The translations under genes were made by a program, and so were the position numbers. This document shows, piece after piece, positions 1 to 61,029 of a stretch of DNA of 61,029 nt. Source of the DNA: Deltaproteobacteria bacterium. Its GTDB lineage: Bacteria > Myxococcota_A > UBA9042 > PHBI01. The notes under the pieces are model-generated. The model was given only the letters and a program-made list of their open reading frames with translations, was not told where the DNA came from and made no database searches. How positions within the stretch are numbered: the stretch's first letter is position 1; every line of letters begins with the position of its first letter. The stretch spans positions 1-61,029 of the forward strand of contig SBGO01000027.1 of the NCBI GenBank assembly GCA_006226565.1, given 5' to 3'.

Positions 1-161
1 ATGGGGGAGGTCGCGGCGGCGTCCGCGCCCGCAGCGCCGGTCTCGCCGTCGGTCGGCGCGCGCTCTCCGCGGCACGCGACGAGCGCCAGCGTCAGGACCA
101 CCGCGAGGTGGGCCGGGCCGGGAGCGCGTCGGGCGGGAGGAGCACGGAACACCCGGAGCAT
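1..161 (-). CDS. Putative lipoprotein, N-terminal fragment (runs off the window)
   Basis: Not in the ORF track. Manual translation from ATG at 161 gives MLRVFRAPPARRAPGPAHLAVVLTLALVAC-RGERAPTDGETGAAGADAAATSP: basic N-region, hydrophobic stretch, LVAC lipobox and Ala/Asp linker. It follows the kinase gene on the same strand. Confidence 0.6.
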   Translation of the reverse strand, partial: MLRVFRAPPARRAPGPAHLAVVLTLALVACRGERAPTDGETGAAGADAAATSP

Positions 162-211
162 GGTGCCGCCCGGGGCGTCGCGCGTCGAGCCCGAACGGGG
201 CGCGGCGCTCC

Positions 212-2566
212 TCAGGCCTCGCACAGCCGGGTGATCGCCTCGGTCAGCTGGTGCAGATCGAAGGGCTTGGCGAGCAGAGCCACGCGATCGTGGGCCAGGA
301 GCCGGGCCGTCAGCTCCTCGTCCTGGTGGGCGGTGCACAGGAGGATCGGGAGGTCGGGCGCCAGCGCGCGGAGGTGGCCGAACGCCGTCGCGCCATCCAT
401 CACCGGCATGATCATGTCGAGCACGACCACCGTGAACTCGTCCGGGCCCGCGGCGAGGGTGTCCACGGCCTCGAGGCCGTTGGTCGCCTGCCGGACCCGA
501 TAGCCGACCCGCTCGAGGAGGCGCGAGGTGCTGAGGCGCACGCTCGGCTCGTCGTCGACCAGCAGGACGGTCCCTGCGCGCCGCGGCTCGGCGCCGGCGC
601 TCGGGCCGGCCGGGGTCGGACGCGCGGGGGGCGTCGCGTCGGAGGCCGGAAAGAGCATCGTGATGGTCGTGCCGCCCCCGACCCGGCTCGCGATCTCGAG
701 AGCCCCGCCGTGCGCGCGCACCGTGCCGTAGGCCATCGAGAGGCCGAGCCCGGTCCCGTGGCCGGCCGGCTTGGTCGTGTAGAACGGCTCCGTCGCACGC
801 CGTGCCGTCTCGTCGTCCATCCCGACGCCGTCGTCGACGACCTGGACCGCCACGTAGCGGCCGGGGGCGATGTCGTCGGGCCGGGCGTCCCGCTCGCCGA
901 GCTCGCGGGTGAAGGTGCGGATCTCGACCGAGCCGCCGCTCCGCCCGACCGCGTCGACGGCGTTCAGCGCGAGGTTCAGGAGGGCCTGGCTGAGCTGCGA
1001 GGGGTCCCCCTCGATGACCGCGGACGCGGCCTCGAGGGAGGTGGTGACGCGGACGGCCTTCGGGATCGTGCGCTCGAGCATGGCCGCGGTCTGCTGCGCC
1101 AGGCTGTCGAGCTGGGTCGGCTCGGTCCGGTAGCGCCCCTTGCGGGCGAAGCCGAGGAGGTTGCGCGTCAGGTCCGCCCCGCGGCGGCTCGCGGTCATCA
1201 GCTCGTGGACGAGCTCGGCCGCCGTGCCCCCCGCGGGCAGCTGGTCGACGAGGAGGCTGGCCAGCCCCGTGACGGTCGCGAGGACGTTGTTCATGTCGTG
1301 GGCGACGCCGCCGGCGAGCTTTCCGAGCGCCTCGAGCTTCTGGGACTGCTGCAGGCGCTGCTCGAGGATGCGTCGCTCGGTCTCCGCGGCGCGTGCGTCG
1401 GTGATGTCGTGCCCGACCGCCAGCAGCGTGTCGGCGCCGAGCCCGGCCTCGCTGAGGAGGCGGTAGTGCCAGACGACCTCGCGGACGCCGCGCCGACGCG
1501 TGGCGACGCACCCGTGGCGCCCCTGCTCGGGCTCGCCGGCGAAGGCCCGGAGCAGCGCCCGCCGCTCCTCTTCGTGCGACGTCACGGGGAACAGCTCGAG
1601 ACCGTCCCGGCCGCGCGCCGTCGCGTCGTCCCAGCCGACGAGCTCGACGCCGAAGCGGTTGAAGCGGACCACGGTCAGGTCCCGGTCGAGCACGACGACG
1701 ATGGCGTGGGTCGCGTCGATGACGAGCTCGGCGAAGTCCCGCTCCTGGCGCAGCGCCTCCTGGGCGCGTCGCGCCTCGCTGATGTCGTAGCTCAGCACCA
1801 TGATGCCGACGGTGCGGCCGTCCGCGTCGAGGTCCGGGACGTAGTTGACGCGCGTCCACACCGGGCCGTCGACGAGCTTGAAGGTGTTCTCGTAGTGCGT
1901 CGCGCGGCCCGCGCGCACCTCGTCGATGAAGGGCAGGGCGAAGCGGTAGTTCGCGTCGCCGATGATGTCCCGGATGTGGCGCCCCTCGATGGTTTCCCGG
2001 GGCCGTCCGAAGCCGACCTCGAAGCTCCGGTTCACGAAGCGGTAGACGAGATCGTCGGCGTCCACGTAGGCGATGAAGCCGGGGATGTTGTCGGTGAGCA
2101 GGCGCAGGAAGCTCTCGCTCTTGCGGCGCTGCTCGTCCGCGAGGAGGTGCGCCGTCACGTCGCGCGCGACGACCGCCCAGCGCTTGGGCGCGCTCGGCGT
2201 CGCCTCCGCCGTGAAGCCGACCAGCCGTCGCCGCTGACCGGGCCCGCGTCGCGGCGAGAGGAGACAGCCGATGTCGAGCGCGTCGTCGTCGCGGAGAAAG
2301 GACGTCCAGGCCGCCGCCACGGCTGCGCGGTCCTCGGCGGCGACCGAGGCGAGCCAGCCGTCCGGGGTCACCGGCGTCCCGAACAGCGCCTCGAAGGCCG
2401 GGTTCGCGTAGACGAGCGTGGGCGCTCCCGCCGTGTCGACACCGACGACCCAGATGGCGTCGCCGGTGTGCTCCGCGAGCAGTCGAAAGACACGTTCGTC
2501 GTCGAGATGCACCGTGCTCTCCCGTGGCCGCGCAACCCGCGGACCAGCTCTACGATACTCCACCAT
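212..2566 (-). CDS. Hybrid sensor histidine kinase/response regulator with three PAS domains
   Basis: C-terminal part of ORF 212..4552. Three PAS-like repeats, H-box VAHDMNNVL, N-box LLNLALNAVDA, DDGVGM, FYTTK..G.GTGLGL, and receiver VLLVDD...LDMIMP. Start is 2566 (ATG) or 2512 (GTG), uncertain. Confidence 0.9.
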   Translation of the reverse strand: MVEYRRAGPRVARPRESTVHLDDERVFRLLAEHTGDAIWVVGVDTAGAPTLVYANPAFEALFGTPVTPDGWLASVAAEDRAAVAAAWTSFLRDDDALDIGCLLSPRRGPGQRRRLVGFTAEATPSAPKRWAVVARDVTAHLLADEQRRKSESFLRLLTDNIPGFIAYVDADDLVYRFVNRSFEVGFGRPRETIEGRHIRDIIGDANYRFALPFIDEVRAGRATHYENTFKLVDGPVWTRVNYVPDLDADGRTVGIMVLSYDISEARRAQEALRQERDFAELVIDATHAIVVVLDRDLTVVRFNRFGVELVGWDDATARGRDGLELFPVTSHEEERRALLRAFAGEPEQGRHGCVATRRRGVREVVWHYRLLSEAGLGADTLLAVGHDITDARAAETERRILEQRLQQSQKLEALGKLAGGVAHDMNNVLATVTGLASLLVDQLPAGGTAAELVHELMTASRRGADLTRNLLGFARKGRYRTEPTQLDSLAQQTAAMLERTIPKAVRVTTSLEAASAVIEGDPSQLSQALLNLALNAVDAVGRSGGSVEIRTFTRELGERDARPDDIAPGRYVAVQVVDDGVGMDDETARRATEPFYTTKPAGHGTGLGLSMAYGTVRAHGGALEIASRVGGGTTITMLFPASDATPPARPTPAGPSAGAEPRRAGTVLLVDDEPSVRLSTSRLLERVGYRVRQATNGLEAVDTLAAGPDEFTVVVLDMIMPVMDGATAFGHLRALAPDLPILLCTAHQDEELTARLLAHDRVALLAKPFDLHQLTEAITRLCEA

Positions 2567-2692
2567 CTCGCAACGCGGTAGGGCGCTGGAGGTGGCGCTA
2601 CGCCGATGAGTGGAGGAGGTGGGACTCGACACCCGGCGGCCGGGTGAGCCGGTCCCCTTGTCCGTCGCGACGCGGCCCGCCATACTTCCGGC

Positions 2693-3949
2693 GTGATTCC
2701 ACAAATCGGCCGCTGGGTGAGCGTCCCGCCCGAGGGGGAGCTCGCCGAACTGTGTACCCGTCGGGACGACGCCGAGGTCGACCCGGCCTCGGTCGGCATG
2801 ACCCAGGACGACGTCGAGACCGTCTGGGCGCGCGCCGTCGACCTCTACCGGAGCCGCACCCAGCCCGCCGTCGCGCTCTGCCTGCGCCATCGCGGGCGCG
2901 TCGTGCTCGACCGAGCCATCGGCCATGCGCGCGGCAACGCCCCGGGGGAGCTCGGCGTCCCGCAGGTGCCGGTCACGCCCGACACGCCGTTCTGCATCTT
3001 CTCCGCGTCCAAGGCGGTCACGGCGCTGCTCATGCACGAGCTCGACGCCCGCGACCGGCTGCGCCTCGACGACCCGGTCGTCGAGTACATCCCGGAGTTC
3101 GGCGCCCACCGGAAGGAGTGGGTCACCCTCCGGCACCTCCTCAACCATCGCGCCGGGATCCCGACGGTCCCCGACCGCTACGCGCCGCTCGAGCTGGCCC
3201 ACGACTGGGACCGCGTGGTGGAGCTCCTCTGTGAGCAGCGGCCCGTCAGCGCCGCCGGGCGTCGGCTGGCCTATCACGCCATCAGCGCCGGCTTCATCCT
3301 CGGCGAGGCGGCGCGGCGCGCGACCGGCGAGCGGATCGAGGACCTGCTCCAGGACATCGTCAGCCGCCCGCTCGGGCTCGATCTCGGCTACGGCGTCGCC
3401 CCGGAGCGCATCGACAGCGTCGCACAGAACGCCTTCACCGGCCTCCCGGTCCCGTTCCCGATCTCGCGCATCATCCGGCGCTCGCTCGGCCTGCCGATGG
3501 CGGCCGCGGTCGAGGCCTCGAACGATCCGCGCTTCCTGACCTCGGTGATCCCGTCCGGCAACATCATCACGACCGCGAACGGCCTCTCGCGCTTCTTCCA
3601 GCTGCTGCTCGACGAGGGCGCGGCCGGCGCCGCCCAGATCCTCGACCGCCGGGCCGTCCGGCGGGCGCGGGTCGAGTCCACCTACTTCGAGCTCGACCTC
3701 ACCCTCGGGATCCCCATCCGCTACGGCCAGGGGCTGATGCTCGGCGCGCGCCCGTTCAGCATGTACGGGCCCGGGACGCGCCAGGCCTTCGGCCACTACG
3801 GCTTCATCAACGTCATCGGCTGGGCCGACCCCGAGCGCGCGCTCGCCGGGGCCCTCCTGACGAGTGGCAAGCCCATCGTCGCCGACCACCTTCGGCCGCT
3901 GTGGAACCTCCTCGGGGCGATCGCGCGGCGCGTGCCCCGGGCGGCCTAG
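2693..3949 (+). CDS. Serine hydrolase, beta-lactamase/esterase (AmpC-like) family
   Basis: FCIFSASK (SxxK), LRHLLNHRAGIP, LAYHA, FGHYGF..GWADPER motifs. Confidence 0.85.
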   Translation: MIPQIGRWVSVPPEGELAELCTRRDDAEVDPASVGMTQDDVETVWARAVDLYRSRTQPAVALCLRHRGRVVLDRAIGHARGNAPGELGVPQVPVTPDTPFCIFSASKAVTALLMHELDARDRLRLDDPVVEYIPEFGAHRKEWVTLRHLLNHRAGIPTVPDRYAPLELAHDWDRVVELLCEQRPVSAAGRRLAYHAISAGFILGEAARRATGERIEDLLQDIVSRPLGLDLGYGVAPERIDSVAQNAFTGLPVPFPISRIIRRSLGLPMAAAVEASNDPRFLTSVIPSGNIITTANGLSRFFQLLLDEGAAGAAQILDRRAVRRARVESTYFELDLTLGIPIRYGQGLMLGARPFSMYGPGTRQAFGHYGFINVIGWADPERALAGALLTSGKPIVADHLRPLWNLLGAIARRVPRAA

Positions 3950-4476
3950 AAGTCCTCGGCGATGAGCAGCAAGGGCGCGACGAGCAGGCGCAGCAGGTCG
4001 ACCCCGGCGGTCACCCGGAGGTCGTGCTCGGCGCCGTCGTTCCCGCTGAGGAGCTGGTAGCCGGCCTCCACGCGGAAGACGCCGTACCAGAGGTCCGTGC
4101 CGACGACCGCGCGCACGCCGCCCCCGAAGTCGCCGTCGACCGAGCCGAGCACCCCGCGGAGCCCGACCGTGGCGCCGAAGTAGCGGCTCGGGAGGACGCC
4201 CAGGTCGGCGCCGATGACGAAGAGGTGCGTGTCCCCGCCGCCCTCGAAGCCGTAGCCGACCAACAGGGCCATCGTGAGCTCGTCGTCGAAGTTCATCAGC
4301 TGGACGTTCGGCAGCACGTCCACGGCCCCCACGGCGTCGCGCTCGGGGTCGACGTGCCACACGGCGCCGCCGGTGACCCGGATCCCGGGCAGCGGGAAGA
4401 CGCCGTCGGCGTGCGCAGGGGGGGCGGCGGCGACGAGGGCGAGGACGACGAGCGGGAGAGCGGCGCTGCGCAGCAT
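3946..4476 (-). CDS. Exported hypothetical protein, probable small outer-membrane beta-barrel
   Basis: Signal peptide MLRSAALPLVVLALVAAAPPAHA; amphipathic alternating beta-strands; start at ATG 4476. Confidence 0.6.
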   Translation of the reverse strand: MLRSAALPLVVLALVAAAPPAHADGVFPLPGIRVTGGAVWHVDPERDAVGAVDVLPNVQLMNFDDELTMALLVGYGFEGGGDTHLFVIGADLGVLPSRYFGATVGLRGVLGSVDGDFGGGVRAVVGTDLWYGVFRVEAGYQLLSGNDGAEHDLRVTAGVDLLRLLVAPLLLIAEDF

Positions 4477-4543
4477 GGGAACCTTCGTGGCGGGGGAGCT
4501 GCAGCCTAGCACGGGTCCCGAAAAACCGCTTCACGTCCGTGGG

Positions 4544-4573
4544 TTGACCCACCGCAGTTTCGACGCCTACCTT
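4544..4573 (+). promoter_or_regulatory. Sigma70-like promoter candidate
   Basis: TTGACC-N18-TACCTT ending 8 nt before ATG 4582; no Shine-Dalgarno sequence in between. Confidence 0.4.
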
Positions 4574-4581
4574 CCCTCCCC

Positions 4582-6222
4582 ATGACGCGTCACCGGTCCC
4601 TGCTGCTCGCCGCCGTCCTCCTCGTCACGCCCGCGCTCGCGACGGGCTGCCCGAGCGCCACCCCCGAGCCACGCGACGTCGACGCCGCCGGGGTCCACGC
4701 CGGGCCGCGGGACGCGACGCTGCTCCTGATGGCGGACATCCGCGGCGTGCTGCGCCCCTGCGGCTGCACCGTCGACCTGCAGAAGGGCGGCTTCGATCGC
4801 CTCGTGCCGTACCTCGCCAAGGAGCGCGAGCGGTACCCGGACGCGGCGCTCCTTCACGCCGGGCCGATGTTCTTCGAGGACGGATCCGTCGACCCGGACA
4901 AGGCCGCGCAGCGGGTGCGTCAGTCCGAGGTGACGGCGGAGCTCGTGGCGCGCGTGCGCGTCGACATGGCGGCGGCGACCGCGGCCGACGCGGCGGCCTC
5001 GAACGGGAAGCTGAAGGCGCTGGGCGAGGGCGCGCACCTGAAGCTGACCGCGGCCAACCTGAAGCTGGCCGACGGCCCCGAGGTGAGCCCGTACGAGGTC
5101 GAGAACATCGGCGGCGTGCGCGTCGGCGTCTTCGCCCTCGCGTCGCCCGACGAGGCGGAGCACCTCGGCGCGCGCGGGACCATCGAGGACCCGGGGGCGG
5201 CCGCCGAGCGCACGGTCGCGGCGCTGAAGGGGCGGGCGGACGTGGTCGTGCTGCTGAGCGCGCTGGGGCTCCGGAACACCAAGCGCCTCGTCCGGAAGGT
5301 CCCGGGCATCGACTTCGCCGTCGTGGGCGGCATGGGCGAGCACCCCTCGGTCAGCGAGGAGGCCGAGCTGGTCGGGACCACCCGGGTGATGCAGTTCCAC
5401 CGCGAGGGGCGCTTCATCGGGCGTCTGGCGCTGCGCGTGGTCGGCGACGGCCCCTTCGTGGACGCGAGCCAGGCGAGCCCGGCGGAGATCGCGGCGCTGG
5501 ATTCGCGCATCGCGCGGCTGAAGCAGAGCCTGGCCGATTGGGAGGCCCAGGGCGGCGGGACGGACCACGCCATCCGCTCGGCCAAGCACCACCTCGCGAG
5601 CCTCGAGGACGAGCGGGACAAGCTCGCCGCGCGCAAGGTCGAGGTGCCGCGGGACCGCAACAGCTTCTCCTTCACCCTGACGCCGCTGAACTGGGACCTC
5701 CCGCAGGACCCGGACACGCTGGCCCTGATGACCGCGTTCGAGCAGGAGCTCGCGCAGATCAACATCGCCAACGCCGGCACCCTCCCCGAGCCCAAGGAAG
5801 GCGAGCCGTACTACGTCGGCGCGCGGGCGTGCTTCGACTGCCACGAGGGGCCCGAGCGCTTCTGGAAGAACGATCGCCACCACGACGCCTGGAAGACCCT
5901 CGAGGACGACCACAAGACCTTCGACGCGGAGTGCGTGAGCTGCCACGTCACGGGCTACAAGCAGCCTGGCGGGAGCCTCGTCGGGCAGGTCAAGGGCCGC
6001 AAGGCGGTCCAGTGCGAGGCGTGCCACGGGCCGGGCTCGGCCCACCTCAAGGACACGAAGAACCCGGCCCTCATCATCGGCCACCCCACCGCCGAGGTGT
6101 GCCAGAAGTGCCACAACCACCACCACTCGCCGAGCTTCGACTTCTCCGTCTACAAGCCCCGGCTGATGGTGCCCGGCCACGGCTTGCCGCCCCTGCCCGA
6201 GGACGCGCAGGGCGACGACTAG
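4582..6222 (+). CDS. Exported UshA/5'-nucleotidase-like domain fused to a tetraheme c-type cytochrome (c554-like) domain
   Basis: Signal/lipoprotein N-terminus; GVLRPCGC..QKGG motif; coiled-coil insert; four CxxCH motifs (CFDCH, CVSCH, CEACH, CQKCH). Confidence 0.8.
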   Translation: MTRHRSLLLAAVLLVTPALATGCPSATPEPRDVDAAGVHAGPRDATLLLMADIRGVLRPCGCTVDLQKGGFDRLVPYLAKERERYPDAALLHAGPMFFEDGSVDPDKAAQRVRQSEVTAELVARVRVDMAAATAADAAASNGKLKALGEGAHLKLTAANLKLADGPEVSPYEVENIGGVRVGVFALASPDEAEHLGARGTIEDPGAAAERTVAALKGRADVVVLLSALGLRNTKRLVRKVPGIDFAVVGGMGEHPSVSEEAELVGTTRVMQFHREGRFIGRLALRVVGDGPFVDASQASPAEIAALDSRIARLKQSLADWEAQGGGTDHAIRSAKHHLASLEDERDKLAARKVEVPRDRNSFSFTLTPLNWDLPQDPDTLALMTAFEQELAQINIANAGTLPEPKEGEPYYVGARACFDCHEGPERFWKNDRHHDAWKTLEDDHKTFDAECVSCHVTGYKQPGGSLVGQVKGRKAVQCEACHGPGSAHLKDTKNPALIIGHPTAEVCQKCHNHHHSPSFDFSVYKPRLMVPGHGLPPLPEDAQGDD

Positions 6223-6328
6223 ATCAGGGCGTCAGGTCCTCGACGTAGGCCGCCGGGGTGGTCGTCCCGGCCGGCGAGCCGGGAGGGCGGCGGTTGTCCG
6301 TCGCCCGGGACTGGGCTCTACTCCGGCC

Positions 6329-8338
6329 ATGAACGCGATCCCGATGCGCCTCTCCGCCCTGCTGGCCCTCCTGTCGCTCGCCGCGTGCGCGTCCACGCCG
6401 CCGCCGGTGGCGCCGCCGCCCGAGCCGGAGCCCCCCGCGCGGCCGGTCGACCCCAGCGACCCGCCCGAGCGCGACTTCGCCGTCGTGGATGACGGCACGG
6501 TGCGGCTCGAGGCGACCCCCGAGATCCCGGCCGAGGTCCGAGACCGCCTGCGCCAATACCTCAACACGCGCAGCGCGAGCCTCGCCGACGTGGCGCCCGA
6601 CGGGCAGAGCCTGCTGGTGCTCACGCGCTTCGGGGAGACCCGCCAGCTGCACCACGTCGCGAGCATGATGGGGGCGCGGACCCAGCTCACCTTCGGGGAC
6701 GAGCCGGTGGGCGGGGCGAGCTTCTATCCGAACGACCCGGACGCCGTCCTGGTGAAGGCCGACGTGGGCGGCAACGAGCAGCACCAGCTGAGCCGGCTCG
6801 ACCTGAAGACCGGGCGGACGACGCGCCTCACCGACGGCAAGAGCCGCAACCAGACGCCGGTCTGGTCGCGCGCGGGCGACCGCCTGGCGTGGGCCAGCAC
6901 GGCACGCAACGGCAAGGATTTCGACATCTGGGTCGGCGACGGCGTCCACCCCGAGAGCGCGAAGCTCGTCCACGAGGTCTCCGGGCTCTGGTACCCGCTG
7001 GACTGGGCGCCGGGGGACAAGCGGCTGCTCATCGGCCACTACGTGTCGATCAACGAGTCGGAGCTCTTCGTCCTCGACCTCGAGGGCGGCGCGCTGACGC
7101 GGCTCAGCCCCGAGGCGCCGAAGGCGTCCTACCAGTCGGCGGCCTTCGGGCGCGGCGGGGCGACCGTCTACGCGACCAGCGATCGGGACGGCGAGTTCGT
7201 CGTGCTCTACGAGGTCGACGTCGCGAGCGGCGCGTGGAAGCCGCTGACCCAGCACATCCCGTGGGACGTCTCCGAGGTCGCCGTGTCCCCCGACGGTCGC
7301 ACGGTGGCCCTCGTCACCAACGAGGACGGCTTCTCGCAGCTGCGCCTCCTCGACGCCCGGTCGCGCAAGCTGCGCATCGTCGAGGGGATCCCGCGCGGCG
7401 TGATCAGCGGCCTGACCTTCGCGCGGCGCGACGACGTGCTGGCGTTCACGGCGGGCACGCCGACCTCGACCGGCGACGCGTACACGCTGAAGCTCCGGGG
7501 GAACAAGCTGGGCCGGTGGACGGCGAGCGAGATGGGCGGCCTCGACGCCGCGGGCCTGGTCGAGCCGTCGCTCGTGCGCTTCCCGACCTTCGATGACCAC
7601 GACATCCCGGCGATCTACTACCGGCCGAAGGGGGAGGGGCCGTTCCCGGTGCTGGTGAACATCCACGGGGGGCCGGAGTCGCAGGCGCGCCCCTTCTTCA
7701 GCGCCTTGACCCAGTACCTCGTGTCGGAGCGCGGGATCGCCGTGCTCTACCCGAACGTCCGCGGGTCGAACGGCTACGGCAAGAGCTACCTCCTGCTCGA
7801 TAACGGCCGGAAGCGCGAGGACTCGGTCAAGGACATCGGGGCGCTCCTCGACTGGATCGCGGCGCAGCCCGAGCTCGACGCCGGCCGCGTCGGCGTCATG
7901 GGGGGCTCCTACGGCGGCTACATGGTGCTCGCCTCGCTCGTCCACTACGCCGACCGCCTCAAGGCGGGCCTCGACGTGGTGGGGATCTCGAGCTTCGTCA
8001 CCTTCCTCGAGAACACCAGCGCCTACCGCCAGGACCTCCGGCGGGCGGAGTACGGTGACGAGCGGGACCCCGAGATGCGCGCCTTCCTCCAGGACATCTC
8101 GCCGCTGAACCGGGTCGACGCCGTCAAGAGCGCGCTCTTCGTCGCCCAGGGGGCCAACGATCCGCGCGTGCCCGAGGGGGAGGGGCGGCAGATCGTCGAC
8201 GCCGTGCGGGCGACCGGCGCCGACGTCTGGTACATGCTGGCGCGCAACGAGGGGCACGGCTTCGCCAAGAAGGTGAACCGGGACACGCTCTACCTGCTGG
8301 CGGCGCTCTTCTTCGAGAAGCACCTGCTCGGGCCCTGA
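6329..8338 (+). CDS. S9 family peptidase (prolyl oligopeptidase-like), lipoprotein
   Basis: LAAC lipobox, beta-propeller region, IHGGPE, GGSYGG nucleophile, GANDPRV Asp, EGHGF His. Confidence 0.93.
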   Translation: MNAIPMRLSALLALLSLAACASTPPPVAPPPEPEPPARPVDPSDPPERDFAVVDDGTVRLEATPEIPAEVRDRLRQYLNTRSASLADVAPDGQSLLVLTRFGETRQLHHVASMMGARTQLTFGDEPVGGASFYPNDPDAVLVKADVGGNEQHQLSRLDLKTGRTTRLTDGKSRNQTPVWSRAGDRLAWASTARNGKDFDIWVGDGVHPESAKLVHEVSGLWYPLDWAPGDKRLLIGHYVSINESELFVLDLEGGALTRLSPEAPKASYQSAAFGRGGATVYATSDRDGEFVVLYEVDVASGAWKPLTQHIPWDVSEVAVSPDGRTVALVTNEDGFSQLRLLDARSRKLRIVEGIPRGVISGLTFARRDDVLAFTAGTPTSTGDAYTLKLRGNKLGRWTASEMGGLDAAGLVEPSLVRFPTFDDHDIPAIYYRPKGEGPFPVLVNIHGGPESQARPFFSALTQYLVSERGIAVLYPNVRGSNGYGKSYLLLDNGRKREDSVKDIGALLDWIAAQPELDAGRVGVMGGSYGGYMVLASLVHYADRLKAGLDVVGISSFVTFLENTSAYRQDLRRAEYGDERDPEMRAFLQDISPLNRVDAVKSALFVAQGANDPRVPEGEGRQIVDAVRATGADVWYMLARNEGHGFAKKVNRDTLYLLAALFFEKHLLGP

Positions 8339-8393
8339 GCGGGCCTAGAAGCGATGCCGGACAAACGAGCCGCAACGCGCTGAACGAGCACGG

Positions 8394-8500
8394 CTTCTTG
8401 CCACAGAGCGCACGGAGAGCGCGGAGGGGGGAGTGGGTCGCGCGCGACGCTTCGGCTCGAGCCGGCCACACATCCTCTGTGGCCTCCGTGGCGGAAAAAG
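8394..8500. repeat. ~107-bp imperfect palindromic intergenic repeat (copy A)
   Basis: Its reverse complement aligns end to end with 41872..41984. Arms are made of 9-bp CACRGAG-type units. It lies between convergent genes. Confidence 0.85.
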
Positions 8501-8543
8501 TATTCGAGCTCCGCGGGTTGTCCCCGAGTGACGGCCGTTGGGG

Positions 8544-9926
8544 CTAGAAGAGGAGCAGCGGGACGATGAAGAGCGGGGCGACGAGGATCATCAGCGCCGC
8601 GGTGTAGCCGATGAGGTCGCCCACCTTCAGGCCCGTGATGCCGAGCAGCGGCAGGGCCCAGAAGGGCTGGAGCATGTTCGTCCACTGGTCGCCGTAGCAG
8701 AAGGCCATGACCGCCTTGCCCATCGGGACGCCGAGCTGGTGGGCGGCCTCGATGACGACGGGCCCCTGGACGGCGAACTGGCCGCCGCCGGAGGGGACGA
8801 AGAGGTTCACGGTCCCGGCGGAGAGGAAGGTCAGGGGGCCGAAGCTCGCGGCGGAGGCGGCGTCGCCGACCGCGTGGGCGAGGACGCCGATGAGGCCGGT
8901 GAGCGCCATCATCCCCATGATCCCCGCGTAGAAGGGGAACTGGAGGAGGATGCCGCCGGTGCTCCTGGCGGCCTCGCCGATGGCCGCGGAGTACGCGCCC
9001 GGGCTCTTGTGGAGGAGGAGCCCGACCGCGAGGAAGAAGAGGTTGATGACGTTGAGGTCGATGGCGCCGAAGCCGACCCGGGAGACGAGCATCCCGAGGT
9101 AGCCGAGCGCGGCCGCCGCGAGGAGGGCCGCGAGGAGGAACGAGCGGTCGAGGGTGCGGGCGGGGCCGTCGCCGACGGGCAGGGCGATCGCCGCGTCGTC
9201 GCCGGGGGCGAAGGCGTCGACCTCGCGCACGTGGGCGTCCCGCGGGCTCATCAGGACCAGCGCGAGCGGGACGCCGACGAGCAGCAGCGCCGCGACGGTC
9301 AGGTTCAGCGGGCTCCCGATCGTCTCGGAGAGCGGGAGCGGGTCGAGGTGGAGGTTCGGCGGGAGGACGGTCGCGATCTCGGAGGCGCGGGTGATCTTGA
9401 GCGGCGCCGAGCCCGAGAGCCCGCCGTGCCAGACGAGGAGGCCGGTGTAGCCCGCCGCGCCGATGAGCGGGTAGTGGGCGCGGATCCCGCGGCGCTTGAG
9501 GGAGCGCCCCATGTCGCGCGCGAGGATGGCGCCCACGATGAGCCCGAGGCCCCAGTTCAGGAGCCCCGTGATCATCGCGACGAGCGCGGTGACGACGATG
9601 GCCCACCGGGCCGTGGGGACGTGGTCCACGAGCCGCGCGATGCCGCGGCGGACGGCGGGCGCGGCCGCCAGGGCGTAGCCGGTCACCAGCGTCAGGCACA
9701 TCTGCATCGCGAAGGCGAGGAGGCTCCAGAGGCCGCGCTCGGCCTTGAGCAGCTCGCCGTCCTGGATGCGCCCGCCCCAGGCGCCCAGGGCCTCGATCGG
9801 GTCGCGCCCCGTGAGCCACCACACGAGCACGACCGTGAGGAGGGTCAGCAGGATGACGATCACGAACGGGTCGGGCACCCAGCGGGCGGACCAGCGGGAG
9901 AGCGCGTCAGCGAGGCGACGGATCAT
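8544..9926 (-). CDS. atoE: Short-chain fatty acid transporter (AtoE/TIGR00366 family)
   Basis: WVPDPFV, LLAFAMQMCL, LNWGLGLIVGA, WHGGLSGSAP, FVPSGGGQF, GDQWTNMLQPFWALP. Confidence 0.92.
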   Translation of the reverse strand: MIRRLADALSRWSARWVPDPFVIVILLTLLTVVLVWWLTGRDPIEALGAWGGRIQDGELLKAERGLWSLLAFAMQMCLTLVTGYALAAAPAVRRGIARLVDHVPTARWAIVVTALVAMITGLLNWGLGLIVGAILARDMGRSLKRRGIRAHYPLIGAAGYTGLLVWHGGLSGSAPLKITRASEIATVLPPNLHLDPLPLSETIGSPLNLTVAALLLVGVPLALVLMSPRDAHVREVDAFAPGDDAAIALPVGDGPARTLDRSFLLAALLAAAALGYLGMLVSRVGFGAIDLNVINLFFLAVGLLLHKSPGAYSAAIGEAARSTGGILLQFPFYAGIMGMMALTGLIGVLAHAVGDAASAASFGPLTFLSAGTVNLFVPSGGGQFAVQGPVVIEAAHQLGVPMGKAVMAFCYGDQWTNMLQPFWALPLLGITGLKVGDLIGYTAALMILVAPLFIVPLLLF

Positions 9927-10027
9927 CCGTCATGACTACCCCGCCTCGCGGGGGCTGGCGAGTCGGGGCGAGCGTCCGAGCCGGGGAGAGAGGAGACGGC
10001 CCGGACGCCCGCCCGCGTCGCCCCCCG

Positions 10028-10378
10028 CTACTTGGCGTAGTAGAAGCGCTCGAACGCGACCTTGCCGTTCTTCCAGGTGCGCACCGCGACCTGGTTCATC
10101 TGGACGCGGAAGCCGCCCTTGAAGGTCAGGTCCCAGGACCACTGGGAGAAGGCGACGTCGCCGTCGACGGCGCTCGCGAGCAGCTCGGCCCCGTGGAAGG
10201 TCTCGATGCTCCCGAAGAAGTCGAGCTCGCGCTGGCGGTTGGCCGCCTTCCCCTCGCAGACGGGGTCGCTGTTCTCCTGCATCACGACGTCGTCGGCGTA
10301 GAACTCGTCGAAGGCCTCAAGGGCCTGGCCGGACAGGATCATCTCGTTCACGCGGGCGTCAGCAGCCTGGATGTTCAT
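10028..10378 (-). CDS. SnoaL-like / NTF2 family protein
   Basis: AFDEFYADDVVMQEN..GK.ANR.RE, QVAVRTWKNGKV..ERFYY; AGGAG RBS before ATG 10378. Confidence 0.85.
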   Translation of the reverse strand: MNIQAADARVNEMILSGQALEAFDEFYADDVVMQENSDPVCEGKAANRQRELDFFGSIETFHGAELLASAVDGDVAFSQWSWDLTFKGGFRVQMNQVAVRTWKNGKVAFERFYYAK

Positions 10379-10496
10379 CTCTCGCTCCTGGGTTGAGGTC
10401 ACAGCGAGAGAATACGTCCACTGACGAGATACAAAAGACCCTGGTTGAGGACGGTTTGTTCTCGTGCGGGAGACAATCGTTCGGCGCGGAGCCGCG

Positions 10497-10955
10497 TCAG
10501 CCCAGCCCTGGGAAGCCCTGCTGCCGGAGCGCGTCGTAGACCACGATGGCGACGGAGTTCGAGAGGTTGAGGCTGCGAATGTTCTTCGTGATCGGGATCT
10601 TGTAGAGGTCGTCCGGGTAGGCCTCGCGGATCTCCGCGGGGAGCCCGGTCGTCTCCATCCCGAAGACGAACCACGGATCGTCGCCCGCGGCGAAGTCCGT
10701 GTAGGGCTTCGTCGCGTGGCTCGTGAAGAACGCCAGGCGCTCGGGCGCGTGCTCGGCGACCATCGCCTCGAAGCTCGCGTGGAGGTGGAGCTTCACGTGG
10801 GGCCAGTAGTCGAGGCCCGCGCGCTTGAGGTAGCGGTCGTCGAGGGAGAAGCCGAGCTTCCCGACGAGGTGCAGGTGGGCGTCGACCCCGGCGCACAGGC
10901 GCGAGATGTTGCCGGTGTTCTGCGGGATCAGCGGGTTGACGAGGACGACGTGCAT
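10497..10955 (-). CDS. trmL: tRNA (cytidine(34)-2'-O)-methyltransferase, SPOUT family
   Basis: C-terminal part of ORF 10497..11918: VLVNPLIPQNTGNISRLC, LKRAGLDYW, FVFGMETTGLP, RSLNLSNSVAIVVY. TGATG overlap with the ParA stop. Confidence 0.93.
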   Translation of the reverse strand: MHVVLVNPLIPQNTGNISRLCAGVDAHLHLVGKLGFSLDDRYLKRAGLDYWPHVKLHLHASFEAMVAEHAPERLAFFTSHATKPYTDFAAGDDPWFVFGMETTGLPAEIREAYPDDLYKIPITKNIRSLNLSNSVAIVVYDALRQQGFPGLG

Positions 10956-12025
10956 CAGCCCCCCGGGGCGTACTGGCGCGGCATCACCTGGCTCGGCGCC
11001 TCGCGCCCGAGGGAGATCACGCGCGCGACGAGCTCCTCGTAGTCGTTGGCGGCGACCGACTTCGGCGCGAACTCGAAGATCGACTGGTGCTGCGCCGGCG
11101 CCTCCTTGAGGCGCGTGTTGATGCGGATCGGCGGCAGGACCTTGTCCTTGAAGTAGCGCTCGAGGTTCCGGATCACCTCGTGCGAGATACGGTTGCGGAC
11201 GTCGTAGAAGGTCGGCAGGACCCCGAGGATCGTGATCGGGTGGCGCAGCTCCTCCTGGACCCCGCGCAGGGTCTCGAGGATCTGCTTCACGCCGACGAGC
11301 GAGAGGTAGTCGCACGCGACGGGGATGAGGACCTGATCGGCGAAGTAGAGCGCGTTCTGGTTGAGCAGGCTCAGGCTCGGACCGCAGTCGAGGACCATGT
11401 AGTCGTAGTCGAGGATGTCCTTGAAGCGGTTCTTCATCACCCGGGCGGGCTGGTGCACGTGCGCGAGGTGGACCTCGACCTTGGCGAGCAGGTTGTTGCT
11501 CGGCAGCAGATCGAGGTTCTCGCGGACGTTGATGATCGCCTCCTGCGGATCGGAGCCGTCCACCATCACGTGGTAGAGGTTGCGGTCGCCCGAGGCCCCG
11601 AGGCAGACGCCCACGTTGCCCTGGGAGTCCATGTCGACGATCAGCGTCTTGTAGCCCGCCTGGGCGAGCCCGTGGGCCAGCGACACGGTCGTCGTGGTCT
11701 TGCCGGTCCCGCCCTTCTGGTTCATCACCGCGATGCGGCGCGGCCCCTTGCGCTGGCGCAGCTCCTGCCGGACCGGGTTCTCGCGGCACTCGGTGCTGCA
11801 GAAGTAGCGCTTCTCGCCGCCCACGAAGGCCATCTGGTAGGCGTAGCGCGGCTCGAAGGGGGTCCCGCAGCTGGAGCAGGTCTGCTGACGCTGCCCGAAG
11901 AGCGCCCGCTCGTGGCACGCCTGGCTGCAGTAGTAGGTGGGGGCGCCCCCCGAACGCTGGACCTGGAAGCTGAACTTGGGGGTGAACTCGGTCTCACAGA
12001 CCGAGCACGTCACGACTTCGGACAT
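10955..12025 (-). CDS. ParA/Soj family ATPase with two N-terminal TRASH/MYM-like zinc-finger repeats
   Basis: Deviant Walker A NQKGGTGKTTT, DMDSQGN, LDCGPSL; N-terminal CSVC..YYCSQAC and CSSC..YFCSTEC. Confidence 0.88.
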   Translation of the reverse strand: MSEVVTCSVCETEFTPKFSFQVQRSGGAPTYYCSQACHERALFGQRQQTCSSCGTPFEPRYAYQMAFVGGEKRYFCSTECRENPVRQELRQRKGPRRIAVMNQKGGTGKTTTTVSLAHGLAQAGYKTLIVDMDSQGNVGVCLGASGDRNLYHVMVDGSDPQEAIINVRENLDLLPSNNLLAKVEVHLAHVHQPARVMKNRFKDILDYDYMVLDCGPSLSLLNQNALYFADQVLIPVACDYLSLVGVKQILETLRGVQEELRHPITILGVLPTFYDVRNRISHEVIRNLERYFKDKVLPPIRINTRLKEAPAQHQSIFEFAPKSVAANDYEELVARVISLGREAPSQVMPRQYAPGG

Positions 12026-12225
12026 GATGCCCTCCGACCATCGCCGCGGTTGCGGTGCTCAGAACTGATCAGGCGTATAGCACCATATATGGCACCTGTC
12101 GCAACCGATCCGCTTTGCGCCACGCCGCGCGCGGCCCGGACGACGCACGCACGCCCCCGTCGACGCCGGGGGAGGCGCCTCCGAAGGGGGAGGGGAGGGA
12201 GGGCGCGGCTGGGGGCTGGCGACTC

Positions 12226-12765
12226 TCAGCTATCGAGCTCGTTCCAGAGCCGATCCTGGGCTTCGAGGGTGCCCGAGTTGCACCAGGCGCAGCTGAGCGC
12301 GTGGCAGCTCTTCTTGTGCTGGGTCCGGATCAGCGTGACCGGCCGCTCGGTGTGGCGGATCACGGTCTCGGCGACGCTCCCGGTCATCATCCGGGCGAAG
12401 CCGCTCCGCCCGTGGGTGCCCATCACGATCTGGCTGGCCTCGACCGACTCCGCCTCCTCGACGATGCGCTCGGCCGGGATCCCGGATCGGATGCGCGTCG
12501 TCACCTCGAGGCCCTTCAGCTCCTCGAGGGCGAGGTAGGACGGCAGGTGTCGCTCGGCCTCGGCGCGCACGTAGTCGAGGGCCTTGACCGGCTTCCCCTT
12601 CGACTTGGGGCGCACCAGGGTGTCCTCGCTCATCGAGGGCGGCAGCTCGATGACGTGCAGCAGCACGAGGCCCACGTCGGATTGACGCGCGAGCGTCGCC
12701 GCGTGGCGCACCACGTCGGCCGAGCAGTCCGAGAAGTCGACCGGCACCAGGATGACTCCGCTCAT
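12226..12765 (-). CDS. Universal stress protein (UspA family) with Cys-rich tail
   Basis: ILVPVDFS, LLHV, IVMGTHGRSG...GSVAETVIR...PV; tail KSCHALSCAWC. Confidence 0.9.
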   Translation of the reverse strand: MSGVILVPVDFSDCSADVVRHAATLARQSDVGLVLLHVIELPPSMSEDTLVRPKSKGKPVKALDYVRAEAERHLPSYLALEELKGLEVTTRIRSGIPAERIVEEAESVEASQIVMGTHGRSGFARMMTGSVAETVIRHTERPVTLIRTQHKKSCHALSCAWCNSGTLEAQDRLWNELDS

Positions 12766-12775
12766 CGCTCTCCCC

Positions 12776-13513
12776 TCACAACCGAAACCAGATGTCGACC
12801 ACCGGGAAGACCCGCAGGGTCCTCCGCTCGTCGGCGTTCGGCTCGTAGATGAACTCCCCGAAGCCGACGCCCGCCCCGATGTGCACCACGTTGGATAGCG
12901 CCACCGCGTACTCCAACTCCAGCACTGGGCGCAGCAGGTGGCCATCATCGCTGGCGTCCAGATAGCCCGTCGCGTGTACCATCATCAGCTGGGACGCGTC
13001 GATCAGCCAGTGCGCCGACGCGTGGATCTCCGCCAGGCCACGGGTCGGGCGCGCGCCGAGCAGGTCGACCCCGGGGCCCGCGCCGATCGAGAACAGCCAG
13101 TCGCGCCCCGCCCGCAGGGTCACCGTCGCGGTGAGCTGGACGGTCCCCGGGAAGCCGCTCCCGGGCGTTCCCTCGGCCGCGGGCGCCCCGCTCTCGTCCT
13201 CGCGCCGGATGAACGACCACGAGCCCGCCAGGTTGAGCGCCACGGTCGCGAGGCCCAGGCGCGACACCCGCCAACGCAGCGCGATGTAGGGCTGGCCGAG
13301 GAGCAGCAGGATCGGGTGGGTGGCGACCTGCAGCTCGTCGGTCACCCCGATCGAGAGCGGCGTCATCAGCCCGACCTCGACCATCCCCTGCTCGAGGGTG
13401 AAGGCCGTGCCGTAGCTCAGCTCCGTCGTCCGGCGCCAGTCCGCCCGCGCCGTCCCGGTCGAGACGACCAGTGCGACCAGCAGGACGATGGCGAGGGAGG
13501 CCCGGGGCGACAT
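12776..13513 (-). CDS. Exported hypothetical protein, probable outer-membrane beta-barrel
   Basis: Signal peptide MSPRASLAIVLLVALVVSTGTARA; amphipathic strands; aromatic C-terminus VVDIWFRL. Confidence 0.6.
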   Translation of the reverse strand: MSPRASLAIVLLVALVVSTGTARADWRRTTELSYGTAFTLEQGMVEVGLMTPLSIGVTDELQVATHPILLLLGQPYIALRWRVSRLGLATVALNLAGSWSFIRREDESGAPAAEGTPGSGFPGTVQLTATVTLRAGRDWLFSIGAGPGVDLLGARPTRGLAEIHASAHWLIDASQLMMVHATGYLDASDDGHLLRPVLELEYAVALSNVVHIGAGVGFGEFIYEPNADERRTLRVFPVVDIWFRL

Positions 13514-13608
13514 GGCGACAGCATACGTGTGGAGCGCGTCCACGCAATGCTCCCGTCACACCGGCGGGCGTGGCGTCCACGGGGGACGCCACGCCCCCGC
13601 GCCGCCGG

Positions 13609-13980
13609 TCAGCTCGTCTCGCCGTCGCCCTTGGGGCGCTTCGAGGAGCGGACCGGGCCGTCGAGGGTGGTCGGCCCGTCGACCCGCAGCCACGCCTTGA
13701 GCTTGTGGACGGTCTTGAGGCCGATGCCCCGGACCCGGGCCAGCTCGAGCGGCGTCTTGAAGCGGTGCTTGGCCCGGTAGGCGACGATGCGCTCGGCCTT
13801 GGCCGGCCCGATCCCCGGCAGGTAGGCGAGCTGCGCCGGGGTCGCGTCGTTGATGTTGACGACGCCGTCGGTCCGGACCGCCGCCTCCGGGGAGGGCGCG
13901 GCCAGCGCGACCCCGCCCGGCAGCGCCAGGGCGAGCGCCAGCAGCGCGGCGACGAGGGGCTTCTTCGAGGTGGAGAGCAT
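13609..13980 (-). CDS. comEA: ComEA family helix-hairpin-helix DNA-binding protein, exported
   Basis: Signal peptide; VNINDATPAQLAYLPGIGPAKAERIVAYR..F....L.RVRGIG; AAGGAG RBS. Confidence 0.88.
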   Translation of the reverse strand: MLSTSKKPLVAALLALALALPGGVALAAPSPEAAVRTDGVVNINDATPAQLAYLPGIGPAKAERIVAYRAKHRFKTPLELARVRGIGLKTVHKLKAWLRVDGPTTLDGPVRSSKRPKGDGETS

Positions 13981-14032
13981 GGGAGACTCCTTGGTCTTCG
14001 AGGTGGGACGCCAGAGCGTCGCCGCCTCGCAG

Positions 14033-14048
14033 AGCAGGTCCCGTGCCA
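14033..14048 (-). promoter_or_regulatory. Sigma54 (-24/-12) promoter of the comEA-like gene
   Basis: TGGCAC-GGGAC-CTGCT matches TGGCAC-N5-TTGCW with correct GG/GC spacing, ~53 nt upstream of the ATG. Confidence 0.7.
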
Positions 14049-14112
14049 CCACCGCAAGTCATCGTGATCAAAGAGATATGCGGGGAATCAGGCCGATCGC
14101 GGGACACCGGAA

Positions 14113-14206
14113 TGTCCCATCCACCGCCGAAGGTGTCCCATCGGCGCCGGGATCCGTCCCATCCACCGCCCGCATGTGTCCCACCGCGCGGCGGGAGTGT
14201 GTCACC
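14113..14206. repeat. Phased GTCCCA direct repeats (21, 21, 22 bp spacing), probable activator binding array
   Basis: GTCCCA at 14114, 14135, 14156 and 14178, degenerate GTCACC at 14201, inverted GGGAC at 14101. Confidence 0.7.
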
Positions 14207-14224
14207 CCCGCGCGGTGGCCCGGC

Positions 14225-14536
14225 TCAGTGCAGGATGGGGCCCGAGTCCCCGCCGCCGAGCTGGATCTCGCCGAACTTCTGCTCGTAGAGCTGGAGGTTC
14301 TGGCCCAGCGCGCGGAACAGGAACTTGGCGTGGACCGGGCTCAGGATGAGGCGCGACACCACCTTGGCCGTCGTCGTCTGCGGCGGCAGGAACATCGCGT
14401 CGAGCACGAACTCGGTCTGGTTGTGGAAGATCCGCGCCATGTTCACGTACTCGCCGAGGGCCATGTTCTCGTCGAGCTGGACGTGGATCTTGAGAGCGGG
14501 CGGTGGGGCCGTGCCGCCGGGTTTCTCGTCGGACAC
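14225..14536 (-). CDS. DUF3467 family small protein
   Basis: IHVQLDENMALGEYVNMARIFHNQTEFVLDAMF..RLILSPVHAK.L..AL..N...YE.KFGEI; AAGGAGGT RBS before GTG 14536. Confidence 0.85.
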   Translation of the reverse strand: MSDEKPGGTAPPPALKIHVQLDENMALGEYVNMARIFHNQTEFVLDAMFLPPQTTTAKVVSRLILSPVHAKFLFRALGQNLQLYEQKFGEIQLGGGDSGPILH

Positions 14537-14645
14537 GTGGACCTCCTTGTGTCGCCTTTCCTCGCGCGGGCGACGATAGTACAACAGCCGGCGCGGCCAC
14601 AACCGGGCTGGGCCTCATCCAGCCCGACGGCAGAGGGGGCGAGAG

Positions 14646-16142
<1,497 letters not shown>

Positions 16143-16145
16143 GCA

Positions 16146-16173
16146 TTGACTCCGGCGCCCACAACCCTACCCT
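16146..16173 (+). promoter_or_regulatory. Sigma70-like promoter candidate for rho
   Basis: TTGACT-N16-TACCCT about 90 nt upstream of the rho ATG. Confidence 0.45.
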
Positions 16174-16263
16174 AGGGGGCCCAACCGTCGGCCACTTTCA
16201 CCCGGTCCGACACCCGTCCCGCCCCATCCTCGCCGCCAGGCGTCGTGCGTCAACCGAGTCGAA

Positions 16264-17511
16264 ATGCACCTCCGAGACCTCAAGCAGAAGAAGATCACCG
16301 ACCTCCTCGGCCTCGCCAAAGAGCTGGGTGTCGAAGGCGCCGGTGGGATGCGAAAGCACGAGCTGATCTTCGGCATCCTCCAGGCTCAGGCCGAGCAGGA
16401 CGGGCTCATCTACGGCGAGGGCGTGCTCCAGATCCTCGCCGACGGCTTCGGGTTCCTGCGGAGCCCCGACTTCAACTACTTCCCCGGCTCTGACGACATC
16501 TACGTGTCGCCGAGCCAGATCCGCCGCTTCAACCTCCGCAACGGCGACACCGTCAGCGGGCAGATCCGGCCGCCGCGCGACAACGAGCGCTACTTCGCGC
16601 TGCTCAAGGTCGAGGCGATCAACTACGAGGATCCCGAGGTCGCGCGGACCAAGACGCTCTTCGACAACCTCACGCCGCTCTACCCCGAGCAGCGCCTGCT
16701 CCTCGAGTTCGACCCGGCCAACCTCTCGACGCGCATCATCGACTTCGTCGCCCCGCTCGGGAAGGGCCAGCGCGCGCTGATCGTGGCGCCGCCGCGGACC
16801 GGCAAGACGGTGCTCCTGCAGGACATCGCCAACGCGATCATGGCGAACCACAAGGAGGTCTACCTCATCGTGCTGCTCATCGACGAGCGGCCCGAGGAGG
16901 TGACCGACATGCAGCGCTCGGTGAAGGGCGAGGTCATCAGCTCGACCTTCGACGAGCCGGCGCAGCGCCACGTCCAGGTCGCGGAGATGGTGATCGACAA
17001 GGCCAAGCGCCTCGTCGAGCACAAGCGCGACGTCGTCATCCTGCTCGACTCGATCACCCGCCTCGCGCGCGCCTACAACACGGTGGTGCCGCCCTCGGGC
17101 AAGGTGCTCTCCGGCGGCGTCGACGCCAACGCGCTCCACAAGCCGAAGCGCTTCTTCGGGGCCGCCCGCAACATCGAGGACGGCGGCAGCCTCACGATCA
17201 TCGCGACCGCGCTCGTCGACACCGGCAGCCGCATGGACGAGGTGATCTTCGAGGAGTTCAAGGGCACCGGCAACAGCGAGATGCACCTCGATCGGAAGCT
17301 GATGGAGCGCCGGATCTTCCCGTGTCTCGACATCAAGAAGTCGGGCACCCGGAAGGAGGAGCTCCTGGTCGATCCGCTCAACCTCAACCGCACGTACATC
17401 CTGCGCGAGCTGCTCCATCCGCTGAACACCGTCGACGCGATGGACTTCCTCGTGCGCAAGGTCGGCGGAACCGACAACAACAGCGAGTTCTTCGACTCGA
17501 TGAGCCGCTAG
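16264..17511 (+). CDS. rho: Transcription termination factor Rho
   Basis: [63 protein letters not shown]. Confidence 0.98.
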
Positions 17512-17643
17512 GGGCGGCCGCCGCTTCGAAGCGATTATCACTTGCGACGCGGGCCGCGTTGCACTAAACACGCCGGGCTCGGCCTCCCGGCGTCCGTCGC
17601 CTCGCGCGGACGCGAACCGAGCTTGTATCCACGGAGGATCACC

Positions 17644-17886
17644 GTGAAGTCCGATATCCATCCCAAGTACCATCCCGTCATCTTCGTCGACGCCTCGACG
17701 GGTGACGAGGTCGTCACGCGGTCGACGCTGACCAGCAGCGAGACCCGCGAGATCGACGGCGTGAAGCACTTCGTCGTCAGCTCCGACATCACGGCCTTCT
17801 CGCACCCGTTCTTCACCGGCAAGCAGAAGCTGGTCGACACCGAGGGCCGCATCGACCGCTTCCGCAAGAAGTACGGACGCAAGTAG
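17644..17886 (+). CDS. rpmE: 50S ribosomal protein L31, type B (no Zn-binding cysteines)
   Basis: KSDIHPKYHPVIFVDAS, SHPFFTGKQKLVDTEGRIDRFRKKY; GGAGGA RBS before GTG 17644. Confidence 0.95.
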   Translation: MKSDIHPKYHPVIFVDASTGDEVVTRSTLTSSETREIDGVKHFVVSSDITAFSHPFFTGKQKLVDTEGRIDRFRKKYGRK

Positions 17887-18034
17887 GTCCCTCCGGGCGC
17901 CCTCCGCGCCCGGTCGCCCGATCGGGCAGAGAGACCTCCTCATGGCGCCCGGCGCCGGCGACGTTCGCCGCGCTGGGCGCGAATGTGTTCGTGGTCGGTG
18001 CCGACGCACGGCGCCGGCGAGGTGATGCGTCGCG

Positions 18035-19111
18035 ATGTTCCAGCAGCTCGATGAAGTCGAGGGCCGCTACGAAGAGCTGACCTCGCTGATGGGCGACCCG
18101 AGCGTCGCGGGCGATCCCGAGCGCTACCGCGAGGTCGCGCGTCAGCAAGCGCAGCTGGCCGAGACGGTCGAGACCTGGCGCACCTACAAGCAGGTGCGCC
18201 TCGATCTCGCCTCCTCACGCGAGCTCCTGCAGGACGACGACCCCGAGATGCGCGAGATGGCGCGGGCCGAGGTCGCCGAGCTCGAGGAGCGCGTCGAGAC
18301 GCTCGAGAGCGAGCTGAAGCTCCTGCTCCTGCCGCGCGACCCGAACGACGAGCGCAACATCATCCTCGAGATCCGGGCCGGCACCGGCGGGGACGAGGCG
18401 ACGCTCTTCGCCGCCGACCTCTTCCGCATGTACAGCCGCTACGCCGAGGGGTGTCGCTGGCGCGTCGAGCCGATCTCGATGAGCTACTCCGAGGTCGACG
18501 GCTTCAAGGAAGTCATCGCCCTCGTGAGCGGCGACCGGGTCTACTCGCGGCTCAAGTTCGAGGCCGGGGTCCACCGCGTGCAGCGCGTCCCCGCGACCGA
18601 GAGCCAGGGCCGGATCCACACCTCGGCCTGCACGGTCGCGGTCATGCCCGAGGCCGACGAGGTCGAGGTGCAGATCGACCCGAACGACCTGCGGATCGAC
18701 GTCTACCGCTCCTCCGGGCCCGGCGGCCAGTCGGTGAACACGACCGACAGCGCCGTCCGCGTCACCCACGAGCCCACCGGCCTCGTGGTGATCTGCCAGG
18801 ACGAGAAGTCCCAGCACAAGAACAAGGCCAAGGCGCTCAAGGTGCTGGCGTCCCGTCTCCTCGAGATCGAGACCCAGAAGGCCCACGCCGCCGAGTCCGA
18901 CGCCCGCCGCGCGATGGTCGGCTCCGGCGACCGCTCCGAGCGCATCCGGACCTACAACTTCCCCCAGAACCGGCTGACCGACCACCGCATCGGCCTGACC
19001 CTCTACCGCCTCGACAGCATCATCGAGGGGGAGGGCCTGGGCGAGGTGCTCGACGCCTGCACCGCCTACTTCAACGCGCAGCTGCTCAAGCAGCAGGAAG
19101 CGTCCGAGTAG
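18035..19111 (+). CDS. prfA: Peptide chain release factor 1
   Basis: [23 protein letters not shown] (PxT motif), [31 protein letters not shown]. Confidence 0.97.
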
Positions 19112-19168
19112 GGCCCCCGTCGGGCGGGGCGGACCCGAGCCGGTCCGCCGCCACCCGAGCGATCGTCT

Positions 19169-19810
19169 CTACTGCGCGCCGGCCGGCATCGGCGTGCGGT
19201 TGGCGACCTCGCGCGAGAACCAGCCGCCGGTCAGGGCGTCGAGGTCCGCCGTCAGGCCGTCGATGCGGAGCTGCTGGCGGAGCGCCTTCTCCACGCTCGT
19301 CGGCGGGCTCATCTCCATCTCGACCTGGAGCTGACGGCGCGCGTAGTAGAGCTTGTTGACCGTCGTGAGGATGTCCTCGCGCTGGTTCACGAGGCGCTCG
19401 ATCTGGCGCGTCGCCTGGATCCCGTCGCGGTTGAAGACGAGGCGGGTCAGGTCCCACTCGGCGCGGAGCTCGAGCTGCAGCTCACCGTCGGTCGACACGA
19501 GGTCACTCACCGAGCCCGACCCCGAGCTCGTCGTGCGCACGTCCGTGTCGTCCCCGTCGGTCCGCCGGAGGCGCCCGTACAGGCGTCGCGGCAGGAGGTT
19601 GGCGAAGCGCGCCTCGGACTGCCACGACTCGTAGGCCTCGGGGTTGACCCGGGCGTACTTCGCGGCCGCCCGCTGCACCTCGACCACGGTCGGCTCGAAG
19701 TCGAACTTCGCCAGGAGGCGCCGCGCCTGGATCATCGGGTCGGTGTCCGCGTGCGCCGCCGGGGCGGTGACGACGATGGCGACGGCCAAGGTTGCGAGGA
19801 TGTGCTTCAT
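19169..19810 (-). CDS. Exported protein resembling a single (half) TolC/OEP repeat
   Basis: C-terminal part of ORF 19169..20587, ATG 19810. Signal peptide MKHILATLAVAIVVTAPAAHA; helix-helix-LLP-strand-loop-strand-WDL-long helices ending ALTGGWF. ATGA overlap with the upstream gene. Confidence 0.7.
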   Translation of the reverse strand: MKHILATLAVAIVVTAPAAHADTDPMIQARRLLAKFDFEPTVVEVQRAAAKYARVNPEAYESWQSEARFANLLPRRLYGRLRRTDGDDTDVRTTSSGSGSVSDLVSTDGELQLELRAEWDLTRLVFNRDGIQATRQIERLVNQREDILTTVNKLYYARRQLQVEMEMSPPTSVEKALRQQLRIDGLTADLDALTGGWFSREVANRTPMPAGAQ

Positions 19811-21798
19811 GGCGAGGGGTCTCCGGGAGACGGGGGGGCGTCGACGGCGGCGCGGGTGACGCCGATGATCGGGAACTTGCCGGCGGTGTACACGTGGAGG
19901 TCGGCCTCGAGCTGCTCGATCGCCAGCAGCTCGGAGACCGCGTCGCGGGTCGAGGTGAACTCGGTCGCGACGAGGTCGATGCGCTTCTTCATCCAGGTCT
20001 GGTAGAGCGGCCCCACGGTGTCGCGGACCCGCTTCTGGCCGCGTCGGGCGGCGATCTCGGCCGCGCGGATGGCGGGGTCGGTGCCCTCGAGGGCCAGCAT
20101 CAGCGCGGGCATCAGGTCCCAGCGCAGCTCGACGCGGATCTCGTCGTTCACCGGCTGCACCTCGACCGCGTCGAGGATGCGGCGGCCGACGGCCGGGATG
20201 AAGAGGTACTCCTCGACGCGCTTCTCGGTCGAGATCACGCGGAAGTAGGCGTGCGGCAGGAGCCACGCGAGCGAGCTCTCGGTCTCCCAGCGCTTGGCGT
20301 CGCCGACCTTGATCGCCCGCGCGTTCGACGCCCAGCCCAGCGTCTCCTCCGCCGACGGCAGCCCCTCGAGGGCGCGCCGGGCCTGGAACTGCGCCCGCTT
20401 GGTCCAGAGCTTCTCCTGCTCCGGCACGAGCCGCGCGGTGCCGCCACGGCCGACGACGTAGAGGAAGCTCGACCCGGCCTGGGCCGGCGCGACGTCGGCG
20501 AGGCGCCGGTCGATGAGGCCTTCGTCCCGGCGCCGCCAGCCCGTCTCGGCGTCGTACTCCCAAGCCCCCGCGGCGCCGATCGCCCACACCGCTCCCGACC
20601 GTCCGGGGGCGAGGCGGAGGATCCCGGGGACCTGCCAGCGGGAGTCGACGAAGGCCAGCCCATCGGGCTCGGCCACCACGAGGGTCACGTGATCGGTCGA
20701 GGCGACCAGGAAGCGACGCTCGTCGATCTGCAGCAGATCGGTCGTCGCCTCGCGGCTGCGGCCGAGGCCCAGCGGCACCATCCCGACCGGGGTCTCGATG
20801 CGCAGGCCGTCGCTCGCGACCAGCACGAGCCGCGACCCCACCTGCGCCATGACGAAGATCGGCAGGTCCTCGTTGCTACCGACGACCCGCCGGCCCAGCC
20901 CGTCGTCGCCGAGCTCGAGGAGCCCGCGCTCGGTGGCGAGGATGGTGCGTCCGCGCGCGTCGCGCAGCACGTCGTTGACCGCCACGCGGCGGCCGCCGAA
21001 GCGCACCTCGCGCCCGGTGCCGGGCCGCCGCGCCGCGCGGTCGACGGTCCAGAGCCCGCGCCCGGTGCACACGTAGATCTTGTCCTCGATGACCCGCAGC
21101 CGCGTGACGCCGAAGCGGTCGTTCGAGTCCCCGGACGCCCCGGCCGCGTCGAGCGCATCGGACGCGTCGTCGGCCTCGTCACCGGAGACCGTCTCGGTCC
21201 CGGGGCTGATGGGCAGCCCGGTCAGCGGGTCGATGTCGTCGTTGGCGTCGATCGCGTCGGTGTCGTCGCTGTTGTAGAGCTCGCCGGTGTCGGGATCGAT
21301 CTGGTCGCCGTCCTCGCCGGTGACGACCTCTGCCTCGCCCGGATCGTCGGGGCGGACCGGGTCCACCTCGATCTGCTCGCCCTCGCCGGTGTTGCGCTCG
21401 ATCGCCGTCGCCCGGGACAGCTGGAGCACGAGCGAGAAGGTGTCGCCGGCGTCGTCCGAGACCCAGACGCTGGAGTTCGAAGCGATCCACAGGATCTGCG
21501 GGTCGACCGGGTCGCTCACCACGGCGGTCATGCCGGCCGTGCCCGGGACCGGCCCGATCGGCTCCCACACGAGCTCCGCGTGGGCGGCGCCCCCGCCCGC
21601 GAGCAGGAGCCACGTCGCCGCGAGCGACACGAGCGCCCGACGCGCGAGCGTCCACGTGCGCGGGGGCGAGGTCGGAGCCACCGGGATCGGCCGTGAGCAC
21701 GCGCGGGAAATCAGCGGGTCGCTCCTGTGGTGAGGAGGTGCGCCGGCGGTCACAGGGAACGCCGCGGCCACTGTAGAGGGCCGCGCGCTCGTCGGCAA
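19807..21798 (-). CDS. Exported beta-propeller (BNR/WD40-like) protein with acidic insert and C-terminal half TolC/OEP-like repeat
   Basis: Signal peptide ending GGGAAHA; W.S.DAG.TF BNR-like motif; propeller blades; D/E-rich insert; C-terminal ~150 aa similar to the 19169..19810 protein. Start uncertain (TTG 21798 or GTG 21681). Confidence 0.7.
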   Translation of the reverse strand: MPTSARPSTVAAAFPVTAGAPPHHRSDPLISRACSRPIPVAPTSPPRTWTLARRALVSLAATWLLLAGGGAAHAELVWEPIGPVPGTAGMTAVVSDPVDPQILWIASNSSVWVSDDAGDTFSLVLQLSRATAIERNTGEGEQIEVDPVRPDDPGEAEVVTGEDGDQIDPDTGELYNSDDTDAIDANDDIDPLTGLPISPGTETVSGDEADDASDALDAAGASGDSNDRFGVTRLRVIEDKIYVCTGRGLWTVDRAARRPGTGREVRFGGRRVAVNDVLRDARGRTILATERGLLELGDDGLGRRVVGSNEDLPIFVMAQVGSRLVLVASDGLRIETPVGMVPLGLGRSREATTDLLQIDERRFLVASTDHVTLVVAEPDGLAFVDSRWQVPGILRLAPGRSGAVWAIGAAGAWEYDAETGWRRRDEGLIDRRLADVAPAQAGSSFLYVVGRGGTARLVPEQEKLWTKRAQFQARRALEGLPSAEETLGWASNARAIKVGDAKRWETESSLAWLLPHAYFRVISTEKRVEEYLFIPAVGRRILDAVEVQPVNDEIRVELRWDLMPALMLALEGTDPAIRAAEIAARRGQKRVRDTVGPLYQTWMKKRIDLVATEFTSTRDAVSELLAIEQLEADLHVYTAGKFPIIGVTRAAVDAPPSPGDPSP

Positions 21799-21812
21799 CT
21801 ACGTCCTCGCCC

Positions 21813-22916
21813 TCACCAGTCGTCCGGCGCGAACTCCACCACCCACGGGACCCACTGCTCGGTCGGCGTCCCGTCCACGAGGCCCGGCGAGAAGAGGAGC
21901 TGGCGGCCCACCTTCTCGGCCTCCCGATCGAAGGCGCCGCCGGCGCCGCGCACGATCTTGACGCGCTTCACCGTGCCGTCGGTGCCCACGAGCAGCGACA
22001 GCGCGACCGAGACCGAGCGCCCGAGGCGCGGCGCGTCCTCCGGATAGACGCCGCGCACCCGCTTCTTCACCTTGGGCGGCGTCCGCTTCGGGGCGCGCGT
22101 GCCCCCGGTGCCGTCGCCGACCTCGTCGGGCACCTTGTCGGGGTCGTCCACCTGCTCGACGTTGGTGTTGCGCTCGTTCGCCTCGACGCTCGCGTCGCCG
22201 AGGATGTCCTGCTCGCCGGACTGGATCGCCACGCCCTTGCCGAGCTTGGTGAGCCCGGTCAGCACCAGCGGCGCCGGCTCGTTCTTGGGCGCGTCCTTCG
22301 GCGACTCGCGCTTCGTCTCGTTCTTCGGCTTGGGCTGCCCGGCCTTCTTGATGTGGTTCTTGGGCTTGCGCGTCGGCGCCTTCTTCTCGTCCGGCTTGTC
22401 GGTGACCTTCTCGGTCTCCTTCACGACGGGCTTGATCGGCTCGGGCGGCGGCTCGGGGGGCTTGGGCGGCTCGGGCGGTGGGGTGATCTTCGGCAGCACG
22501 AGCGCCGCCGTCGGCAGCTCCTCGAAGGACGTCGGCTGGGGGCACGGCGCCGAGTCGCGCGTGACGACGAGCTCGCGGCTCCCGAGGTGCCAGGTCAGGC
22601 TCGGCCCCTCGAAGCTCACCTCGAGGGCGCCGCGGGGGAACTCGCCCCCCTTCCCCGGGAGGAAGCTCCGCGGCTGCCCGCGGTCGGCCGCGCCGGGGCT
22701 GAAGCGGTTCTCCTCGCCGACCGGGAAGGCCAGCGGCTCGTCCTCGACGTTGTCCCAGCCGAGGTAGGCGACCGCGGTCCGGTCACTGACGACCTTCACG
22801 CACATGAGCGTAGGGCGGACCGGCGAGTACACCGAGCGCACGACGCCGATGGCGACGCCGCCGCTGCTCACCGCGACAGCGACCGCGATGGCCAGCCGCT
22901 TGCCCTGACTCAGCAC
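21813..22916 (-). CDS. tonB: TonB family energy transducer with an extra periplasmic domain
   Basis: N-terminal TM; inserted domain (YLGWDN..FPVGEENRFSPG..DRGQP..FLPG); Pro/Lys-rich linker PEPPKPPEPP; TonB_C-like YPEDA..V.L...GTV..VKIV...FD.EA......F.P. Confidence 0.8.
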   Translation of the reverse strand: MLSQGKRLAIAVAVAVSSGGVAIGVVRSVYSPVRPTLMCVKVVSDRTAVAYLGWDNVEDEPLAFPVGEENRFSPGAADRGQPRSFLPGKGGEFPRGALEVSFEGPSLTWHLGSRELVVTRDSAPCPQPTSFEELPTAALVLPKITPPPEPPKPPEPPPEPIKPVVKETEKVTDKPDEKKAPTRKPKNHIKKAGQPKPKNETKRESPKDAPKNEPAPLVLTGLTKLGKGVAIQSGEQDILGDASVEANERNTNVEQVDDPDKVPDEVGDGTGGTRAPKRTPPKVKKRVRGVYPEDAPRLGRSVSVALSLLVGTDGTVKRVKIVRGAGGAFDREAEKVGRQLLFSPGLVDGTPTEQWVPWVVEFAPDDW

Positions 22917-22917
22917 G

Positions 22918-23364
22918 CTATTGAATCTCCATCGGCTTGGTGTTGATCGCCACGTCGGGGATCCCGAGCAGTCGGATGGTGTCGATGACCTTCAGCACGT
23001 CTCCGTGGCTCAGGCGCTCGTCGGCGGCCACGAAGGCCTCGAGCTTGGCGCCGCGCGCCTTCATGTCGCCCACGTAGCCTTTGATGCCATCGAGGTCGGT
23101 CTTGTTCCCGTTGAGGAACAGGTCGCCGTCCTTGTTGATGGCGAGGGACAGCAGGGACTTGTTCGGCGACTCCTCGGCCGTCGCGGCCATGGGGAGCTGC
23201 ACGGGCACGTTCGGCGGCGGCTTGTAGTCCTCGAACTTCTCCTGCACGAACTCGGTCGTGACCATGAAGATGATGAGGAGCACGAGCATGATGTCGACGA
23301 GGGGGACGACGTTGATCTCGTTGAGCCCCTCCTCGTTGTCGTGAAGGCTACCCCCGGCCACCAT
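22918..23364 (-). CDS. exbD: ExbD/TolR biopolymer transport protein
   Basis: EINVVPLVDIMLVLLIIFMVT, VQLP.A, ADERLSHGDVLKVID. Confidence 0.93.
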   Translation of the reverse strand: MVAGGSLHDNEEGLNEINVVPLVDIMLVLLIIFMVTTEFVQEKFEDYKPPPNVPVQLPMAATAEESPNKSLLSLAINKDGDLFLNGNKTDLDGIKGYVGDMKARGAKLEAFVAADERLSHGDVLKVIDTIRLLGIPDVAINTKPMEIQ

Positions 23365-24013
23365 TGCCTCCGTGCGGACCGTGGGGGTCCGCCTTGAGGT
23401 AGGCGAGCAGCATCCGCGCCACGCTCTCGGTGTTGCCGGCCATGATGCGGATCCGGTTCTTGAAGGCGTTGAACGCGACGACCGACGGGATCGCCACGCC
23501 GAGGCCGACCGCCGTCGCGATCAGCGCCTCGCCGATGCTGCTCATGACCTGGGCCTTCAGCACGGTCCCCTCGGCGCCGCTGCCGAGGGCGCTGAAGGCG
23601 CTGAGGATGCCGATGACGGTGCCGAAGAGGCCGATGAACGGCGCGCTGTTGCCCAGGGTGCCGAGGATCGGGAGGAAGCGGTCGTAGTAGACGCGCTGCT
23701 GGGCGATGGACGCCTGGATCACCTCCTCGACCGCGTTGACCCCGTCACCCCACGCGTCGAGCGCGGCGTGCAGGACCCCTCCGGTCATCCCCGAGAGCCC
23801 CTCGACCGAGCGCCGCGCGGCGTCGGGGCCGCCCCGCTTCAGCGCCGCGACGACCTGCTTGCTCAGCGCCTCCGGGTCGACCCGGTGGCGCCGGAAGAAG
23901 ATGAAGCGCTCGACCATCACGACGATGGCGAGCACGCCGAGCGCCACGAGGAGCCAGAGCACCCACTCGGCGCCGAGGTGTTCGAAGAACTGCAGCAGGC
24001 TTTCGGTGAGCAT
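23348..24013 (-). CDS. exbB: MotA/TolQ/ExbB proton channel protein
   Basis: LGTLGNSAPFIGLFGTVIGI, IGEALIATAVGLGVAIPSVVAFN; ATG 24013. Confidence 0.93.
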   Translation of the reverse strand: MLTESLLQFFEHLGAEWVLWLLVALGVLAIVVMVERFIFFRRHRVDPEALSKQVVAALKRGGPDAARRSVEGLSGMTGGVLHAALDAWGDGVNAVEEVIQASIAQQRVYYDRFLPILGTLGNSAPFIGLFGTVIGILSAFSALGSGAEGTVLKAQVMSSIGEALIATAVGLGVAIPSVVAFNAFKNRIRIMAGNTESVARMLLAYLKADPHGPHGGNGGRG

Positions 24014-24200
24014 GTGTGTCCTGAGCGATGAGCGGACCGATGAAGCGCAGCGTTCTAGATACGGACACTCGGCGGTTCGGCCAAGCAGGAATTTGGGCCG
24101 CCCGGCCCCGCGCGCGTAACGGCGGAGCCCTTCGAACGGCGCCCCGAGGGGGCGAGCGCGGCCGTGACACGGGGCGGGCCCGCGTGCTAACGAACGCGCC

Positions 24201-24956
24201 ATGTCGGGTCACAACAAATGGAGCACCATCAAGCACCGCAAGGGCGCGCAGGACGCCAAGCGGGGAAAGGTCTTCACGAAGCTCATCAAGGAGCTCACGG
24301 TCTCCGCGCGCCTCGGAGGGGGCGACCCCGGCGGTAACCCGCGGCTGCGCGCCGCGCTGTCGGCCGCGCGCGCAGCCAACATGCCCAAGGACAACATCGA
24401 CCGCGCCATCAAGAAGGGCACCGGCGAGCTCGAGGGCGTCGATTACGTCGAGGTCAACTACGAGGGCTACGGCCCCGAGGGCGTGGCGCTCCTCATCGAG
24501 ACGCTGACCGACAACTCGAACCGCACCGTGAGCGAGGTCCGCGGCGTCTTCCACAAGCGCCACGGCAAGATGGGTGAGCCCGGCTCGGTCGCCTGGATGT
24601 TCGAGCAGAAGGGCGAGGTCAAGCTCGACAAGGCCGTCGGCGACTTCGAGGCGCTCTTCGAGCTCGCCCTCGAGGCCGGCGCCGAGGACGTCGTCGACGG
24701 CGGCGACACCTGGAACGTGATGACGAGCCGGGACGCGCTCTACGCCGTCAGCGGCGCCATCGAGGAGCACGGCCACGAGCCGGTCGAGACCTCGCTCGTC
24801 CAGGTGCCGCAGACCGTCGTCGAGATCACCGACGTGGACCTGGCCCACCGGATCCTCGGCATCGTCGAGGCCTTCGAGGACCTCGACGACGTGCAGAAGG
24901 TCTGGGCGAACTTCGACTTCACCGACGACGTCGCCGCGGCGCTGGCCGAGGACTGA
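24201..24956 (+). CDS. yebC: YebC/PmpR family regulator
   Basis: MSGHNKWSTIKHRKG, NPRLR, NMPKDNIDRAIKK, YEGYGPEG, EDLDDVQKVWAN. Confidence 0.97.
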   Translation: MSGHNKWSTIKHRKGAQDAKRGKVFTKLIKELTVSARLGGGDPGGNPRLRAALSAARAANMPKDNIDRAIKKGTGELEGVDYVEVNYEGYGPEGVALLIETLTDNSNRTVSEVRGVFHKRHGKMGEPGSVAWMFEQKGEVKLDKAVGDFEALFELALEAGAEDVVDGGDTWNVMTSRDALYAVSGAIEEHGHEPVETSLVQVPQTVVEITDVDLAHRILGIVEAFEDLDDVQKVWANFDFTDDVAAALAED

Positions 24957-24958
24957 GG

Positions 24959-25456
24959 GTGCTGGTCCTCGGCGTCGATCCCGGCACGCTCGTGACCGGC
25001 TGGGGGCTGGTCGAGTGCGGCGTCGGCGGCGTGGCGCGCCACGTCGACCACGGCGTCGTGCGCACGCGGGCCACGGACCCGCTCTGGGACCGGCTCAAGG
25101 TCATCCACGACGCGCTCCTCGCCATCGCCGAGCGGCACCGCCCGGCGGCGCTCTCGCTCGAGCAGTGCTTCGTCTCCAAGAACGTGCAGTCGGCGCTCAA
25201 GCTCGGCCACACCCGCGGCGTGGTGATGATGGCGGCGATGGCGGTCGGCGCCGAGGTCCACGAGTACACGCCGATGCAGATCAAGAGCGCGGTGACCGGG
25301 AGCGGTCGCGCGGACAAGCACCAGGTGGCCGAGATGGTGCGCGTCATCCTGGGGCTGCCGGCGGCGGCCCCCTACGACGCTTCGGACGCGCTCGCCGCCG
25401 CGCTGTGCCACGGCGCCGGCCTGGGCGTGCGCGGCCGGATGATGGGGGCACGATGA
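24959..25456 (+). CDS. ruvC: Holliday junction resolvase RuvC
   Basis: LGVDPG, SLEQCFVSKN, EYTPMQIKSAVTGSGRADK.QV, DASDALA. Confidence 0.95.
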   Translation: MLVLGVDPGTLVTGWGLVECGVGGVARHVDHGVVRTRATDPLWDRLKVIHDALLAIAERHRPAALSLEQCFVSKNVQSALKLGHTRGVVMMAAMAVGAEVHEYTPMQIKSAVTGSGRADKHQVAEMVRVILGLPAAAPYDASDALAAALCHGAGLGVRGRMMGAR

Positions 25457-26052
25457 TCGCGTGGCTCAAGGGCGACCTCCGGATGCGCGACGACGAGGGG
25501 CGCATCATCCTCGACGTCGGTGGCGTCGGCTACGCGCTGACGGTGCCCATCGGCGTGGCCGGCCAGGCCGAGCTCGGCGACACGGTCGAGCTCTTCGTGC
25601 ACACCCACGTGCGCGAGGACCAGATCGCCCTCTTCGGCTTCGAGGACGAGGCCCAGCTCCAGGCGTTCAACGCGCTCCTCGGGGTCTCCAAGGTGGGGCC
25701 GAAGCTCGCCGTGAACGTGCTGAGCGGCATCGACCCGGCCGGCCTCGCGGACGCCATCGACCGCGGCGACCTGGCGCGCCTCGCGACCATCAGCGGCGTC
25801 GGCAAGCGCCTCGCCGAGCGGCTCTCGGTCGAGCTCCGCGGCAAGCTCGCGGTCGCGCCCCAGGCCACGACGGCCCGGATCGCCCCGCGCGGCGCCGAGC
25901 CGCAGACCTTCCGCGACCTCCGCTCGGCGCTCGCCAACCTGCAGTACCGACCCAAAGAGGTCGACGCCGCCCTCGCGCAGCTCCGCGAGGAGGCCCCCGA
26001 CGCCGAGTTCGACGTGCTCCTGCGCCGCGCGCTGGCGCTCTTGAGGAAGTAG
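25453..26052 (+). CDS. ruvA: Holliday junction branch migration protein RuvA
   Basis: [49 protein letters not shown]; ATG 25453 overlaps the ruvC stop. Confidence 0.95.
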
Positions 26053-26056
26053 CGCC

Positions 26057-27100
<1,044 letters not shown>

Positions 27101-27107
27101 GTCGGGC

Positions 27108-28217
27108 TCAGGCCTCGTCGCCGAAGACGGTGCCGAGGGAGCGGGCGGCGCGGACGAGCTGACCGTTCGGGTCGACGCGCTTCTGGTGGCCGATCGCCTC
27201 GCGGATCGGGACGTCGACGATCTGCGTCCCGCGCAGCGCCACCATGCGCCCGAAGCCGCCGTTGGCGACGAGGTGCGTGGCGGCCTCGCCGAAGCGGGTG
27301 CCGAGCACGCGGTCGAAGTTGCTGGGGCTGCCGCCGCGCTGGGTGTGGCCGAGGACGGTCACCCGCAGGTCGAGGTCGATGAGCTCCGAGAGCCCCGCGG
27401 CCACGCGCTGGGCGGCGCCGAAGAGGCGGCGCATCCCGCCGACCTCGCGCTCGCCGAGGTAGCTCGCCTCGCCGTCCGCGGGCTTGGCGCCCTCGGCCAC
27501 GACGATGACCGAGTAGGGCTGACCGCTCGCGCGGCGCTCCTCGATGGCCCGCGCCACCGGGGCGAGGCGGTAGGGGATCTCGGGCAGGAGGATGGCGTGG
27601 GCGCCGCCGGCGAGCCCGGCCTGGAGCGCGATCCAGCCGGCGTCGCGGCCCATGACCTCGACCAGCATCACGCGGTCGTGGCTCTCCGCGGTGTCGCGGA
27701 GGCGGTCGATGGCGTCGGTCGCCACGCTCACGGCGGTGTCGAAGCCGAACGTGTAGTCGGTCGCGCCGAGGTCGTTGTCGATGGTCTTCGGCACGCCGAC
27801 GATGTTCGGGAGGCCGCGGTCGATGCACTGCTGCGCGATGGCCATCGAGCCGTCCCCGCCGACCGAGACGAGGGCGTCGAGCCCGAGCCGCTCCCAGTTC
27901 TCGAGGACGCGGTCGAAGACGTCCACCTCGACCCGCTGGCCGTCGCGCTCGACGGCGTAGGCGAAGGGGTTCGACCGGTTCGACGTGCCCAGGATGGTGC
28001 CGCCGCGGGTGTGGATGTTGCGGACGGTGTCGTCGTCGAGCCAGCGGTTGCCGTAGGGCGAGCGATAGTCGAGGTCGATGAGGCCGCAGAAGGCGTCCTC
28101 GATGCCGAGCACGTCCCAGCCGTAGCCGCGGGCGGTCTTCACGACCGCGCGGATCACCGGGTTGAGCCCGGGGCAGTCCCCGCCGCCCGTCATGATCCCG
28201 ATCTTCCGGATTGCCAT
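27108..28217 (-). CDS. pfkA: 6-phosphofructokinase (group III-type)
   Basis: TGGGDCPGLN, RGGTILGTS, GGDGS, GVPKTIDND, EVMGRDAGWIAL, LGHTQRGG. Confidence 0.93.
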   Translation of the reverse strand: MAIRKIGIMTGGGDCPGLNPVIRAVVKTARGYGWDVLGIEDAFCGLIDLDYRSPYGNRWLDDDTVRNIHTRGGTILGTSNRSNPFAYAVERDGQRVEVDVFDRVLENWERLGLDALVSVGGDGSMAIAQQCIDRGLPNIVGVPKTIDNDLGATDYTFGFDTAVSVATDAIDRLRDTAESHDRVMLVEVMGRDAGWIALQAGLAGGAHAILLPEIPYRLAPVARAIEERRASGQPYSVIVVAEGAKPADGEASYLGEREVGGMRRLFGAAQRVAAGLSELIDLDLRVTVLGHTQRGGSPSNFDRVLGTRFGEAATHLVANGGFGRMVALRGTQIVDVPIREAIGHQKRVDPNGQLVRAARSLGTVFGDEA

Positions 28218-28293
28218 GGCGACCCCTCCCGGTCCGACGCCGAGCCGATTGTGGCCCCGCGCGCCGCGCCACGCAAACCGCCCCGGCGAGGCC

Positions 28294-29283
28294 TCAGGTG
28301 CCGAGCTCTTCCGTCACCGGCATCGAGAGGCGCGTCGTCGCCGGCCGCCGTCGGGCCGCCTGGGGCTCGCCGGCGAGGTCGCGGAGCGCGCGTCGGACCT
28401 CGCTCGCGCTCGCCGGGCGGTGCGCCCGGTCCTTGGCGAGCAGGCGCTGCACCAGACGCTCGGCGCTGAGCGGGAGGTCGCGATCGGGCGCCACCGTATA
28501 CATCGGCGGCACCGGCGCCTCGAGGTGCGCCTCATAGAGGCCGCGCCGCGAGTGGGCGGTGAACGGGAGCCGGCCGGTCAGCATCCGGTAGAGGACCACG
28601 CCGAACTGGTAGAGGTCCGTCCGCTGGTCGAGCGGCCCGGCCAGGACCTGCTCGGGCGCGAGGTACTCGGGCGTGCCGACGATGCGTCCGGTGGGATCGC
28701 CGAGCCAGACCATGTCCATGTGGCAGGCGATCCCGAAGTCGAGCAGCTTCACCCGCCAGCGATCGCGCTGGGTGAGGTCGATGTAGAGGTTGGTCGGCTT
28801 GATGTCGCGGTGGATGATCCGCGCCTCGTGGATGTGCTCGAGCGCGCGCAGGATCTGATCGGCGACCGCCAGCGCGTCCCCGAGCCGCAGCGGGCGCTGC
28901 TCGATCACGCGCTGCAGCGAGCGCCCCCGCAGGCGCTCCATCGCGCAGTAGAGGGCGCCGGTCTCGGTGAAGCCGTGCTCGTAGACGCGGGCGATGTGCT
29001 CGTGGTCGAAGCCGGCGCTGATGCTGATCCCGTGCCGCGTTCGCACCAGCTCCGGGGCGTCCTCGAGGGGCACGATCTTCAGCGCGACGGAGCGCAGCTG
29101 CTGCGTGTCCTGCGCGTGCCACACCGTCGTGAGCCCGGTGCCGAGGCCGATCAGGCGCCCGATCAGATAGCGACCCGCGACGAGCTGACCGCTGCGATCG
29201 GCGATCGGCGCAAGATCGTGTTCAGGACACCGTTGCGTTGCGGTCGACGACGGGCGCCAACATTGGGGGCAGACGTTTTGCAC
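28294..29283 (-). CDS. Ser/Thr protein kinase with N-terminal zinc ribbon
   Basis: C-terminal part of ORF 28294..30309 from GTG 29283: CPQC..CPEH, VALK, HRDIKPTN, DFG, GTPEYLAPE. Confidence 0.85.
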   Translation of the reverse strand: MQNVCPQCWRPSSTATQRCPEHDLAPIADRSGQLVAGRYLIGRLIGLGTGLTTVWHAQDTQQLRSVALKIVPLEDAPELVRTRHGISISAGFDHEHIARVYEHGFTETGALYCAMERLRGRSLQRVIEQRPLRLGDALAVADQILRALEHIHEARIIHRDIKPTNLYIDLTQRDRWRVKLLDFGIACHMDMVWLGDPTGRIVGTPEYLAPEQVLAGPLDQRTDLYQFGVVLYRMLTGRLPFTAHSRRGLYEAHLEAPVPPMYTVAPDRDLPLSAERLVQRLLAKDRAHRPASASEVRRALRDLAGEPQAARRRPATTRLSMPVTEELGT

Positions 29284-29420
29284 GAGACAAGACCCTGGTC
29301 GGCGGCTCCCCGGAGGGGCCGGATCTTCATGCAAGCACCCTTTCCGCGCTGCGGCAAACTTCTCGGTTAAATCGACGTTCCAGGCGGGGATCCGCGATCC
29401 TAAACGTCTGTTCTCGTTCG

Positions 29421-30983
29421 CTATGGCAGATCTTGAGGCGGGAAATCGTGGTACGCGGCGCTCATTGCGCGGGGCAACATATAGTCGAGCCCGCTGAAGG
29501 TGGCGAAGGGGTTGGCGGCGCTCACGCAGCGGGTCGGGTCGGCGAAATCCTTGGCCCAACGCCACGGGACGCACCAGCCGTCGGGATCGAGGTTGCCGCC
29601 CGTCGGTGGCGTGGCCGGGGCGCTCAGGAAGCGGGCGGCCGTCTCGTGCAGCGCCGCGTCGTCGTCGCCGAAGCGGTAGCGCGCGTACATGGCGTAGAGG
29701 GCGTTGCCCTCGGCGATCAGATCGGCGCGATCCACGATGGCCGAGAACCAATCGGGCGAGGTCGGATCGTCGTCGAGGGCGGCGACGGCCGCGTCCCCGC
29801 CGAGGCCGATGTTGAACTCGTTGCAGGCGATCGACTGCGCGTACGGGATCCCGAGGAGCGGCTGGAGATCGATCGTGTGCCCGGAGACGCAGGCGCTCGA
29901 GAAGCGGATCGCGTAGCGGATGAACCACTTCCCGATCGGCGCCTGGTCGGCGGGCGCGACCGGGAGACCGACGATGTGCCAGGTCGCGTCGAAGTCCGCC
30001 TTCGGCTGCCCGGTCACGCGGGCGAAGCCCTGGGCGAAGGCCCACGACACCCAGCGCTGGTCGTCCCCGCGCGCGACCGGCTCGCCGAGGATGTTGGTCA
30101 TCTGGAAGGCCACGCGTTTGAGGTAGCCGCCGAGGCGGGCGGCGTGGGCGCGCGCCAGCGCCTTCAGGTCCACCCCGGCGTGGACGAGCGGGCCCGGCGT
30201 GGAGACGACGTCGGACAGCGCGCGCAGGGTGCCCAGCATCTGGTCGCCGGAGGGCTCGTTGTCGCGCGTGCCGAGGTTCGGCCAGCAGGTGCCGGCGACG
30301 GTCACGCACCAGTTGTTCTCGTAGTCCGGGCCGACGTCGCTGCGGTAGACGTAGCCGTCGAGCGGGTCGGAGACGAGGTAGCCGTGGGCCGCGTCCGCCG
30401 GCAGCGCGTCGAGCGCGGCGTAGCCGTCGAGGACCTCGTGGGCGTAGGCGAGCGACTCCTCGAGCCCGGCGGCGCGGTACTCGTAGATGAAGGTCGAGAG
30501 GGCGTAGCCCATCCAGAGGGTGTTGTCGCCGAAGGTCGGGACGCCCCCCTCGCGGCGGTCGGACACGCGGCCGGCCTGATAGTGCTGCGCCAGGAAGTGC
30601 GGTCGGTAGACGTCCCAGTACTTGGTGCCGAAGATCGCCCGCGGATCGAGCGGCCCGCTCGTATCCGTGGCCACGAAGGTGTCGGCGAGCGCCGTGTCCG
30701 CCTCGCTCGCGTCGGCGTCGTCGAGCGGCGTCACGTCGCCGTCCGCGTCGGGCCCGGTGTCGAAGGCGGCGGTGTCCTCCGCGTCCGCGGCCGAGTCCGC
30801 GGCGAAGACGTCGTCCGTGACCGCGTCATCGCTGTCGTCCTCCGCGTCCGTGGCGTCCTCGACGGGCGCCCCGGTGTCGCCGGCGTCGTCCGACACGATC
30901 CCGTCGTCGGTCCCGCCGCCGCAGGCGACGCCGGCGGTCAGGCACGACAAGGCCAGGGCCGCCACGCGCGCACGTCCCCTCAT
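29421..30983 (-). CDS. Hypothetical lipoprotein with Asp/Ala-rich linker and helical, possibly six-hairpin glycosidase-like, domain
   Basis: ATG 30983; AGVAC lipobox; ~90-aa acidic linker; GDNTLWMGY, YRSD, PSGDQMLG motifs. The fold call is tentative. Confidence 0.6.
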   Translation of the reverse strand: MRGRARVAALALSCLTAGVACGGGTDDGIVSDDAGDTGAPVEDATDAEDDSDDAVTDDVFAADSAADAEDTAAFDTGPDADGDVTPLDDADASEADTALADTFVATDTSGPLDPRAIFGTKYWDVYRPHFLAQHYQAGRVSDRREGGVPTFGDNTLWMGYALSTFIYEYRAAGLEESLAYAHEVLDGYAALDALPADAAHGYLVSDPLDGYVYRSDVGPDYENNWCVTVAGTCWPNLGTRDNEPSGDQMLGTLRALSDVVSTPGPLVHAGVDLKALARAHAARLGGYLKRVAFQMTNILGEPVARGDDQRWVSWAFAQGFARVTGQPKADFDATWHIVGLPVAPADQAPIGKWFIRYAIRFSSACVSGHTIDLQPLLGIPYAQSIACNEFNIGLGGDAAVAALDDDPTSPDWFSAIVDRADLIAEGNALYAMYARYRFGDDDAALHETAARFLSAPATPPTGGNLDPDGWCVPWRWAKDFADPTRCVSAANPFATFSGLDYMLPRAMSAAYHDFPPQDLP

Positions 30984-31160
30984 GCTCCACCTCCCGCGTC
31001 GCAGTCTAGCAGACCGCCGTGCGCCGCACGCACGCGCGGCCGGAGATGGCGCTCGCCCACGGCCCCTCTCTCGCATTGCACCTTGACGGCGCCGGGCGCG
31101 GTCGCGGATCCTGACCTCGCGCGATCTCGCGCGCTCTTCCCGGAAGATAGAGAGCTTTCG

Positions 31161-33887
31161 ATGCCACATCTGCCGCGGATGCTGGTGCTGGTCGCGTGGG
31201 GGCTCGTCGTCAGCGGTGCGCTTGGGTGCGGCGCACAGGGCCCGAGCCCGACGAACGTCGCCGTCGCGATCGCCCCCCTCGACTTGCCCGGCGTCACCAA
31301 CGTCACCTACACCCTGACCGTCTCCAACGAGAGCGGCGCGCAGGTGTGGACGCGCACCCTCGACGCCGACGGCGCCGGCGACGGCGTCGGCTCCGTGAGC
31401 TGGGTCGGGCCCTGCGACGCCGACGACGATCCGGACCTGGACGGCGCCGCGACCAACACCGTCGCGGTCACCATCGACAGCATCGTGACCGCCGCCGGGC
31501 CCCTCGTGGACGGGCTGGACTTCACCAACCCCGCGCCGGCCACCGCGCCCGCCACGCGCGCCGTCGCCTGCCGCGCCAACGCCGACGTCCCCGTCGACTT
31601 CGATCTCACCGTCGCGCGCCGCGCCGCCCAGGGCTTCTTCGACATCGCGGTCGCCTTCGAGGACGTCTTCTGCTCGGCCAAGCTCGACTGCGTGCGAGAA
31701 GGGCAGCCCCTCGAGCTCCTCTTCAACGCCGCGGGAGAGCGCGATCGCACCGTCGTCCTCGGCTTCGCCTGCACCGGAGGGCTCGGCGGCGAGACCTTCC
31801 TCTACCTCGACGCCATCGCCATCGACTGTGGCGCCGCCGGATCGGCGCAGATCGCGCCGGTCGGCCCGGCCGGCAACAAGGGGGCGCTGCCGCCCATCCT
31901 CTTCCAGCACGCCGTCTACTTCGGCGCCGAGCTCCTCCAGAGCGGCGCCACGAGCTGGGGCAAGGCCTACTGGAACGTCGCCCTCGGCATCGACGAGGCC
32001 GCGCTCTCGGCCACCTCGCCCTGCGTGCTCACCGCCCACGGCACCGCGACCTCGATCCGCTTCGACACCGGCGCCGCCCCGACCGGCGCGACCTGGCCCC
32101 AGGTCGACTGGGACGTCACGCTGAACGCCCTCGGGAGCGCGACGCTCACCTGCGCCAACCACGCGGTCTTCGCCCCGGGCAGCGGGGTCGCCGTCAGCTA
32201 CGCCCAGGACGTCGTGTGGCCCTACGAGATGGCGCCCGATCTCCCCAACGACGGGGCCGGGGCGACGGCGAGCGAGAGCGGCGGCAACGCGGTGGCGCCC
32301 GCGTGGGCCACCGGACCGGACCTCGGCACGCTCACCTACGACGCCGCGCTCGACGTGACGCTCACGGCGACCGACGCCGACCCGGCGGACACGGTCACGT
32401 ACTCGAGCCCGGATCTGCCGACCTGGCTCTCCCTCGACCCCGGCACCGGGCGCCTCACCGGGGCGACCGTGGACGAGGTGGCGCTCGGCGCCCTCAGCTT
32501 CGACGTCGTCGCCGACGACGGCCTCCACCAGACGACCCGGACCTTCAGCCTCTACGCGCAGTTCGCCCCCGCCTGCCACACCATCAAGGCCGCGAGCCCG
32601 GGGCTCTCCGGGGTCTCGGTGCACACCCTCGACGCGGTCGGCGACGGCACCGGCGTCTTCGACGCCCTCTGCGACATGACGACCTACGGCGGCGGCTGGA
32701 CCCTGGTCGCCGCGCAGTTCGAGGCCGATCCGGTGCTCTGGGACGAGGGACGGCAGGCGGACTACGACCCGAGCCTGGCGAGCGCCGCCAGCTTCGCCCT
32801 GGTCGGCGCCGACCTCGTCGCCCACAACCAGGTCGCCTTCGGGCGCGCCGCCAGCACCGGCCCGGGCACCTGGGACGTCGCCGCGGTGGACTACCTCCAC
32901 TTCACCTACGACCCGGCGGCCGACTACGCCGAGGTCCCGGTGAACGGGCTCGCCACCACGCGCAGCTACCAGCTCGATCGCCACCTCGGGGGCGTCCACA
33001 ACTCGCACGATCCGGAGCAGTACCTCCAGACCGTGTCACCCGAGTGGCACGACACGCTGAGCCTCGATGCCGGCGGCGGCATGCTCTACACCTGGGCCTA
33101 CTCGCCCAACTACACCACCGTCGAAGGGCGCGGCTTCGCCTTCGAGGCGGCCCGCTACACCGCCCCCGACAGCTTCGCCTGGGCCGTGTGGGTGCGCGAC
33201 GCGCCCGGCAGCGTCGCGCCGAGCTACGCCGACTGCGACGCGTGGAAGACCGCGAACCCCGGCATGAGCGGCCTCTCGGTCCAGGTCATCGACCCGAGCG
33301 GCGCCGACCCGTTCCTCGTGATGTGCGACATGACCAGCTGGGCCGGCGGCTGGACCCTCGCGGCCATCAACTTCGAGCTCGACGCGATCCTCTGGGACGA
33401 GGGGCGCCAGGCGGACTACGAGCCGGCGCTGCGGCCCTCGAAGAGCTTCGCGCTGACCGGCGCCGACCTGCCGAGCCACGGCGAGGCCGCGTTCGGGCGC
33501 CTCCAGTACCTCGCCCCGGGCAGCTGGAGCCAGGGGATGATCGACTACATCGACGTCGTCTACGACCCGAGCGCCGAGTACCTGGAGGAGACCCACGCCG
33601 GCAAGGCGCCGCCCCAGACCGCCTCCTACCAGCTCGATCGGCACCACCACGGCGTCCACAACGGCCACGACCCCGAGGCGATCTACTACGACACGATCGC
33701 CTTCCCGCAATACGTCATCTGGAACGACACGCTGAGCTTCGACGTCGTGACCGGGGACACCACGCCCGACTACACCTGGGCCTTCAGCCCCAACTACACC
33801 GCCGACGACGAGCACAAGGGCTTCGGTTACCTCGGCTCCCTCGTGAACACCCTGGAGCCCTACGGCTGGGCGGTCTGGGTCCGCTGA
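31161..33887 (+). CDS. Modular lipoprotein, paralog 1: conserved Cys-rich N-domain + Ig/He_PIG-like domain + two fibrinogen-like (CDMT..GGWTL) domains
   Basis: ATG 31161; ALGC lipobox; GDGVGSVSWVGPCDA, QGFFDIAVAFEDVFCSAKLDC; LPTWLSLDPGTGRLTG; two repeats ending WAVWVR. Confidence 0.8.
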   Translation: MPHLPRMLVLVAWGLVVSGALGCGAQGPSPTNVAVAIAPLDLPGVTNVTYTLTVSNESGAQVWTRTLDADGAGDGVGSVSWVGPCDADDDPDLDGAATNTVAVTIDSIVTAAGPLVDGLDFTNPAPATAPATRAVACRANADVPVDFDLTVARRAAQGFFDIAVAFEDVFCSAKLDCVREGQPLELLFNAAGERDRTVVLGFACTGGLGGETFLYLDAIAIDCGAAGSAQIAPVGPAGNKGALPPILFQHAVYFGAELLQSGATSWGKAYWNVALGIDEAALSATSPCVLTAHGTATSIRFDTGAAPTGATWPQVDWDVTLNALGSATLTCANHAVFAPGSGVAVSYAQDVVWPYEMAPDLPNDGAGATASESGGNAVAPAWATGPDLGTLTYDAALDVTLTATDADPADTVTYSSPDLPTWLSLDPGTGRLTGATVDEVALGALSFDVVADDGLHQTTRTFSLYAQFAPACHTIKAASPGLSGVSVHTLDAVGDGTGVFDALCDMTTYGGGWTLVAAQFEADPVLWDEGRQADYDPSLASAASFALVGADLVAHNQVAFGRAASTGPGTWDVAAVDYLHFTYDPAADYAEVPVNGLATTRSYQLDRHLGGVHNSHDPEQYLQTVSPEWHDTLSLDAGGGMLYTWAYSPNYTTVEGRGFAFEAARYTAPDSFAWAVWVRDAPGSVAPSYADCDAWKTANPGMSGLSVQVIDPSGADPFLVMCDMTSWAGGWTLAAINFELDAILWDEGRQADYEPALRPSKSFALTGADLPSHGEAAFGRLQYLAPGSWSQGMIDYIDVVYDPSAEYLEETHAGKAPPQTASYQLDRHHHGVHNGHDPEAIYYDTIAFPQYVIWNDTLSFDVVTGDTTPDYTWAFSPNYTADDEHKGFGYLGSLVNTLEPYGWAVWVR

Positions 33888-33893
33888 GGGGCG

Positions 33894-34820
33894 CTACTCG
33901 GCGGGCACGCAGCTCGCCGCCAGCTCCTGGATCTTCACGTTGCTCGCGATCGGGCCGCCTCGCAGGCCCGCCGCGAGGAGCTGCGCCTCGCCGAAGACCT
34001 CGGAGATCGGCCGGTTTCTGGCCCCCATGGTGATCTGGATGCGGCCCCCGCCGATCGGCTCCATGACCTTGGGGACGCTCATGACCTCGCCGTCCACCAG
34101 GATCGCCAGGTAGGCGTCGGTCAGGCGCGCGGTCAGCGTCTCGAAGCGCTGCGCCCCGGCGGCCGTCAGCGCCGTCTGGACGATGGGGGAGTTGTCGAAG
34201 TCGCTGAACGTGGCGCGGGCCTGCTCGATGTCGCCGTCGCGGAGCTCGGACTGTCGGGCGACCGGCCAGATCCGCCAGCTCGGCGCGACGATCTTGCGCC
34301 CGGGGGGCGCGTCGATCCGCTCGGCCGCGGCCTCCTGGGTGCGGGTCGCGATCCCGGCGACCCGGGCTGCCACGTCGGTGCCCTCCGGCGCCGACACGAG
34401 GAGGTAGGGCTCGTCCCGCTCGCGCGCCACCCCGACGCCCTCGCCGAGCGCGGCCTTCACCTGGGCGATGAAGTCCTCTTCGGGGGCGAGCACCTCGCGG
34501 AGCGACAGCTGGTGCGGCTTCGCGAGCGCGTCCCGGACCGCGTTGCGCGCGGCCTCGAAGCCCTCGCAGCGGGCGCCGGCCCGGACCGCGACGTCGACGA
34601 TCAGCCCGCTCTTCGCCGTCTCCTCGAGGGTGATCTCGCCGAGGGTGACGTCGTCGCGCTCGTCCACCACGGCCAGGCGCTCGCGGACCCGCTCGGCGGC
34701 CGCGGCGGGATCCCCGTCGAAGCTCAGCTCGAAGCGCAGGTGCCCGTTGGGCGCCGCGCCGCACGCGACGAGGAGCGTGGCGAGCACCACGGGGCCCGCC
34801 AGGTCGAAGGACAATCGCAT
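33894..34820 (-). CDS. Lipoprotein with stand-alone SecD/SecF P1-head-like domain (no membrane domain)
   Basis: LVAC lipobox; L..GDIEQARA...P.V...LT..GA.RF..LT......LAILVDGEVMSVP.V.EPI.GG.IQIT; GAGGAGG RBS. Confidence 0.75.
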   Translation of the reverse strand: MRLSFDLAGPVVLATLLVACGAAPNGHLRFELSFDGDPAAAAERVRERLAVVDERDDVTLGEITLEETAKSGLIVDVAVRAGARCEGFEAARNAVRDALAKPHQLSLREVLAPEEDFIAQVKAALGEGVGVARERDEPYLLVSAPEGTDVAARVAGIATRTQEAAAERIDAPPGRKIVAPSWRIWPVARQSELRDGDIEQARATFSDFDNSPIVQTALTAAGAQRFETLTARLTDAYLAILVDGEVMSVPKVMEPIGGGRIQITMGARNRPISEVFGEAQLLAAGLRGGPIASNVKIQELAASCVPAE

Positions 34821-34890
34821 CTCACCCTCCTCGGGGAGCGGGTCTCGCCGAGCGCACGCGCGCTCGACGGAGGAGCTCAATCCCGCGAGC

Positions 34891-36342
34891 TCAGGACTTC
34901 TTCCGGCCGATCATGAAGTCGAGCAGCCGGTCGATCCGGGCGCCGTAGGGCGGCAGCAGGAGGCCGATGGTGTTGAGGCGCGCCTGGTGGAAGACCGCGC
35001 GGCGGTGGGAGAAGGTCTCGAAGCCTTCGCGCCCGTGGTAGGTCCCCATCCCGCTGGGCCCGACGCCGCCGAAGGGCAGATCGTCCTGAACGATGTGGAG
35101 CATGGTCTCGTTGACCGAGACGCCCCCCGAGATCGTGTCGCGCAGCACCCGCTTCACGCGATCTCGGTCGCGGTCGAAGTAGTAGAGCGCGAGCGGCCGC
35201 GGGCGGGCGTTGACGTAGCGGATCGCGTCGTCGAGGTGGTCGTAGGGCACCACCGGGAGGACGGGGCCGAAGATCTCGTCCTGCATGACGCGCAGCGCGT
35301 CCGGCGGGTCGAGGAGGAGGGTCGGCGCGAGCTTCTTGCGCTCGGGGGGCAGGGCCTCGGCGGCCGGGTTGATCTCGACGACCTGGACCTCGGCGTCCCG
35401 CGCCTCGTCGACGTAGCCGGCGACGCGGCGGTAGTGCGCGTCGTTGACGACCGCGGTGTAGTCGGGGTTGTCGGCGAGGGTGGGGTAGGCCTTGCGGACG
35501 GCCTCGCCGAAGGCGGTGACGAAGGCGTCGACCTGATCCCGCGGGCACAGCACGTAGTCGGGCGCGATGCAGGTCTGCCCGGCGTTGAGGCACTTGCCGA
35601 CGGCGACGCGCTCGGCCGCCTTCTCGATCGGGTAGTCGCGGTGGACGATCGTCGGCGACTTGCCCCCGAGCTCGAGGGTGACCGGCGTGAGGTGCTCGGC
35701 GGCGGCGCGCATGATGTGCCGGCCGACCCCGGTGGAGCCGGTGAAGAAGAGGTGATCGAAGGGCAGCCGCGAGAACGCGGCGCCGACGTCGGGGCCCCCG
35801 TTGACGACCCCCACGACGCGCGAGCTGAAGAGCTCGTTCATCATGTCGGTGAGGACGACGGCCGTCTGCGCGGTGATCTCGGACGGCTTGAGGAGGACGC
35901 GGTTGCCGGCCGCGATCGCCGAGGCGAGCGGCACCATCGCGAGCTGGAACGGGTAGTTCCACGGGGCGATGACGCCGACCACGCCGAGGGGCTGGTAGAG
36001 CACCTCGTTCGCCGCCGGCTTGAACAGCATGTCGACGTGACGGCGCGAGGGCTTCATCCAGCGCTTGAGGTGCTTCTGGACGTACTTCACGTAGCTGACG
36101 ACGACGAAGACCTCGGCCATCGCGGTCTCGTGCCGCGAGCGGCCGCCGAAGTCGGCGTCGATGGCGTCCGCGATGCGGCCCTCCCAGCGGCGGGTCGCGT
36201 CGAGGATCCGCTCGAGCGCGTCCATGCGCTGCGCGTAGGTGAGGCCTCCGGCCTCCTCCCACCCGGTCTTCAGGGCGGCGAACGCCTCGTGGACGACGGC
36301 GTCGGCCGACGCGGCGGGCTCGACGGACGAAGCGGCGGTCAT
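34891..36342 (-). CDS. Aldehyde dehydrogenase (coniferyl-aldehyde dehydrogenase-like, ALDH3 type)
   Basis: IAPWNYP, LKPSE, FFTGSTGVG, LELGGKSP, NAGQTCIAPDY, QDEIFGPVLP, LPFGGVGPSGMG; AGGAGGT RBS before ATG 36342. Confidence 0.93.
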   Translation of the reverse strand: MTAASSVEPAASADAVVHEAFAALKTGWEEAGGLTYAQRMDALERILDATRRWEGRIADAIDADFGGRSRHETAMAEVFVVVSYVKYVQKHLKRWMKPSRRHVDMLFKPAANEVLYQPLGVVGVIAPWNYPFQLAMVPLASAIAAGNRVLLKPSEITAQTAVVLTDMMNELFSSRVVGVVNGGPDVGAAFSRLPFDHLFFTGSTGVGRHIMRAAAEHLTPVTLELGGKSPTIVHRDYPIEKAAERVAVGKCLNAGQTCIAPDYVLCPRDQVDAFVTAFGEAVRKAYPTLADNPDYTAVVNDAHYRRVAGYVDEARDAEVQVVEINPAAEALPPERKKLAPTLLLDPPDALRVMQDEIFGPVLPVVPYDHLDDAIRYVNARPRPLALYYFDRDRDRVKRVLRDTISGGVSVNETMLHIVQDDLPFGGVGPSGMGTYHGREGFETFSHRRAVFHQARLNTIGLLLPPYGARIDRLLDFMIGRKKS

Positions 36343-36456
36343 GCGGCACCTCCTGACTCTGGAGGCCCGCAAGTTACGCCCGCGCTCGGCGGTGGTCCAG
36401 TCGGCGCCGGCTCCGCGGAGGAGGCGCCAGTCGCCGAGGCGCCTCCCCGCGTTCGC

Positions 36457-36819
36457 TCAGTTCGCTTCGCTGGTCGCGGAGGCCTTGACCTCCTCCATGT
36501 CGAGCTCGCCCACCTTCTCGACGATCTCGTCGAGGGCGGAGGCCGGCAGGGCGCCCGCGGTGCGGTAGACCACCACGCGGTCGCGGATGACCATGAGCGT
36601 CGGGATCGACTGGATCTGGAAGTAGGCCGCGAGCTCGCGCTGGTCCTCGGTGTCCACCTTCGCGAAGACCGCGTCGGGGTGCTTCTCGGAGGCCGCCTCG
36701 AAGGTCGGCGCGAACATCCGGCAGGGACCGCACCAGGCCGCCCAGAAGTCGATCAGGACCGTCTTGTCCTCGGCCACGAGCTCGTTGAAGTTGTCTTTCG
36801 TCAGCGTCACGGTCGCCAT
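36457..36819 (-). CDS. trxA: Thioredoxin
   Basis: C-terminal part of ORF 36457..38253: IDFWAAWCGPCRMFAP, IQSIPTL. Confidence 0.92.
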   Translation of the reverse strand: MATVTLTKDNFNELVAEDKTVLIDFWAAWCGPCRMFAPTFEAASEKHPDAVFAKVDTEDQRELAAYFQIQSIPTLMVIRDRVVVYRTAGALPASALDEIVEKVGELDMEEVKASATSEAN

Positions 36820-36869
36820 GGAGGCTCCTCCGGTTGCGATCCCTTCTCTGGAATCGATCGGACGGGACA

Positions 36870-38258
36870 TTAGGCGCGGATCGGTTCCGCGCAACCGACC
36901 CTCGCACGATTGTCGTCGCGTGCCCACGGGCGGCGGCGAACTCGCCACCAGGTGATGGCCGCGAAGCAGACGATCTCCGCGGTCAGCCCGAGCCACGCGC
37001 CCAGCGCGCCGAGGCCCGCCGGCATCGCGAGCGCCCAGCCCACCGGGAGCATGACGAGCCACTGCGTCGTCACCCCGGCGAGCATGACGAAGCGGGTGTC
37101 CCCGGCCCCGTTCAAGACCCCCTGGAAGACGTTGCAGGCGGCGTCGAAGACCTGGAAGGCGGCGCCGACCAGCAGCAGATCGCGGGCCAGCACGAGCACC
37201 TCCGGCGTCGGATCGAAGATGCCGAGGAGCGGATCCGGCGCCAGCACGAAGACGAGCCCGCAGACCGCCATCAGCCCCGCCGCCAGGCGCAGGCCGTGGC
37301 GGCGCAGGTCCGCGATCTCCGACGCCCGGCCGGCCCCGACGAGCTGCCCCGCGAGGATGGAGCAGGCTTCGCCGATGCCCATGCCGGGCAGGAAGCTCAC
37401 GCTGATGATGCGCACGGTGACCACGTGGGCCGCCAGGTGCGCGTCGCCCACCTGCGCCAGGATCGCGCTGAAGACCGCGAAGCTGCCGACGTGCAGGGCC
37501 GAGCGCAGCCCGAGCGGGGCCCCGAGGCGCCACACGAGCCCCATCAGCGGCCGCCCCGGGCGGCGGGGGTAGCGCGCGATCTCGCGCCGGAGCCGCGCCG
37601 CCAGGATGACGAAGGACACGCCGTAGGCGAGGACCGTCGCCGCCGCGGCCCCGGCCACGCCCATCGCGGGCACCGGGCCGAGCCCGTGGATGAGGAGCGG
37701 GTCGAGGGCGATGTTGGTCGCGTTGGCCGCGAGGGTGGCGACCATCGGCAGGCGGGTCTCGCCGCGCCCCTGGAGCCACGACGACAGCGCGTAGGTCCCG
37801 AAGGCCAGCGGGCCGCCGAGGACGCGCACGGCGAAGTAGCTCGCGGCGTGGGCGGAGGTCTCCGGTGACGCGCCCTGCAGCGTGAACGCCACGTCCGCGC
37901 CGAAGGCGAGCGACATCTCGACCGCGCCCATCCCGAGCGCGAGCCACAGCCCGAGCCAGAGCAGCCGCTCGACGGCGCCCTCGTCGCGCGCACCGGTGCG
38001 CTGCGCGACCGCGACCTTCAGGCCGGTCAGGAGGCCGTCGCCGAAGCTGTGGACGGTGAAGTGGGTCGACAGGGCGAGCCCCATCGACGCCAGCTGCGGC
38101 GTGCCGAGCTGGCTGACGAAGAGCGTGTCGGCCACCGACATCGCGGTGTACGACAGCATCGAGACGACGATGGGCCAGGCGAGGTCGACGACCTGGTGGA
38201 GGCCGACGGCCCTGGGCAGGCTTTCTTTTTCGAGCGGGCGAGACACGGGACACCTCAT
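36870..38258 (-). CDS. MATE family efflux transporter
   Basis: LAWPIV, VAQRTGA, QGRGET..PM...NIALDPLLI.G, GVAGAA.AT, QLVGAG, GAGDTR; multiple TM segments; exact start uncertain. Confidence 0.9.
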   Translation of the reverse strand: MRCPVSRPLEKESLPRAVGLHQVVDLAWPIVVSMLSYTAMSVADTLFVSQLGTPQLASMGLALSTHFTVHSFGDGLLTGLKVAVAQRTGARDEGAVERLLWLGLWLALGMGAVEMSLAFGADVAFTLQGASPETSAHAASYFAVRVLGGPLAFGTYALSSWLQGRGETRLPMVATLAANATNIALDPLLIHGLGPVPAMGVAGAAAATVLAYGVSFVILAARLRREIARYPRRPGRPLMGLVWRLGAPLGLRSALHVGSFAVFSAILAQVGDAHLAAHVVTVRIISVSFLPGMGIGEACSILAGQLVGAGRASEIADLRRHGLRLAAGLMAVCGLVFVLAPDPLLGIFDPTPEVLVLARDLLLVGAAFQVFDAACNVFQGVLNGAGDTRFVMLAGVTTQWLVMLPVGWALAMPAGLGALGAWLGLTAEIVCFAAITWWRVRRRPWARDDNRARVGCAEPIRA

Positions 38259-38524
38259 GGGCGCCACGCCCAGCGGTGGGCGTGGCGCGTTCGGGGCGCG
38301 GGCGCTCCGGTCCGGGGAGACCGGGCGGCAGAGCGCGGGCGGGACACGACGAGCGGTCGACGGCGCACCGGGAGCGGAGGCTCCGGCGCCGTCGGGGAGA
38401 GCGGGCTACGCTGGGAGACGGGCGGTCAGGACCCTCGAATCTGGGCCCGACCGCGGGGGCTCACCCGGCGACTCGCGAATTCCGCCGTCGCACGACGACA
38501 ACGCCGAGACCCTGGAACGGCGCG

Positions 38525-38689
38525 ATGATCGACGGGGTGGTCGCTGCGGTGAGCGCGGGCTGCATCATGATTTGGTGCATCGTGACCTCCATCGTCGGCG
38601 CGCGCGTCTACAGGACGCGTTGGCGACAGACCCCCACGCCTACCCTGCCGGGGGATCCCAGGTCAAGAGGGAAGCACCCGCGATCTTGA
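38525..38689 (+). CDS. Possible small single-pass membrane protein (54 aa)
   Basis: MIDGVVAAVSAGCIMIWCIVTSIVGARVYRTRWRQ: one hydrophobic helix followed by a basic stretch. Confidence 0.3.
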   Translation: MIDGVVAAVSAGCIMIWCIVTSIVGARVYRTRWRQTPTPTLPGDPRSRGKHPRS

Positions 38690-38843
38690 AGCGCCAAGTC
38701 GGGGGGTGAGTGAAAGCACCCGCTTTGCATTTCCGCGGCGTGCGGACGTGTCCCATCGGCGAGTTACGTTTGTTCGCAGACTCTTAATAATTCGGAATCG
38801 TTGCCGATGTAGGGCCGGTGTCGTTCACGATCCATCCAGGTGC

Positions 38844-38859
38844 TGTGCGAAATATCACA
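38844..38859. promoter_or_regulatory. CRP/FNR-family-like site upstream of ppdK
   Basis: TGTGC-GAAATA-TCACA matches TGTGA-N6-TCACA at 9 of 10 positions; related GTGATATCGCAC at 38891..38902. Confidence 0.5.
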
Positions 38860-38979
38860 ATCACGCCAGCCTGGACGGCGCTGGTCCCGGGTGATATCGC
38901 ACGGCCATCCGGCGCGACCGGATCCCGGGGACGCGGGCAAGTATCGATGGTGACACGCCAATCGCGCGAAGCCCCGGGT

Positions 38980-38995
38980 TGGCACGCCGTATGCT
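38980..38995 (+). promoter_or_regulatory. Sigma54 (-24/-12) promoter of ppdK
   Basis: TGGCAC-GCCGT-ATGCT with correct GG/GC spacing, 50 nt upstream of ATG 39046. Confidence 0.7.
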
Positions 38996-39045
38996 GGGTG
39001 GCGGGCGGCCGCGAGCCGCGGACGAACCAGGGGTAGACCGGAACC

Positions 39046-41727
<2,682 letters not shown>

Positions 41728-41765
41728 GATCGATAGCGGGCCTCCCGCCCGCGTCGTGAGATGAC

Positions 41766-41800
41766 GAGGCCCCATACCTCCGCGGTGTGGGGCCTCTCTT
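41766..41800 (+). terminator. Intrinsic terminator of ppdK
   Basis: 13-bp stem GAGGCCCCATACC/GGTGTGGGGCCTC (one G-U), 5-nt loop, followed by TCTT. Confidence 0.7.
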
Positions 41801-41871
41801 CGTCTGGGGCCCGGGGCCGCGCTAGCCCCAATGCCGGTCACCTAGGGATAACCCTATGAGATCGAACACAT

Positions 41872-41984
41872 CTTTTCACCACGGAGGCCACGGAGGGCAC
41901 GGAGGATGTGGGGCTGCTCGAGCCGAAACTCCGAGCGCGACCCGCTCCCCCCTCCGTGATCTCCGTGCTCTCCGTGGTGAAAAG
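41872..41984. repeat. 113-bp palindromic repeat with perfect 15-bp terminal inverted repeats (copy B)
   Basis: CTTTTCACCACGGAG ... CTCCGTGGTGAAAAG; three 9-bp units per arm; homologous to 8394..8500; between convergent genes. Confidence 0.85.
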
Positions 41985-42029
41985 CCGTGCCGTTTCATCG
42001 CCCTGCGGCCTATCTGATCGGCATTGCCG

Positions 42030-43952
42030 CTAGCCCGCGATGCGCACGGCCTCGCTGTGGACCTTCATGCGGAGCCGCAGGACGTGGGCCGCGCTGCGCT
42101 CCATGAGGTGCAGCGCGTAGGCCTCGTTCCGCTGCACGAAGCGCAGCGACAGCTCCACCGCCCCGGCGAGCCAGGCGGTCGGCTCGCTCCCGAGGACGCC
42201 GGCGCGGGCGTGCTGCGCGAGCGCGGCCGACAGCGACGCGTCCGTCGACAGCCCGACCCGGGCGTGGGCGGCTCGCTCGGCCTCGAGGCTGTAGGCCAGG
42301 GCCATGGCGACGTCGAGCTTCACCTCGCCGTCGAAGCTGACGAGCACGGTCTCGGGGCGGGCGTCCTCGTCGGCCAGCAGGATCGGCCGGCCGAGCGGCG
42401 TCCGGTGCTGCGAGGTCGCCTCGAGGGCCGTCGCGACGCGCCCGGCGACCCAGCTCGCGAGCGGCTGCGGCATCGGCTCGTGCATCGTCTCGAGGTCGCT
42501 CAGCAGCTCGGCGAGGGACAGCCCGTGGACGAGCTCCTCCACGACCAGGTCCGAGCCCGCGACGCGGCGGATGTCGAGGATGCGCGCGATGTTGGGGTGC
42601 TGGAGCGACTTCGCCCGGCCGATCTCGGACAGCGCCGCGTCGGCCTCGGCCGCGCCGTAGCCGCTCGAGGGGCGCGTGAGCTGGCGGACGGCGACCGGGA
42701 TGGGCACCCCGTGGTGCCCGCGCAGCGCGCCGACGAAGGTGTCGCCGAGGGGTCCGCGTCCGATGCGGTAGAAGAGGAGCAGGTCCCCGAGGTCGATGCC
42801 GACCGGCACGAAGCGCGTGCCCGGCAGCGGCGTCACGTGGTGCCGCGCCTCCATCCGCGCGCGCATGCTCGCCAACGCGGCGAGGAGCTCGTGCGGATCG
42901 CCGTCGGTCGCGCCGTCGAGGCTCAGCCCGCGCCGCGTCACGGTGTGTCGGCGCTGCCCCGTGCGGGGCTTGGTCCGGTTGAGCTTGCGGGGGGAGGCGG
43001 CGCTTCGCGGGATCGGCGGCGGCTCGAAGTTGAGCCAGACCGGCGAGGTCAGCGCGTTCAGCGCCGCGGTGACCCGGCCCTCGTGGTCGCGCGCGGTCAC
43101 GCCGGCGCTCCGCGTGAGGTCCTCGAGCTGCTTGTCGGAGAGCCTCGCGAGGGTGTCGCGCAGGAGCCCTCGCAGGTCGGCGCCCAGCTCGGAGTGATCC
43201 GTCGGCGCGAAGCGCAGGCTCCGGAGGGGGTGACCGGCGATCCACGCCAGCATGTGGGTGACGTAGTGCCGGTACCCCTCGCATTCGGAGAAGACCTCGC
43301 TGTGCTCGCACACGAAGTCGAGGTCTTCCTCCGGGTGCCGCCCCCGGTGCGGCTCGCGTGCATGGAACGCCAGCAGCAGCGCAATCGCCGGGTCCTCCTC
43401 CAGGGCTTCGACGTCTTCGAGGCGCTCGAAGCCGACGCCGCGCGCGTAGCCGCCGACCGCGCAGAGCGCCGCCTCGGCTCCATCGGCGCCGAAGTAGACC
43501 TGCACCGCCGGGCGCAACGCCGCCAGCAGCCCGACGAGCCGCAGCGGGGCCACGCCGAGACCTGTCGTGGACCAGTCACGCGGCGGGGAGGCGCCGCGTC
43601 CAAGACAGGCTCTGGCGATGAGCTCGAGCGGCGCGGGCCACGTCAACGTGGTCACGTTGGCGCTCTGCTCGTGCTCGTCGAGGCGATACCACAGGATGCG
43701 CTCCCGTACGCTGAGGGGGGCGATCACTTCCGGGGCCGACCCACCCAGGATGACGAGGTGGTCGATATGCCCGGCGGTCAGCTCACGCAGACCCCACGAG
43801 CGCTCAGCAGCGTTGCCGACGTCGCCAGCGCCCGCCAGGCGAAGCGTCGCGGTGACGAGGGCGCGAAGGCTCACGTCCCCACCCACGACTCCTATCCTGG
43901 GAGCACCGGTCTCGCCGCAACCTGCCACGGGTTGCAGCTCCTGGCGTTCCAT
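42030..43952 (-). CDS. Hypothetical protein with a degenerate, truncated Ser/Thr kinase domain (pseudokinase)
   Basis: RIGRGPLGDTF, VAVRQL (K to R), LQHPNIARILD, EELVHGLSL; HRD and DFG replaced (DEDARPE, DVA). The start (ATG 43952) is uncertain. Confidence 0.55.
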   Translation of the reverse strand: MERQELQPVAGCGETGAPRIGVVGGDVSLRALVTATLRLAGAGDVGNAAERSWGLRELTAGHIDHLVILGGSAPEVIAPLSVRERILWYRLDEHEQSANVTTLTWPAPLELIARACLGRGASPPRDWSTTGLGVAPLRLVGLLAALRPAVQVYFGADGAEAALCAVGGYARGVGFERLEDVEALEEDPAIALLLAFHAREPHRGRHPEEDLDFVCEHSEVFSECEGYRHYVTHMLAWIAGHPLRSLRFAPTDHSELGADLRGLLRDTLARLSDKQLEDLTRSAGVTARDHEGRVTAALNALTSPVWLNFEPPPIPRSAASPRKLNRTKPRTGQRRHTVTRRGLSLDGATDGDPHELLAALASMRARMEARHHVTPLPGTRFVPVGIDLGDLLLFYRIGRGPLGDTFVGALRGHHGVPIPVAVRQLTRPSSGYGAAEADAALSEIGRAKSLQHPNIARILDIRRVAGSDLVVEELVHGLSLAELLSDLETMHEPMPQPLASWVAGRVATALEATSQHRTPLGRPILLADEDARPETVLVSFDGEVKLDVAMALAYSLEAERAAHARVGLSTDASLSAALAQHARAGVLGSEPTAWLAGAVELSLRFVQRNEAYALHLMERSAAHVLRLRMKVHSEAVRIAG

Positions 43953-44091
43953 ACGGCGACGGCCTGCATCGGCCGTGCCACGCGACCGCTTCAGAATACA
44001 CGCGGTGGAGTCTCGCCCGCCCGGGACGCGATCGTGCCGAATCACCCGTCGGTTGTTGATCCCGGCACACCGTCGGGCGCGCCCAGACCGG

Positions 44092-44856
44092 TCAGTCCTC
44101 GCGGACCCCGGCCAGCCAGCTGAGCACCCCGTGCGCGGCGCGGATCTCCGCCCGGCGCGGCTGGGCGCGCACCATCAGCTGCTCGAAGCGCGCCCGCAGG
44201 AGCGCCACGCGCTGGTCGTCCGCCCGGTAGCGCGGGCTCGCCGAGACCTCGTTCCAGACCCGGTCGAAGAGCGCCGTCAGGTCCTGGCGGCTCGCGAGCA
44301 CGGTCTCGTCCTCCGCCTCGTCCTGGGCGCGCACGCCCGGGCGCTGGAGCGCCTGGCGCCGCAGCTCGTAGCTGGCGACCTGCACCGCCGCCGCCAGGTT
44401 GAGCGAGGACAGCGAGGCGCTCGTCGGGATCCGCGCCAGGGCGTTGCAGGTGACGAGCTCGGTGTTCTCGAGCCCCGTCCGCTCGTTGCCGAAGACGAAG
44501 GCCACGCGCCCGCGCTGCGCCCAGGCCAGCGCCTCCGCGGCGGCGTCCTCGACGTTCACGACCGGCGCGCCCTCGACGCGGTCGCGGGCGGTGAAGCCGA
44601 CGACCCAGACGCAGTCGGCCACGGCCTCGTCCAGGGTCCCCACGACGTGGGCGCGGTCGAGCAGGTCGGCCGCGCCGGTCGCCCGCGTCGTCGCCTCGGG
44701 GTGGGGGAACTCGCGCGGGCTCACCAGCGCCAGGTCCGACAGCCCCATCACCTTCATCGCGCGCGCGGCCCCGCCGATGTTGCCCGCGTGGCTCGTCCGG
44801 CACAGCACCACCCGGAGCCCGGCGAGGACCTCCGGCTCGACTTCGTTCGTGTTCAT
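44092..44856 (-). CDS. trmJ: RNA methyltransferase TrmJ/LasT family (SPOUT)
   Basis: VVLCRTSHAGNIGGAARAMKVMG, AFVFGNERTGLENTEL, SSLNLAAAVQVASYE. Confidence 0.88.
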   Translation of the reverse strand: MNTNEVEPEVLAGLRVVLCRTSHAGNIGGAARAMKVMGLSDLALVSPREFPHPEATTRATGAADLLDRAHVVGTLDEAVADCVWVVGFTARDRVEGAPVVNVEDAAAEALAWAQRGRVAFVFGNERTGLENTELVTCNALARIPTSASLSSLNLAAAVQVASYELRRQALQRPGVRAQDEAEDETVLASRQDLTALFDRVWNEVSASPRYRADDQRVALLRARFEQLMVRAQPRRAEIRAAHGVLSWLAGVRED

Positions 44857-44947
44857 GGCCGGGCCACATACCAGACCGGCGCCGGCCGAGGGAAGCAAAG
44901 CCCGCCACGGGTGGGTCTCGGGGCCCGATCCGCGTTACCCTGCGGGC

Positions 44948-45952
44948 GTGGACGCCCCCCTCCTCAGCCCGTCACCCCGCGTCGCCCGCGTGCTCGTGCT
45001 CCTCGGGCTCGCGCTCGGCGCCTGCGCGGCGCGCGACGCCGCCTCCGACACGGTGGAGCCACACGACGTCGACGCCGTCGAGATCGTCGCCGACACCTCC
45101 GAGCGCGACGGCGATGACATCAGCTCCCTCGACACGGCGCCGCCCGCCAGGCGGTGCAACGGCTACGCGGCGCTCTGCGACCGGCGCCTCGACGAGATCG
45201 TCTTCCCGGCCACCCACAACAGCATGTCGAGCGCCGACGACGGCTGGCTCGGCCCGAACCAGACCCACGACGTCCCGCAGCAGCTCGCCGACGGCGTGCG
45301 CGCCCTGCTCATCGACACCCACGCGTGGAACGGTGGGGCCTACCTCTGCCACGCGGTGTGCGAGTTCGGCCACCAGCCGCTGGCCGAGGCGCTCGGGGAG
45401 ATCCGCGCGTTCCTCGACGCCCACCCGGACGAGCTGATCGTCCTCGTCATCGAGGACGCCCTCGGCAAGGAGCCGACCCTCGCCGCCTTCGCCGAGAGCG
45501 GGCTCGACGCCTACGCCCTGGAGCTGACCCCGGGGGAGCGGCCGCCGGTGCTCGCCGACGCCCTCGACGCCGGCACCCGGGTGCTCGTGACCTTCCAGAG
45601 CGCCGGCCCGCCGCCCGGCTGGTACCACAACGTCTGGGACTACACCTTCGACACCCCCTACTCCTTCGCGTCCGCGGACGAGCTCAGCTGCGCCTGCAAC
45701 CGCGGCTGCGACGGGCGCGCGACGAAGCCCTTCTTCCTGCTCAACCACTTCATCACCCGCGCCATCGGCTCGATCGACGACGCCGAGGAGGTCAACCGGC
45801 GCGACGTGCTGCTGACCCGCGCGCGCGCCTGCGAGGCGGCCCTGGGGCACCTGCCGAACCTCGTCGCGGTCGACTTCTACGAGGTGGGCGACCTCTTCGA
45901 CGTCGTCGCGGCGCTGAACGGGGTCGAGGGCGCGGCGACGACGTCACCCTGA
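44948..45952 (+). CDS. PI-PLC X-domain-like lipoprotein (phosphodiesterase fold)
   Basis: LGAC lipobox, acidic linker, FPATHNSMS, QLADGVRALLIDTH, LLNHF, NLVAVDFY; GTG start inferred. Confidence 0.75.
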   Translation: MDAPLLSPSPRVARVLVLLGLALGACAARDAASDTVEPHDVDAVEIVADTSERDGDDISSLDTAPPARRCNGYAALCDRRLDEIVFPATHNSMSSADDGWLGPNQTHDVPQQLADGVRALLIDTHAWNGGAYLCHAVCEFGHQPLAEALGEIRAFLDAHPDELIVLVIEDALGKEPTLAAFAESGLDAYALELTPGERPPVLADALDAGTRVLVTFQSAGPPPGWYHNVWDYTFDTPYSFASADELSCACNRGCDGRATKPFFLLNHFITRAIGSIDDAEEVNRRDVLLTRARACEAALGHLPNLVAVDFYEVGDLFDVVAALNGVEGAATTSP

Positions 45953-45969
45953 GCTTCCTGCGGTCTCCG

Positions 45970-45998
45970 TTGGACGCCGCTCGGGGGCGTGCTAGATT
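45970..45998 (+). promoter_or_regulatory. Sigma70-like promoter candidate
   Basis: TTGGAC-N17-TAGATT with an extended -10 TG. Confidence 0.4.
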
Positions 45999-46118
45999 CG
46001 CCGCGTCGAGGAGGCTCGCCCGAGCCTCGGGTACGCGGGTACGACCGAGGCCGAGCCGATGGTCGTGATCTGCGGCCACGGATCGACGAGCCTCCTCCGG
46101 TCTTTGGCTGGAGAGATC

Positions 46119-47435
46119 ATGAGCTTCCGTTGCATCGTGATGGGCGCCGCCGGGCGCGACTTCCACGACTTCCAGACGTTCTTCCGGAGCCACCCCGACT
46201 TCAGGGTCCTGTGCTTCACCGCGGAGCAGATCCCCTTCATCGACCAGCGGAAGTTCCCCAAGTCCCTCGCGGGGCCCGACTACGATGAGGACATCCCCAT
46301 CTACAACGAGGGCCGGCTCGAGGAGCTCATCCACGAGTACCGGGCCGAGTTCGTCTTCCTGAGCTACAGCGACCTCCCCCACGCCGAGGTCATGCACAAG
46401 GCCTCGCGCGTCCAGGCCGCCGGGGCGAGCTTCGTGCTCCTCGGGCCGAACCACACCATGCTCGAGAGCACCAAGCCGGTCGTCGCCGTCACGGCCGTGC
46501 GCACCGGCGCCGGCAAGAGCCCCATCTCGCAGCTCGTCGCCGGCCACCTCGTCAAGGGCGGGCGCCGCGCGGGCGTGCTGCGCCACCCGATGCCCTACGG
46601 CGACCTCGAGAAGCAGGCCGTGCAGCGCTTCGCGACCGAGGCCGACCTCGACGACCACGAGTGCACCGTCGAGGAGCGCGAGGAGTACGCCCCCTACGTC
46701 GAGCGCGGGCTCGTCATCTTCGCGGGCGTGAACTACCAGGGCATCCTCGACGCCGCCGAGGGCGAGAGCGACGTCATCCTGTGGGACGGCGGCAACAACG
46801 ACACGCCCTTCGTCCGCCCGAAGCTGTGGATCGCCGTCCTCGACGCCCTCCGCCCCGGCCACGAGGTCGGCTTCTACCCCGGCGAGACCAACTTCCGCGC
46901 CGCCGACGTGCTCGTCGTCAACAAGGTCGACCAGGCCGACCCGGCCGAGCTCGACCGGATGATGAGCCGCATCGCCGCCGAGCGCCCGGATGCCGCCGTC
47001 ATCACCGCCGAGCTCGCCGTCGTCGCCGACGAGGACGCGATCCGCGGTAAGCGCGTCCTCGTCATCGAGGACGGGCCGACGACGACCCACGGCGGCATGG
47101 CCTTCGGGGCCGGCCACGTGGTCGCGCGCCGCGCCGGCGCCGCGGAGCTCGTCGACCCGCGCCCGCACGCCGTCGGCAGCATCGCGGCGACCCTCGCGAA
47201 GTACACCCACGTGACCGAGATCCTCCCGGCCATGGGCTACTCCGACGAGCAGCGCGCCGACCTCGCCGAGACCGTGCGCCGCGCCGCCCCGGACGTCGTC
47301 GTCGACGCGAGCCCCGCCCGCGTCGCGCGGCTGCTCGGGATCGATCTGCCGGTGGTCGAGGTCGACTACCGCTTCTCGCAGCGCTCGGGCCCCGATCTCC
47401 TCGACCTCGTCGAGGCCGCCATCAAGGGCGACTGA
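46119..47435 (+). CDS. Cyclic 2,3-diphosphoglycerate synthetase-like P-loop protein
   Basis: MGAAGRDFHDF, AVTAVRTGAGKS, RHPMPYGDL, EEREEY, WDGGNNDTPF, EDGPTTTHGGM, PAMGYS. Confidence 0.75.
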   Translation: MSFRCIVMGAAGRDFHDFQTFFRSHPDFRVLCFTAEQIPFIDQRKFPKSLAGPDYDEDIPIYNEGRLEELIHEYRAEFVFLSYSDLPHAEVMHKASRVQAAGASFVLLGPNHTMLESTKPVVAVTAVRTGAGKSPISQLVAGHLVKGGRRAGVLRHPMPYGDLEKQAVQRFATEADLDDHECTVEEREEYAPYVERGLVIFAGVNYQGILDAAEGESDVILWDGGNNDTPFVRPKLWIAVLDALRPGHEVGFYPGETNFRAADVLVVNKVDQADPAELDRMMSRIAAERPDAAVITAELAVVADEDAIRGKRVLVIEDGPTTTHGGMAFGAGHVVARRAGAAELVDPRPHAVGSIAATLAKYTHVTEILPAMGYSDEQRADLAETVRRAAPDVVVDASPARVARLLGIDLPVVEVDYRFSQRSGPDLLDLVEAAIKGD

Positions 47436-47508
47436 CCGGCCCGCGCGGGGTGTCGCGTCGGGGCGGTCCGAGGTATTTTCGAACCGACCCCGACAAGCCG
47501 TCTCTGGA

Positions 47509-47538
47509 GGGAGCCCCCCGCGTGGGCGGGGGGCTCCC
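47509..47538. other. Perfect 13-bp GC-rich hairpin between co-directional genes
   Basis: GGGAGCCCCCCGC-GTGG-GCGGGGGGCTCCC, 22 nt before ATG 47561; no U-tract. Confidence 0.6.
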
Positions 47539-47560
47539 ATCCCCCACCGGAGGACACCCC

Positions 47561-48262
47561 ATGCTACGCCGAAAGCTGCACCTCTTCGCCATCGCCCTGT
47601 TCGGTCTCGCCGCCTGCGCGACCACGGCCCCGCCCGCGGCCCTGGCGCCCCCGACCCCGCCTCCGCCGCCGGGGCCGAGCGACGACGGCATCGACGAGCC
47701 GGAAAGCGGCTATTGGGAGCGCACGGGCCCCGGGCTCTGGCTCTACGACCTCGGCGCCGGCTTCCCGGCCAGCCTCCAGCTCGGCGTGAACGACGTCGGC
47801 GGGCGCGGGATCCTGCGCGTCGCGCTCCCGCCGGGCGCCACCCAGGCGACCGTGACCGCGCTCGCCGTCGGCTACACCCGGGACGCCACCGAGGACGGGA
47901 GCGCCGACCCGAGCGCGAGCGGCGAGGCGACCTGGACCTTCTACGCCGACGACCACGGTGCGCCCGGCGCCGAGCTGGGGCACGTCGACGTGACGGTGGA
48001 CGCGGCCACGGTCCCCCCGCTCGACGAGGGCGGCGAGCCCATGAGCCACGTCGTTCCGGGGATCGAGGTCGGGCCGGTCTTCTGGCTGGCCTTCACCGTG
48101 CGCTCGGGGCAGCCGCGCGTCGGCGGGATGTACGTCAACCGTGGGCCCGAGGACATCGAGTTCCGCGACCTCTTCTACCAGCCGACGCGGACGTCGCCGC
48201 TCGACAACCCGGTGAACGCCCGGCCCTACGTGGCGCTGACCTTCGCGGGCCTGGGGCGCTGA
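47561..48262 (+). CDS. Hypothetical lipoprotein with Pro-rich linker and beta-sandwich domain
   Basis: GGAGG RBS; LAAC lipobox; PPTPPPPPG linker; beta-rich body (WTFYADDHGAPG). Confidence 0.7.
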   Translation: MLRRKLHLFAIALFGLAACATTAPPAALAPPTPPPPPGPSDDGIDEPESGYWERTGPGLWLYDLGAGFPASLQLGVNDVGGRGILRVALPPGATQATVTALAVGYTRDATEDGSADPSASGEATWTFYADDHGAPGAELGHVDVTVDAATVPPLDEGGEPMSHVVPGIEVGPVFWLAFTVRSGQPRVGGMYVNRGPEDIEFRDLFYQPTRTSPLDNPVNARPYVALTFAGLGR

Positions 48263-48319
48263 CGGACGGCTTACGATCCCGCGAGGTTGCACGTGCCAAG
48301 CGGGGGTGGCGGGTGTAGG

Positions 48320-48748
48320 ATGCGCGCGATGGAAAAGCACCACCCCACCCTCCTCCGGGTGATGACGCCGTTCCCACAGTGCATCGCGCCGAGCGCGTCC
48401 CTCGACGAGGCGGCGGCGGTGATGGAGCAGCATCAGATCCACCATCTCCCGGTGCGCGAGGACGACGCCCTCGTCGGGATGCTGACCGAGCGGGACCTGG
48501 TCACGGCGCGCCTCGCGGCCCGCAGCCACGAGGAGCGGGTCACCGTCGGCGAGGTGTGCCGCCGCGACGTCCACGTCGTCGACGTCACCCACTCCCTCGC
48601 CGCGACCGTGCGGGAGATGGCCCAGCACCACGCCGGCTACGTGCTCGTCAAGCGCGACGAGCACCTCGCCGGCATCGTGACCACCACCGACCTGTGCGCG
48701 CTGCTCGCCGAGATCCTCGACCCGGACATCGACGACATCATCGCCTGA
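48320..48748 (+). CDS. CBS domain-containing protein
   Basis: VMTP.P, IHHLPV...LVGMLTERDL, GYVLV...LAGIVTTTDL. Confidence 0.88.
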   Translation: MRAMEKHHPTLLRVMTPFPQCIAPSASLDEAAAVMEQHQIHHLPVREDDALVGMLTERDLVTARLAARSHEERVTVGEVCRRDVHVVDVTHSLAATVREMAQHHAGYVLVKRDEHLAGIVTTTDLCALLAEILDPDIDDIIA

Positions 48749-48751
48749 GCC

Positions 48752-48791
48752 AGAAGCGCGAAGCTCCCCTCCGGGCGGGCCGGAGGAGAGC
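48752..48791 (-). terminator. Terminator-like hairpin oriented on the minus strand
   Basis: 12-bp stem fully paired only on the minus strand (one G-U), followed by TTCGCGCTTCT. Confidence 0.55.
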
Positions 48792-48854
48792 TGGGTAGAA
48801 GGTGGGTCCGAGGGGCGGCACTGCGTGGGGTTCGGTCACACCGCCTGGGGATAC

Positions 48855-49013
48855 GGGGGCGTCCAGCGCCAAGCAAACTGCCTGGCCGGCGGATGCGACC
48901 CGCTGGGCGGCCCGACGGAAGCTTGAAAGACGTCCGGTCTGTCTGCGCTTCCGTCGAACCACCGAGCAGGCCGCCTCCTTGGCCATTCAGCTCGCTTGTC
49001 ACTGGCCGACCCC
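48855..49013 (-). ncRNA. Candidate structured non-coding element: ~160-nt rod-like hairpin
   Basis: Manual pairing: 58 of 65 aligned positions pair on the minus strand (50 Watson-Crick + 8 G-U, which would be A-C mismatches on plus); 24-nt apical loop 48923..48946; no family recognised. Confidence 0.6.
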
Positions 49014-49197
49014 TGGGCGGTTCGGCTGCGGATGTCGTCCTGGACCCTCGATCGCCCGCTGGGCGTCTCGCGGGGCATCGACCGGCGTCCGCCGCCGAAT
49101 CTTCACGCGGGGGGCGATTTTCTCCCCGCCAGGACCCGCCCGGGCGGCGCTCACCCGCGCGGGTCGCGGGCTTCGGCGATGTTGGGGACGCGATCCG

Positions 49198-51069
49198 TCA
49201 GCGGACCCAGATCCGTCCCCACTCGCCGAGCTGCGTGCCGAGGCCGACGGTCGAGTAGTCCTGGCCGCAGTGCGGCTCGGCGGTGCGGACGATGTAGCGG
49301 TTCACGCCGCCGCCGAAGCCGTGCCACTCGGCGTAGTTCTGGTAGTAGGTCAGGTTCGAGGGCTTGGCGACGTTGTCCGACGGGTCGTAGGTCTCCGTCA
49401 CCGACCCGCTGATGTCCTCGAGGTTGGTGTGGCCCGCGGTGGGCAGGGTGCGGAAGCGGTACACCGTGACGCCGTTGCTGGCGTGGCACTGGAGGCGCAT
49501 CGCCTGGTACGGCGGCACGTCGGTCTGCGTCCAGGGATAGACGAACGCGCCGAGCGTCGCGTACTGGGCCGGCACCGAGTAGCTCGGGTACCAGCCGCTC
49601 GCCATCAGGGTCCACCCGCCGCCGTCGGTCGTCATGTCGCAGTACACGTCGCGCGGCGGGTACGGGCCCGCGCCGTCGGTGTCGATGGTGTACACGCCGT
49701 CGCCGGTGAGGCCCTGGTACGCGTAGCTCGGCGCGGTCGGGTGGAGGTAGGCGTCGCAGCTCGGGGCGTAGGTGCCGTCGTACCAGCTCCGCCCGGTCCC
49801 GTTGGCCACGACACCGAACACGAAGGGCGCCGCCGGGATGCTCGGCCCGAAGTGGTAGGTGAAGCCCTCTTCGGCGCCGCCGGTGGCCGTGTAGACGGTC
49901 GTCACGGCGGCCGTCGCGCTCCCGAACGTGAGCTTCTCGGAGCCGCAGGTCCCGAGGTCGGCGTCCCAGCGCACCACCGGGTAGACCGCCCCGGCGGCGA
50001 TCTGGCCGCCGTCGACGTTGTCGCTGGTGTTGGCCGAGTCGTCGGCGGTGGCGCGCGTCCGGAGCCGGCAGCTCCCGATGTCGCCGGTCACGCCGAGCGC
50101 CACGTTCCAGTACACCTTCTGGGCGTCGACGCCGCCGCTGGTCAGCTGCTCCTCGCCGCGGAAGACGGCCACCTGGTAGAGGTAGGTGTCGGCGTCGACG
50201 GCGTTGACCCCGACGGCCGCGCAGCCCGTGACCGCGCCCGCCGGGCAGAGGTTGCCGGGCCCGCCGGCCGGGTCGAGGGTCAGGTCGGCCGCGAAGTCGA
50301 CCCCGCTGTTCGGGGCGGTGCAGTCGAGCTCGAGCGCGTCCATGTAGAGCTCGGTGACGACGTCGGCGGCCGTCCCCGCGGTGCACGCGAAGCCGAGCAC
50401 CAGCGTCCGGGCGCGGGCGCCGGTGGCGTCGAAGAGCAGCTTGATGTCCTCGGCCGGCGTGCAGCCGTTGGCGTCGGCGTCGTCGCAGCAGTCGAGCTTG
50501 GCCGAGCAGTAGATGTCGTCGAAGTTGAGCGCGATGTCGAAGAAGCCCTGCTGGGCGGGGCGCATCAGCGTCACGTCGAACTGCACGGCGGCGTCGACGT
50601 TGGGCGCGCAGGTCACGACCTGCGTGAGCGGCCCGGTCACGGGCACGGTCGGGTTCTGGAAGTCGACCGCCGTCCCGGTCACCGCCCCCGCCCCGGTCGC
50701 GGCGCCCGAGGCGAAGGTGCCGGCGTCCGCCGCGAGGATGTCGCCGTCGTACACGCCGACCACCCAGACCTTCACCGTGTTCTCGCTCACCGCCGGGTCG
50801 GCGTCGCACGGGCCGACGTAGCTCGCCGAGCCCGCGCTGTCGCCGTGGGTGCTCGAGGTGACGCGCCGCTGCCACACGACCGCGCCGTCGCCGTTGTCGA
50901 CCTCGAGGTCCCAGACGACGTCGCCCACCCCCACGAGGTTCAGGGCCGCGACGTCGATCTGCACGCCGGGGCCGTCGAAGCCTCGGCCGGAGACCGGCGC
51001 GTCGCCTTCCGCAGCGCACGCCCAGAGACCTGCACACAGGGCGAGCGCGACCAGAGCACGCGATTGCAT
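49198..51069 (-). CDS. Modular lipoprotein, paralog 2: conserved Cys-rich N-domain + one fibrinogen-like (YCDMTTDGGGWTL) domain
   Basis: ATG 51069 with GAGGT RBS; LWAC lipobox; GDSAGSASYVGPCDA, QQGFFDIALNFDDIYCSAKLDC; ends GRIWVR. Confidence 0.85.
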   Translation of the reverse strand: MQSRALVALALCAGLWACAAEGDAPVSGRGFDGPGVQIDVAALNLVGVGDVVWDLEVDNGDGAVVWQRRVTSSTHGDSAGSASYVGPCDADPAVSENTVKVWVVGVYDGDILAADAGTFASGAATGAGAVTGTAVDFQNPTVPVTGPLTQVVTCAPNVDAAVQFDVTLMRPAQQGFFDIALNFDDIYCSAKLDCCDDADANGCTPAEDIKLLFDATGARARTLVLGFACTAGTAADVVTELYMDALELDCTAPNSGVDFAADLTLDPAGGPGNLCPAGAVTGCAAVGVNAVDADTYLYQVAVFRGEEQLTSGGVDAQKVYWNVALGVTGDIGSCRLRTRATADDSANTSDNVDGGQIAAGAVYPVVRWDADLGTCGSEKLTFGSATAAVTTVYTATGGAEEGFTYHFGPSIPAAPFVFGVVANGTGRSWYDGTYAPSCDAYLHPTAPSYAYQGLTGDGVYTIDTDGAGPYPPRDVYCDMTTDGGGWTLMASGWYPSYSVPAQYATLGAFVYPWTQTDVPPYQAMRLQCHASNGVTVYRFRTLPTAGHTNLEDISGSVTETYDPSDNVAKPSNLTYYQNYAEWHGFGGGVNRYIVRTAEPHCGQDYSTVGLGTQLGEWGRIWVR

Positions 51070-51284
51070 GATCAGACCTCGTGGGGGGACGGGAGCAGCT
51101 GTCTGGAGTGGATGGTGGCTACCGCGGCCCGGCATCACCTTGCGGAAAACGCTAGCATCTTCGGTGCTGCGGAGGAAGTGTGCGCCGCACACGCGTGCAA
51201 CGCGCGCCGCGACGAGGGCCCGCCGCGAGTCGACGGGACCGAGGTGCATGCGGCGGGTTTCGGCGGTATCGTCCGCGGGACGCC

Positions 51285-53537
51285 ATGCCCGCCAAGCCCC
51301 CAGCCGACGCGAACCCCTACCCCCACGCCCGCGGGGATGGCTCGGCCTATGACCGCTACCTGGCCGGGATGGACGCGTCGATGCGGCAGAAGGTGGCGCT
51401 GACGGTCGCGCACCTCCTCGGCGTGGGCGATCTCGCCGACATGGGGATGGGCTCCGGGACGGGCAGCTTCGCGCTGGCCTCGCTCTACCCGGGGCTCTCG
51501 GTGGTCGGCGTCGACGTCGACCCCGGGATGGTCTCCCGCGCGGCCGAGCGCTACGTCCTGCCGAACCTCCGCTTCATCGTCGGCGACATCGCCGAGCCCT
51601 GCTTCCCCGCCGGCTCGGTCGAGGCCATCCTCGACTCCTCGGTCCTCCACCACGTCACGACCTTCAGCGGCTACGATCGCGCCGCCGCCGTGCGGGCGCT
51701 GGCCGTTCAGGCCGATCAGCTCGCGGATCACGGCGTCCTCGTCGTGCGCGACTTCCTCGACCCCGGGCCGGGGCGGGTCTGGCTCGACCTCCCCGGCGAC
51801 GACGGCGACGGCTCGGACGACCCGCGCCGCTGCTCCACCGCCGCTCTCTTCGAGCGCTTCGCCGGCGAGTTCCGGGCCGCCCGCGAGCCCGCCGCCCGCG
51901 GCTTCGCGATGGCGCCGGTCGCCCCGGGCGCCGACGACCCGCCGCTGCCCGCCGGCTGGCGCCGCTACGCCTGCGAGCGCGTCCACGCCGTCGAGTTCGT
52001 GCTGCGCAAGGACTACCGTCACGACTGGGAGCTGGAGGTCCTCGAGGAGTACACCTACCTGACCCAGCCGCAGTTCGAGACGACCTTCGCGGCGCTGGGC
52101 CTCCGGGTCCTCGCCTCGACCCCCATCCGCAACCCGTGGATCGTCCAGCACCGCTTCGCCGGTCGCTTCGTCCTGCGCGACGAGGGCGAGCATGCGCCGC
52201 TGGACTGGCCCGCGACCAACTACGTCATCGTCGGGCAGCGGGTCGGGCCGACGCGCGGCGTGGGGTTTCGCGAGGAGCCCACCGCCGAGGCCCCCCGGGA
52301 CCTCGCGCTGAGCCACTGGCGCCGGCTCGACAGCGGCGTGGTCTACGACGTCGTCCGCCGCCCCGGGCGCACCGTGGACGTCGTGCCGTGGTTCGTCGCC
52401 GACGGCGCCCTCTACGTGCTCGCGCGCCTCGGTCACCCGCGCCCCATCCTGGCGAGCGCGCGCGCGGCCGGCGGGACCCTCGACGGCAGCGCCCCCGTCA
52501 CCTGGGTGCACGAGGCGCTGACCGTGCGCCAGACCGACAAGCCCCTGGGCCAGACCGTCGAGGAGCGGCTCACCGCGCTCGCCGGCCTCGGCCCCGACGC
52601 GCTCCTCCGCTTCGACCGGGGCCCGGTCTACTACCCCTCGCCCGGCGGCGTGCAGGAGGAGGTCCGCGCGGTCTTCGTCGAGGTCGCGCCCACCGCCGTC
52701 GCCGCCGCCGAGCCGGGCCCGAGCGGGCTGAGCGACGCCGGCCCGCTCCGCGCCATCGAGGTCCGCCAGGTGCTGCGCGCCGCCCAGGTGGGCGGCCTCC
52801 CCGACGCACGGCTCGAGCTCAACGTCTACGCCATCCTGCTCAAAGGCGGGCGCGACGTCGGCGCCTGGATCGGGGCCGAGATCGACGTCCCCGAGGCCGC
52901 GCCCCCCGCCGACCGGACCACGATGGCCGCGCTGGCCGAGCGTCCGCGTCGGCGCCGCTTCCGTTCCGCGCCGGCCGAGGCGTCGAGCGGCTTCCTCTCG
53001 GTCACCCGCGCGCGCTTCGTCGAGCAGGCCGCGGACGGCGCCGCCGTGGGCGAGCGCACCCTCGAGTACGTGCTCCCGACGCGCTTCTCCGCGGTCACCG
53101 TGACGGTGGCGTGCCTGCGCCGCGCGGAGGGGCAGGTCTGGCTCGGGCTCGACGACGACGACCTGCCGGCGTCGCAGTGCTTCGACGGCCACAGCGAGCT
53201 GCTCGTGACCCCCGCCTGGCGCCTCCCGCGCGCGGTGGTCGGCCCCCGGGCGGCCGAGGCCTTCGTCCGGGCGCGGCTCGCGGCCGAGTACGGCGTCAGG
53301 GGGGGGCCCCTGACCGAGCTCGGCGGGCGCTACCATCCCTCGCCGGCCGTCACGCCGGAGGTGGTCCACCCCTTCGCCCTCGCGGTCACCGCCGAGACGC
53401 CGGCGGCGCGCGCGCTCCGCTGGGTGCGGCTCGAGGACGCCGTGACCCAGCGCGACCGGCTCGTCGACGGCCACCTCCGGGTGGTCGCCCTCCGCGCCGC
53501 CCACGCGCTCGGCCTCCTCGCCTCGGCGCCCGCGTAG
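51285..53537 (+). CDS. Class I SAM-dependent methyltransferase fused to two degenerate Nudix-like domains
   Basis: ADMGMGSG, VVGVDVD, FIVGD, SSVLHHV; later YYPSPGGVQEEV and YHPSPAVTPEVVH NudF-like segments lacking a canonical Nudix box. Confidence 0.7.
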   Translation: MPAKPPADANPYPHARGDGSAYDRYLAGMDASMRQKVALTVAHLLGVGDLADMGMGSGTGSFALASLYPGLSVVGVDVDPGMVSRAAERYVLPNLRFIVGDIAEPCFPAGSVEAILDSSVLHHVTTFSGYDRAAAVRALAVQADQLADHGVLVVRDFLDPGPGRVWLDLPGDDGDGSDDPRRCSTAALFERFAGEFRAAREPAARGFAMAPVAPGADDPPLPAGWRRYACERVHAVEFVLRKDYRHDWELEVLEEYTYLTQPQFETTFAALGLRVLASTPIRNPWIVQHRFAGRFVLRDEGEHAPLDWPATNYVIVGQRVGPTRGVGFREEPTAEAPRDLALSHWRRLDSGVVYDVVRRPGRTVDVVPWFVADGALYVLARLGHPRPILASARAAGGTLDGSAPVTWVHEALTVRQTDKPLGQTVEERLTALAGLGPDALLRFDRGPVYYPSPGGVQEEVRAVFVEVAPTAVAAAEPGPSGLSDAGPLRAIEVRQVLRAAQVGGLPDARLELNVYAILLKGGRDVGAWIGAEIDVPEAAPPADRTTMAALAERPRRRRFRSAPAEASSGFLSVTRARFVEQAADGAAVGERTLEYVLPTRFSAVTVTVACLRRAEGQVWLGLDDDDLPASQCFDGHSELLVTPAWRLPRAVVGPRAAEAFVRARLAAEYGVRGGPLTELGGRYHPSPAVTPEVVHPFALAVTAETPAARALRWVRLEDAVTQRDRLVDGHLRVVALRAAHALGLLASAPA

Positions 53538-53651
53538 GGCGTCGCCTCCCCCGCGAGCGGGTCCCGACCATTTCGTCTTGCGGCGCAACATGGTAACGCA
53601 CAGGGTGCTCGGCGCGTCGCCCCCCGCGTCGGTTGGAGTGGTGCTCCCCCC

Positions 53652-55559
53652 ATGCATCTGCGACCGCATACGGCCCTGGTGGCCCTCGCTCTATTCGCGG
53701 GACCCGGTGCCTGCCTCGACCACGCCGCCGGCCCGCCGGGGCACGGCGCGCGGGTCGCGGTCGACGTCGCTGCGCTCGATCTCCAGGGCGTGGGAGACGT
53801 GGTCTGGGACGTCGAGGTGGTCAACGGCGCCGCCACGCCGGAGGTGGTCTGGCAGCGGCGGCTGACGTCGTCCGGATACGGCGACGGGGCGGGCTCGGCG
53901 AGCTACGTCGGGCCGTGCGACGCCGACGCGGCCGACAACACCGTTCGCGTCTGGGTCGTCGGCATCTACTCCGCCGCGGTGAGCGACGCCGGCGCGTTCG
54001 CCGCGGGCTCGGACACCGGGCTCGGCGCCGTCGTCGGCGATCCGCTCGCCTTCCAGAACCCGACCGCCAGCGGCCCGCTCGAGCGCACGATCACCTGCCG
54101 GGCCGACGCCGACACCGAGGTGCAGCTCGACGTCTCGCTCCTGCGCCCGGCGCAGCAGGGCTTCTTCGACATCACCGTGAGCTTCGGAGACGTCTTCTGC
54201 TCCGCCAAGCTCGACTGTGAGGACGACGCGGGGGGCGACCTCGAGCTCCTCCACAACCTCGACACCGGGACCCGTGAGATGACCGCGGTCCTGGGCTTCG
54301 CCTGCACGAGCGACGTCGCCGGCCCGACCTACCTCTACATGGACGACGCCCGCATCGACTGCACGGGCTTCCCCACCGCGCCGATCCTCGTCGACGCGGC
54401 GTCGAGCGGCCGCGTGGATCTCGCCGGCCCGTTCAGCGCCAACGCCGACGGCTACCTCTTCGCCGCGGCGGTGTATCGCGGCGTCGAGCAGCTGGGCTCC
54501 AAGGCGTACTGGAACCTGAGCCTCGGGCTCGACCAGACGCGCTTCGCCGCCGCCGGCGACTGCGTCTTCACCACCCGCGCCACGGTCGTGTCCGCGCCGC
54601 TCGACGTCGGCCCGGCGGGGTTCGAGCTGCCGGCGGACCAGGTCTACCCCGTCATCGACTGGGTCGTGCCCCTGTCCGACGCCGGCGGCCGCGTCTGCAC
54701 CCGCCACCAGGTCGACCAGCCCGACAGCGGCGTCTACACGACCTACGTCGGCTACCTCAGCGCGCCGAACCAGTTCACCTGGGCCGCCGCGCCCGTCGCC
54801 TTCCCCATCCAGTTCGACCGCTCGGGCCCGTCGACGGCCCGCGCGTGCGTCCCCGAGTGCAGCCACGGCGGCGTCTGCGCCGATGGCCTCTGCGAGTGCC
54901 CCTCGGGCTGGGAGGGCCCGGCCTGCGAGACCCAGGTCATCCTCGCCTCCTGCGAGGACTACCGCGGGACCCCGCACGACGTCGGGGACGGCGACTACCT
55001 CGTCGATCCCGACGGCGACGCCGGCGCGGACCCGCCGTTCACCGTGTACTGCGTCATGTCGACCGTGCCGGCGGGCGACTTCCTGACGCTCCCGACCCAG
55101 GGCAGCAACAAGAACTTCAGCCGCCGCGACGGGGCCGCCTCGCCCACGGGCTGCGGCACGGTCAGCGGCGGCGACCCAGGCGGCGCCTACAGCTACTACG
55201 AGAAGCTCCGCATCAACCCCGCGACCCGCGTCATCACGACCTCCGACCGGACCTTCGCGACCCAGATCGGCCAGGTGAGGTTCAAGCTGTGCGCCACCGG
55301 CGCGCTGTCGTGGAACACCTGGCTCAACTACGGCGTCGCCTGGGACAGCTACGACAGCGGCTCCCACCGGGGCACCGCGAACATCGACCTGACCGGGACC
55401 CCGTTCATCGTCTCGACGGCGTCGACCTTCATCAACAGCGGCTACCTCCCCGCCGGCACGACCTCGATCTCCGGCGACCGCAAGATCGTCAACCTGACCG
55501 GCGGCGGCCACAGCGGGCAGAGATACGCGAGCTACCTCAAGCTCGACTTCGCGCCCTGA
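53652..55559 (+). CDS. Modular exported protein, paralog 3: conserved Cys-rich N-domain + EGF-like + GON-like domain
   Basis: GPGAC lipobox-like; GDGAGSASYVGPCDA, QQGFFDITVSFGDVFCSAKLDC; CSHGGVCADGLCECPSGWEGPAC; KLRINPAT..DRTFA..ANIDLTGTPF..VNLTGGG. Confidence 0.82.
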   Translation: MHLRPHTALVALALFAGPGACLDHAAGPPGHGARVAVDVAALDLQGVGDVVWDVEVVNGAATPEVVWQRRLTSSGYGDGAGSASYVGPCDADAADNTVRVWVVGIYSAAVSDAGAFAAGSDTGLGAVVGDPLAFQNPTASGPLERTITCRADADTEVQLDVSLLRPAQQGFFDITVSFGDVFCSAKLDCEDDAGGDLELLHNLDTGTREMTAVLGFACTSDVAGPTYLYMDDARIDCTGFPTAPILVDAASSGRVDLAGPFSANADGYLFAAAVYRGVEQLGSKAYWNLSLGLDQTRFAAAGDCVFTTRATVVSAPLDVGPAGFELPADQVYPVIDWVVPLSDAGGRVCTRHQVDQPDSGVYTTYVGYLSAPNQFTWAAAPVAFPIQFDRSGPSTARACVPECSHGGVCADGLCECPSGWEGPACETQVILASCEDYRGTPHDVGDGDYLVDPDGDAGADPPFTVYCVMSTVPAGDFLTLPTQGSNKNFSRRDGAASPTGCGTVSGGDPGGAYSYYEKLRINPATRVITTSDRTFATQIGQVRFKLCATGALSWNTWLNYGVAWDSYDSGSHRGTANIDLTGTPFIVSTASTFINSGYLPAGTTSISGDRKIVNLTGGGHSGQRYASYLKLDFAP

Positions 55560-55596
55560 GCGCCTCCGGGGGGACCTGGCGGCCGGCCCGCGGCGG

Positions 55597-56730
55597 CTAC
55601 TGCGTCGCGCGGCGGAGGCTCGCGGCCAGGGTCCCGACGGCGGCGAAGGGCATGATGGCGACGAGGCCCGGGGCCGCGCCGACGAGGACGAGGCCGAAGC
55701 AGATGAGGATGAAGACGTCGCGCCGGAGCGAGGCGTGCAGCATCCGGTACCAGAGCGGCCGCGGCTTGGCGGTGTCCCAGAAGGTCGCCTTGAAGCCGGT
55801 GCCGGTCTCGCGCAGGACCTTGCGGAACTGGATGATGGTGATGCCGACGTAGCCGACGGCGGTCACGGCGCCGAACCAGAGGGGCCAGGCGGTGTCGAGG
55901 GAGCGGTGGACGCCGATCGACAGGCCCACGAAGAAGAGCATGTTGGAGACGTCGTCGACGACCGAGTCGAGGAGCGCCCCGTGCTTGCCGAAGTTCTTCG
56001 TGAGGCGCGCGATCTCGCCGTCGCAGCCGTCGAGGATCGAGTGCATCTGGTAGAGGAACGCGCCGAGCACCTGGTAGCCCCACAGCGGCGAGGCGGCGAA
56101 CCAGCCGCCGGCGAGGCCGAAGAGGGCGACCACGACCGTCATCATGCTCGGGGTCACGCCGAAGGGCACGACGCGCGCGGTGACCCAGGTCGAGACCTTG
56201 CGGTTGATGTGGCGCGAGGCCGGGCCGTCCTGGGGCTTGGTGAGGCCGCGCAGGAGGTTGCGCTGGGCGAGCCGGCGGGTGAGGTCGTCCTTCGGCACGA
56301 AGGCGTAGAGGCGCGTGTCCTCCTCGAAGGGGTGCGCGCGGCCGCGGGAGAGGGCGGGGAGCGCCGGCTGCCCGGACGGGACGTGGAGGAGCCCCGCGAC
56401 CGGCACGCCGTCGTCGTCGGTGACGACCTCGCCGGGGTGGAGGCGCTTGAGGAGCTCGGGCGAGACGAGGGCGTCGGCGCGGATCACGAGCGAGGTGCCG
56501 GCGGGCGCCTCGTCGCGGATCGCGATCCCGCGCGCCCGCGCCTGGTCGGCGACGGCGGCGGCGCTGCCCTCGAAGACGATCGCGGTGGCGCCGGCGTCGA
56601 GCGCGGCGTACGCGGCGCGGAGGCCGAGGGACATCCCGAGGAGCGGGGCGCGGACGGCGTCCTCGGCGGCGTCGGACACGATGCGCGCGACCTGCGTCCG
56701 GGACTCTCCGCTCATGGGCTGGCGTACCAT
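55597..56730 (-). CDS. CDP-alcohol phosphatidyltransferase family protein with N-terminal extension
   Basis: TPSMMT, DGCDGEIAR..K.G..GALLDSVVDD signature; AGGAGGT RBS before ATG 56730. Confidence 0.85.
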   Translation of the reverse strand: MVRQPMSGESRTQVARIVSDAAEDAVRAPLLGMSLGLRAAYAALDAGATAIVFEGSAAAVADQARARGIAIRDEAPAGTSLVIRADALVSPELLKRLHPGEVVTDDDGVPVAGLLHVPSGQPALPALSRGRAHPFEEDTRLYAFVPKDDLTRRLAQRNLLRGLTKPQDGPASRHINRKVSTWVTARVVPFGVTPSMMTVVVALFGLAGGWFAASPLWGYQVLGAFLYQMHSILDGCDGEIARLTKNFGKHGALLDSVVDDVSNMLFFVGLSIGVHRSLDTAWPLWFGAVTAVGYVGITIIQFRKVLRETGTGFKATFWDTAKPRPLWYRMLHASLRRDVFILICFGLVLVGAAPGLVAIMPFAAVGTLAASLRRATQ

Positions 56731-56900
56731 CAGACCTCCTCGCGTCGGCGCGTTTAACAAGAACGGAGGCGGTTCGACCAGCGTTGATTGTGGGGTGCGA
56801 CGCGAGCGCACCCGCCACGCCCGCGGGCCGGAACGAGCCGCGGGCGATCCGCGAGGCGCGGTCGCGGGCCCCGGGATCGCGGGGCCCGCTCGTCCGCTGC

Positions 56901-58001
56901 TCAGCCGGCGCCGAGCGCGACCAGCTCCTCGTAGGTCGCGCGGACCTTGCGCGCGTACCGCATGAGCGCCGGGAGCTGAGGCAGCAGCAGCGCCTGCGGG
57001 CCGTCGCAGAGGGCGACCTCGGGGTGCGGGTGGAAGTCGACGAGGACCATCGTCGCGCCGGCGATGAGCCCCTGCCCGACGGCGTGGAAGACGTCCGGCA
57101 GCCCGTCGGGCGCCACGTACGGGCGGCCCACGCTGTGGGACGGGTCGATGCAGACCGACAGGCGCGTCTGGCGCAGCACCACCGGGACGTGGCCGAAGTC
57201 CACGAGGTTCCGGTGCGGCTCGCCGAGGTGGGTCTTCACCCCGCGGAGGCAGAAGACGATGTTCGGGTTGCCGTGGCTGGCGACGTACTCCGCGGCGTTG
57301 AAGGACTCCTCGAGGCTGATGCCCATGCCGCGCTTGAAGAGGACCGGGAAGCGCGCCTGCTGCCCGACGGCCTTGAGGAGCTCGAAGTTCTGGGCGTTGC
57401 GGGTGCCGATCTGCAGCATCACGCCTGTGGGATCGCCCGCGCGCTCGAGGGCCTCGACGATCTCCTCGACGTGCCGGGCGTGGGTCACCTCCATGGCGAC
57501 GACCTTGATCCCGTGCCGCCCCGCGAGCTCGAAGACCCAGGGCAGGCAGGCCGCGCCGAGCCCCTGGAAGTCGTACGGGCTCGTCCGTGGCTTGTACGCC
57601 CCCATCCGCGTCGTCACCACGCCCTCGGCCGCCAGCGCGCGCATCATCGCGTCGATGTGCTCGCGCGTGTCGACGGCGCACAGCCCGGCGAAGACGTGCA
57701 GCGTGTCGCGCCCGAAGTGGACGCCGTTGTAGTCGAAGGTGAAGGCCTCGTCGTCCGGGCGGTGGCGCCCGATGAGGCGGTACTTCGTCGACACCCGGAC
57801 GACCCGCCGGACGCTCGCGAGGCTCTCGAAGTCGTCGGTCGGCACGGCGTGGGTGTCCCCGACGAGGTGGAGCTCCGTGATGCGCTCGCGCTCGCCGTCG
57901 AAGCGGTGGAGCTGCGGCCGCACCCCGGGGTAGCGCTCGGCCTGACGCACCACCGACGCCACGGTCGCGTCGTCGACGCCCGGCTCGAAGGTCACGATCA
58001 T
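56901..58001 (-). CDS. aroF: 3-deoxy-7-phosphoheptulonate (DAHP) synthase, type I-beta, with N-terminal ACT/ferredoxin-like domain
   Basis: FAGLCAVD, GAYKPRTSPYDFQG, QIGTRNAQNF, VLFKRG, DPSH, ALCDGPQAL; ATG 58001. Confidence 0.85.
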   Translation of the reverse strand: MIVTFEPGVDDATVASVVRQAERYPGVRPQLHRFDGERERITELHLVGDTHAVPTDDFESLASVRRVVRVSTKYRLIGRHRPDDEAFTFDYNGVHFGRDTLHVFAGLCAVDTREHIDAMMRALAAEGVVTTRMGAYKPRTSPYDFQGLGAACLPWVFELAGRHGIKVVAMEVTHARHVEEIVEALERAGDPTGVMLQIGTRNAQNFELLKAVGQQARFPVLFKRGMGISLEESFNAAEYVASHGNPNIVFCLRGVKTHLGEPHRNLVDFGHVPVVLRQTRLSVCIDPSHSVGRPYVAPDGLPDVFHAVGQGLIAGATMVLVDFHPHPEVALCDGPQALLLPQLPALMRYARKVRATYEELVALGAG

Positions 58002-58179
58002 CGCATCACCTGCCTGTACGGAGAGCCCCAGGGTACACCCAATCCCGGGCGTCGACATGGGGTGCCCTGGTTCGACGTCCGCCCCGGCGCGCCAGACCGT
58101 CGTCGAGCAGCGCGTCCAGCCGACGCTGGCACGCGGCGGCCGCGACGATGTCCCCGCCATCGTGGTCCGGGGCGCGCTG

Positions 58180-59709
58180 CTACTCGACGGTCAGCTCGAG
58201 GAGCGAGAGGTAGGCGTAGTCGCCCTCGGCGATGGCGACGTCGACGAAGACGTGGCCCCAGGCGTCGGGACGGACGCCGGTGAACGCCGCGACGCTGTCG
58301 TCGTTGGTGGTCGCGCCGGCGGCCCCGGCCCCGCTCCCCGAGGTCTGGAGGGTCGCGCTGGCGGTCTCCGCGCCGGTGACGGTGTAGCGCGTCTTGCGGG
58401 TGGCGGCGTCGTCCCGGGCGGCGAAGAGGCGCAGGGTGTAGGTCCGCACGGGGTCGAGGCCGCGGAGGAAGAGGGCGCCGGGGTTGTCGGGGCCGTCGAC
58501 GTAGAAGAAGTCGCCGGTGGCGCTGCCCACGGCCAGGTCGCCGAGGAGCGCCCCGTCCGGCCACAGGAGCCCGCCGTTTCGGCGCCCGTTGACGAGGAAG
58601 CCGCCCGCGACGACGAGGTCGATGCCGGTCGCGTCGCCGGCGGTGGTGACGAGGTCGACGCGCTGCTCGCCGGGCAGCACGTGGGCGCCGCCGGGCAGGG
58701 TGTGCCAGTTGTTCCAGTGCTGCCCGAGGTAGTCGGGGGAGGGCGAGGCCTCGCCGTCGTCGTCGTCGATGGGGCCGAGGTCCACGAGCACGCGGGCGCC
58801 GGACGCCACGGCCGGGGACGGGGCGTCCGCGGCCGGTCGAGGGCTGACCGCGGCCTCGACCGCGGGGCGGAGGACGCTGTCCCAGAGGGCGTAGCCGCTC
58901 GCGCTGAGGTGGAGGCCGTCGGCGACGAAGAGGTCGGCCGGGGGCGGCTCGCCGAGGGCGAGGAAGGGGGGCGCGACGTCGACGAAGACGAGGCCGGGGT
59001 CGCCGGCGGCGAGGGCCGCCGCGGCGTCGTTGAGGGCCCTGGAGCGGCTCCAGTCGTCCCAGCGGGCGGGGTTCGGGGTGACGCCGACGAAGAGGACCGG
59101 CAGCTCCCAGCCGAGCGCGTCCCCGATCCGCCAGCGGAGGCAGCGCAGGCGCTCGACCACCACGTCGACCGCCACCCCGGCGCTGAGGTCGTTGGTCCCG
59201 GCGTAGACGACGACCGCGCGCGGCGCGTGCCGGACGATGAGCTTGTCGGCGTAGCGCGCGACCTCGGCGAGCTGGGCGCCGCCGAACCCGCGCTGGAGCG
59301 GCGCGTAGTCGGTGTAGGCCGCGGCCAGCCCCTCCCAGCGGCGGATGGAGGAGCTGCCGGTGAAGACGACCGGGTCCTCGGGCCAGCCGCCGAGGCCGTC
59401 CTGGTAGTTCCAGGTGAGGAGGTCGCCGCCGAAGACCGGCGCGAAGGCGTTCACCTCGTCGCAGGGCTCGGGGCCGGGGTCGAAGGTCGCGGTGTCGACG
59501 GACGCGGCGTCGGCGCCCGCGCTGTCTTGCGCGGCGCCGCTGTCGGGGGCGACGTCGGCGCCGGCGGTGTCGTCGGGCTCCGCGGCGTCGCTGGCGTCCG
59601 CCGGGCCGGCGCTGTCCACCTCCGCGGCGGGCGTGGTCGTCTCCCCGCCGCAGCCGCTGGCGAGCAGCGCGAGGGCGAGGGCCGTCGTGGCGAGGGTCTG
59701 ACGCTTCAT
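58180..59709 (-). CDS. SGNH/GDSL hydrolase lipoprotein with C-terminal beta-sandwich (CBM-like) domain
   Basis: LASGC lipobox; VFTGSSSIRRW, RGFGGA, YAGTND, DGLHL catalytic blocks. Confidence 0.85.
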   Translation of the reverse strand: MKRQTLATTALALALLASGCGGETTTPAAEVDSAGPADASDAAEPDDTAGADVAPDSGAAQDSAGADAASVDTATFDPGPEPCDEVNAFAPVFGGDLLTWNYQDGLGGWPEDPVVFTGSSSIRRWEGLAAAYTDYAPLQRGFGGAQLAEVARYADKLIVRHAPRAVVVYAGTNDLSAGVAVDVVVERLRCLRWRIGDALGWELPVLFVGVTPNPARWDDWSRSRALNDAAAALAAGDPGLVFVDVAPPFLALGEPPPADLFVADGLHLSASGYALWDSVLRPAVEAAVSPRPAADAPSPAVASGARVLVDLGPIDDDDGEASPSPDYLGQHWNNWHTLPGGAHVLPGEQRVDLVTTAGDATGIDLVVAGGFLVNGRRNGGLLWPDGALLGDLAVGSATGDFFYVDGPDNPGALFLRGLDPVRTYTLRLFAARDDAATRKTRYTVTGAETASATLQTSGSGAGAAGATTNDDSVAAFTGVRPDAWGHVFVDVAIAEGDYAYLSLLELTVE

Positions 59710-59743
59710 CGCCGCGGAGGATAGTGCGAGCCCGCCGCCGGCG

Positions 59744-60532
59744 TCAGCTCTTGGTGCAGTGGAGGGCGAAGAAGGCGCCTTGCGGGTCGATCCCCTGCGC
59801 GACGCGATCGCCGCCCGGGACCTCCATCGGGCCGTTCACGACCTGGCCGCCGGCCTCTCCGACCGCGGCGAGGGCGGCGTCGAGGTCGGGCACCCGCGCG
59901 TAGTAGGTCCAGCACGGGGGCATCCCCTCGGGGGCCTTCATCATGCCGCCGACGGTCTTGCCCGGCTCGGGCCCGAAGAGCTGGTAGACGCCCATCTCGC
60001 CCATGTCCATGGCGTCGGTCTTCACCCAGCCGAAGAGCTTGGCGTAGAAGGCGAAGGCCGCCTCGACGTCGCCGGTCATCAGCTCGTGCCACGAGAACTG
60101 GCCCATCCCCGGCATCTCCGGCCGGCCGCCGTCCTCGCTGAAGGACGCCGGCGTGAAGATCCCGAAGAACGCGCCGAAGGGGTCCGCCACGACGCCGAAG
60201 CGGCCGACCTCGGCCATGTCGATCGCCGGCATCAGGAGCCGGGCGCCGAGGGCGAGCGCCTCGGCGAGGGTGGCGTCGACGTCCTCGGCGCCGAGGTAGC
60301 CGAGCCAGTGCGGCGGGGCGCCCATCTCGCGGGCCCCCTCGGGGAGCACCATGCTGCCGCCGATCGGACCGAGCGGCGAGGTGAACATCTCGTAGGCGCC
60401 GCCGTCGGGCCCGGGGCCCTCCCAGGGGGTCAGCGTCCAGCCGACGACCCGGGTGTAGAAGGCCCTGGCGGCAGCCGGGTCCGGGGTCATCAGGTCGAAC
60501 CAGAGGAATCGCCCATGGTGCATCGCTGTCAT
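59744..60532 (-). CDS. VOC/glyoxalase family protein (two domains)
   Basis: FLWFDLMTPD...FY..VVGW, DPFGA; FSWHELMT...FY..LFGW, DPQGAFFAL. Confidence 0.92.
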   Translation of the reverse strand: MTAMHHGRFLWFDLMTPDPAAARAFYTRVVGWTLTPWEGPGPDGGAYEMFTSPLGPIGGSMVLPEGAREMGAPPHWLGYLGAEDVDATLAEALALGARLLMPAIDMAEVGRFGVVADPFGAFFGIFTPASFSEDGGRPEMPGMGQFSWHELMTGDVEAAFAFYAKLFGWVKTDAMDMGEMGVYQLFGPEPGKTVGGMMKAPEGMPPCWTYYARVPDLDAALAAVGEAGGQVVNGPMEVPGGDRVAQGIDPQGAFFALHCTKS

Positions 60533-60650
60533 CGTCGCCTCCTACGGCGCGCCGGAGCTCCGGCGCGCGCCACGACCGCGCGCGTCCGGAAGGTGCGGCC
60601 CGATTCGGCCACGGGGCAGGGGCGCCGTCAACCGGACCCGGGCGCCGCCC

Positions 60651-61029
60651 TCAGGCGTCGACGGCGGCGTCCACCGCGGCGTCGATGGCCGCCAGCACGT
60701 CTTCGCGGTGGTCGCGCCAGAGCCCCGGGGTGACCCGCAGGAGCGACCACCCGAGGCGCTGCCAGAAGAGGGGGACGTAGAGGTCGCGCGTGAGCGGATC
60801 GGCCTCGCGCAGGAACGCGCTGCAGTCGACGCCGACGCGGAAGGTGCGGTCCTCGTGGGTCGCCACGGCGAGGTCGAGGGAGAGCCGGCCGAGGCCGACG
60901 TCGCGCTTGAGGCGGTAGCCCCGGGCGGTGAGCTCGCGGGCGAGCGCGTCGCGCACCTTCAGGCCGGTGCGGTCGGTCCCGAGGAGCTGCCCGCCGCGCG
61001 CCGCCGTCACCCCGCGCCCACCGCCGAGC
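60651..61029 (-). CDS. C-terminal fragment of a larger protein: Vsr/DUF559-like restriction-endonuclease-fold domain
   Basis: Open frame runs off the window edge; GYRL.RDVG.G.L.LDLAV....GVDC......RD......LGW.LLRV....W pattern, typical of the tail of large SF1 helicase/AAA proteins. Confidence 0.65.
   Translation of the reverse strand, partial: LGGGRGVTAARGGQLLGTDRTGLKVRDALARELTARGYRLKRDVGLGRLSLDLAVATHEDRTFRVGVDCSAFLREADPLTRDLYVPLFWQRLGWSLLRVTPGLWRDHREDVLAAIDAAVDAAVDA

Follow-up and report, generated by a model that had tools for sequence, protein, structure and literature searches.

A TonB/Tol-type motor gene set next to a possibly autonomous gene pair with TolC-repeat-like domains in a Myxococcota contig

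Five consecutive ORFs on the minus strand (g1-g5, positions 19169-24013 of the window, i.e., of the whole stretch of 61,029 nucleotides that was analyzed) are interpreted here, with moderate confidence, as two adjacent and separable units: a generic motor (g1-g3) and an autonomous TolC-repeat-like module (g4-g5). The first unit would consist of the translationally coupled genes g1-g2-g3, encoding an ExbBD/TolQR-family motor powered by proton-motive force (pmf) and a periplasm-spanning transducer of the TonB/TolA family; it adjoins yebC-ruvCAB, a position also typical of proteobacterial tol operons. The second unit comprises g4-g5, which overlap by ATGA and lie behind a conserved promoter of their own; it would encode two Sec-exported proteins with a domain of ~180 residues in common. 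The module appears to be ancient and self-sufficient, and the motor is most likely a general energizer of the TonB/Tol type that is not obligatorily dedicated to g4-g5. Coupling between the two is possible, and nothing shows that the motor drives the module. The gene identities, the paralogy of g4 and g5, the conservation of the promoter and the genomic distribution are shown by the data, whereas insertion into the outer membrane, a 3+3 stoichiometry, a role as a channel and independence from the motor are inferences.

Gene layout and flanking regions

The cluster is enclosed by prfA and yebC, and the wider neighbors are prfA-rpmE-rho on one side and yebC-ruvCAB on the other. The features are the following:

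18035-19111, plus strand: prfA, convergent with g5
19124-19151, unstranded: G+C-rich hairpin GCGGGGCGGACCCGAGCCGGTCCGCCGC, a possible bidirectional terminator in the 57-bp gap between the convergent prfA and g5
19169-19810, minus strand: g5, secreted protein of 213 aa with a single TolC-repeat-like domain; its start codon and the g4 stop codon share ATGA; AlphaFold2 pLDDT 86
19807-21681, minus strand: g4, secreted protein with a signal peptide, a beta-propeller and a C-terminal domain of ~180 aa; AlphaFold2 mean pLDDT 74.5
21770-21798, minus strand: sigma-70-like promoter of g4-g5, TTGCCG-N17-TACAGT, a pattern conserved across loci
21813-22916, minus strand: g3, TonB-family force transducer of 367 aa, with TonB_C at residues 290-359 (E 6.5e-11); it begins 1 bp past g2
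22918-23364, minus strand: g2, ExbD/TolR-like motor subunit of 148 aa (Pfam ExbD, E 4e-26), overlapping g1 by 14-17 bp
23348-24013, minus strand: g1, ExbB/TolQ-like proton-channel subunit of a 5:2-type motor, 221 aa (Pfam MotA_ExbB, E 1.2e-26)
24014-24200, unstranded: divergent intergenic region between g1 and yebC, the presumed site of the motor-unit promoter
24201-24956, plus strand: yebC, divergent from g1

The five minus-strand genes claimed in the first-pass annotation are real and lie consecutively between prfA and yebC. Of the minimal gaps described there, the 17-bp exbB/exbD overlap (14 bp with the start chosen by the gene caller), the 1-bp exbD-tonB spacing and the ATGA junction of g4 and g5 hold, but the 14-bp gap between tonB and g4 does not (see below). 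A consensus promoter scan of the g1-yebC intergenic region gave no match. No Fur box was found in the window, including this region, with up to three mismatches allowed, in agreement with the earlier statement that no Fur-box-like sequence lies upstream. The hairpin downstream of g5 was listed as an arm by the program, its self-complementarity was judged by eye, and the terminator scan missed it because it is not followed by a T run. The genes flanking the cluster (rho, rpmE, prfA) are housekeeping genes.

The motor genes

The g1 and g2 products represent the MotA/TolQ/ExbB plus ExbD/TolR motor, both with Pfam matches above the gathering score and encoded by adjacent genes: g1 scores 93.3 bits against PF01618 (gathering cut-off 22.9), and g2 scores 92 bits against PF02472 (cut-off 25.4). 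The best NCBIfam model for g1 is TolQ (TIGR02796, 98 bits, cut-off 221), compared to 64-71 bits for ExbB, whereas g2 scores 82 bits against TolR (cut-off 127) versus 49 bits against ExbD; all these scores are below the equivalog cut-offs. The conserved transmembrane Asp of the ExbD/TolR helix is present in g2 (VPLVDIMLVLLIIF; stretch VPLVDIMLVLL, read by eye). An alignment of 17 homologues was used to delineate g3, which has the layout of a TonB protein, with an N-terminal transmembrane anchor, a conserved two-Cys domain of ~95 aa, a Pro/Lys-rich spacer PPPEPPKPPEPPPEP and a C-terminal TonB_C domain (43 bits, Pfam cut-off 24.6). The His of the SHLS motif is absent from the transmembrane helix AIAVAVAVSSGGVAIGVV, and within the same alignment only short-form relatives carry it. 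The two-Cys domain and the missing His indicate that the long-form g3 is not a textbook TonB. Compared to ExbB-ExbD-TonB, the same three Pfam families occur in the usual order with coupled starts, and g3 has the Pro-rich spacer and TonB_C; the differences are that g1 and g2 are nearer to TolQ/TolR, that g3 has the features just described, and that neither a receptor gene nor a Fur box was found in the 61-kb window. All in all, g1-g3 look like an ordinary, generic motor of the TonB/Tol type.

The absence of a TonB-dependent receptor, which the first-pass annotation highlighted, was confirmed as an observation: neither Plug (PF07715) nor the TonB_dep_Rec barrel matched g4 or g5, or any of the 30 other window ORFs scanned, including every ORF of at least 500 aa. 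However, receptor-less tonB operons are common, and in E. coli neither tonB nor exbBD is located near a receptor gene; therefore, the missing receptor gene is not an anomaly.

The higher scores of g1 and g2 on the TolQ/TolR models than on the ExbB/ExbD models bear on an explanation that we consider very unlikely, namely, that g1-g3 are the TolQRA of this lineage and that g4-g5 replace TolB-Pal as the outer-membrane partner, in membrane tethering or in constriction during division. As in Tol-Pal (TolQRA-TolB-Pal-CpoB), the motor and transducer genes are followed by a periplasmic propeller protein, at the place of TolB in the gene order, and by a small envelope protein; the context is one of housekeeping genes; the cluster adjoins yebC-ruvCAB, and ruvABC is a prevalent neighbor of tol operons (PMC12204202); and outside gamma-proteobacteria, TolA is frequently rich in Pro and resembles TonB (PMC12204202). 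Conversely, the cluster has no TolB N-domain (PF04052) or PD40 propeller, no OmpA-like Pal lipoprotein and no CpoB, the propeller of g4 matches generic WD40/Ycf48/BNR folds, and the NCBIfam Tol scores are all far below cut-off. The g4-g5 pair also differs from Tol-Pal in having its own promoter and in occurring without a motor. Because g4-g5 lie near yebC/ruvB in motor-less loci as well, the ruv neighborhood does not single out the motor.

The promoter of g4-g5 and the tonB-g4 junction

The TTG at 21798, proposed earlier as a g4 start codon, opens the -35 hexamer in a promoter-like motif, TTGCCG-N17-TACAGT. The pattern TTGNNN-N16-18-TANNNT was searched from the tonB stop to early g4 (in L014, only just upstream of g4), and exactly one occurrence per searched stretch was found in 11 of the 11 motor-linked loci; at the background rate (0.084 per kb per strand), the 3.6 kb searched in total would contain 0.30 matches by chance (P ~3e-18). 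The motif is also retained in the DNA alignment of the window with L009, in which the indels of the tonB-g4 stretch are not multiples of three. All g4 homologues start with an ordinary signal peptide just before a conserved LVWEPxGPV motif. The position of the TTG within the promoter motif, the N-termini of the homologues and the non-triplet indels together contradict a 14-bp gap and indicate a true tonB-g4 gap of ~131-182 bp, depending on the start of g4, which is uncertain: GTG at 21681 is preferred, the gene caller chose 21630, and CTG at 21714 is possible.

This junction has also accepted insertions of 1 to 14 kb, with a HipA-like kinase and DUF3037 in L014 and an ORF of unknown function in L019. 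In one genome (L004/L082), 14 kb separate the motor from g4-g5, and the orthologous motor is still located at ruvCAB. The RND/MFP/OEP set found in L082 is an unrelated insertion. The conserved promoter and the insertions argue against the single tight operon proposed earlier, and g4-g5 are probably transcribed separately from the motor genes. It should be noted that the terminator scan detected no terminator after tonB, so that read-through into g4 is possible. For annotation, the start of g4 is corrected and the supposed operon is split into two units.

Distribution across genomes

The order exbB-exbD-tonB-g4-g5 is contiguous in 10 other Myxococcota loci (11 species-level loci with the window), down to ~40% identity of g4, and the five-gene block is intact even where one flank has changed (the ruv flank was lost in L001, and the prfA flank in L002). 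This contiguity supports the first-pass interpretation in part. On the other hand, g4-g5 occur without the motor in at least eight Myxococcota loci (L013, L015, L016, L023-L027, L068), and in other phyla a single gene combining the propeller and the C-domain was found in ~45 loci with no ExbB, ExbD or TonB within ~7 kb; this motor-less single-gene form is present in Omnitrophota, Nitrospirota, Thermodesulfobacteriota, Planctomycetia and Deferribacteres. The variable linkage of the pair to exbBD-tonB and its probable separate transcription each go part of the way toward refuting the first-pass proposal by the criteria set there. RNA contigs from a related population span the exbB/exbD junction and the g4/g5 junction, and hence both units are expressed in that population.

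These data are relevant to an alternative that is unlikely in our assessment, the model of the first-pass annotation, in which the five genes encode a dedicated machine: TonB_C would contact either the propeller of g4 or a terminal strand, and pmf would be used to gate or pull on a TolC-like complex that serves export, import or the handling of DNA. The gene order kept in 11 loci when either flank changes, the long-form TonB with its unusual conserved two-Cys domain and no transmembrane His, the lack of a TonB-dependent receptor in the window and the expression of both units are in its favor. It is opposed by the own promoter of g4-g5, the tolerance of the tonB-g4 junction to insertions, the numerous loci that have the module without the motor and the commonness of receptor-less tonB operons. 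Moreover, the conserved N-terminal VWE strand and the acidic insert of g4 are present whether or not a motor is linked; thus, no linkage-specific TonB box was found in g4. Against the preferred reading of two separable units, in turn, stand the contiguity in 11 Myxococcota loci (including L001 and L002), which exceeds what passive synteny predicts, and the possible tonB-g4 read-through. If the Myxococcota motor does act on g4-g5, force transduction by TonB/TolA would reach a third kind of outer-membrane target.

The shared domain of g4 and g5 and its likeness to TolC

Both g4 and g5 have signal peptides and lack a lipobox, and no Pfam or NCBIfam family matched either protein; none of the 30 homologues of g4 has an informative name. 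The g4 propeller, which holds an acidic disordered insert of 98 aa, matches generic propellers in Foldseek (E 5e-9). Residues 23-203 of g5 and 411-591 of g4 are paralogous (hhalign probability 96%, E 2.2e-9). In the g5 model, the shared domain of ~180 residues begins with short helices, followed by an amphipathic beta-hairpin, then a helix of 40 residues and finally a helix that runs back. Conserved motifs of the C-domain family include REDILTTVNKLYFARRQLQ and LTADLDALTGGWFS. Over 11 consecutive positions of strand 2, hydrophobic residues alternate with polar ones across phyla, and this strand has an invariant Trp; the hairpin is bordered by LLP ahead of strand 1 and by L(I/V)(F/W)N after strand 2 (the L-V-F-N-x-D junction). 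Strand 1 is weakly hydrophobic and, in the window protein, rich in charged residues (RLYGRLRRTDG), and conserved residues are also present in the loop that connects the two strands. The C-domain family comprises 2,496 clusters at 50% identity in at least seven phyla, and no description of it was found in the papers searched; neither Pfam nor NCBIfam has a model for it, and its members carry no informative name in their source records; it is a large, strikingly conserved, undescribed family located among housekeeping genes. Relatives show recurrent ComEA-type fusions and Big_5/lamin-tail neighbors.

The term "TolC-like half-channel" used in the first-pass annotation finds support only in the predicted fold and topology, not in the sequence. 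When the g5 model was compared to the PDB with Foldseek, the top 39 matches were all TolC-family channels aligned over ~200 columns, the only consistent structural matches of g5, although these are weak (best E 0.016, with TM ~0.28; ranges, E 0.016 to 1 and TM ~0.25-0.3; rmsd ~12-15 Angstrom). The order of secondary-structure elements in the AlphaFold2 model fits one TolC repeat. At the sequence level, OEP (PF02321) matched neither g4 nor g5 in Pfam, a scan of 59 g5 homologues that allowed E values up to 10 gave no OEP match either, a PDB profile search matched no outer-membrane factor, and hhalign against one OEP gave a probability of 0.4%. With TolC-family factors (OprM, TolC, CmeC, CusC; OEP PF02321) the domain shares, as predicted, the path of helix up, beta-hairpin, long helix down and helix back; in addition, one strand is amphipathic, and strand 1 is preceded by a motif that contains Pro. 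It differs in having one repeat per polypeptide instead of two in tandem, in being encoded by two paralogous genes or one propeller-fused gene rather than forming a homotrimer, in a long helix of ~40 residues compared to ~67 in TolC, in the absence of an adaptor or inner-membrane pump gene from the cluster, and in the attachment of an N-terminal propeller or ComEA-type domain. The claim that g4 and g5 specify an envelope component not described before is supported, with one TolC-repeat-like domain in each protein plus a propeller in g4.

Under the preferred reading, three g4 and three g5 proteins would alternate to form a TolC-like 12-stranded outer-membrane barrel with a short (~60 Angstrom) periplasmic helical tunnel, beside which the three g4 propellers would hang; in other phyla, the single propeller plus C-domain protein, with no motor nearby, would presumably form a homo-hexamer. 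The statistically weak TolC likeness, which has no support at the sequence level, and the weakly hydrophobic strand 1 count against this part of the reading. The same observations, together with the charged strand 1 of the window protein, the conserved residues in the inter-strand loop, which are unusual for surface loops, and a cross-phyla sequence conservation far above the norm of TolC proteins, are what one would expect if the C-domain were a periplasmic coiled-coil/beta-hairpin oligomerization scaffold for propeller or ComEA-like domains, with only superficial resemblance to TolC. We regard this as improbable: the top 39 structural matches all come from a single family and extend over the entire domain, the elements correspond in order and length to those of one TolC repeat, as do the junction motifs LLP and L-V-F-N-x-D, and strand 2 is a clean amphipathic stretch of 11 residues with an invariant Trp.

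A joint reading, which seems to us quite unlikely, would make g4 and g5 living relatives, with a single repeat each, of the TolC ancestor as it was before its duplication; they would form a short 3+3 channel-tunnel gated by a dedicated TolQR-like motor. The homo-hexamer would exist in other phyla, whereas in the Myxococcota clade the motor with its atypical TonB would pull the attached propellers, yielding a new kind of pmf-driven outer-membrane conduit. Because of the recurrent ComEA-type fusions and the Big_5/lamin-tail neighbors in relatives, such a conduit might handle DNA or large surface proteins. If the module is indeed a channel of one-repeat TolC type, it would show how TolC could arise by duplication and would represent a new class of outer-membrane conduits with propeller or DNA-binding-type appendages.

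Other envelope systems

The Agl-Glt gliding machinery of Myxococcus was considered and rejected by gene content: the cluster has one ExbD-like gene versus two TolR-like paralogues, and its neighbors are yebC-ruvCAB and prfA-rpmE-rho instead of glt genes. A further comparison is offered by the OMP-TolB-like fusions, which combine a conventional beta-barrel with a six-bladed TolB-type propeller and a Rossmann-like domain and are spread more widely than Tol-Pal (PMC12204202). Similar to g4, they join an outer-membrane element to a periplasmic beta-propeller; in g4, however, the propeller is BNR/Ycf48-like and the C-domain is TolC-repeat-like.

Gene Layout and the Junction between tonB and g4

The window has a G+C content of 72%, and a freshwater-sediment metagenome contains the window sequence itself. 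The nearest genome relative is L009, a locus of the groundwater MAG "Deltaproteobacteria bacterium HGW-Deltaproteobacteria-14" (91% identity in g5). The cluster consists of five minus-strand genes flanked by convergent prfA (18035-19111) and divergent yebC (24201-24956), with ruvCAB next after yebC.

Table. Genes of the cluster (all Pfam matches exceed the gathering score).
23348-24013, minus strand: g1, ExbB/TolQ-like, Pfam MotA_ExbB
22918-23364, minus strand: g2, ExbD/TolR-like, Pfam ExbD
21813-22916, minus strand: g3, TonB family, Pfam TonB_C
19807 to about 21681, minus strand: g4, secreted propeller with C-terminal TolC-repeat-like domain, no Pfam or NCBIfam match
19169-19810, minus strand: g5, single domain of the same type, no Pfam or NCBIfam match

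The first-pass annotation had described these genes as a tightly packed TonB-ExbB-ExbD operon with neither a receptor gene nor a Fur box, ending in TolC-like half-channel genes to whose products TonB would apply proton-motive force. The packing is as claimed for g1/g2 (17-bp overlap), g2/g3 (1-bp gap) and g4/g5 (ATGA); a scan of 30 other window ORFs, including all ORFs of at least 500 aa, turned up no TonB-dependent receptor, and no Fur-box match was found in the window. The proposed 14-bp gap between tonB (g3) and g4 did not hold, as it depends on a TTG start at 21798 that opens the promoter-like sequence TTGCCG-N17-TACAGT (21798-21770).

We found that the pattern TTGNNN, 16-18 nt, TANNNT has exactly one match per searched stretch in each of the 11 motor-linked loci, i.e., loci in which g4-g5 accompany relatives of g1-g3 (the motor). 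The stretch extended from the tonB stop to early g4 or, in L014, covered just the part immediately upstream of g4; the consensus over the 11 loci is GG-TTGCCG-N17-TAGAGT. Across these loci, the pattern has a background frequency of 0.084 per kb per strand, corresponding to 0.30 matches expected in the 3.6 kb searched, and the chance of all 11 regions matching is P about 3e-18. In the window-L009 alignment, both hexamers are conserved and the indels around them are not multiples of three; thus, the tonB-g4 stretch is non-coding. An ordinary signal peptide is located immediately before the conserved LVWEPxGPV in 30 of 30 g4 homologues. The motif conservation, the non-coding stretch and the homologue N-termini are indicative of a separate promoter for g4-g5 and of a real gap of 131-182 bp. 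As a g4 start, TTG 21798 was rejected: it coincides with the -35 hexamer, its frame is unconserved in L009, and the homologues have ordinary signal peptides. The most likely start in the window is GTG 21681, which keeps an Arg-Arg n-region; the gene caller placed it at 21630.

The cluster comprises two units, the motor and the g4-g5 module, each translationally coupled internally, and the module has its own conserved promoter. Terminator scans found no terminator-like structure 3' of tonB, so that read-through from tonB into g4-g5 is possible. When the cluster region was scanned for terminators, promoters, Rfam families and repeats, the conserved g4 promoter was the only informative result. 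In a related population, small metatranscriptome contigs bridge the g4/g5 junction and the exbB/exbD junction, but no contig covers the tonB-g4 gap. Some 45 nt past the g4 promoter, the window and L009 share a conserved AGGAGCGAC block (window 21722-21726, minus strand; L009:5044-5048), which is followed by an in-frame CTG; judging from the two sequences, the block may act as the ribosome-binding site of a non-canonical start or may simply reflect recent common ancestry.

The Motor

For g1 and g2, NCBIfam TolQ/TolR scores are higher than ExbB/ExbD scores, all being far below the equivalog cut-offs. The g3 protein includes a transmembrane (TM) helix without the SHLS His, a two-Cys domain of ~95 aa, a Pro/Lys-rich spacer, a pre-CTD segment and TonB_C; the two-Cys domain and the pre-CTD segment are conserved. 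Short-form TonB relatives have the TM His and no two-Cys domain. Pfam detected no TolB or Pal in the cluster. Therefore, we describe the motor broadly as a TonB/TolA-family system. According to a recent survey, ruvABC commonly borders tol-pal loci, TolA proteins beyond gamma-proteobacteria are frequently rich in Pro, and solely tolB/pal neighbours distinguish TolA from TonB (PMC12204202). The module has yebC/ruvB nearby even in the motor-free loci L023-L026, which weakens ruv proximity as evidence of a Tol identity of the motor. As a rule, E. coli and many other bacteria have no receptor genes at their tonB and exbBD loci, so that the missing receptor gene is no anomaly. The motor is ordinary. 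The two-Cys domain (window 22540-22830, minus strand; g3 residues about 30-125), for which there is no Pfam model, occupies the place expected for the "motor box", immediately after the TM helix.

Proteins g4 and g5 and Their Likeness to TolC

The module is an undescribed envelope family without a Pfam or NCBIfam model, and the searchable literature on half-size TolC and similar channels does not describe it. Close homologues (more than 156 of g5 and 30 of g4) are mostly nameless and otherwise "hypothetical protein", with one g5 homologue labelled "HPt domain-containing protein" by JGI; those with organism labels belong to Myxococcota or "Deltaproteobacteria" MAGs. Each protein has a Sec-type signal peptide and lacks a lipobox. 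The AlphaFold2 model of g5 (pLDDT 86) consists of three short helices, a beta-hairpin (76-86, 108-118), a 40-residue helix (128-167) and return helices; that of g4 (pLDDT 74.5) consists of a beta-propeller (residues 20-403) and a C-terminal domain with the same order of elements. In profile-profile comparison by hhalign, g5 23-203 matches g4 411-591 (probability 96%, E 2.2e-9), so that g5 and the C-terminal domain of g4 (the C-domain, ~180 aa) are paralogues. Foldseek aligned the g4 propeller with generic propellers of the WD40, Ycf48 and BT4663 types, and distant single-gene relatives match BNR, Sortilin-Vps10 and PSII_BNR models.

The comparison of the g5 model to PDB with Foldseek yielded TolC-family channels as the first 39 matches (OprM, TolC, CmeC, ST50, VceC, OprN, MtrE, CusC and SilC), aligned over ~200 columns, i.e., all of g5 and about half of each channel, with weak statistics (best E 0.016, probability 0.85, TM about 0.28). 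Across phyla, strand 2 shows hydrophobic/polar alternation over 11 consecutive positions with an invariant Trp at the end, followed by L-(I/V)-(F/W)-N; A-x-LLP with an invariant Pro precedes strand 1. We take these junction motifs to be reminiscent of outer-membrane factor motifs. Homology to the OEP/TolC family (Pfam PF02321) was rejected at the sequence level, all methods being negative: Pfam OEP is absent from g4, g5 and 59 homologues (E up to 10), the PDB profile search returned no outer-membrane factor, and hhalign against one OEP protein gave no match, this profile-profile test being weak with one OEP sequence. Thus, the "TolC-like half-channel" is tenable as a likeness of fold, element order and strand 2 pattern, but not as a sequence relationship to OEP. 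Strand 1 is only weakly hydrophobic. A C-domain that forms no membrane channel at all is improbable, although the negative searches and strand 1 speak for it. One TolC repeat is the best-supported assignment of the modelled fold, short of established membership. Pending structural proof, we would class the family as a new TolC variant that has one repeat per chain and propeller or HHH_3 appendages.

Under this assignment, three g4 and three g5 chains would alternate, giving four strands per TolC-protomer equivalent and a 12-strand barrel; the barrel would bear a ~60-Angstrom helical tunnel, with three propellers beside it, and single-gene relatives would assemble as homo-hexamers.

The propeller of every Myxococcota g4 contains an acidic disordered insert (window 21115-21410, minus strand; residues 74-172 of the 607-aa g4, P0001) of 58-98 aa with 14-36 Asp plus Glu (at least 20 in all but one); the insert is missing from the single-gene forms of other phyla. 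We rejected a TonB box confined to motor-linked loci: neither the VWE strand at the g4 N-terminus nor the acidic insert discriminates, both being present whether or not the motor is.

Distribution of the Module and Its Linkage to the Motor

The g5 profile matched 2,496 clusters at 50% identity, of which 1,674 had an E of up to 1e-10, and 73 loci in species-representative genomes; three forms recur.

Table. Forms of the C-domain.
Stand-alone C-domain: about 200-250 aa
HHH_3 (ComEA-type) and C-domain: about 290-340 aa, N-terminal HHH_3
Propeller and C-domain: 470-580 aa, N-terminal propeller

The Myxococcota form is the g4 and g5 pair; Omnitrophota, Nitrospirota (with a Nitrospira japonica MAG and Thermodesulfovibrionia among them), Thermodesulfobacteriota, Planctomycetia, Deferribacteres and CSSED10-310 mostly have a single propeller and C-domain gene. 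In those other phyla, no ExbB/ExbD/TonB relatives occur within about 7 kb of the module; downstream, the recurring neighbours are genes for a TPR protein as well as polA, coaE, rho and prfA, and upstream, DUF3187 with an AsmA-like gene (about 8 loci). The cross-phylum, motor-free distribution and these neighbours indicate an old, self-contained module amid housekeeping genes.

Among Myxococcota loci, exbB-exbD-tonB-g4-g5 form a contiguous block in the window as well as in L001, L002, L007, L009, L010, L014, L018, L019, L022 and L084. The block is intact without the ruv flank (L001) and without the prfA flank (L002), and this survival argues for some selective linkage of motor and module. Against such linkage, tonB and g4 are split by genes for a HipA-like kinase and DUF3037 in L014 (3712-5050), by an unknown 387-aa ORF in L019 (3983-5146), and by about 14 kb on a 30.9-kb contig, with the orthologous motor beside ruvCAB and g4-g5 beside prfA (among other genes, the insert contains an RND pump set, BlaR/BlaI-like genes and cytochrome b/Rieske). 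Unrelated genes are upstream of g4-g5 in L013, L015, L016, L023-L027 and L068, and some of these loci, e.g., L013 and L015, are nearer to the window than motor-linked loci such as L018 and L022. We consider action of the motor on the module, either by the dedicated scheme of the first-pass annotation or as a Tol-like tether, possible, if rather doubtful; a module acting independently of the adjoining motor has about an even chance of being correct. The g4 and g5 proteins have a paralogous domain in common and are both exported, and the module occurs elsewhere without the motor. The tonB-g4 junction is an insertion hot spot (L014:3712-5050; L019:3983-5146; L082:9117-17083 with L004:1-7903).

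Neighbours and Other Features

In L031 (3320-5287) and about 7 more Omnitrophota-type loci, DUF3187 and a short AsmA-like gene precede the propeller and C-domain gene, and a TPR protein directly follows it in about 21 loci; as judged from gene order, these may be envelope-biogenesis partners. HHH_3 was found in 9 of 10 tested long g5-type members (examples are the proteins P0189, P0196, P0197, P0200, P0202, P0203, P0219 and P0228) and in L044 (6602-7573) and L055 (6644-7543); such ComEA-type fusions may hint at periplasmic DNA handling. A large, secreted Big_5 and lamin-tail protein is encoded immediately downstream of the g5-type gene in the paired loci L025 (7653-9374), L044 (7570-11091) and L055 (7563-9284), the g5-type gene being HHH_3-fused in the latter two; it is possibly cargo or a partner of the module. 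Both kinds of association hint at DNA or large surface proteins as putative cargo.

Large secreted-looking ORFs of the window (29238-33887, plus strand; 49198-51249, minus strand; 53652-55559, plus strand), 10-30 kb from the cluster and unlinked to it, match He_PIG, fibrinogen-C, GON and teneurin-type EGF, an unusual set for a bacterium. A stand-alone ComEA-like HHH_3 gene at 13609-14052 (minus strand) belongs to a conserved synteny block with g5 (g5, prfA, rpmE, rho, glpK, DUF3467 and HHH_3), which is also present in L001, L007, L009, L010, L018 and L022.

What the first reader, a model, noticed from the sequence alone, without database searches (positions are those of the whole stretch)
31161..55559. 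Family of lipoproteins with a conserved unknown Cys-rich N-domain and swappable eukaryote-like tips
Seen: three unlinked paralogs (31161..33887, 49198..51069, 53652..55559) share ~330 aa with invariant blocks GD..GS.S.VGPCDA, F.NP, R.AQQGFFDI...F.D..CSAKLDC, VLGFACT, LY.D, K.YWN..LG and W, then diverge completely. The tips are Ig + 2 fibrinogen-like domains, 1 fibrinogen-like domain, or EGF + GON-like. I cannot assign the shared domain to any known family. Three copies in 25 kb suggest a large genomic expansion. Inference: a polymorphic surface-display system in which the constant domain handles export, anchoring or polymerisation (by analogy with lipoprotein type V pilins) and the variable lectin-like tip recognises prey, host or kin.
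Basis: partly seen in the sequence, partly recalled or inferred. Interest (0 to 1): 0.78.

Follow-up and report, generated by a model that had tools for sequence, protein, structure and literature searches.

The report
Expanded myxobacterial lipoproteins with swappable tips
Three genes in this window belong to a large, undescribed family of lipid-anchored proteins from uncultured Myxococcota, in which one conserved, cysteine-stapled all-beta N-terminal module carries dozens of unrelated binding domains, many of animal-matrix type; this looks like a repertoire of recognition molecules, but its function is untested.

Summary
Three genes (31161-33887 +, 49198-51069 -, 53652-55559 +) encode lipoproteins that share a 350-415 aa N-terminal module at 37-43% identity. 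The module has eight invariant cysteines and the motifs RxAxQGFFD and CSAKxDC. Downstream of it the proteins diverge into He_PIG plus two fibrinogen-like domains, one fibrinogen-like domain, or EGF plus GON.

The module has no match in Pfam, NCBIfam, PHROGs or PDB sequences. Two confident AlphaFold models are all-beta and resemble only generic tandem Ig-like stalks.

The family is large: 1248 clusters at 50% identity. It is seen only in uncultured Myxococcota genomes, with at least 52 loci in one of them. The module is always single and N-terminal. It is fused to more than 30 Pfam families of binding domains; no toxin domain was among the families listed.

Tips are shuffled: only 5% of pairs with 60-70% identical modules have homologous tips. 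The genes stand alone among housekeeping genes. No conserved partner, immunity gene or secretion locus was found.

Best reading: outer-membrane lipoproteins in which a constant pedestal or docking module presents interchangeable ligand-binding tips. The type V pilin analogy is not supported. Surface exposure and ligands are untested. Homology to SitA escort domains could not be tested.

The parts
31161..33887 (+). p1, 908 aa family member. Architecture: lipoprotein signal, constant N-domain, He_PIG Ig-like domain, then two fibrinogen-like (GGGWT) tips.
31161..31229 (+). p1 signal peptide and lipobox (…SGALG-C23). Cys23 is the predicted lipidation site.
   Evidence: The Cys aligns with the invariant or nearly invariant lipobox Cys of the family.
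31230..32210 (+). p1 constant N-domain, about aa 24-350.
   Evidence: tblastn and alignment to p2 and p3
32316..32552 (+). p1 He_PIG putative Ig domain, aa 386-464.
   Evidence: Pfam PF05345, E=1.3e-10
32562..33206 (+). p1 first fibrinogen-like YCDxxxxGGGW tip domain.
   Evidence: NCBIfam NF040941 and Pfam Fibrinogen_C (N-terminal part of the profile only); 49% identical to the second copy
33207..33884 (+). p1 second fibrinogen-like tip domain, a tandem duplicate ending in ...WAVWVR.
49198..51069 (-). p2, 623 aa family member. Architecture: lipoprotein signal (Cys18), constant N-domain of the long variant with extra Cys-containing insertions, then one fibrinogen-like tip.
49825..51015 (-). p2 constant N-domain, about aa 19-415.
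   Evidence: The AlphaFold model has mostly pLDDT above 85-90 up to about aa 415, then a low-confidence linker at 419-430; alignment.
49201..49776 (-). p2 fibrinogen-like (GGGWT_bact) tip, aa 432-623, ending in ...IWVR.
   Evidence: NF040941, E=9.7e-16. Only aa 431-496 are modelled with confidence. Outside the family, relatives mostly share only the ~40 aa YCD…GGGW motif.
53652..55559 (+). p3, 635 aa family member. Architecture: lipoprotein signal (Cys21), constant N-domain, EGF, then a GON domain.
53715..54776 (+). p3 constant N-domain, about aa 22-375. Invariant residues: C89, C149, C183, C189, C218, C237, C304, C349; R165-x-A-x-Q-G-F-F-D173; C183-S-A-K-x-D-C189.
   Evidence: Alignments A2 and A3; AlphaFold model with pLDDT 85.8; conservation profile
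54837..54932 (+). p3 EGF-like domain, aa 396-427.
   Evidence: Pfam EGF_Teneurin and EGF_2
54948..55520 (+). p3 GON domain, aa 433-623.
   Evidence: Pfam PF08685, E=2.2e-6, 28.1 bits against a cutoff of 22.6, profile positions 3-186 of 199

Best explanation
The three genes are members of a large paralogous family of outer-membrane lipoproteins specific to a lineage of uncultured Myxococcota.

Proposed mechanism, with each step marked as shown or inferred:
1. Each protein is exported with a type II (lipoprotein) signal and lipidated on the conserved Cys. The signal is shown from sequence; the lipidation is inferred.
2. It is sorted to the outer membrane. This is inferred from the absence of Lys at +2, a rule established in M. 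xanthus.
3. A 10-15 aa tether rich in Gly, Ala, Pro and Asp follows the Cys. This is shown.
4. A 350-415 aa all-beta module follows, stapled by probably four disulfides, since eight Cys are invariant. The fold is predicted with high confidence; the disulfides are inferred.
5. This module acts as a constant pedestal that projects the C-terminal part away from the membrane. Because it is far more conserved than a spacer needs to be, and also occurs without any tip, it probably has a function of its own: docking to a shared partner, or self-association, through its invariant loops (RxAxQGFFD, CSAKxDC, GDGAGSxSYVGPCD). This step is inferred.
6. The C-terminal tips are interchangeable ligand-binding modules: fibrinogen-like, GON, COLFI, EGF arrays, C-type-lectin-like FGE-sulfatase fold, ConA-like, RCC1 propellers, TNFR repeats and phage Gp38-like glycine-rich domains. 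They are shuffled by recombination among paralogs. The shuffling is shown.
7. Each genome therefore carries tens of different specificities on one chassis. These most likely serve adhesion to, or recognition of, glycans or proteins on prey, particles or other cells. This is inferred.
For: - Lipobox. The Cys is invariant in A3 and at least 90% conserved in A2. The strict PS51257 pattern is met in 174 of 225 N-complete members, and Lys at +2 occurs once. The M. xanthus sorting rule is as cited in PMC5562445.
- Fold. Two independent AlphaFold models give mostly pLDDT above 85-90 across the N-domain, and both are all-beta. In both, the best Foldseek matches are multi-Ig stalk proteins: Gram-positive backbone pilins RrgB, SpaD, T6, BcpA and PitB, plus arrestins and C3b.
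- Family size and position. There are 1248 clusters at 50% identity, with the domain always single and N-terminal.
- Tip diversity. More than 30 partner Pfam families were found, and the families listed are binding or adhesion types with no toxins.
- Shuffling. Tail homology is decoupled from N-domain identity until about 70-80% identity. The tails form 73 sequence clusters among 203.
- Expansion. At least 52 loci lie in one MAG and 15 in another.
- Tip-less members exist, including 14 with a CCxxPCC C-terminus. This argues that the N-domain has an autonomous role.
- Gene organisation. The genes are monocistronic and dispersed among housekeeping genes.
Against: - There is no experimental or localisation evidence. 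The proteins could face the periplasm.
- The sorting rule comes from M. xanthus and may not transfer to this lineage.
- No partner for the N-domain was identified, and no gene recurs next to family members.
- The most conserved motif (QGFFD, residues 167-177 in p3) is the one part of the N-domain that AlphaFold models poorly, so its role is unknown.
- Invariant polar residues (D, E, K, R, Q, N) could equally mark an active site.
- The full fibrinogen-like fold of the p1 and p2 tips is not confirmed.
- The only sign of transcription is a single 198-nt metatranscriptome contig matching a relative.
Confidence: 0.55

Rival explanations
1. The N-domain is the active part, such as a new all-beta enzyme or membrane-active effector, and the variable C-terminal domains are targeting modules like the carbohydrate-binding modules appended to CAZymes.
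For: The N-domain is very strongly conserved and has invariant polar residues: D154, R165, Q169, D173, S184, K186, D188, R208, E279 and N288. Tip-less members exist, so the N-domain works on its own. A conserved catalytic domain with variable binding modules is a common architecture.
Against: Neither sequence nor fold matches any enzyme; the Foldseek matches are non-catalytic Ig-like stalks. The module lies next to the lipid anchor, which is the position expected of a stalk. Eight invariant Cys fit a structural role.
Confidence: 0.13
2. The proteins are periplasm-facing outer-membrane lipoproteins with a structural or sensing role in the cell envelope. They are not surface-displayed.
For: Most bacterial outer-membrane lipoproteins face the periplasm. 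No surface-export system was found nearby.
Against: Members reach more than 2000 aa, with long arrays of EGF, TNFR and RCC1 domains and adhesin-type tips, including phage Gp38-like and lectin-like folds. Fifty or more shuffled paralogs per genome fit recognition of diverse external ligands better than envelope housekeeping.
Confidence: 0.15
3. This is a SitA-like system. The N-domain would be an 'escort domain' of lipoprotein cargo passed between cells by outer membrane exchange, with polymorphic C-terminal effectors.
For: The architecture is the same as described for SitA: a lipobox, a family-specific N-terminal domain of about 375 aa, modular polymorphic C-termini, and occurrence in Myxococcota (PMC8546572; PMC5562445).
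Against: The tips are binding domains, not nucleases. sitAI genes are always operonic, but here only 3 of 72 family genes have a tightly coupled co-oriented downstream gene and 41 of 72 are followed by a convergent gene. All three window genes are followed by convergent genes. No named Myxococcus, Stigmatella or Cystobacter protein appears among the listed hits.
Confidence: 0.06
4. The proteins are type V-like pilus subunits. They would be lipoprotein precursors that are cleaved and polymerised by donor-strand exchange, with the variable domain as the tip adhesin.
For: The proteins are lipoprotein precursors with a tandem beta-sandwich N-domain. The invariant QGFFD segment is poorly modelled in the monomer, which is what a strand that only orders in an oligomer might look like.
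Against: No Pfam FimA or Mfa match was found at E<=1. No FimA or Mfa1 structure is among the top Foldseek matches; two Bacteroides 'putative adhesins' appear only at E 0.03-0.04. There is no conserved C-terminal strand, because the C-termini are unrelated. There is no operon of pilin genes.
Confidence: 0.05

Closest known systems
Bdellovibrio bacteriovorus MAT (mosaic adhesive trimer) fibre superfamily (Caulton et al. 2024, PMC10769870)
   Same: Both are paralogous repertoires in a predatory or predator-related lineage. In both, a conserved beta-rich N-terminal domain directly after the signal peptide is followed by highly diverse, chimeric adhesive tips. B. bacteriovorus HD100 has 21 members.
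   Different: The MAT N-domain is about 130 aa and is not reported as lipid-anchored. MATs are trimeric beta-helix fibres, and 13 of 21 end in an S74 chaperone-protease. Here the constant module is 350-415 aa, lipidated and disulfide-rich, with no S74 match and no fibre repeats among the families listed. No sequence relationship was found. Copy number is higher, at 50 or more per genome.
SitA polymorphic lipoprotein toxins of Myxococcus (escort domain plus toxin; PMC5562445, PMC8546572)
   Same: Both are lipoproteins predicted to go to the outer membrane. Both have a family-defining N-terminal domain of about 375 aa and modular, polymorphic C-termini, are expanded in Myxococcota, and have a disordered stretch after the lipobox.
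   Different: SitA C-termini are nucleases paired with a downstream SitI immunity gene and often an upstream sitB. Here the tips are adhesion or lectin-type domains and the genes are monocistronic. Homology of the N-domains could not be tested because no SitA sequences were available.
Gram-positive sortase-assembled backbone pilins (RrgB, SpaD, T6, BcpA, PitB)
   Same: These are the best, though weak, structural matches of both AlphaFold models. They are elongated stacks of Ig-like beta-sandwich domains.
   Different: The matches have E about 3e-4, TM-scores below 0.2 and 7-11% identity. The family has no LPXTG motif and no sortase context. It is anchored by an N-terminal lipid and stabilised by conserved cysteines; no isopeptide bonds have been demonstrated.
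Bacterial 'fibrinogen-like YCDxxxxGGGW domain' proteins (NCBIfam NF040941), the animal fibrinogen-related domain, and the GON domain
   Same: The tips of p1 and p2 match NF040941 and the first ~45 positions of Pfam Fibrinogen_C. The p3 tip matches Pfam GON almost end to end. The same tip type occurs in many phyla without the N-domain.
   Different: Beyond the YCD…GGGW motif the p1 and p2 tips are highly divergent, and only P0034 matches the whole p2 tip. AlphaFold does not model that part confidently, so a lectin-like binding site is an assumption.

Membership tests
Bacterial lipoproteins (SPase II substrates) | N-terminal signal peptide ending in a lipobox with an invariant Cys | tested here: met
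   The Cys is invariant in A3 and at least 90% conserved in A2. PROSITE PS51257 is matched in 174 of 225 N-complete members, with a median Cys position of 19. p3 itself misses the strict pattern by one residue (Pro at -3), but its Cys aligns with the family Cys.
Type V pilins (FimA/Mfa1 superfamily) | Sequence or fold membership: Pfam P_gingi_FimA or Mfa-like, with a FimA-type two-domain fold | tested here: not met
   No such Pfam match was found at E<=1 or E<=10. No FimA or Mfa1 structure is among the top 50 Foldseek PDB matches of either model at a meaningful score.
Type V pilins (FimA/Mfa1 superfamily) | A conserved C-terminal donor strand, and an operon with anchor, stalk and accessory pilins | tested here: not met
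   The C-terminal regions are unrelated between members. There are no recurrent neighbouring genes, and the genes are mostly monocistronic.
SitA polymorphic lipoprotein toxins | A lipobox, a family-specific N-terminal escort domain of about 375 aa, and a polymorphic C-terminus | tested here: inconclusive
   The architecture is met. Homology to any of the six escort-domain families could not be tested because no SitA sequences were obtainable.
SitA polymorphic lipoprotein toxins | A C-terminal nuclease toxin with a cognate downstream immunity gene (sitAI operon) | tested here: not met
   No toxin domains appear among the listed partner families in 96 members. Only 3 of 72 family genes have a tightly coupled co-oriented downstream gene. 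All three window genes are followed by convergent genes.
Bdellovibrio MAT fibre superfamily | A conserved ~130 aa N-domain, a trimeric beta-helix or coiled fibre, and often a C-terminal S74 chaperone-protease | tested here: not met
   There is no Peptidase_S74 match and there are no fibre repeats among the listed partner families. The constant module is 350-415 aa and lipidated. Trimerisation was not testable.
Sortase-dependent Gram-positive pilins | A C-terminal LPXTG sorting signal and intramolecular isopeptide bonds | tested here: not met
   The three proteins end in …WAVWVR, …RIWVR and …LDFAP, with no LPXTG motif or C-terminal hydrophobic segment. Isopeptide bonds are not testable here. 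Fold similarity is weak, with TM-scores below 0.2.
Fibrinogen-related domain (Pfam Fibrinogen_C / NCBIfam GGGWT_bact), tips of p1 and p2 | A match to the family model over the whole domain, and the FReD fold | tested here: inconclusive
   NF040941, a 46-aa motif model, is met at 55.8 and 57.5 bits against a cutoff of 30. Pfam Fibrinogen_C is matched only at profile positions 3-46 of 221, just above its cutoff. The AlphaFold model of the p2 tip is confident only for aa 431-496.
GON domain (Pfam PF08685), tip of p3 | A match above the gathering score over most of the model | tested here: met
   28.1 bits against a cutoff of 22.6, covering profile positions 3-186 of 199. The same family is precomputed for P0001 and P0120.
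DGR (diversity-generating retroelement) target proteins | A nearby reverse transcriptase and template repeat, next to a C-type-lectin-fold (FGE-sulfatase) variable region | tested here: not met
   One FGE-sulfatase-tipped member (P0041, locus L080) has no reverse-transcriptase gene within 10 kb on either side. Only one locus was checked. None of the three window genes has such a tip.

The most novel reading that the evidence does not exclude
The N-domain is a previously unknown surface-display or docking module of Myxococcota. It would be recognised by a still unidentified lipoprotein surface-export or co-receptor system, or would self-assemble through its invariant QGFFD/CSAKxDC region. On this reading the family is a combinatorial, innate-immunity-like pattern-recognition repertoire, carrying fibrinogen-like, C-type-lectin-like, TNFR, EGF, COLFI and GON tips, with which uncultured predatory myxobacteria recognise prey or partners. 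It would parallel invertebrate FREPs and Bdellovibrio MAT fibres, but on a new chassis and at 50 or more specificities per genome.
Probability: 0.25. Interest if true: 0.8.

Novelty: new variant of a known kind. Interest (0 to 1): 0.6.

Why it matters
Mosaic adhesin repertoires have recently been tied to prey recognition in Bdellovibrio, and polymorphic lipoproteins to kin discrimination in Myxococcus. This family would be a third, independent chassis for the same strategy. It is far more expanded, at 50 or more paralogs per genome and more than 1200 sequence clusters, and it occurs in lineages known only from metagenomes of groundwater, activated sludge and freshwater sediment.

It defines a new conserved domain of 350-415 aa, with eight invariant Cys and no relative in Pfam, NCBIfam or the PDB, that deserves a family entry and a structure.

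It also shows bacterial use of domains usually thought of as animal extracellular-matrix modules (TNFR, disintegrin, EGF arrays, fibrinogen-like, COLFI, GON, ALK glycine-rich). This bears on the origin and horizontal movement of those modules.

In practice, the constant domain gives a simple HMM handle for cataloguing the binding repertoire of uncultured predators.

Tried and rejected
- **Known-family assignment of the N-domain.** No match was found in Pfam and NCBIfam (three window proteins at E<=1, 21 N-domain-only members at E<=10), PHROGs, PDB sequences by phmmer or by profile, or Foldseek against PDB (two models) and against viral structures. Only generic tandem Ig-like similarity appeared.
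- **Internal repeats in the N-domain.** hhalign between the three putative subdomains found none.
- **Mobile-element or viral origin.** No relatives were found in IMG/VR contigs, GenBank phages or PLSDB plasmids.
- **Conserved partner gene or secretion locus.** All-against-all clustering of neighbours in 79 loci found no recurrent partner. The largest neighbour cluster is other Cys-rich or glycine-rich secreted mosaic proteins. The window itself is core chromosome: Rho, RF1, RuvB, YebC, TonB/ExbB, PFK, PPDK and DAHP synthase.
- **Shared upstream regulatory motif.** k-mer enrichment in 88 upstream regions was no better than in shuffled controls.
- **Toxin-immunity organisation.** Rejected.
- **DGR diversification of FGE-sulfatase tips.** No reverse transcriptase was found near the one locus checked.
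- **Direct comparison with SitA escort domains.** The PNAS 2019 paper is not held, and the eLife supplement lists locus tags only, so this could not be done.
- **Structural confirmation of the p2 tip.** AlphaFold confidence was too low beyond aa 496.
- **In situ expression.** No RNA run was listed among the three runs found for the window. For a relative, only a 198-nt metatranscriptome contig was found.
- **One poorly designed literature search** returned only clinical papers. 'Myxococcota' plus 'fibrinogen-like' returned nothing.
Full report
**Observation**

- p1: 31161-33887 (+), 908 aa.
- p2: 49198-51069 (-), 623 aa.
- p3: 53652-55559 (+), 635 aa.

tblastn of each protein against the window finds exactly these three copies. 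They are 37-43% identical over 380-510 aa, with E-values of 1e-46 to 1e-81.

- p1 has a He_PIG Ig-like domain and two fibrinogen-like YCDxxxxGGGW domains. The two are 49% identical tandem duplicates.
- p2 has one such domain.
- p3 has an EGF followed by a near full-length GON domain.

One caveat applies to p1 and p2. Pfam Fibrinogen_C matches only its first ~45 positions. An AlphaFold model of full-length p2 is confident in the tip only for residues 431-496. 'Fibrinogen-like' is therefore established for the N-terminal subdomain, not for a whole lectin fold.

p2 and p3 are not really unlinked. They lie 2.6 kb apart on either side of a methyltransferase gene.

**The constant module**

It begins with a lipoprotein signal.
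- The lipobox Cys is invariant in a 21-sequence alignment and at least 90% conserved in an 89-sequence alignment.
- 174 of 225 N-complete relatives satisfy the strict PROSITE lipobox pattern, with a median Cys position of 19.
- Lys at +2 occurs once.
- The 10-12 residues after the Cys are rich in Gly, Ala, Pro and Asp.

In M. xanthus, absence of Lys at +2 is taken to indicate outer-membrane sorting (Bhat et al. 2011, as cited in PMC5562445). Applying that rule to this lineage is an inference.

The mature module carries eight invariant cysteines: C89, C149, C183, C189, C218, C237, C304 and C349 in p3 numbering. Its invariant motifs include R165-x-A-x-Q-G-F-F-D173 and C183-S-A-K-x-D-C189. Conservation peaks at residues 71-90, 151-190, 211-220 and 271-290, and decays after about residue 370.

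Two independent AlphaFold models were made:
- p3 N-domain alone: mean pLDDT 85.8.
- Full-length p2: pLDDT mostly above 85-90 across the N-domain.

Both predict an all-beta structure. In both, the one weak spot inside the module is the invariant QGFFD segment. hhalign finds no internal sequence repeats.

**Is it a known family?**

No match was found in any of the following:
- Pfam or NCBIfam for the three proteins (E<=1), or for 21 members that consist of the N-domain only (E<=10).
- PHROGs.
- PDB sequences, by phmmer or by profile.

Foldseek against the PDB gives the same picture for both models. The matches are weak (E about 3e-4, TM-score below 0.2, 7-11% identity) and are to elongated tandem Ig-like proteins: Gram-positive backbone pilins RrgB, SpaD, T6, BcpA and PitB, plus arrestins, C3b and antibody light chains. 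The viral structure library gives nothing specific.

The module is therefore a stack of beta-sandwich subdomains without a recognisable specific relative.

**Family size, distribution and architecture**

A word-indexed search found 131 relatives. Every source-given name among the 120 listed is from a 'Deltaproteobacteria', Myxococcales or Myxococcota MAG. An exhaustive profile search of 1.84 billion cluster representatives found 1248 proteins at E<=1e-3 and 929 at E<=1e-30. Their lengths run from about 380 to more than 2100 aa. In the 120 listed relatives and the 150 best representative hits, the module is always single and at the N-terminus.

A scan of GTDB species-representative genomes confirmed 281 loci. 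Of the best 79:
- 52 lie in one MAG (HGW-Deltaproteobacteria-14).
- 15 lie in HK-STAS-MYXO-48, from activated sludge.
- 6 lie in a closed 9.29 Mb chromosome.

Ten loci hold two or three members. The one contig labelled Enterobacteriaceae has 71% G+C and is probably mis-binned. The window itself matches a freshwater-sediment metagenome. No relatives were found in viral contigs, phages or plasmids.

**Tips**

Pfam scans of 96 members found more than 30 partner families:
- Fibrinogen_C in 21 members, and many EGF types.
- FGE-sulfatase in 10 and RCC1 in 8.
- Gly_rich_2 and ALK_LTK_GRD, TIG, Laminin_G_3 and COLFI.
- Phage Gp38 adhesin, TNFR_c6, Disintegrin, SPRY, DUF7483, Cadherin-like, PD40 and Big_6.

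No toxin domain appeared among the families listed. By BLAST, 203 tails fall into 73 clusters.

Tail homology is decoupled from N-domain similarity:

| N-domain identity of the pair | Pairs with tails homologous over at least half their length |
|---|---|
| 60-70% | 5% |
| 70-80% | 43% |
| at least 90% | 100% |

This is direct evidence for recombinational swapping, or very rapid replacement, of tips on a conserved chassis.

The same tip types also occur in other proteins without the N-domain. This is seen in the same genomes, for example L004_4, and in other phyla.

Some members have no tip. Fourteen of these end in a CCxxPCC motif. The N-domain therefore presumably has a function of its own.

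**Context**

The window is core chromosome. It encodes a hybrid histidine kinase, Rho, RF1, YebC, RuvB, TonB/ExbB, PFK, a Ser/Thr kinase, an aldehyde dehydrogenase, thioredoxin, MatE, PPDK, SpoU, a CBS protein, a CDP-alcohol phosphatidyltransferase and DAHP synthase.

All three family genes are followed by convergent genes. Across 79 related loci:
- No neighbour recurs.
- Only 3 of 72 family genes have a tightly coupled co-oriented downstream gene, and 41 of 72 are followed by a convergent gene.
- No shared upstream motif was found.
- One FGE-sulfatase-tipped member has no reverse transcriptase within 10 kb.

The only sign of transcription is a 198-nt contig from a wastewater metatranscriptome on a relative's gene. 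This is weak evidence.

**Mechanism**

The best-supported reading has confidence of about 0.55. These are outer-membrane lipoproteins. A short disordered tether and a rigid beta module, probably stapled by four disulfides, form a constant pedestal. The C-terminus supplies one of many interchangeable binding modules.

The module is much more conserved than a spacer needs to be, has invariant loops, and occurs without a tip. I therefore infer that it also docks to a common partner or to itself. That partner is unknown.

- Shown from sequence: the lipobox, the invariant Cys pattern, tip diversity, shuffling, expansion and the lack of operon partners.
- Predicted with high confidence: the all-beta fold.
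- Inferred: outer-membrane sorting, the disulfides, surface exposure, docking and ligand recognition.

Rival readings:
- The N-domain is an enzyme or effector and the tips are targeting modules (0.13).
- The proteins face the periplasm (0.15).
- The proteins are SitA-like outer-membrane-exchange cargo (0.06).
- The proteins are type V-like pilus subunits (0.05).

**Comparison with known systems**

The closest in concept are two families.
- The Bdellovibrio MAT fibres have a conserved ~130 aa beta-rich N-domain and chimeric adhesive tips, with 21 paralogs (PMC10769870).
- The Myxococcus SitA lipoprotein toxins have a lipobox, a ~375 aa family-specific escort domain and a modular polymorphic C-terminus (PMC8546572).

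The present family fails the defining features of both. It has no S74 domain or fibre, and no nuclease or immunity pair. It also fails the features of type V and sortase pilins (see the membership tests).

Homology of the N-domain to SitA escort domains could not be tested because no SitA sequences were obtainable. This is the main open route by which the novelty claim could shrink.

**Verdict**

This is a real, large and apparently undescribed domain family with a striking mosaic architecture. It is a new variant of a known strategy: a constant anchor with a variable-tip repertoire. Function is unproven. Interest is 0.6.

Noticed in passing
window 54150-54182 (p3 residues 167-177); p2 residues ~171-190: The most conserved motif of the family (AxQGFFD[IV]) is the only segment inside the N-domain that AlphaFold models with low confidence. 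pLDDT is below 50 in the p3 model and 61-72 in the p2 model. An invariant but poorly modelled loop may order only on binding a partner, a ligand or another subunit.
   Followed up: partly
relatives P0086, P0091, P0099, P0106, P0107, P0112, P0116, P0117, P0147, P0154, P0182, P0208, P0218, P0232: A subgroup of tip-less family members of about 410-440 aa carries a short extension that ends in a conserved C-terminal CCxxPCC motif (for example …GCCADPCCAE). Its role is unknown. It could be a metal site, a sorting signal or a crosslinking motif.
   Followed up: partly
window 29421-30965 (-): Transcribed divergently from p1 is another predicted lipoprotein (…LSCLTAGVAC). It has a ~100 aa acidic low-complexity linker rich in Asp, Ala and Thr, and a ~400 aa C-terminal region with no Pfam match.
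   Followed up: partly
window 51180-53537 (+): The gene between p2 and p3 encodes a 785 aa protein. Its SAM-methyltransferase domain covers only residues ~66-171, and the remaining ~600 aa have no Pfam match. It is not a recurrent neighbour of family genes elsewhere.
   Followed up: partly
window 42030-43553 (-): This 507 aa protein has only weak, partial protein-kinase matches (E about 1e-3, N-lobe only). It may be a degenerate or pseudokinase. A normal Ser/Thr kinase domain lies at 28294-29124 (-).
   Followed up: no
window 19169-24013 (-): A TonB (21813-22916) and ExbB (23348-24013) cluster lies next to two genes with no Pfam match (19169-19810 and 19807-21630). No link to the lipoprotein family was found.
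   Followed up: no
window 33894-34814 (-): A 306 aa protein whose only Pfam match is the SecDF P1-head subdomain lies 7 nt after the stop codon of p1, convergently oriented. A stand-alone P1-head protein is unusual.
   Followed up: no
L050 (CAYNFK010000082.1): A contig carrying a family member is deposited as 'uncultured Enterobacteriaceae bacterium' but has 71% G+C. It is most likely mis-binned or mislabelled.
   Followed up: partly
L004 5717-7687 (+); L006 86-3802 (+): Neighbours of family genes in relatives include other secreted mosaic proteins that reuse the same tip types without the N-domain. One has TNFR-like repeats plus two GGGWT fibrinogen-like domains. Another is a 1238 aa protein of DUF4215-like Cys-rich repeats with a C-terminal hydrophobic, Arg-rich tail. 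This suggests a shared pool of modules across several anchoring chassis.
   Followed up: partly
window 60651-61010 (-): An ORF at the end of the window matches the REase_MTES_1575 restriction-endonuclease-like domain (E=8.8e-11).
   Followed up: no

Follow-up and report, generated by a model that had tools for sequence, protein, structure and literature searches.

The long palindromic rod between two convergent genes of an uncultured myxococcotal chromosome, previously taken for a single orphan structure, is composed of two hairpins, one within the other: an inner 159-nt rod (I) occupies the apical loop of a hairpin of ~90 nt (O) that related lineages carry without it. On balance, the rod is probably an ERIC/MITE-like palindromic element nested, in inverted orientation, in a lineage-specific small RNA. 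Neither the O nor the I family is present in Rfam, and both non-coding families, from an uncultured lineage of Myxococcota and hitherto uncatalogued, are described here for the first time: O is an expressed hairpin of ~90 nt with a near-invariant 20-nt motif, and I a low-copy palindromic element with defined termini. An "orphan" structured RNA can prove to be a composite of two unrelated hairpins, and opposed G-U strand biases inside one rod are a usable marker of such nesting. As they are, the findings add modestly to what has been catalogued of palindromic repeats and candidate small RNAs in bacteria.

The window (the whole stretch of DNA that was analysed, 61,029 nt, 72% GC) was placed by its protein relatives, which include "Deltaproteobacteria bacterium HGW-Deltaproteobacteria-14", in an uncultured member of the Myxococcota, PHBI01 lineage. 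Its Pfam-matched major open reading frames (ORFs) are ordinary chromosomal genes (rho, release factor, ruvB, pfk, secDF, PPDK and others), and a Pfam scan of ~35 major ORFs, several of them matchless, gave no reverse transcriptase (RT), transposase or integrase domain. The source sample, run X1, is a freshwater-sediment metagenome in which every sampled word of the searched stretch occurs and one 8.5-kb contig spans the locus at a depth of 36.6 (all depths cited are assembler word depths). O and I are contained in a 449-nt spacer with convergent genes on either side, and the features of the locus, together with a short copy of I found at a related locus, are the following:

48287-48748, plus strand: CBS-domain gene, left of the spacer.
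48762-48792, no strand assigned: H1, a 13-bp GC-rich hairpin located 14 nt past the CBS stop, from folds and from conservation in L006, L010 and L017.
48804-48854, plus strand: 5' half of O (basal stem GGGUCC, stem P2, conserved bulge and left apical loop), from the syntenic alignment.
48825-48844, plus strand: O motif GTGGGGTTCGGTCACACCGC, mostly unpaired or bulged, near-invariant across O variants.
48806-49048, no strand assigned: stretch found as RNA in two metatranscriptomes (X2 and X4 contigs).
48855-49013, minus strand: I, a 159-nt palindromic rod with termini GGGGGCGTCCAG...CTGGCCGACCCC, from the fold, the G-U count and its absence from orthologous O loops.
48882-48986, minus strand: the 105 apical nt that make up the conserved core of the I family, matched by X5, X6 and X9 contigs.
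49014-49047, plus strand: 3' half of O (right apical loop, stem P2 and the basal strand GGACCC), from alignment with L006 and L010.
49049-49106, no strand assigned: conserved tail right of O with blocks GGGGCATCGACCG and GAATCTTCAC, aligned to L006, L010, L017 and the loose ends of X3 and X5 contigs.
49107-49129, minus strand: hairpin GCGGGGGGCGATTTTCTCCCCGC, likely the terminator of the inserted fibrinogen-like gene, as read from the sequence.
49198-51249, minus strand: gene for a secreted fibrinogen-C-like protein, right of the spacer.
L010, 1827-1876: mini-copy of I, 50 nt with perfect 10-bp termini, right after the U-rich tail of the PPDK terminator.

Syntenic loci (designated L), obtained by means of a DNA pattern of O and of orthologues of the neighbouring GTPase gene, give the ancestral gene order as SpoU methylase, PI-PLC, GTPase, CBS, spacer and methyltransferase. 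Homology between the window and L006 ends at 49106 and restarts at 51305, which indicates that the fibrinogen-like gene and its terminator were inserted separately, downstream of O and before the methyltransferase gene. The conserved tail at 49049-49106 may represent a promoter or else the 3' portion of the RNA. Other rearrangements are found near the locus: paralogous genes are inserted at different points in the window and in L011, with a third point suggested by the flank of an X5 contig, and in L029/L030 the methyltransferase gene is inverted and abuts the CBS gene.

On the minus strand, I (boundaries accurate to about +/-3 nt) folds into a single continuous rod with small internal loops and 64 pairs, 56 Watson-Crick and 8 G-U, essentially the same as the original prediction of 50 Watson-Crick pairs, 8 G-U pairs and 7 mismatches over 65 positions. 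All eight G-U pairs turn into A-C mismatches on the plus strand (8/8), as expected from the claim that wobble pairs are limited to the minus strand. The folding energy of the rod as RNA is -115.7 kcal/mol on the minus strand (z = -9.2) and -88.8 kcal/mol on the plus strand (z = -5.3); as DNA, the values are -57.6 (z = -6.2) and -44.4 kcal/mol (z = -3.5), respectively. The rod is the longest inverted repeat of the window, within which BLAST and motif searches found no second copy. The two ends of its conserved core, 48882 and 48986, pair with each other. Positions 48918 and 49003 differ between the window and the X2/X4 variants, and pairing is retained on the minus strand only, a hint of continuing selection on the minus-strand hairpin at this site; the X2 variant of the rod thus has 10 G-U pairs on the minus strand versus 8 in the window.

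The outer hairpin has the opposite polarity. O, downstream of the CBS gene, is built from 48804-48854 and 49014-49047, with a basal stem GGGUCC/GGACCC and an apical stem ACCGCC/GGCGGU that closes a variable loop. Its outer stem, in which 48804-48825 pairs with 49027-49047, had been described as having G-U pairs that favour the plus strand, and this was confirmed; once the rod is removed in silico, O has 8 G-U pairs on plus versus 1 on minus, and folds at -49.3 versus -28.6 kcal/mol. All eight O variants (8/8) fold better on the plus strand (-40 to -54 kcal/mol, versus -28 to -48 on minus) and contain 4-8 G-U pairs on plus and 1-2 on minus. Four lineages share this plus bias at one locus, which makes selection on a plus-strand RNA its best interpretation. 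The plus strand of O is also the direction of the upstream CBS gene. The sequence of stem P2 differs among the window, L010 and L011 types and pairs in each of them. The bulge motif (GTGGGGTTCGGTCACACCGC; also given as GUGGGGUUCGGUCACACCGC and GCGUGGGGUUCGGUCACACCGC) is near-invariant, the exceptions being one substitution in the second unit of L011 and a 1-nt shift in L006; its inner 15-mer GGGTTCGGTCACACC is found in all O-bearing loci. The motif is unique in the window at <=3 mismatches, with 0 matches expected by chance.

H1, the other hairpin of the spacer, shows three compensatory pair changes between the window and L006. One C-A mismatch on its plus strand is a G-U pair on the minus strand in four lineages. 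The 13-bp stem is perfect on minus only, and conserved pyrimidine-rich tails follow both O and H1 on that strand. The original prediction of a minus-strand terminator-like hairpin was right about its place, 63 nt from the rod, but the canonical U-tract is absent. Consensus scans of 48500-49400 found no intrinsic terminator on either strand, and a sigma-70 consensus scan found no promoter near O and I.

The comparison with relatives separates the two hairpins. The order GTPase-CBS-[O]-methyltransferase is kept, and O is rod-free in L006/L018/L019, L010 and L017, in which the spacer holds H1 and O with a short loop; L011-L013 contain two tandem H1+O units. At the syntenic site, identity over the 5' half of O is 86.5% for L006 and 84% for L010/L017. 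The loop was also found empty in Logan DNA contigs of X3 (soil), X5 and X6, in which 48851/48852 is joined straight to 49017/49022, with 165-169 nt skipped and AAA or CTGGCGG (3-7 nt) in their place; these contigs have zero mismatches to the 3' half of O over 49017/49022-49048. Overall, the window, X2 and X4 carry the rod at this site, and L006, L010, L017, X3 and X5 have an empty site. Since orthologous O hairpins lack the rod, I is an insertion in the apical loop of O, and its junctions can be read by setting GGGGAUAC-I-UGGGCGG of the window against GGGGAUACUAGCGG of L010, the loop being closed by ACCGCC/GGCGGU.

The O of X3 has no listed difference from the window over 48788-48852 and a mismatch-free piece at 49022-49049, while lacking the rod, which points to a recent insertion. 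The X2-X9 variants are known from difference tables and 30-nt loose ends of Logan contigs, tables that leave differences close to the ends of aligned pieces unlisted, and the contigs may be chimeric. By parsimony, the rod was inserted once and recently, in the lineage to which the window, X2 and X4 belong. O is itself sporadic, being absent from HGW-14 (114-nt spacer), from the more distant L020/L021 and from L029/L030; we regard it as a narrowly distributed candidate for a new small RNA.

Opposite signs within 250 nt cannot be explained by a mutational strand bias, whose effect on neighboring sequences would be the same, and nesting of I in O is the simplest account of the opposite G-U biases. 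The history that we propose would start with O as a resident downstream of the CBS-domain gene in an uncultured Myxococcota clade (PHBI01 lineage), its bias presumably reflecting a plus-strand RNA structure maintained at the locus in several lineages. A full-length copy of I, a small non-coding foldback element with termini GGGGNC(N)GTCC...GGAC(N)GNCCCC, would have entered the apical loop of this older ~90-nt hairpin in inverted orientation, carrying in a family "sense" that would hence read on the minus strand at this site. The composite is transcribed and found as a discrete and very stable RNA of ~245-250 nt with one end at 48806. We infer that I is mobile and that the rod is a passenger in this RNA, not a functional part of it.

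Sequences homologous to I occur elsewhere without O. Contigs of X5, X6 and X9 match 48882-48986 alone, at 85-90% identity, within unrelated flanks of lower GC content. At least 7 core-matching unitigs were found in X5, 5 in X6 and 1 in X9. The summed depth of such unitigs is up to 93, versus 12.7-13.7 for contigs that look single-copy. Among the X5 unitigs, one of 36 nt has a depth of 53 and one of 93 nt a depth of 20; in the same sample, a 4.8-kb contig with a copy of I and a 2.8-kb contig with O only have depths of 12.7 and 13.7, respectively. Several I variants are therefore present in sample X5, be it in one genome or in several, and X6 likewise contains more than one variant at a summed depth well beyond that of single-copy sequence. 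The flanks of I-only contigs keep GGGSC(N)GTCCA...TGRACNGNCCC, and the anatomy of the family can be summarized as the termini given above, variable sub-terminal segments and the 105-nt core; the terminal motif recurs in the copy of the window, in the variants of X6 and X9 and in the 50-nt copy of L010. Read from the flanks, the wobble pairs in the basal stem of an I-only variant fall on the strand equivalent to the minus strand of the window. This agreement is consistent with a family "sense" and points to selection on an RNA hairpin in the history of I.

The mini-copy in L010 is polymorphic: it is missing at the same site in L017 (96% identical over 7.4 kb), L007 and L009. Over its right half, it matches the right end of an I-only variant at 76% identity, the flanking TA included, and none of 500 shuffles (0/500) reached the score of its alignment to the I of the window. 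Taken together, termini shared by copies of differing length, polymorphism between near-identical genomes and location at gene-end hairpins amount to ERIC/MITE-type behavior. The original prediction had named many dispersed genomic copies as the sign of a MITE; cores in other contexts and a polymorphic mini-copy agree with this, but the source sample X1 contains just one sequence >=80% like I or O.

Some observations run against the MITE reading. The best-conserved part of I is the mid-arms and not just the termini; MITEs seldom show this pattern, which suggests that the I hairpin itself has a function. The single X1 copy means that the element is not high-copy there, and a clear target duplication and a transposase partner are both wanting: no exact target-site duplication was seen, each end of the three copies whose flanks could be read being bordered by a loose T(A/G/T) dinucleotide, and no transposase partner of I was identified. 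Across ~276 kb of related loci, one mini-copy was found. In GTDB species genomes, a 21-mer from the I core gave 3 matches, all of them chance 21-26-mers; a two-block I pattern had zero matches in JGI metagenomes, blastn against plasmids and phages also gave zero matches, and scans of viral contigs yielded chance matches or zero. The wider distribution of I is accordingly that seen through difference tables of Logan contigs. A scan with a 22-mer pattern of O retrieved one syntenic contig, L006.

O and I together were found as RNA in two independent metatranscriptomes. The contig from X2, a sediment metatranscriptome, is 267 nt long and consists of a 16-nt Illumina P5 adapter tail, 48806-49048 and 9 nt; the contig from X4, a soil metatranscriptome, is 175 nt long and has the same start, 48806. 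Each matches the window at ~96% identity. Within 10 kb around the locus, the only other matches in the X2 and X4 runs are short distant pieces of conserved genes; since the flanking genes are uncovered, O+I is a discrete RNA, more abundant or more stable than the neighboring mRNAs. The X2 contig runs uninterrupted across both junctions of I. Position 48806, 2 nt inside the basal stem of O and shared by the two contigs, is a real RNA end. The first option of the original prediction, a novel minus-strand small RNA or a divergent 6S-like RNA, is thus borne out in part: an RNA over the structure exists, but contigs do not tell its strand.

The RNA matches no known family. For the window, Rfam gave nothing at the gathering threshold and only chance microRNA-type matches at E<=10, and for the I-free loci of relatives, the O family was likewise unmatched, with only chance miRNA/snoRNA-type matches; ARAGORN detected no tRNA or tmRNA, in agreement with the expected lack of known-RNA signatures. 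A coding role for the rod was rejected, as its six-frame peptides had 0 matches among 5.8 billion proteins. A minus-strand ORF does open with an ATG at 48986, the exact edge of the core, and 9/15 variable sites fall at its third codon position, but the permutation P value is 0.055 for the single frame and 0.27 over six, an antisense frame scores equally and the frames past the core differ between variants. The boundaries of the core block are explained by the symmetry of the hairpin (48882+48986 = 48855+49013). The termini of the rod start with GGGGTC, like Tn3-family repeats; Tn3-type inverted repeats were rejected because there is neither a 5-bp duplication nor an inner TAAG motif.

Among the alternatives to a nested mobile element, the least unlikely, though clearly less probable than nesting, is that O and I form one functional small RNA in which the rod is a lineage-specific expansion domain and the cores found elsewhere are domains of related RNA genes. 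The rod might then act as a dsRNA-like decoy, a protein sponge or a stabilizing extension. A discrete and abundant RNA ending at the base of the composite rod in both metatranscriptomes would be expected of such a molecule, as would mid-arms conserved at 85-90% while the basal and apical parts vary, the two changes that retain minus-strand pairing here and the single copy in the source sample. However, O occurs rod-free in five lineages, near-identical relatives included, and I-like cores exist outside O. The L010 mini-copy retains the termini and not the core, which fits a mobile element rather than an RNA domain, and the strand signatures of the rod and of O are opposed.

As to the transcribed strand of O+I, we consider plus and minus at roughly even odds. 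No raw-read RNA run with the O+I sequence was found, and the RNA is known from strandless contigs. The plus strand is indicated by the structural bias of O in four lineages, by the direction of the CBS gene and by the position of H1 outside the stable RNA. The minus strand is indicated by the G-U pairs of the rod, with the two extra ones of the X2 variant (48918 and 49003), by the extra G-U pair of H1 and by the pyrimidine-rich tails after O and H1. The P5/read-1 adapter beside 48806 would mark the 3' end of a minus-strand RNA, provided that the X2 library is dUTP-stranded.

A functional minus-strand transcript, either a small RNA starting from 49049-49106 or read-through from the fibrinogen-like gene, with the rod as a 3' stabilizer or terminator and O and H1 as tandem terminators, seems improbable to us. 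It would make sense of the 8 (10 in X2) minus-strand G-U pairs of the rod, of the perfect minus-strand stem of H1, of the pyrimidine-rich tails and, under the library condition just given, of the adapter at 48806. Yet the helices of O contain 4-8 A-C mismatches on the minus strand in every lineage, the consensus scans gave no promoter or terminator, and the RNA ends 14 nt short of H1, which places this hairpin outside the stable species.

A bolder version of the mobile-element reading, to which we give still somewhat less credence, would make the I family a mobile hairpin under selection as RNA, with a homing preference for single-stranded loops and terminator-proximal sites of transcribed structured elements. 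I would then be an "intervening sequence" class outside rRNA, possibly moving via an RNA or single-strand intermediate, and its insertion here would have made a new chimeric abundant small RNA whose halves come from opposite-sense histories. A related idea is that O, with termini GGGTCC...GGACCC, belongs to the same superfamily as I, in which case the locus would be a nest of such elements. If it is true that I targets RNA loops and terminators, it would provide a tractable system for the spread of rRNA-type intervening sequences.

That the hairpin acts as DNA, as a cruciform or fold-back serving as a strand-specific recombination or replication site (attC-like, or a single-strand origin), is very unlikely. 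The DNA fold is itself strand-biased (the -57.6 versus -44.4 kcal/mol and z of -6.2 given above), and the locus is a rearrangement hot spot, with insertions at different points and the methyltransferase inversion of L029, but G-T wobbles contribute little stability in DNA, integrase, relaxase and Rep genes are absent from the window, attC core sites are absent and an RNA exactly spanning the structure was seen. A divergent 6S-like RNA that sequesters RNA polymerase, the other half of the first option of the original prediction, has an even slighter chance: a rod-like RNA of ~250 nt with paired ends, abundant in metatranscriptomes, does recall 6S RNA, but the Rfam 6S models had no match in the window or in the I-free loci, even at E<=10, there is no central open-promoter-like bubble with conserved flanks, relatives carry the 90-nt outer hairpin alone or nothing, and the element is missing in the close relatives HGW-14 and L029. 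The least probable of all, and effectively refuted, is the second option of that prediction, a retron msr-msd cassette with its RT encoded elsewhere. The opposed biases of outer stem and rod do resemble a1/a2 pairing around an msDNA hairpin, and the rod is similar in size to Mx162. However, known retron RTs adjoin the msd and, as had already been noted, there is no RT domain in the major ORFs of the 61-kb window; the "msr", already suspected to be short, is just 29 nt; and Rfam msr models were unmatched at both the gathering threshold and E<=10. The outer stem and the rod are not conserved together either: the supposed a1/a2 stem is an independent hairpin in five lineages and is conserved without any msd (L006, L010, L017, L011, X3 and X5), and rod copies exist without the outer stem.

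The nested mobile element that we favor can be compared with several known systems. It shares with retrons of the Mx162 type a similar hairpin size and an outer stem enclosing an oppositely biased inner hairpin, but has no RT and no msr match, and each of its hairpins occurs without the other. The intervening sequences (IVS) of 23S rRNA are extended stem-loops in the apical loop of a structured-RNA helix (PMC4990558, PMC2672173). I resembles them in this position, in its patchy occurrence among close relatives and in being transcribed together with its host RNA; it differs in having a host other than rRNA and in lacking an S23p-type ORF, and the RNA contig runs on across both junctions.

Co-transcribed MITEs such as the Correia elements of Neisseria, bcr1 of Bacillus and the pneumococcal RUP and BOX elements form stable RNA hairpins that can be substrates of RNase III. 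Their target duplications, of TA or other sequence, are clear, their copies number from tens to hundreds, and IS partners are known or suspected for them, whereas no such feature could be shown for I; the likeness is in the small size, the terminal inverted repeats, the lack of ORFs, the insertion polymorphism and the transcription into stable hairpins. The ERIC/IRU elements, 127-bp imperfect palindromes of enterobacteria, have no sequence similarity to I. The host of I is an uncultured member of the Myxococcota with 72% GC, the source sample contains a single copy, this copy lies within the loop of a second structured RNA element, and conservation is higher in the mid-arms than over most of the element. 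In behavior, the rod nevertheless comes closest to ERIC/IRU and other co-transcribed palindromic repeats, and the features that it shares with ERIC/IRU are many: an imperfect palindrome of 100-160 nt takes up the entire element, which is non-coding and located in transcribed intergenic regions by gene ends, its presence at the same site varies among close relatives, shorter internally deleted forms exist, its copy number seems low to moderate with no known transposase, and the RNA hairpin shows signs of having been selected in one orientation.

The CBS/methyltransferase locus, which in the window carries the ~90-nt outer hairpin O downstream of the CBS gene, has undergone repeated rearrangement inside one lineage. 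In two relatives whose GTPase falls in the 90%-identity cluster of the window GTPase, the methyltransferase gene lies in reversed orientation, with its start 6 nt past CBS, and O is not present at this locus.

L029, 8585-10859: inverted methyltransferase gene next to CBS
L030, 6895-9067: inverted methyltransferase gene next to CBS

Around O, the window also holds two genes with secreted or lipoprotein-like products, both members of one large paralogous family (proteins P0001-P0120).

Window, 49198-51249, minus strand: paralogous-family gene
Window, 53652-55559, plus strand: paralogous-family gene

The N-terminal ~400 aa are conserved in the family, while the C-terminal domains are swapped (fibrinogen_C, FGE-sulfatase, EGF/teneurin, COLFI, GON, and others); 236 matches were found at E<=1e-10, many of them contributed by a single MAG. 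Members near O vary in insertion position and orientation between the window and the syntenic locus L011, and the flank of a contig from X5, a public run read as DNA contigs, suggests a member at a third position.

The interval between the GTPase and CBS genes is variable as well, being empty in L006, L010, and HGW-14 and occupied by called genes of 218 to 230 aa in L011 and L029; the window ORF at this position had no Pfam match. A second ORF lies at the window edge, with a match to the REase_MTES_1575 domain (E = 1e-10).

Window, 47450-48262, plus strand: 270-aa ORF
Window, 60651-61028, minus strand: partial ORF

The unit formed by O and the neighboring hairpin H1 is duplicated in tandem in three syntenic loci, and one spacer, from HGW-14, is without O.

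L011, 4620-4890 (likewise L012 and L013): tandem duplication of the H1+O unit
L007 (HGW-14), 7858-7973: spacer without O, with two copies of the direct repeat CCAATAGGGGTCA

Both L011 copies retain the invariant motif, while their loops and stems diverge. The HGW-14 spacer shares with L010 the proximal motif GTATCGTCTCGCG(C/T)CATGG, a candidate promoter that may drive a leaderless methyltransferase mRNA. In the RNA contig from the sediment metatranscriptome X2, TTCAACGCC directly follows the last base of O (compare window 49049); relative to this contig it lies ~70 nt further downstream in L010, and its window counterpart, TCTTCACGC, ~50 nt further downstream. Either a deletion in the genome of that organism or a joint at the RNA level could explain the junction.

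A second long hairpin separates the PPDK gene from the next, convergent gene.

Window, 41867-41989: 123-nt hairpin

Its arms, 85% complementary, are made up of CACGGAGG repeats. The matching site in L010 holds a 50-nt mini copy of I, the rod hairpin inserted in the apical loop of O, and the same site in L029 holds a GC-rich tandem array of ~280 nt (GCGTGG..., period 6 or 24). Hairpins and repeats seem to accumulate in the gene-end spacers of this lineage.
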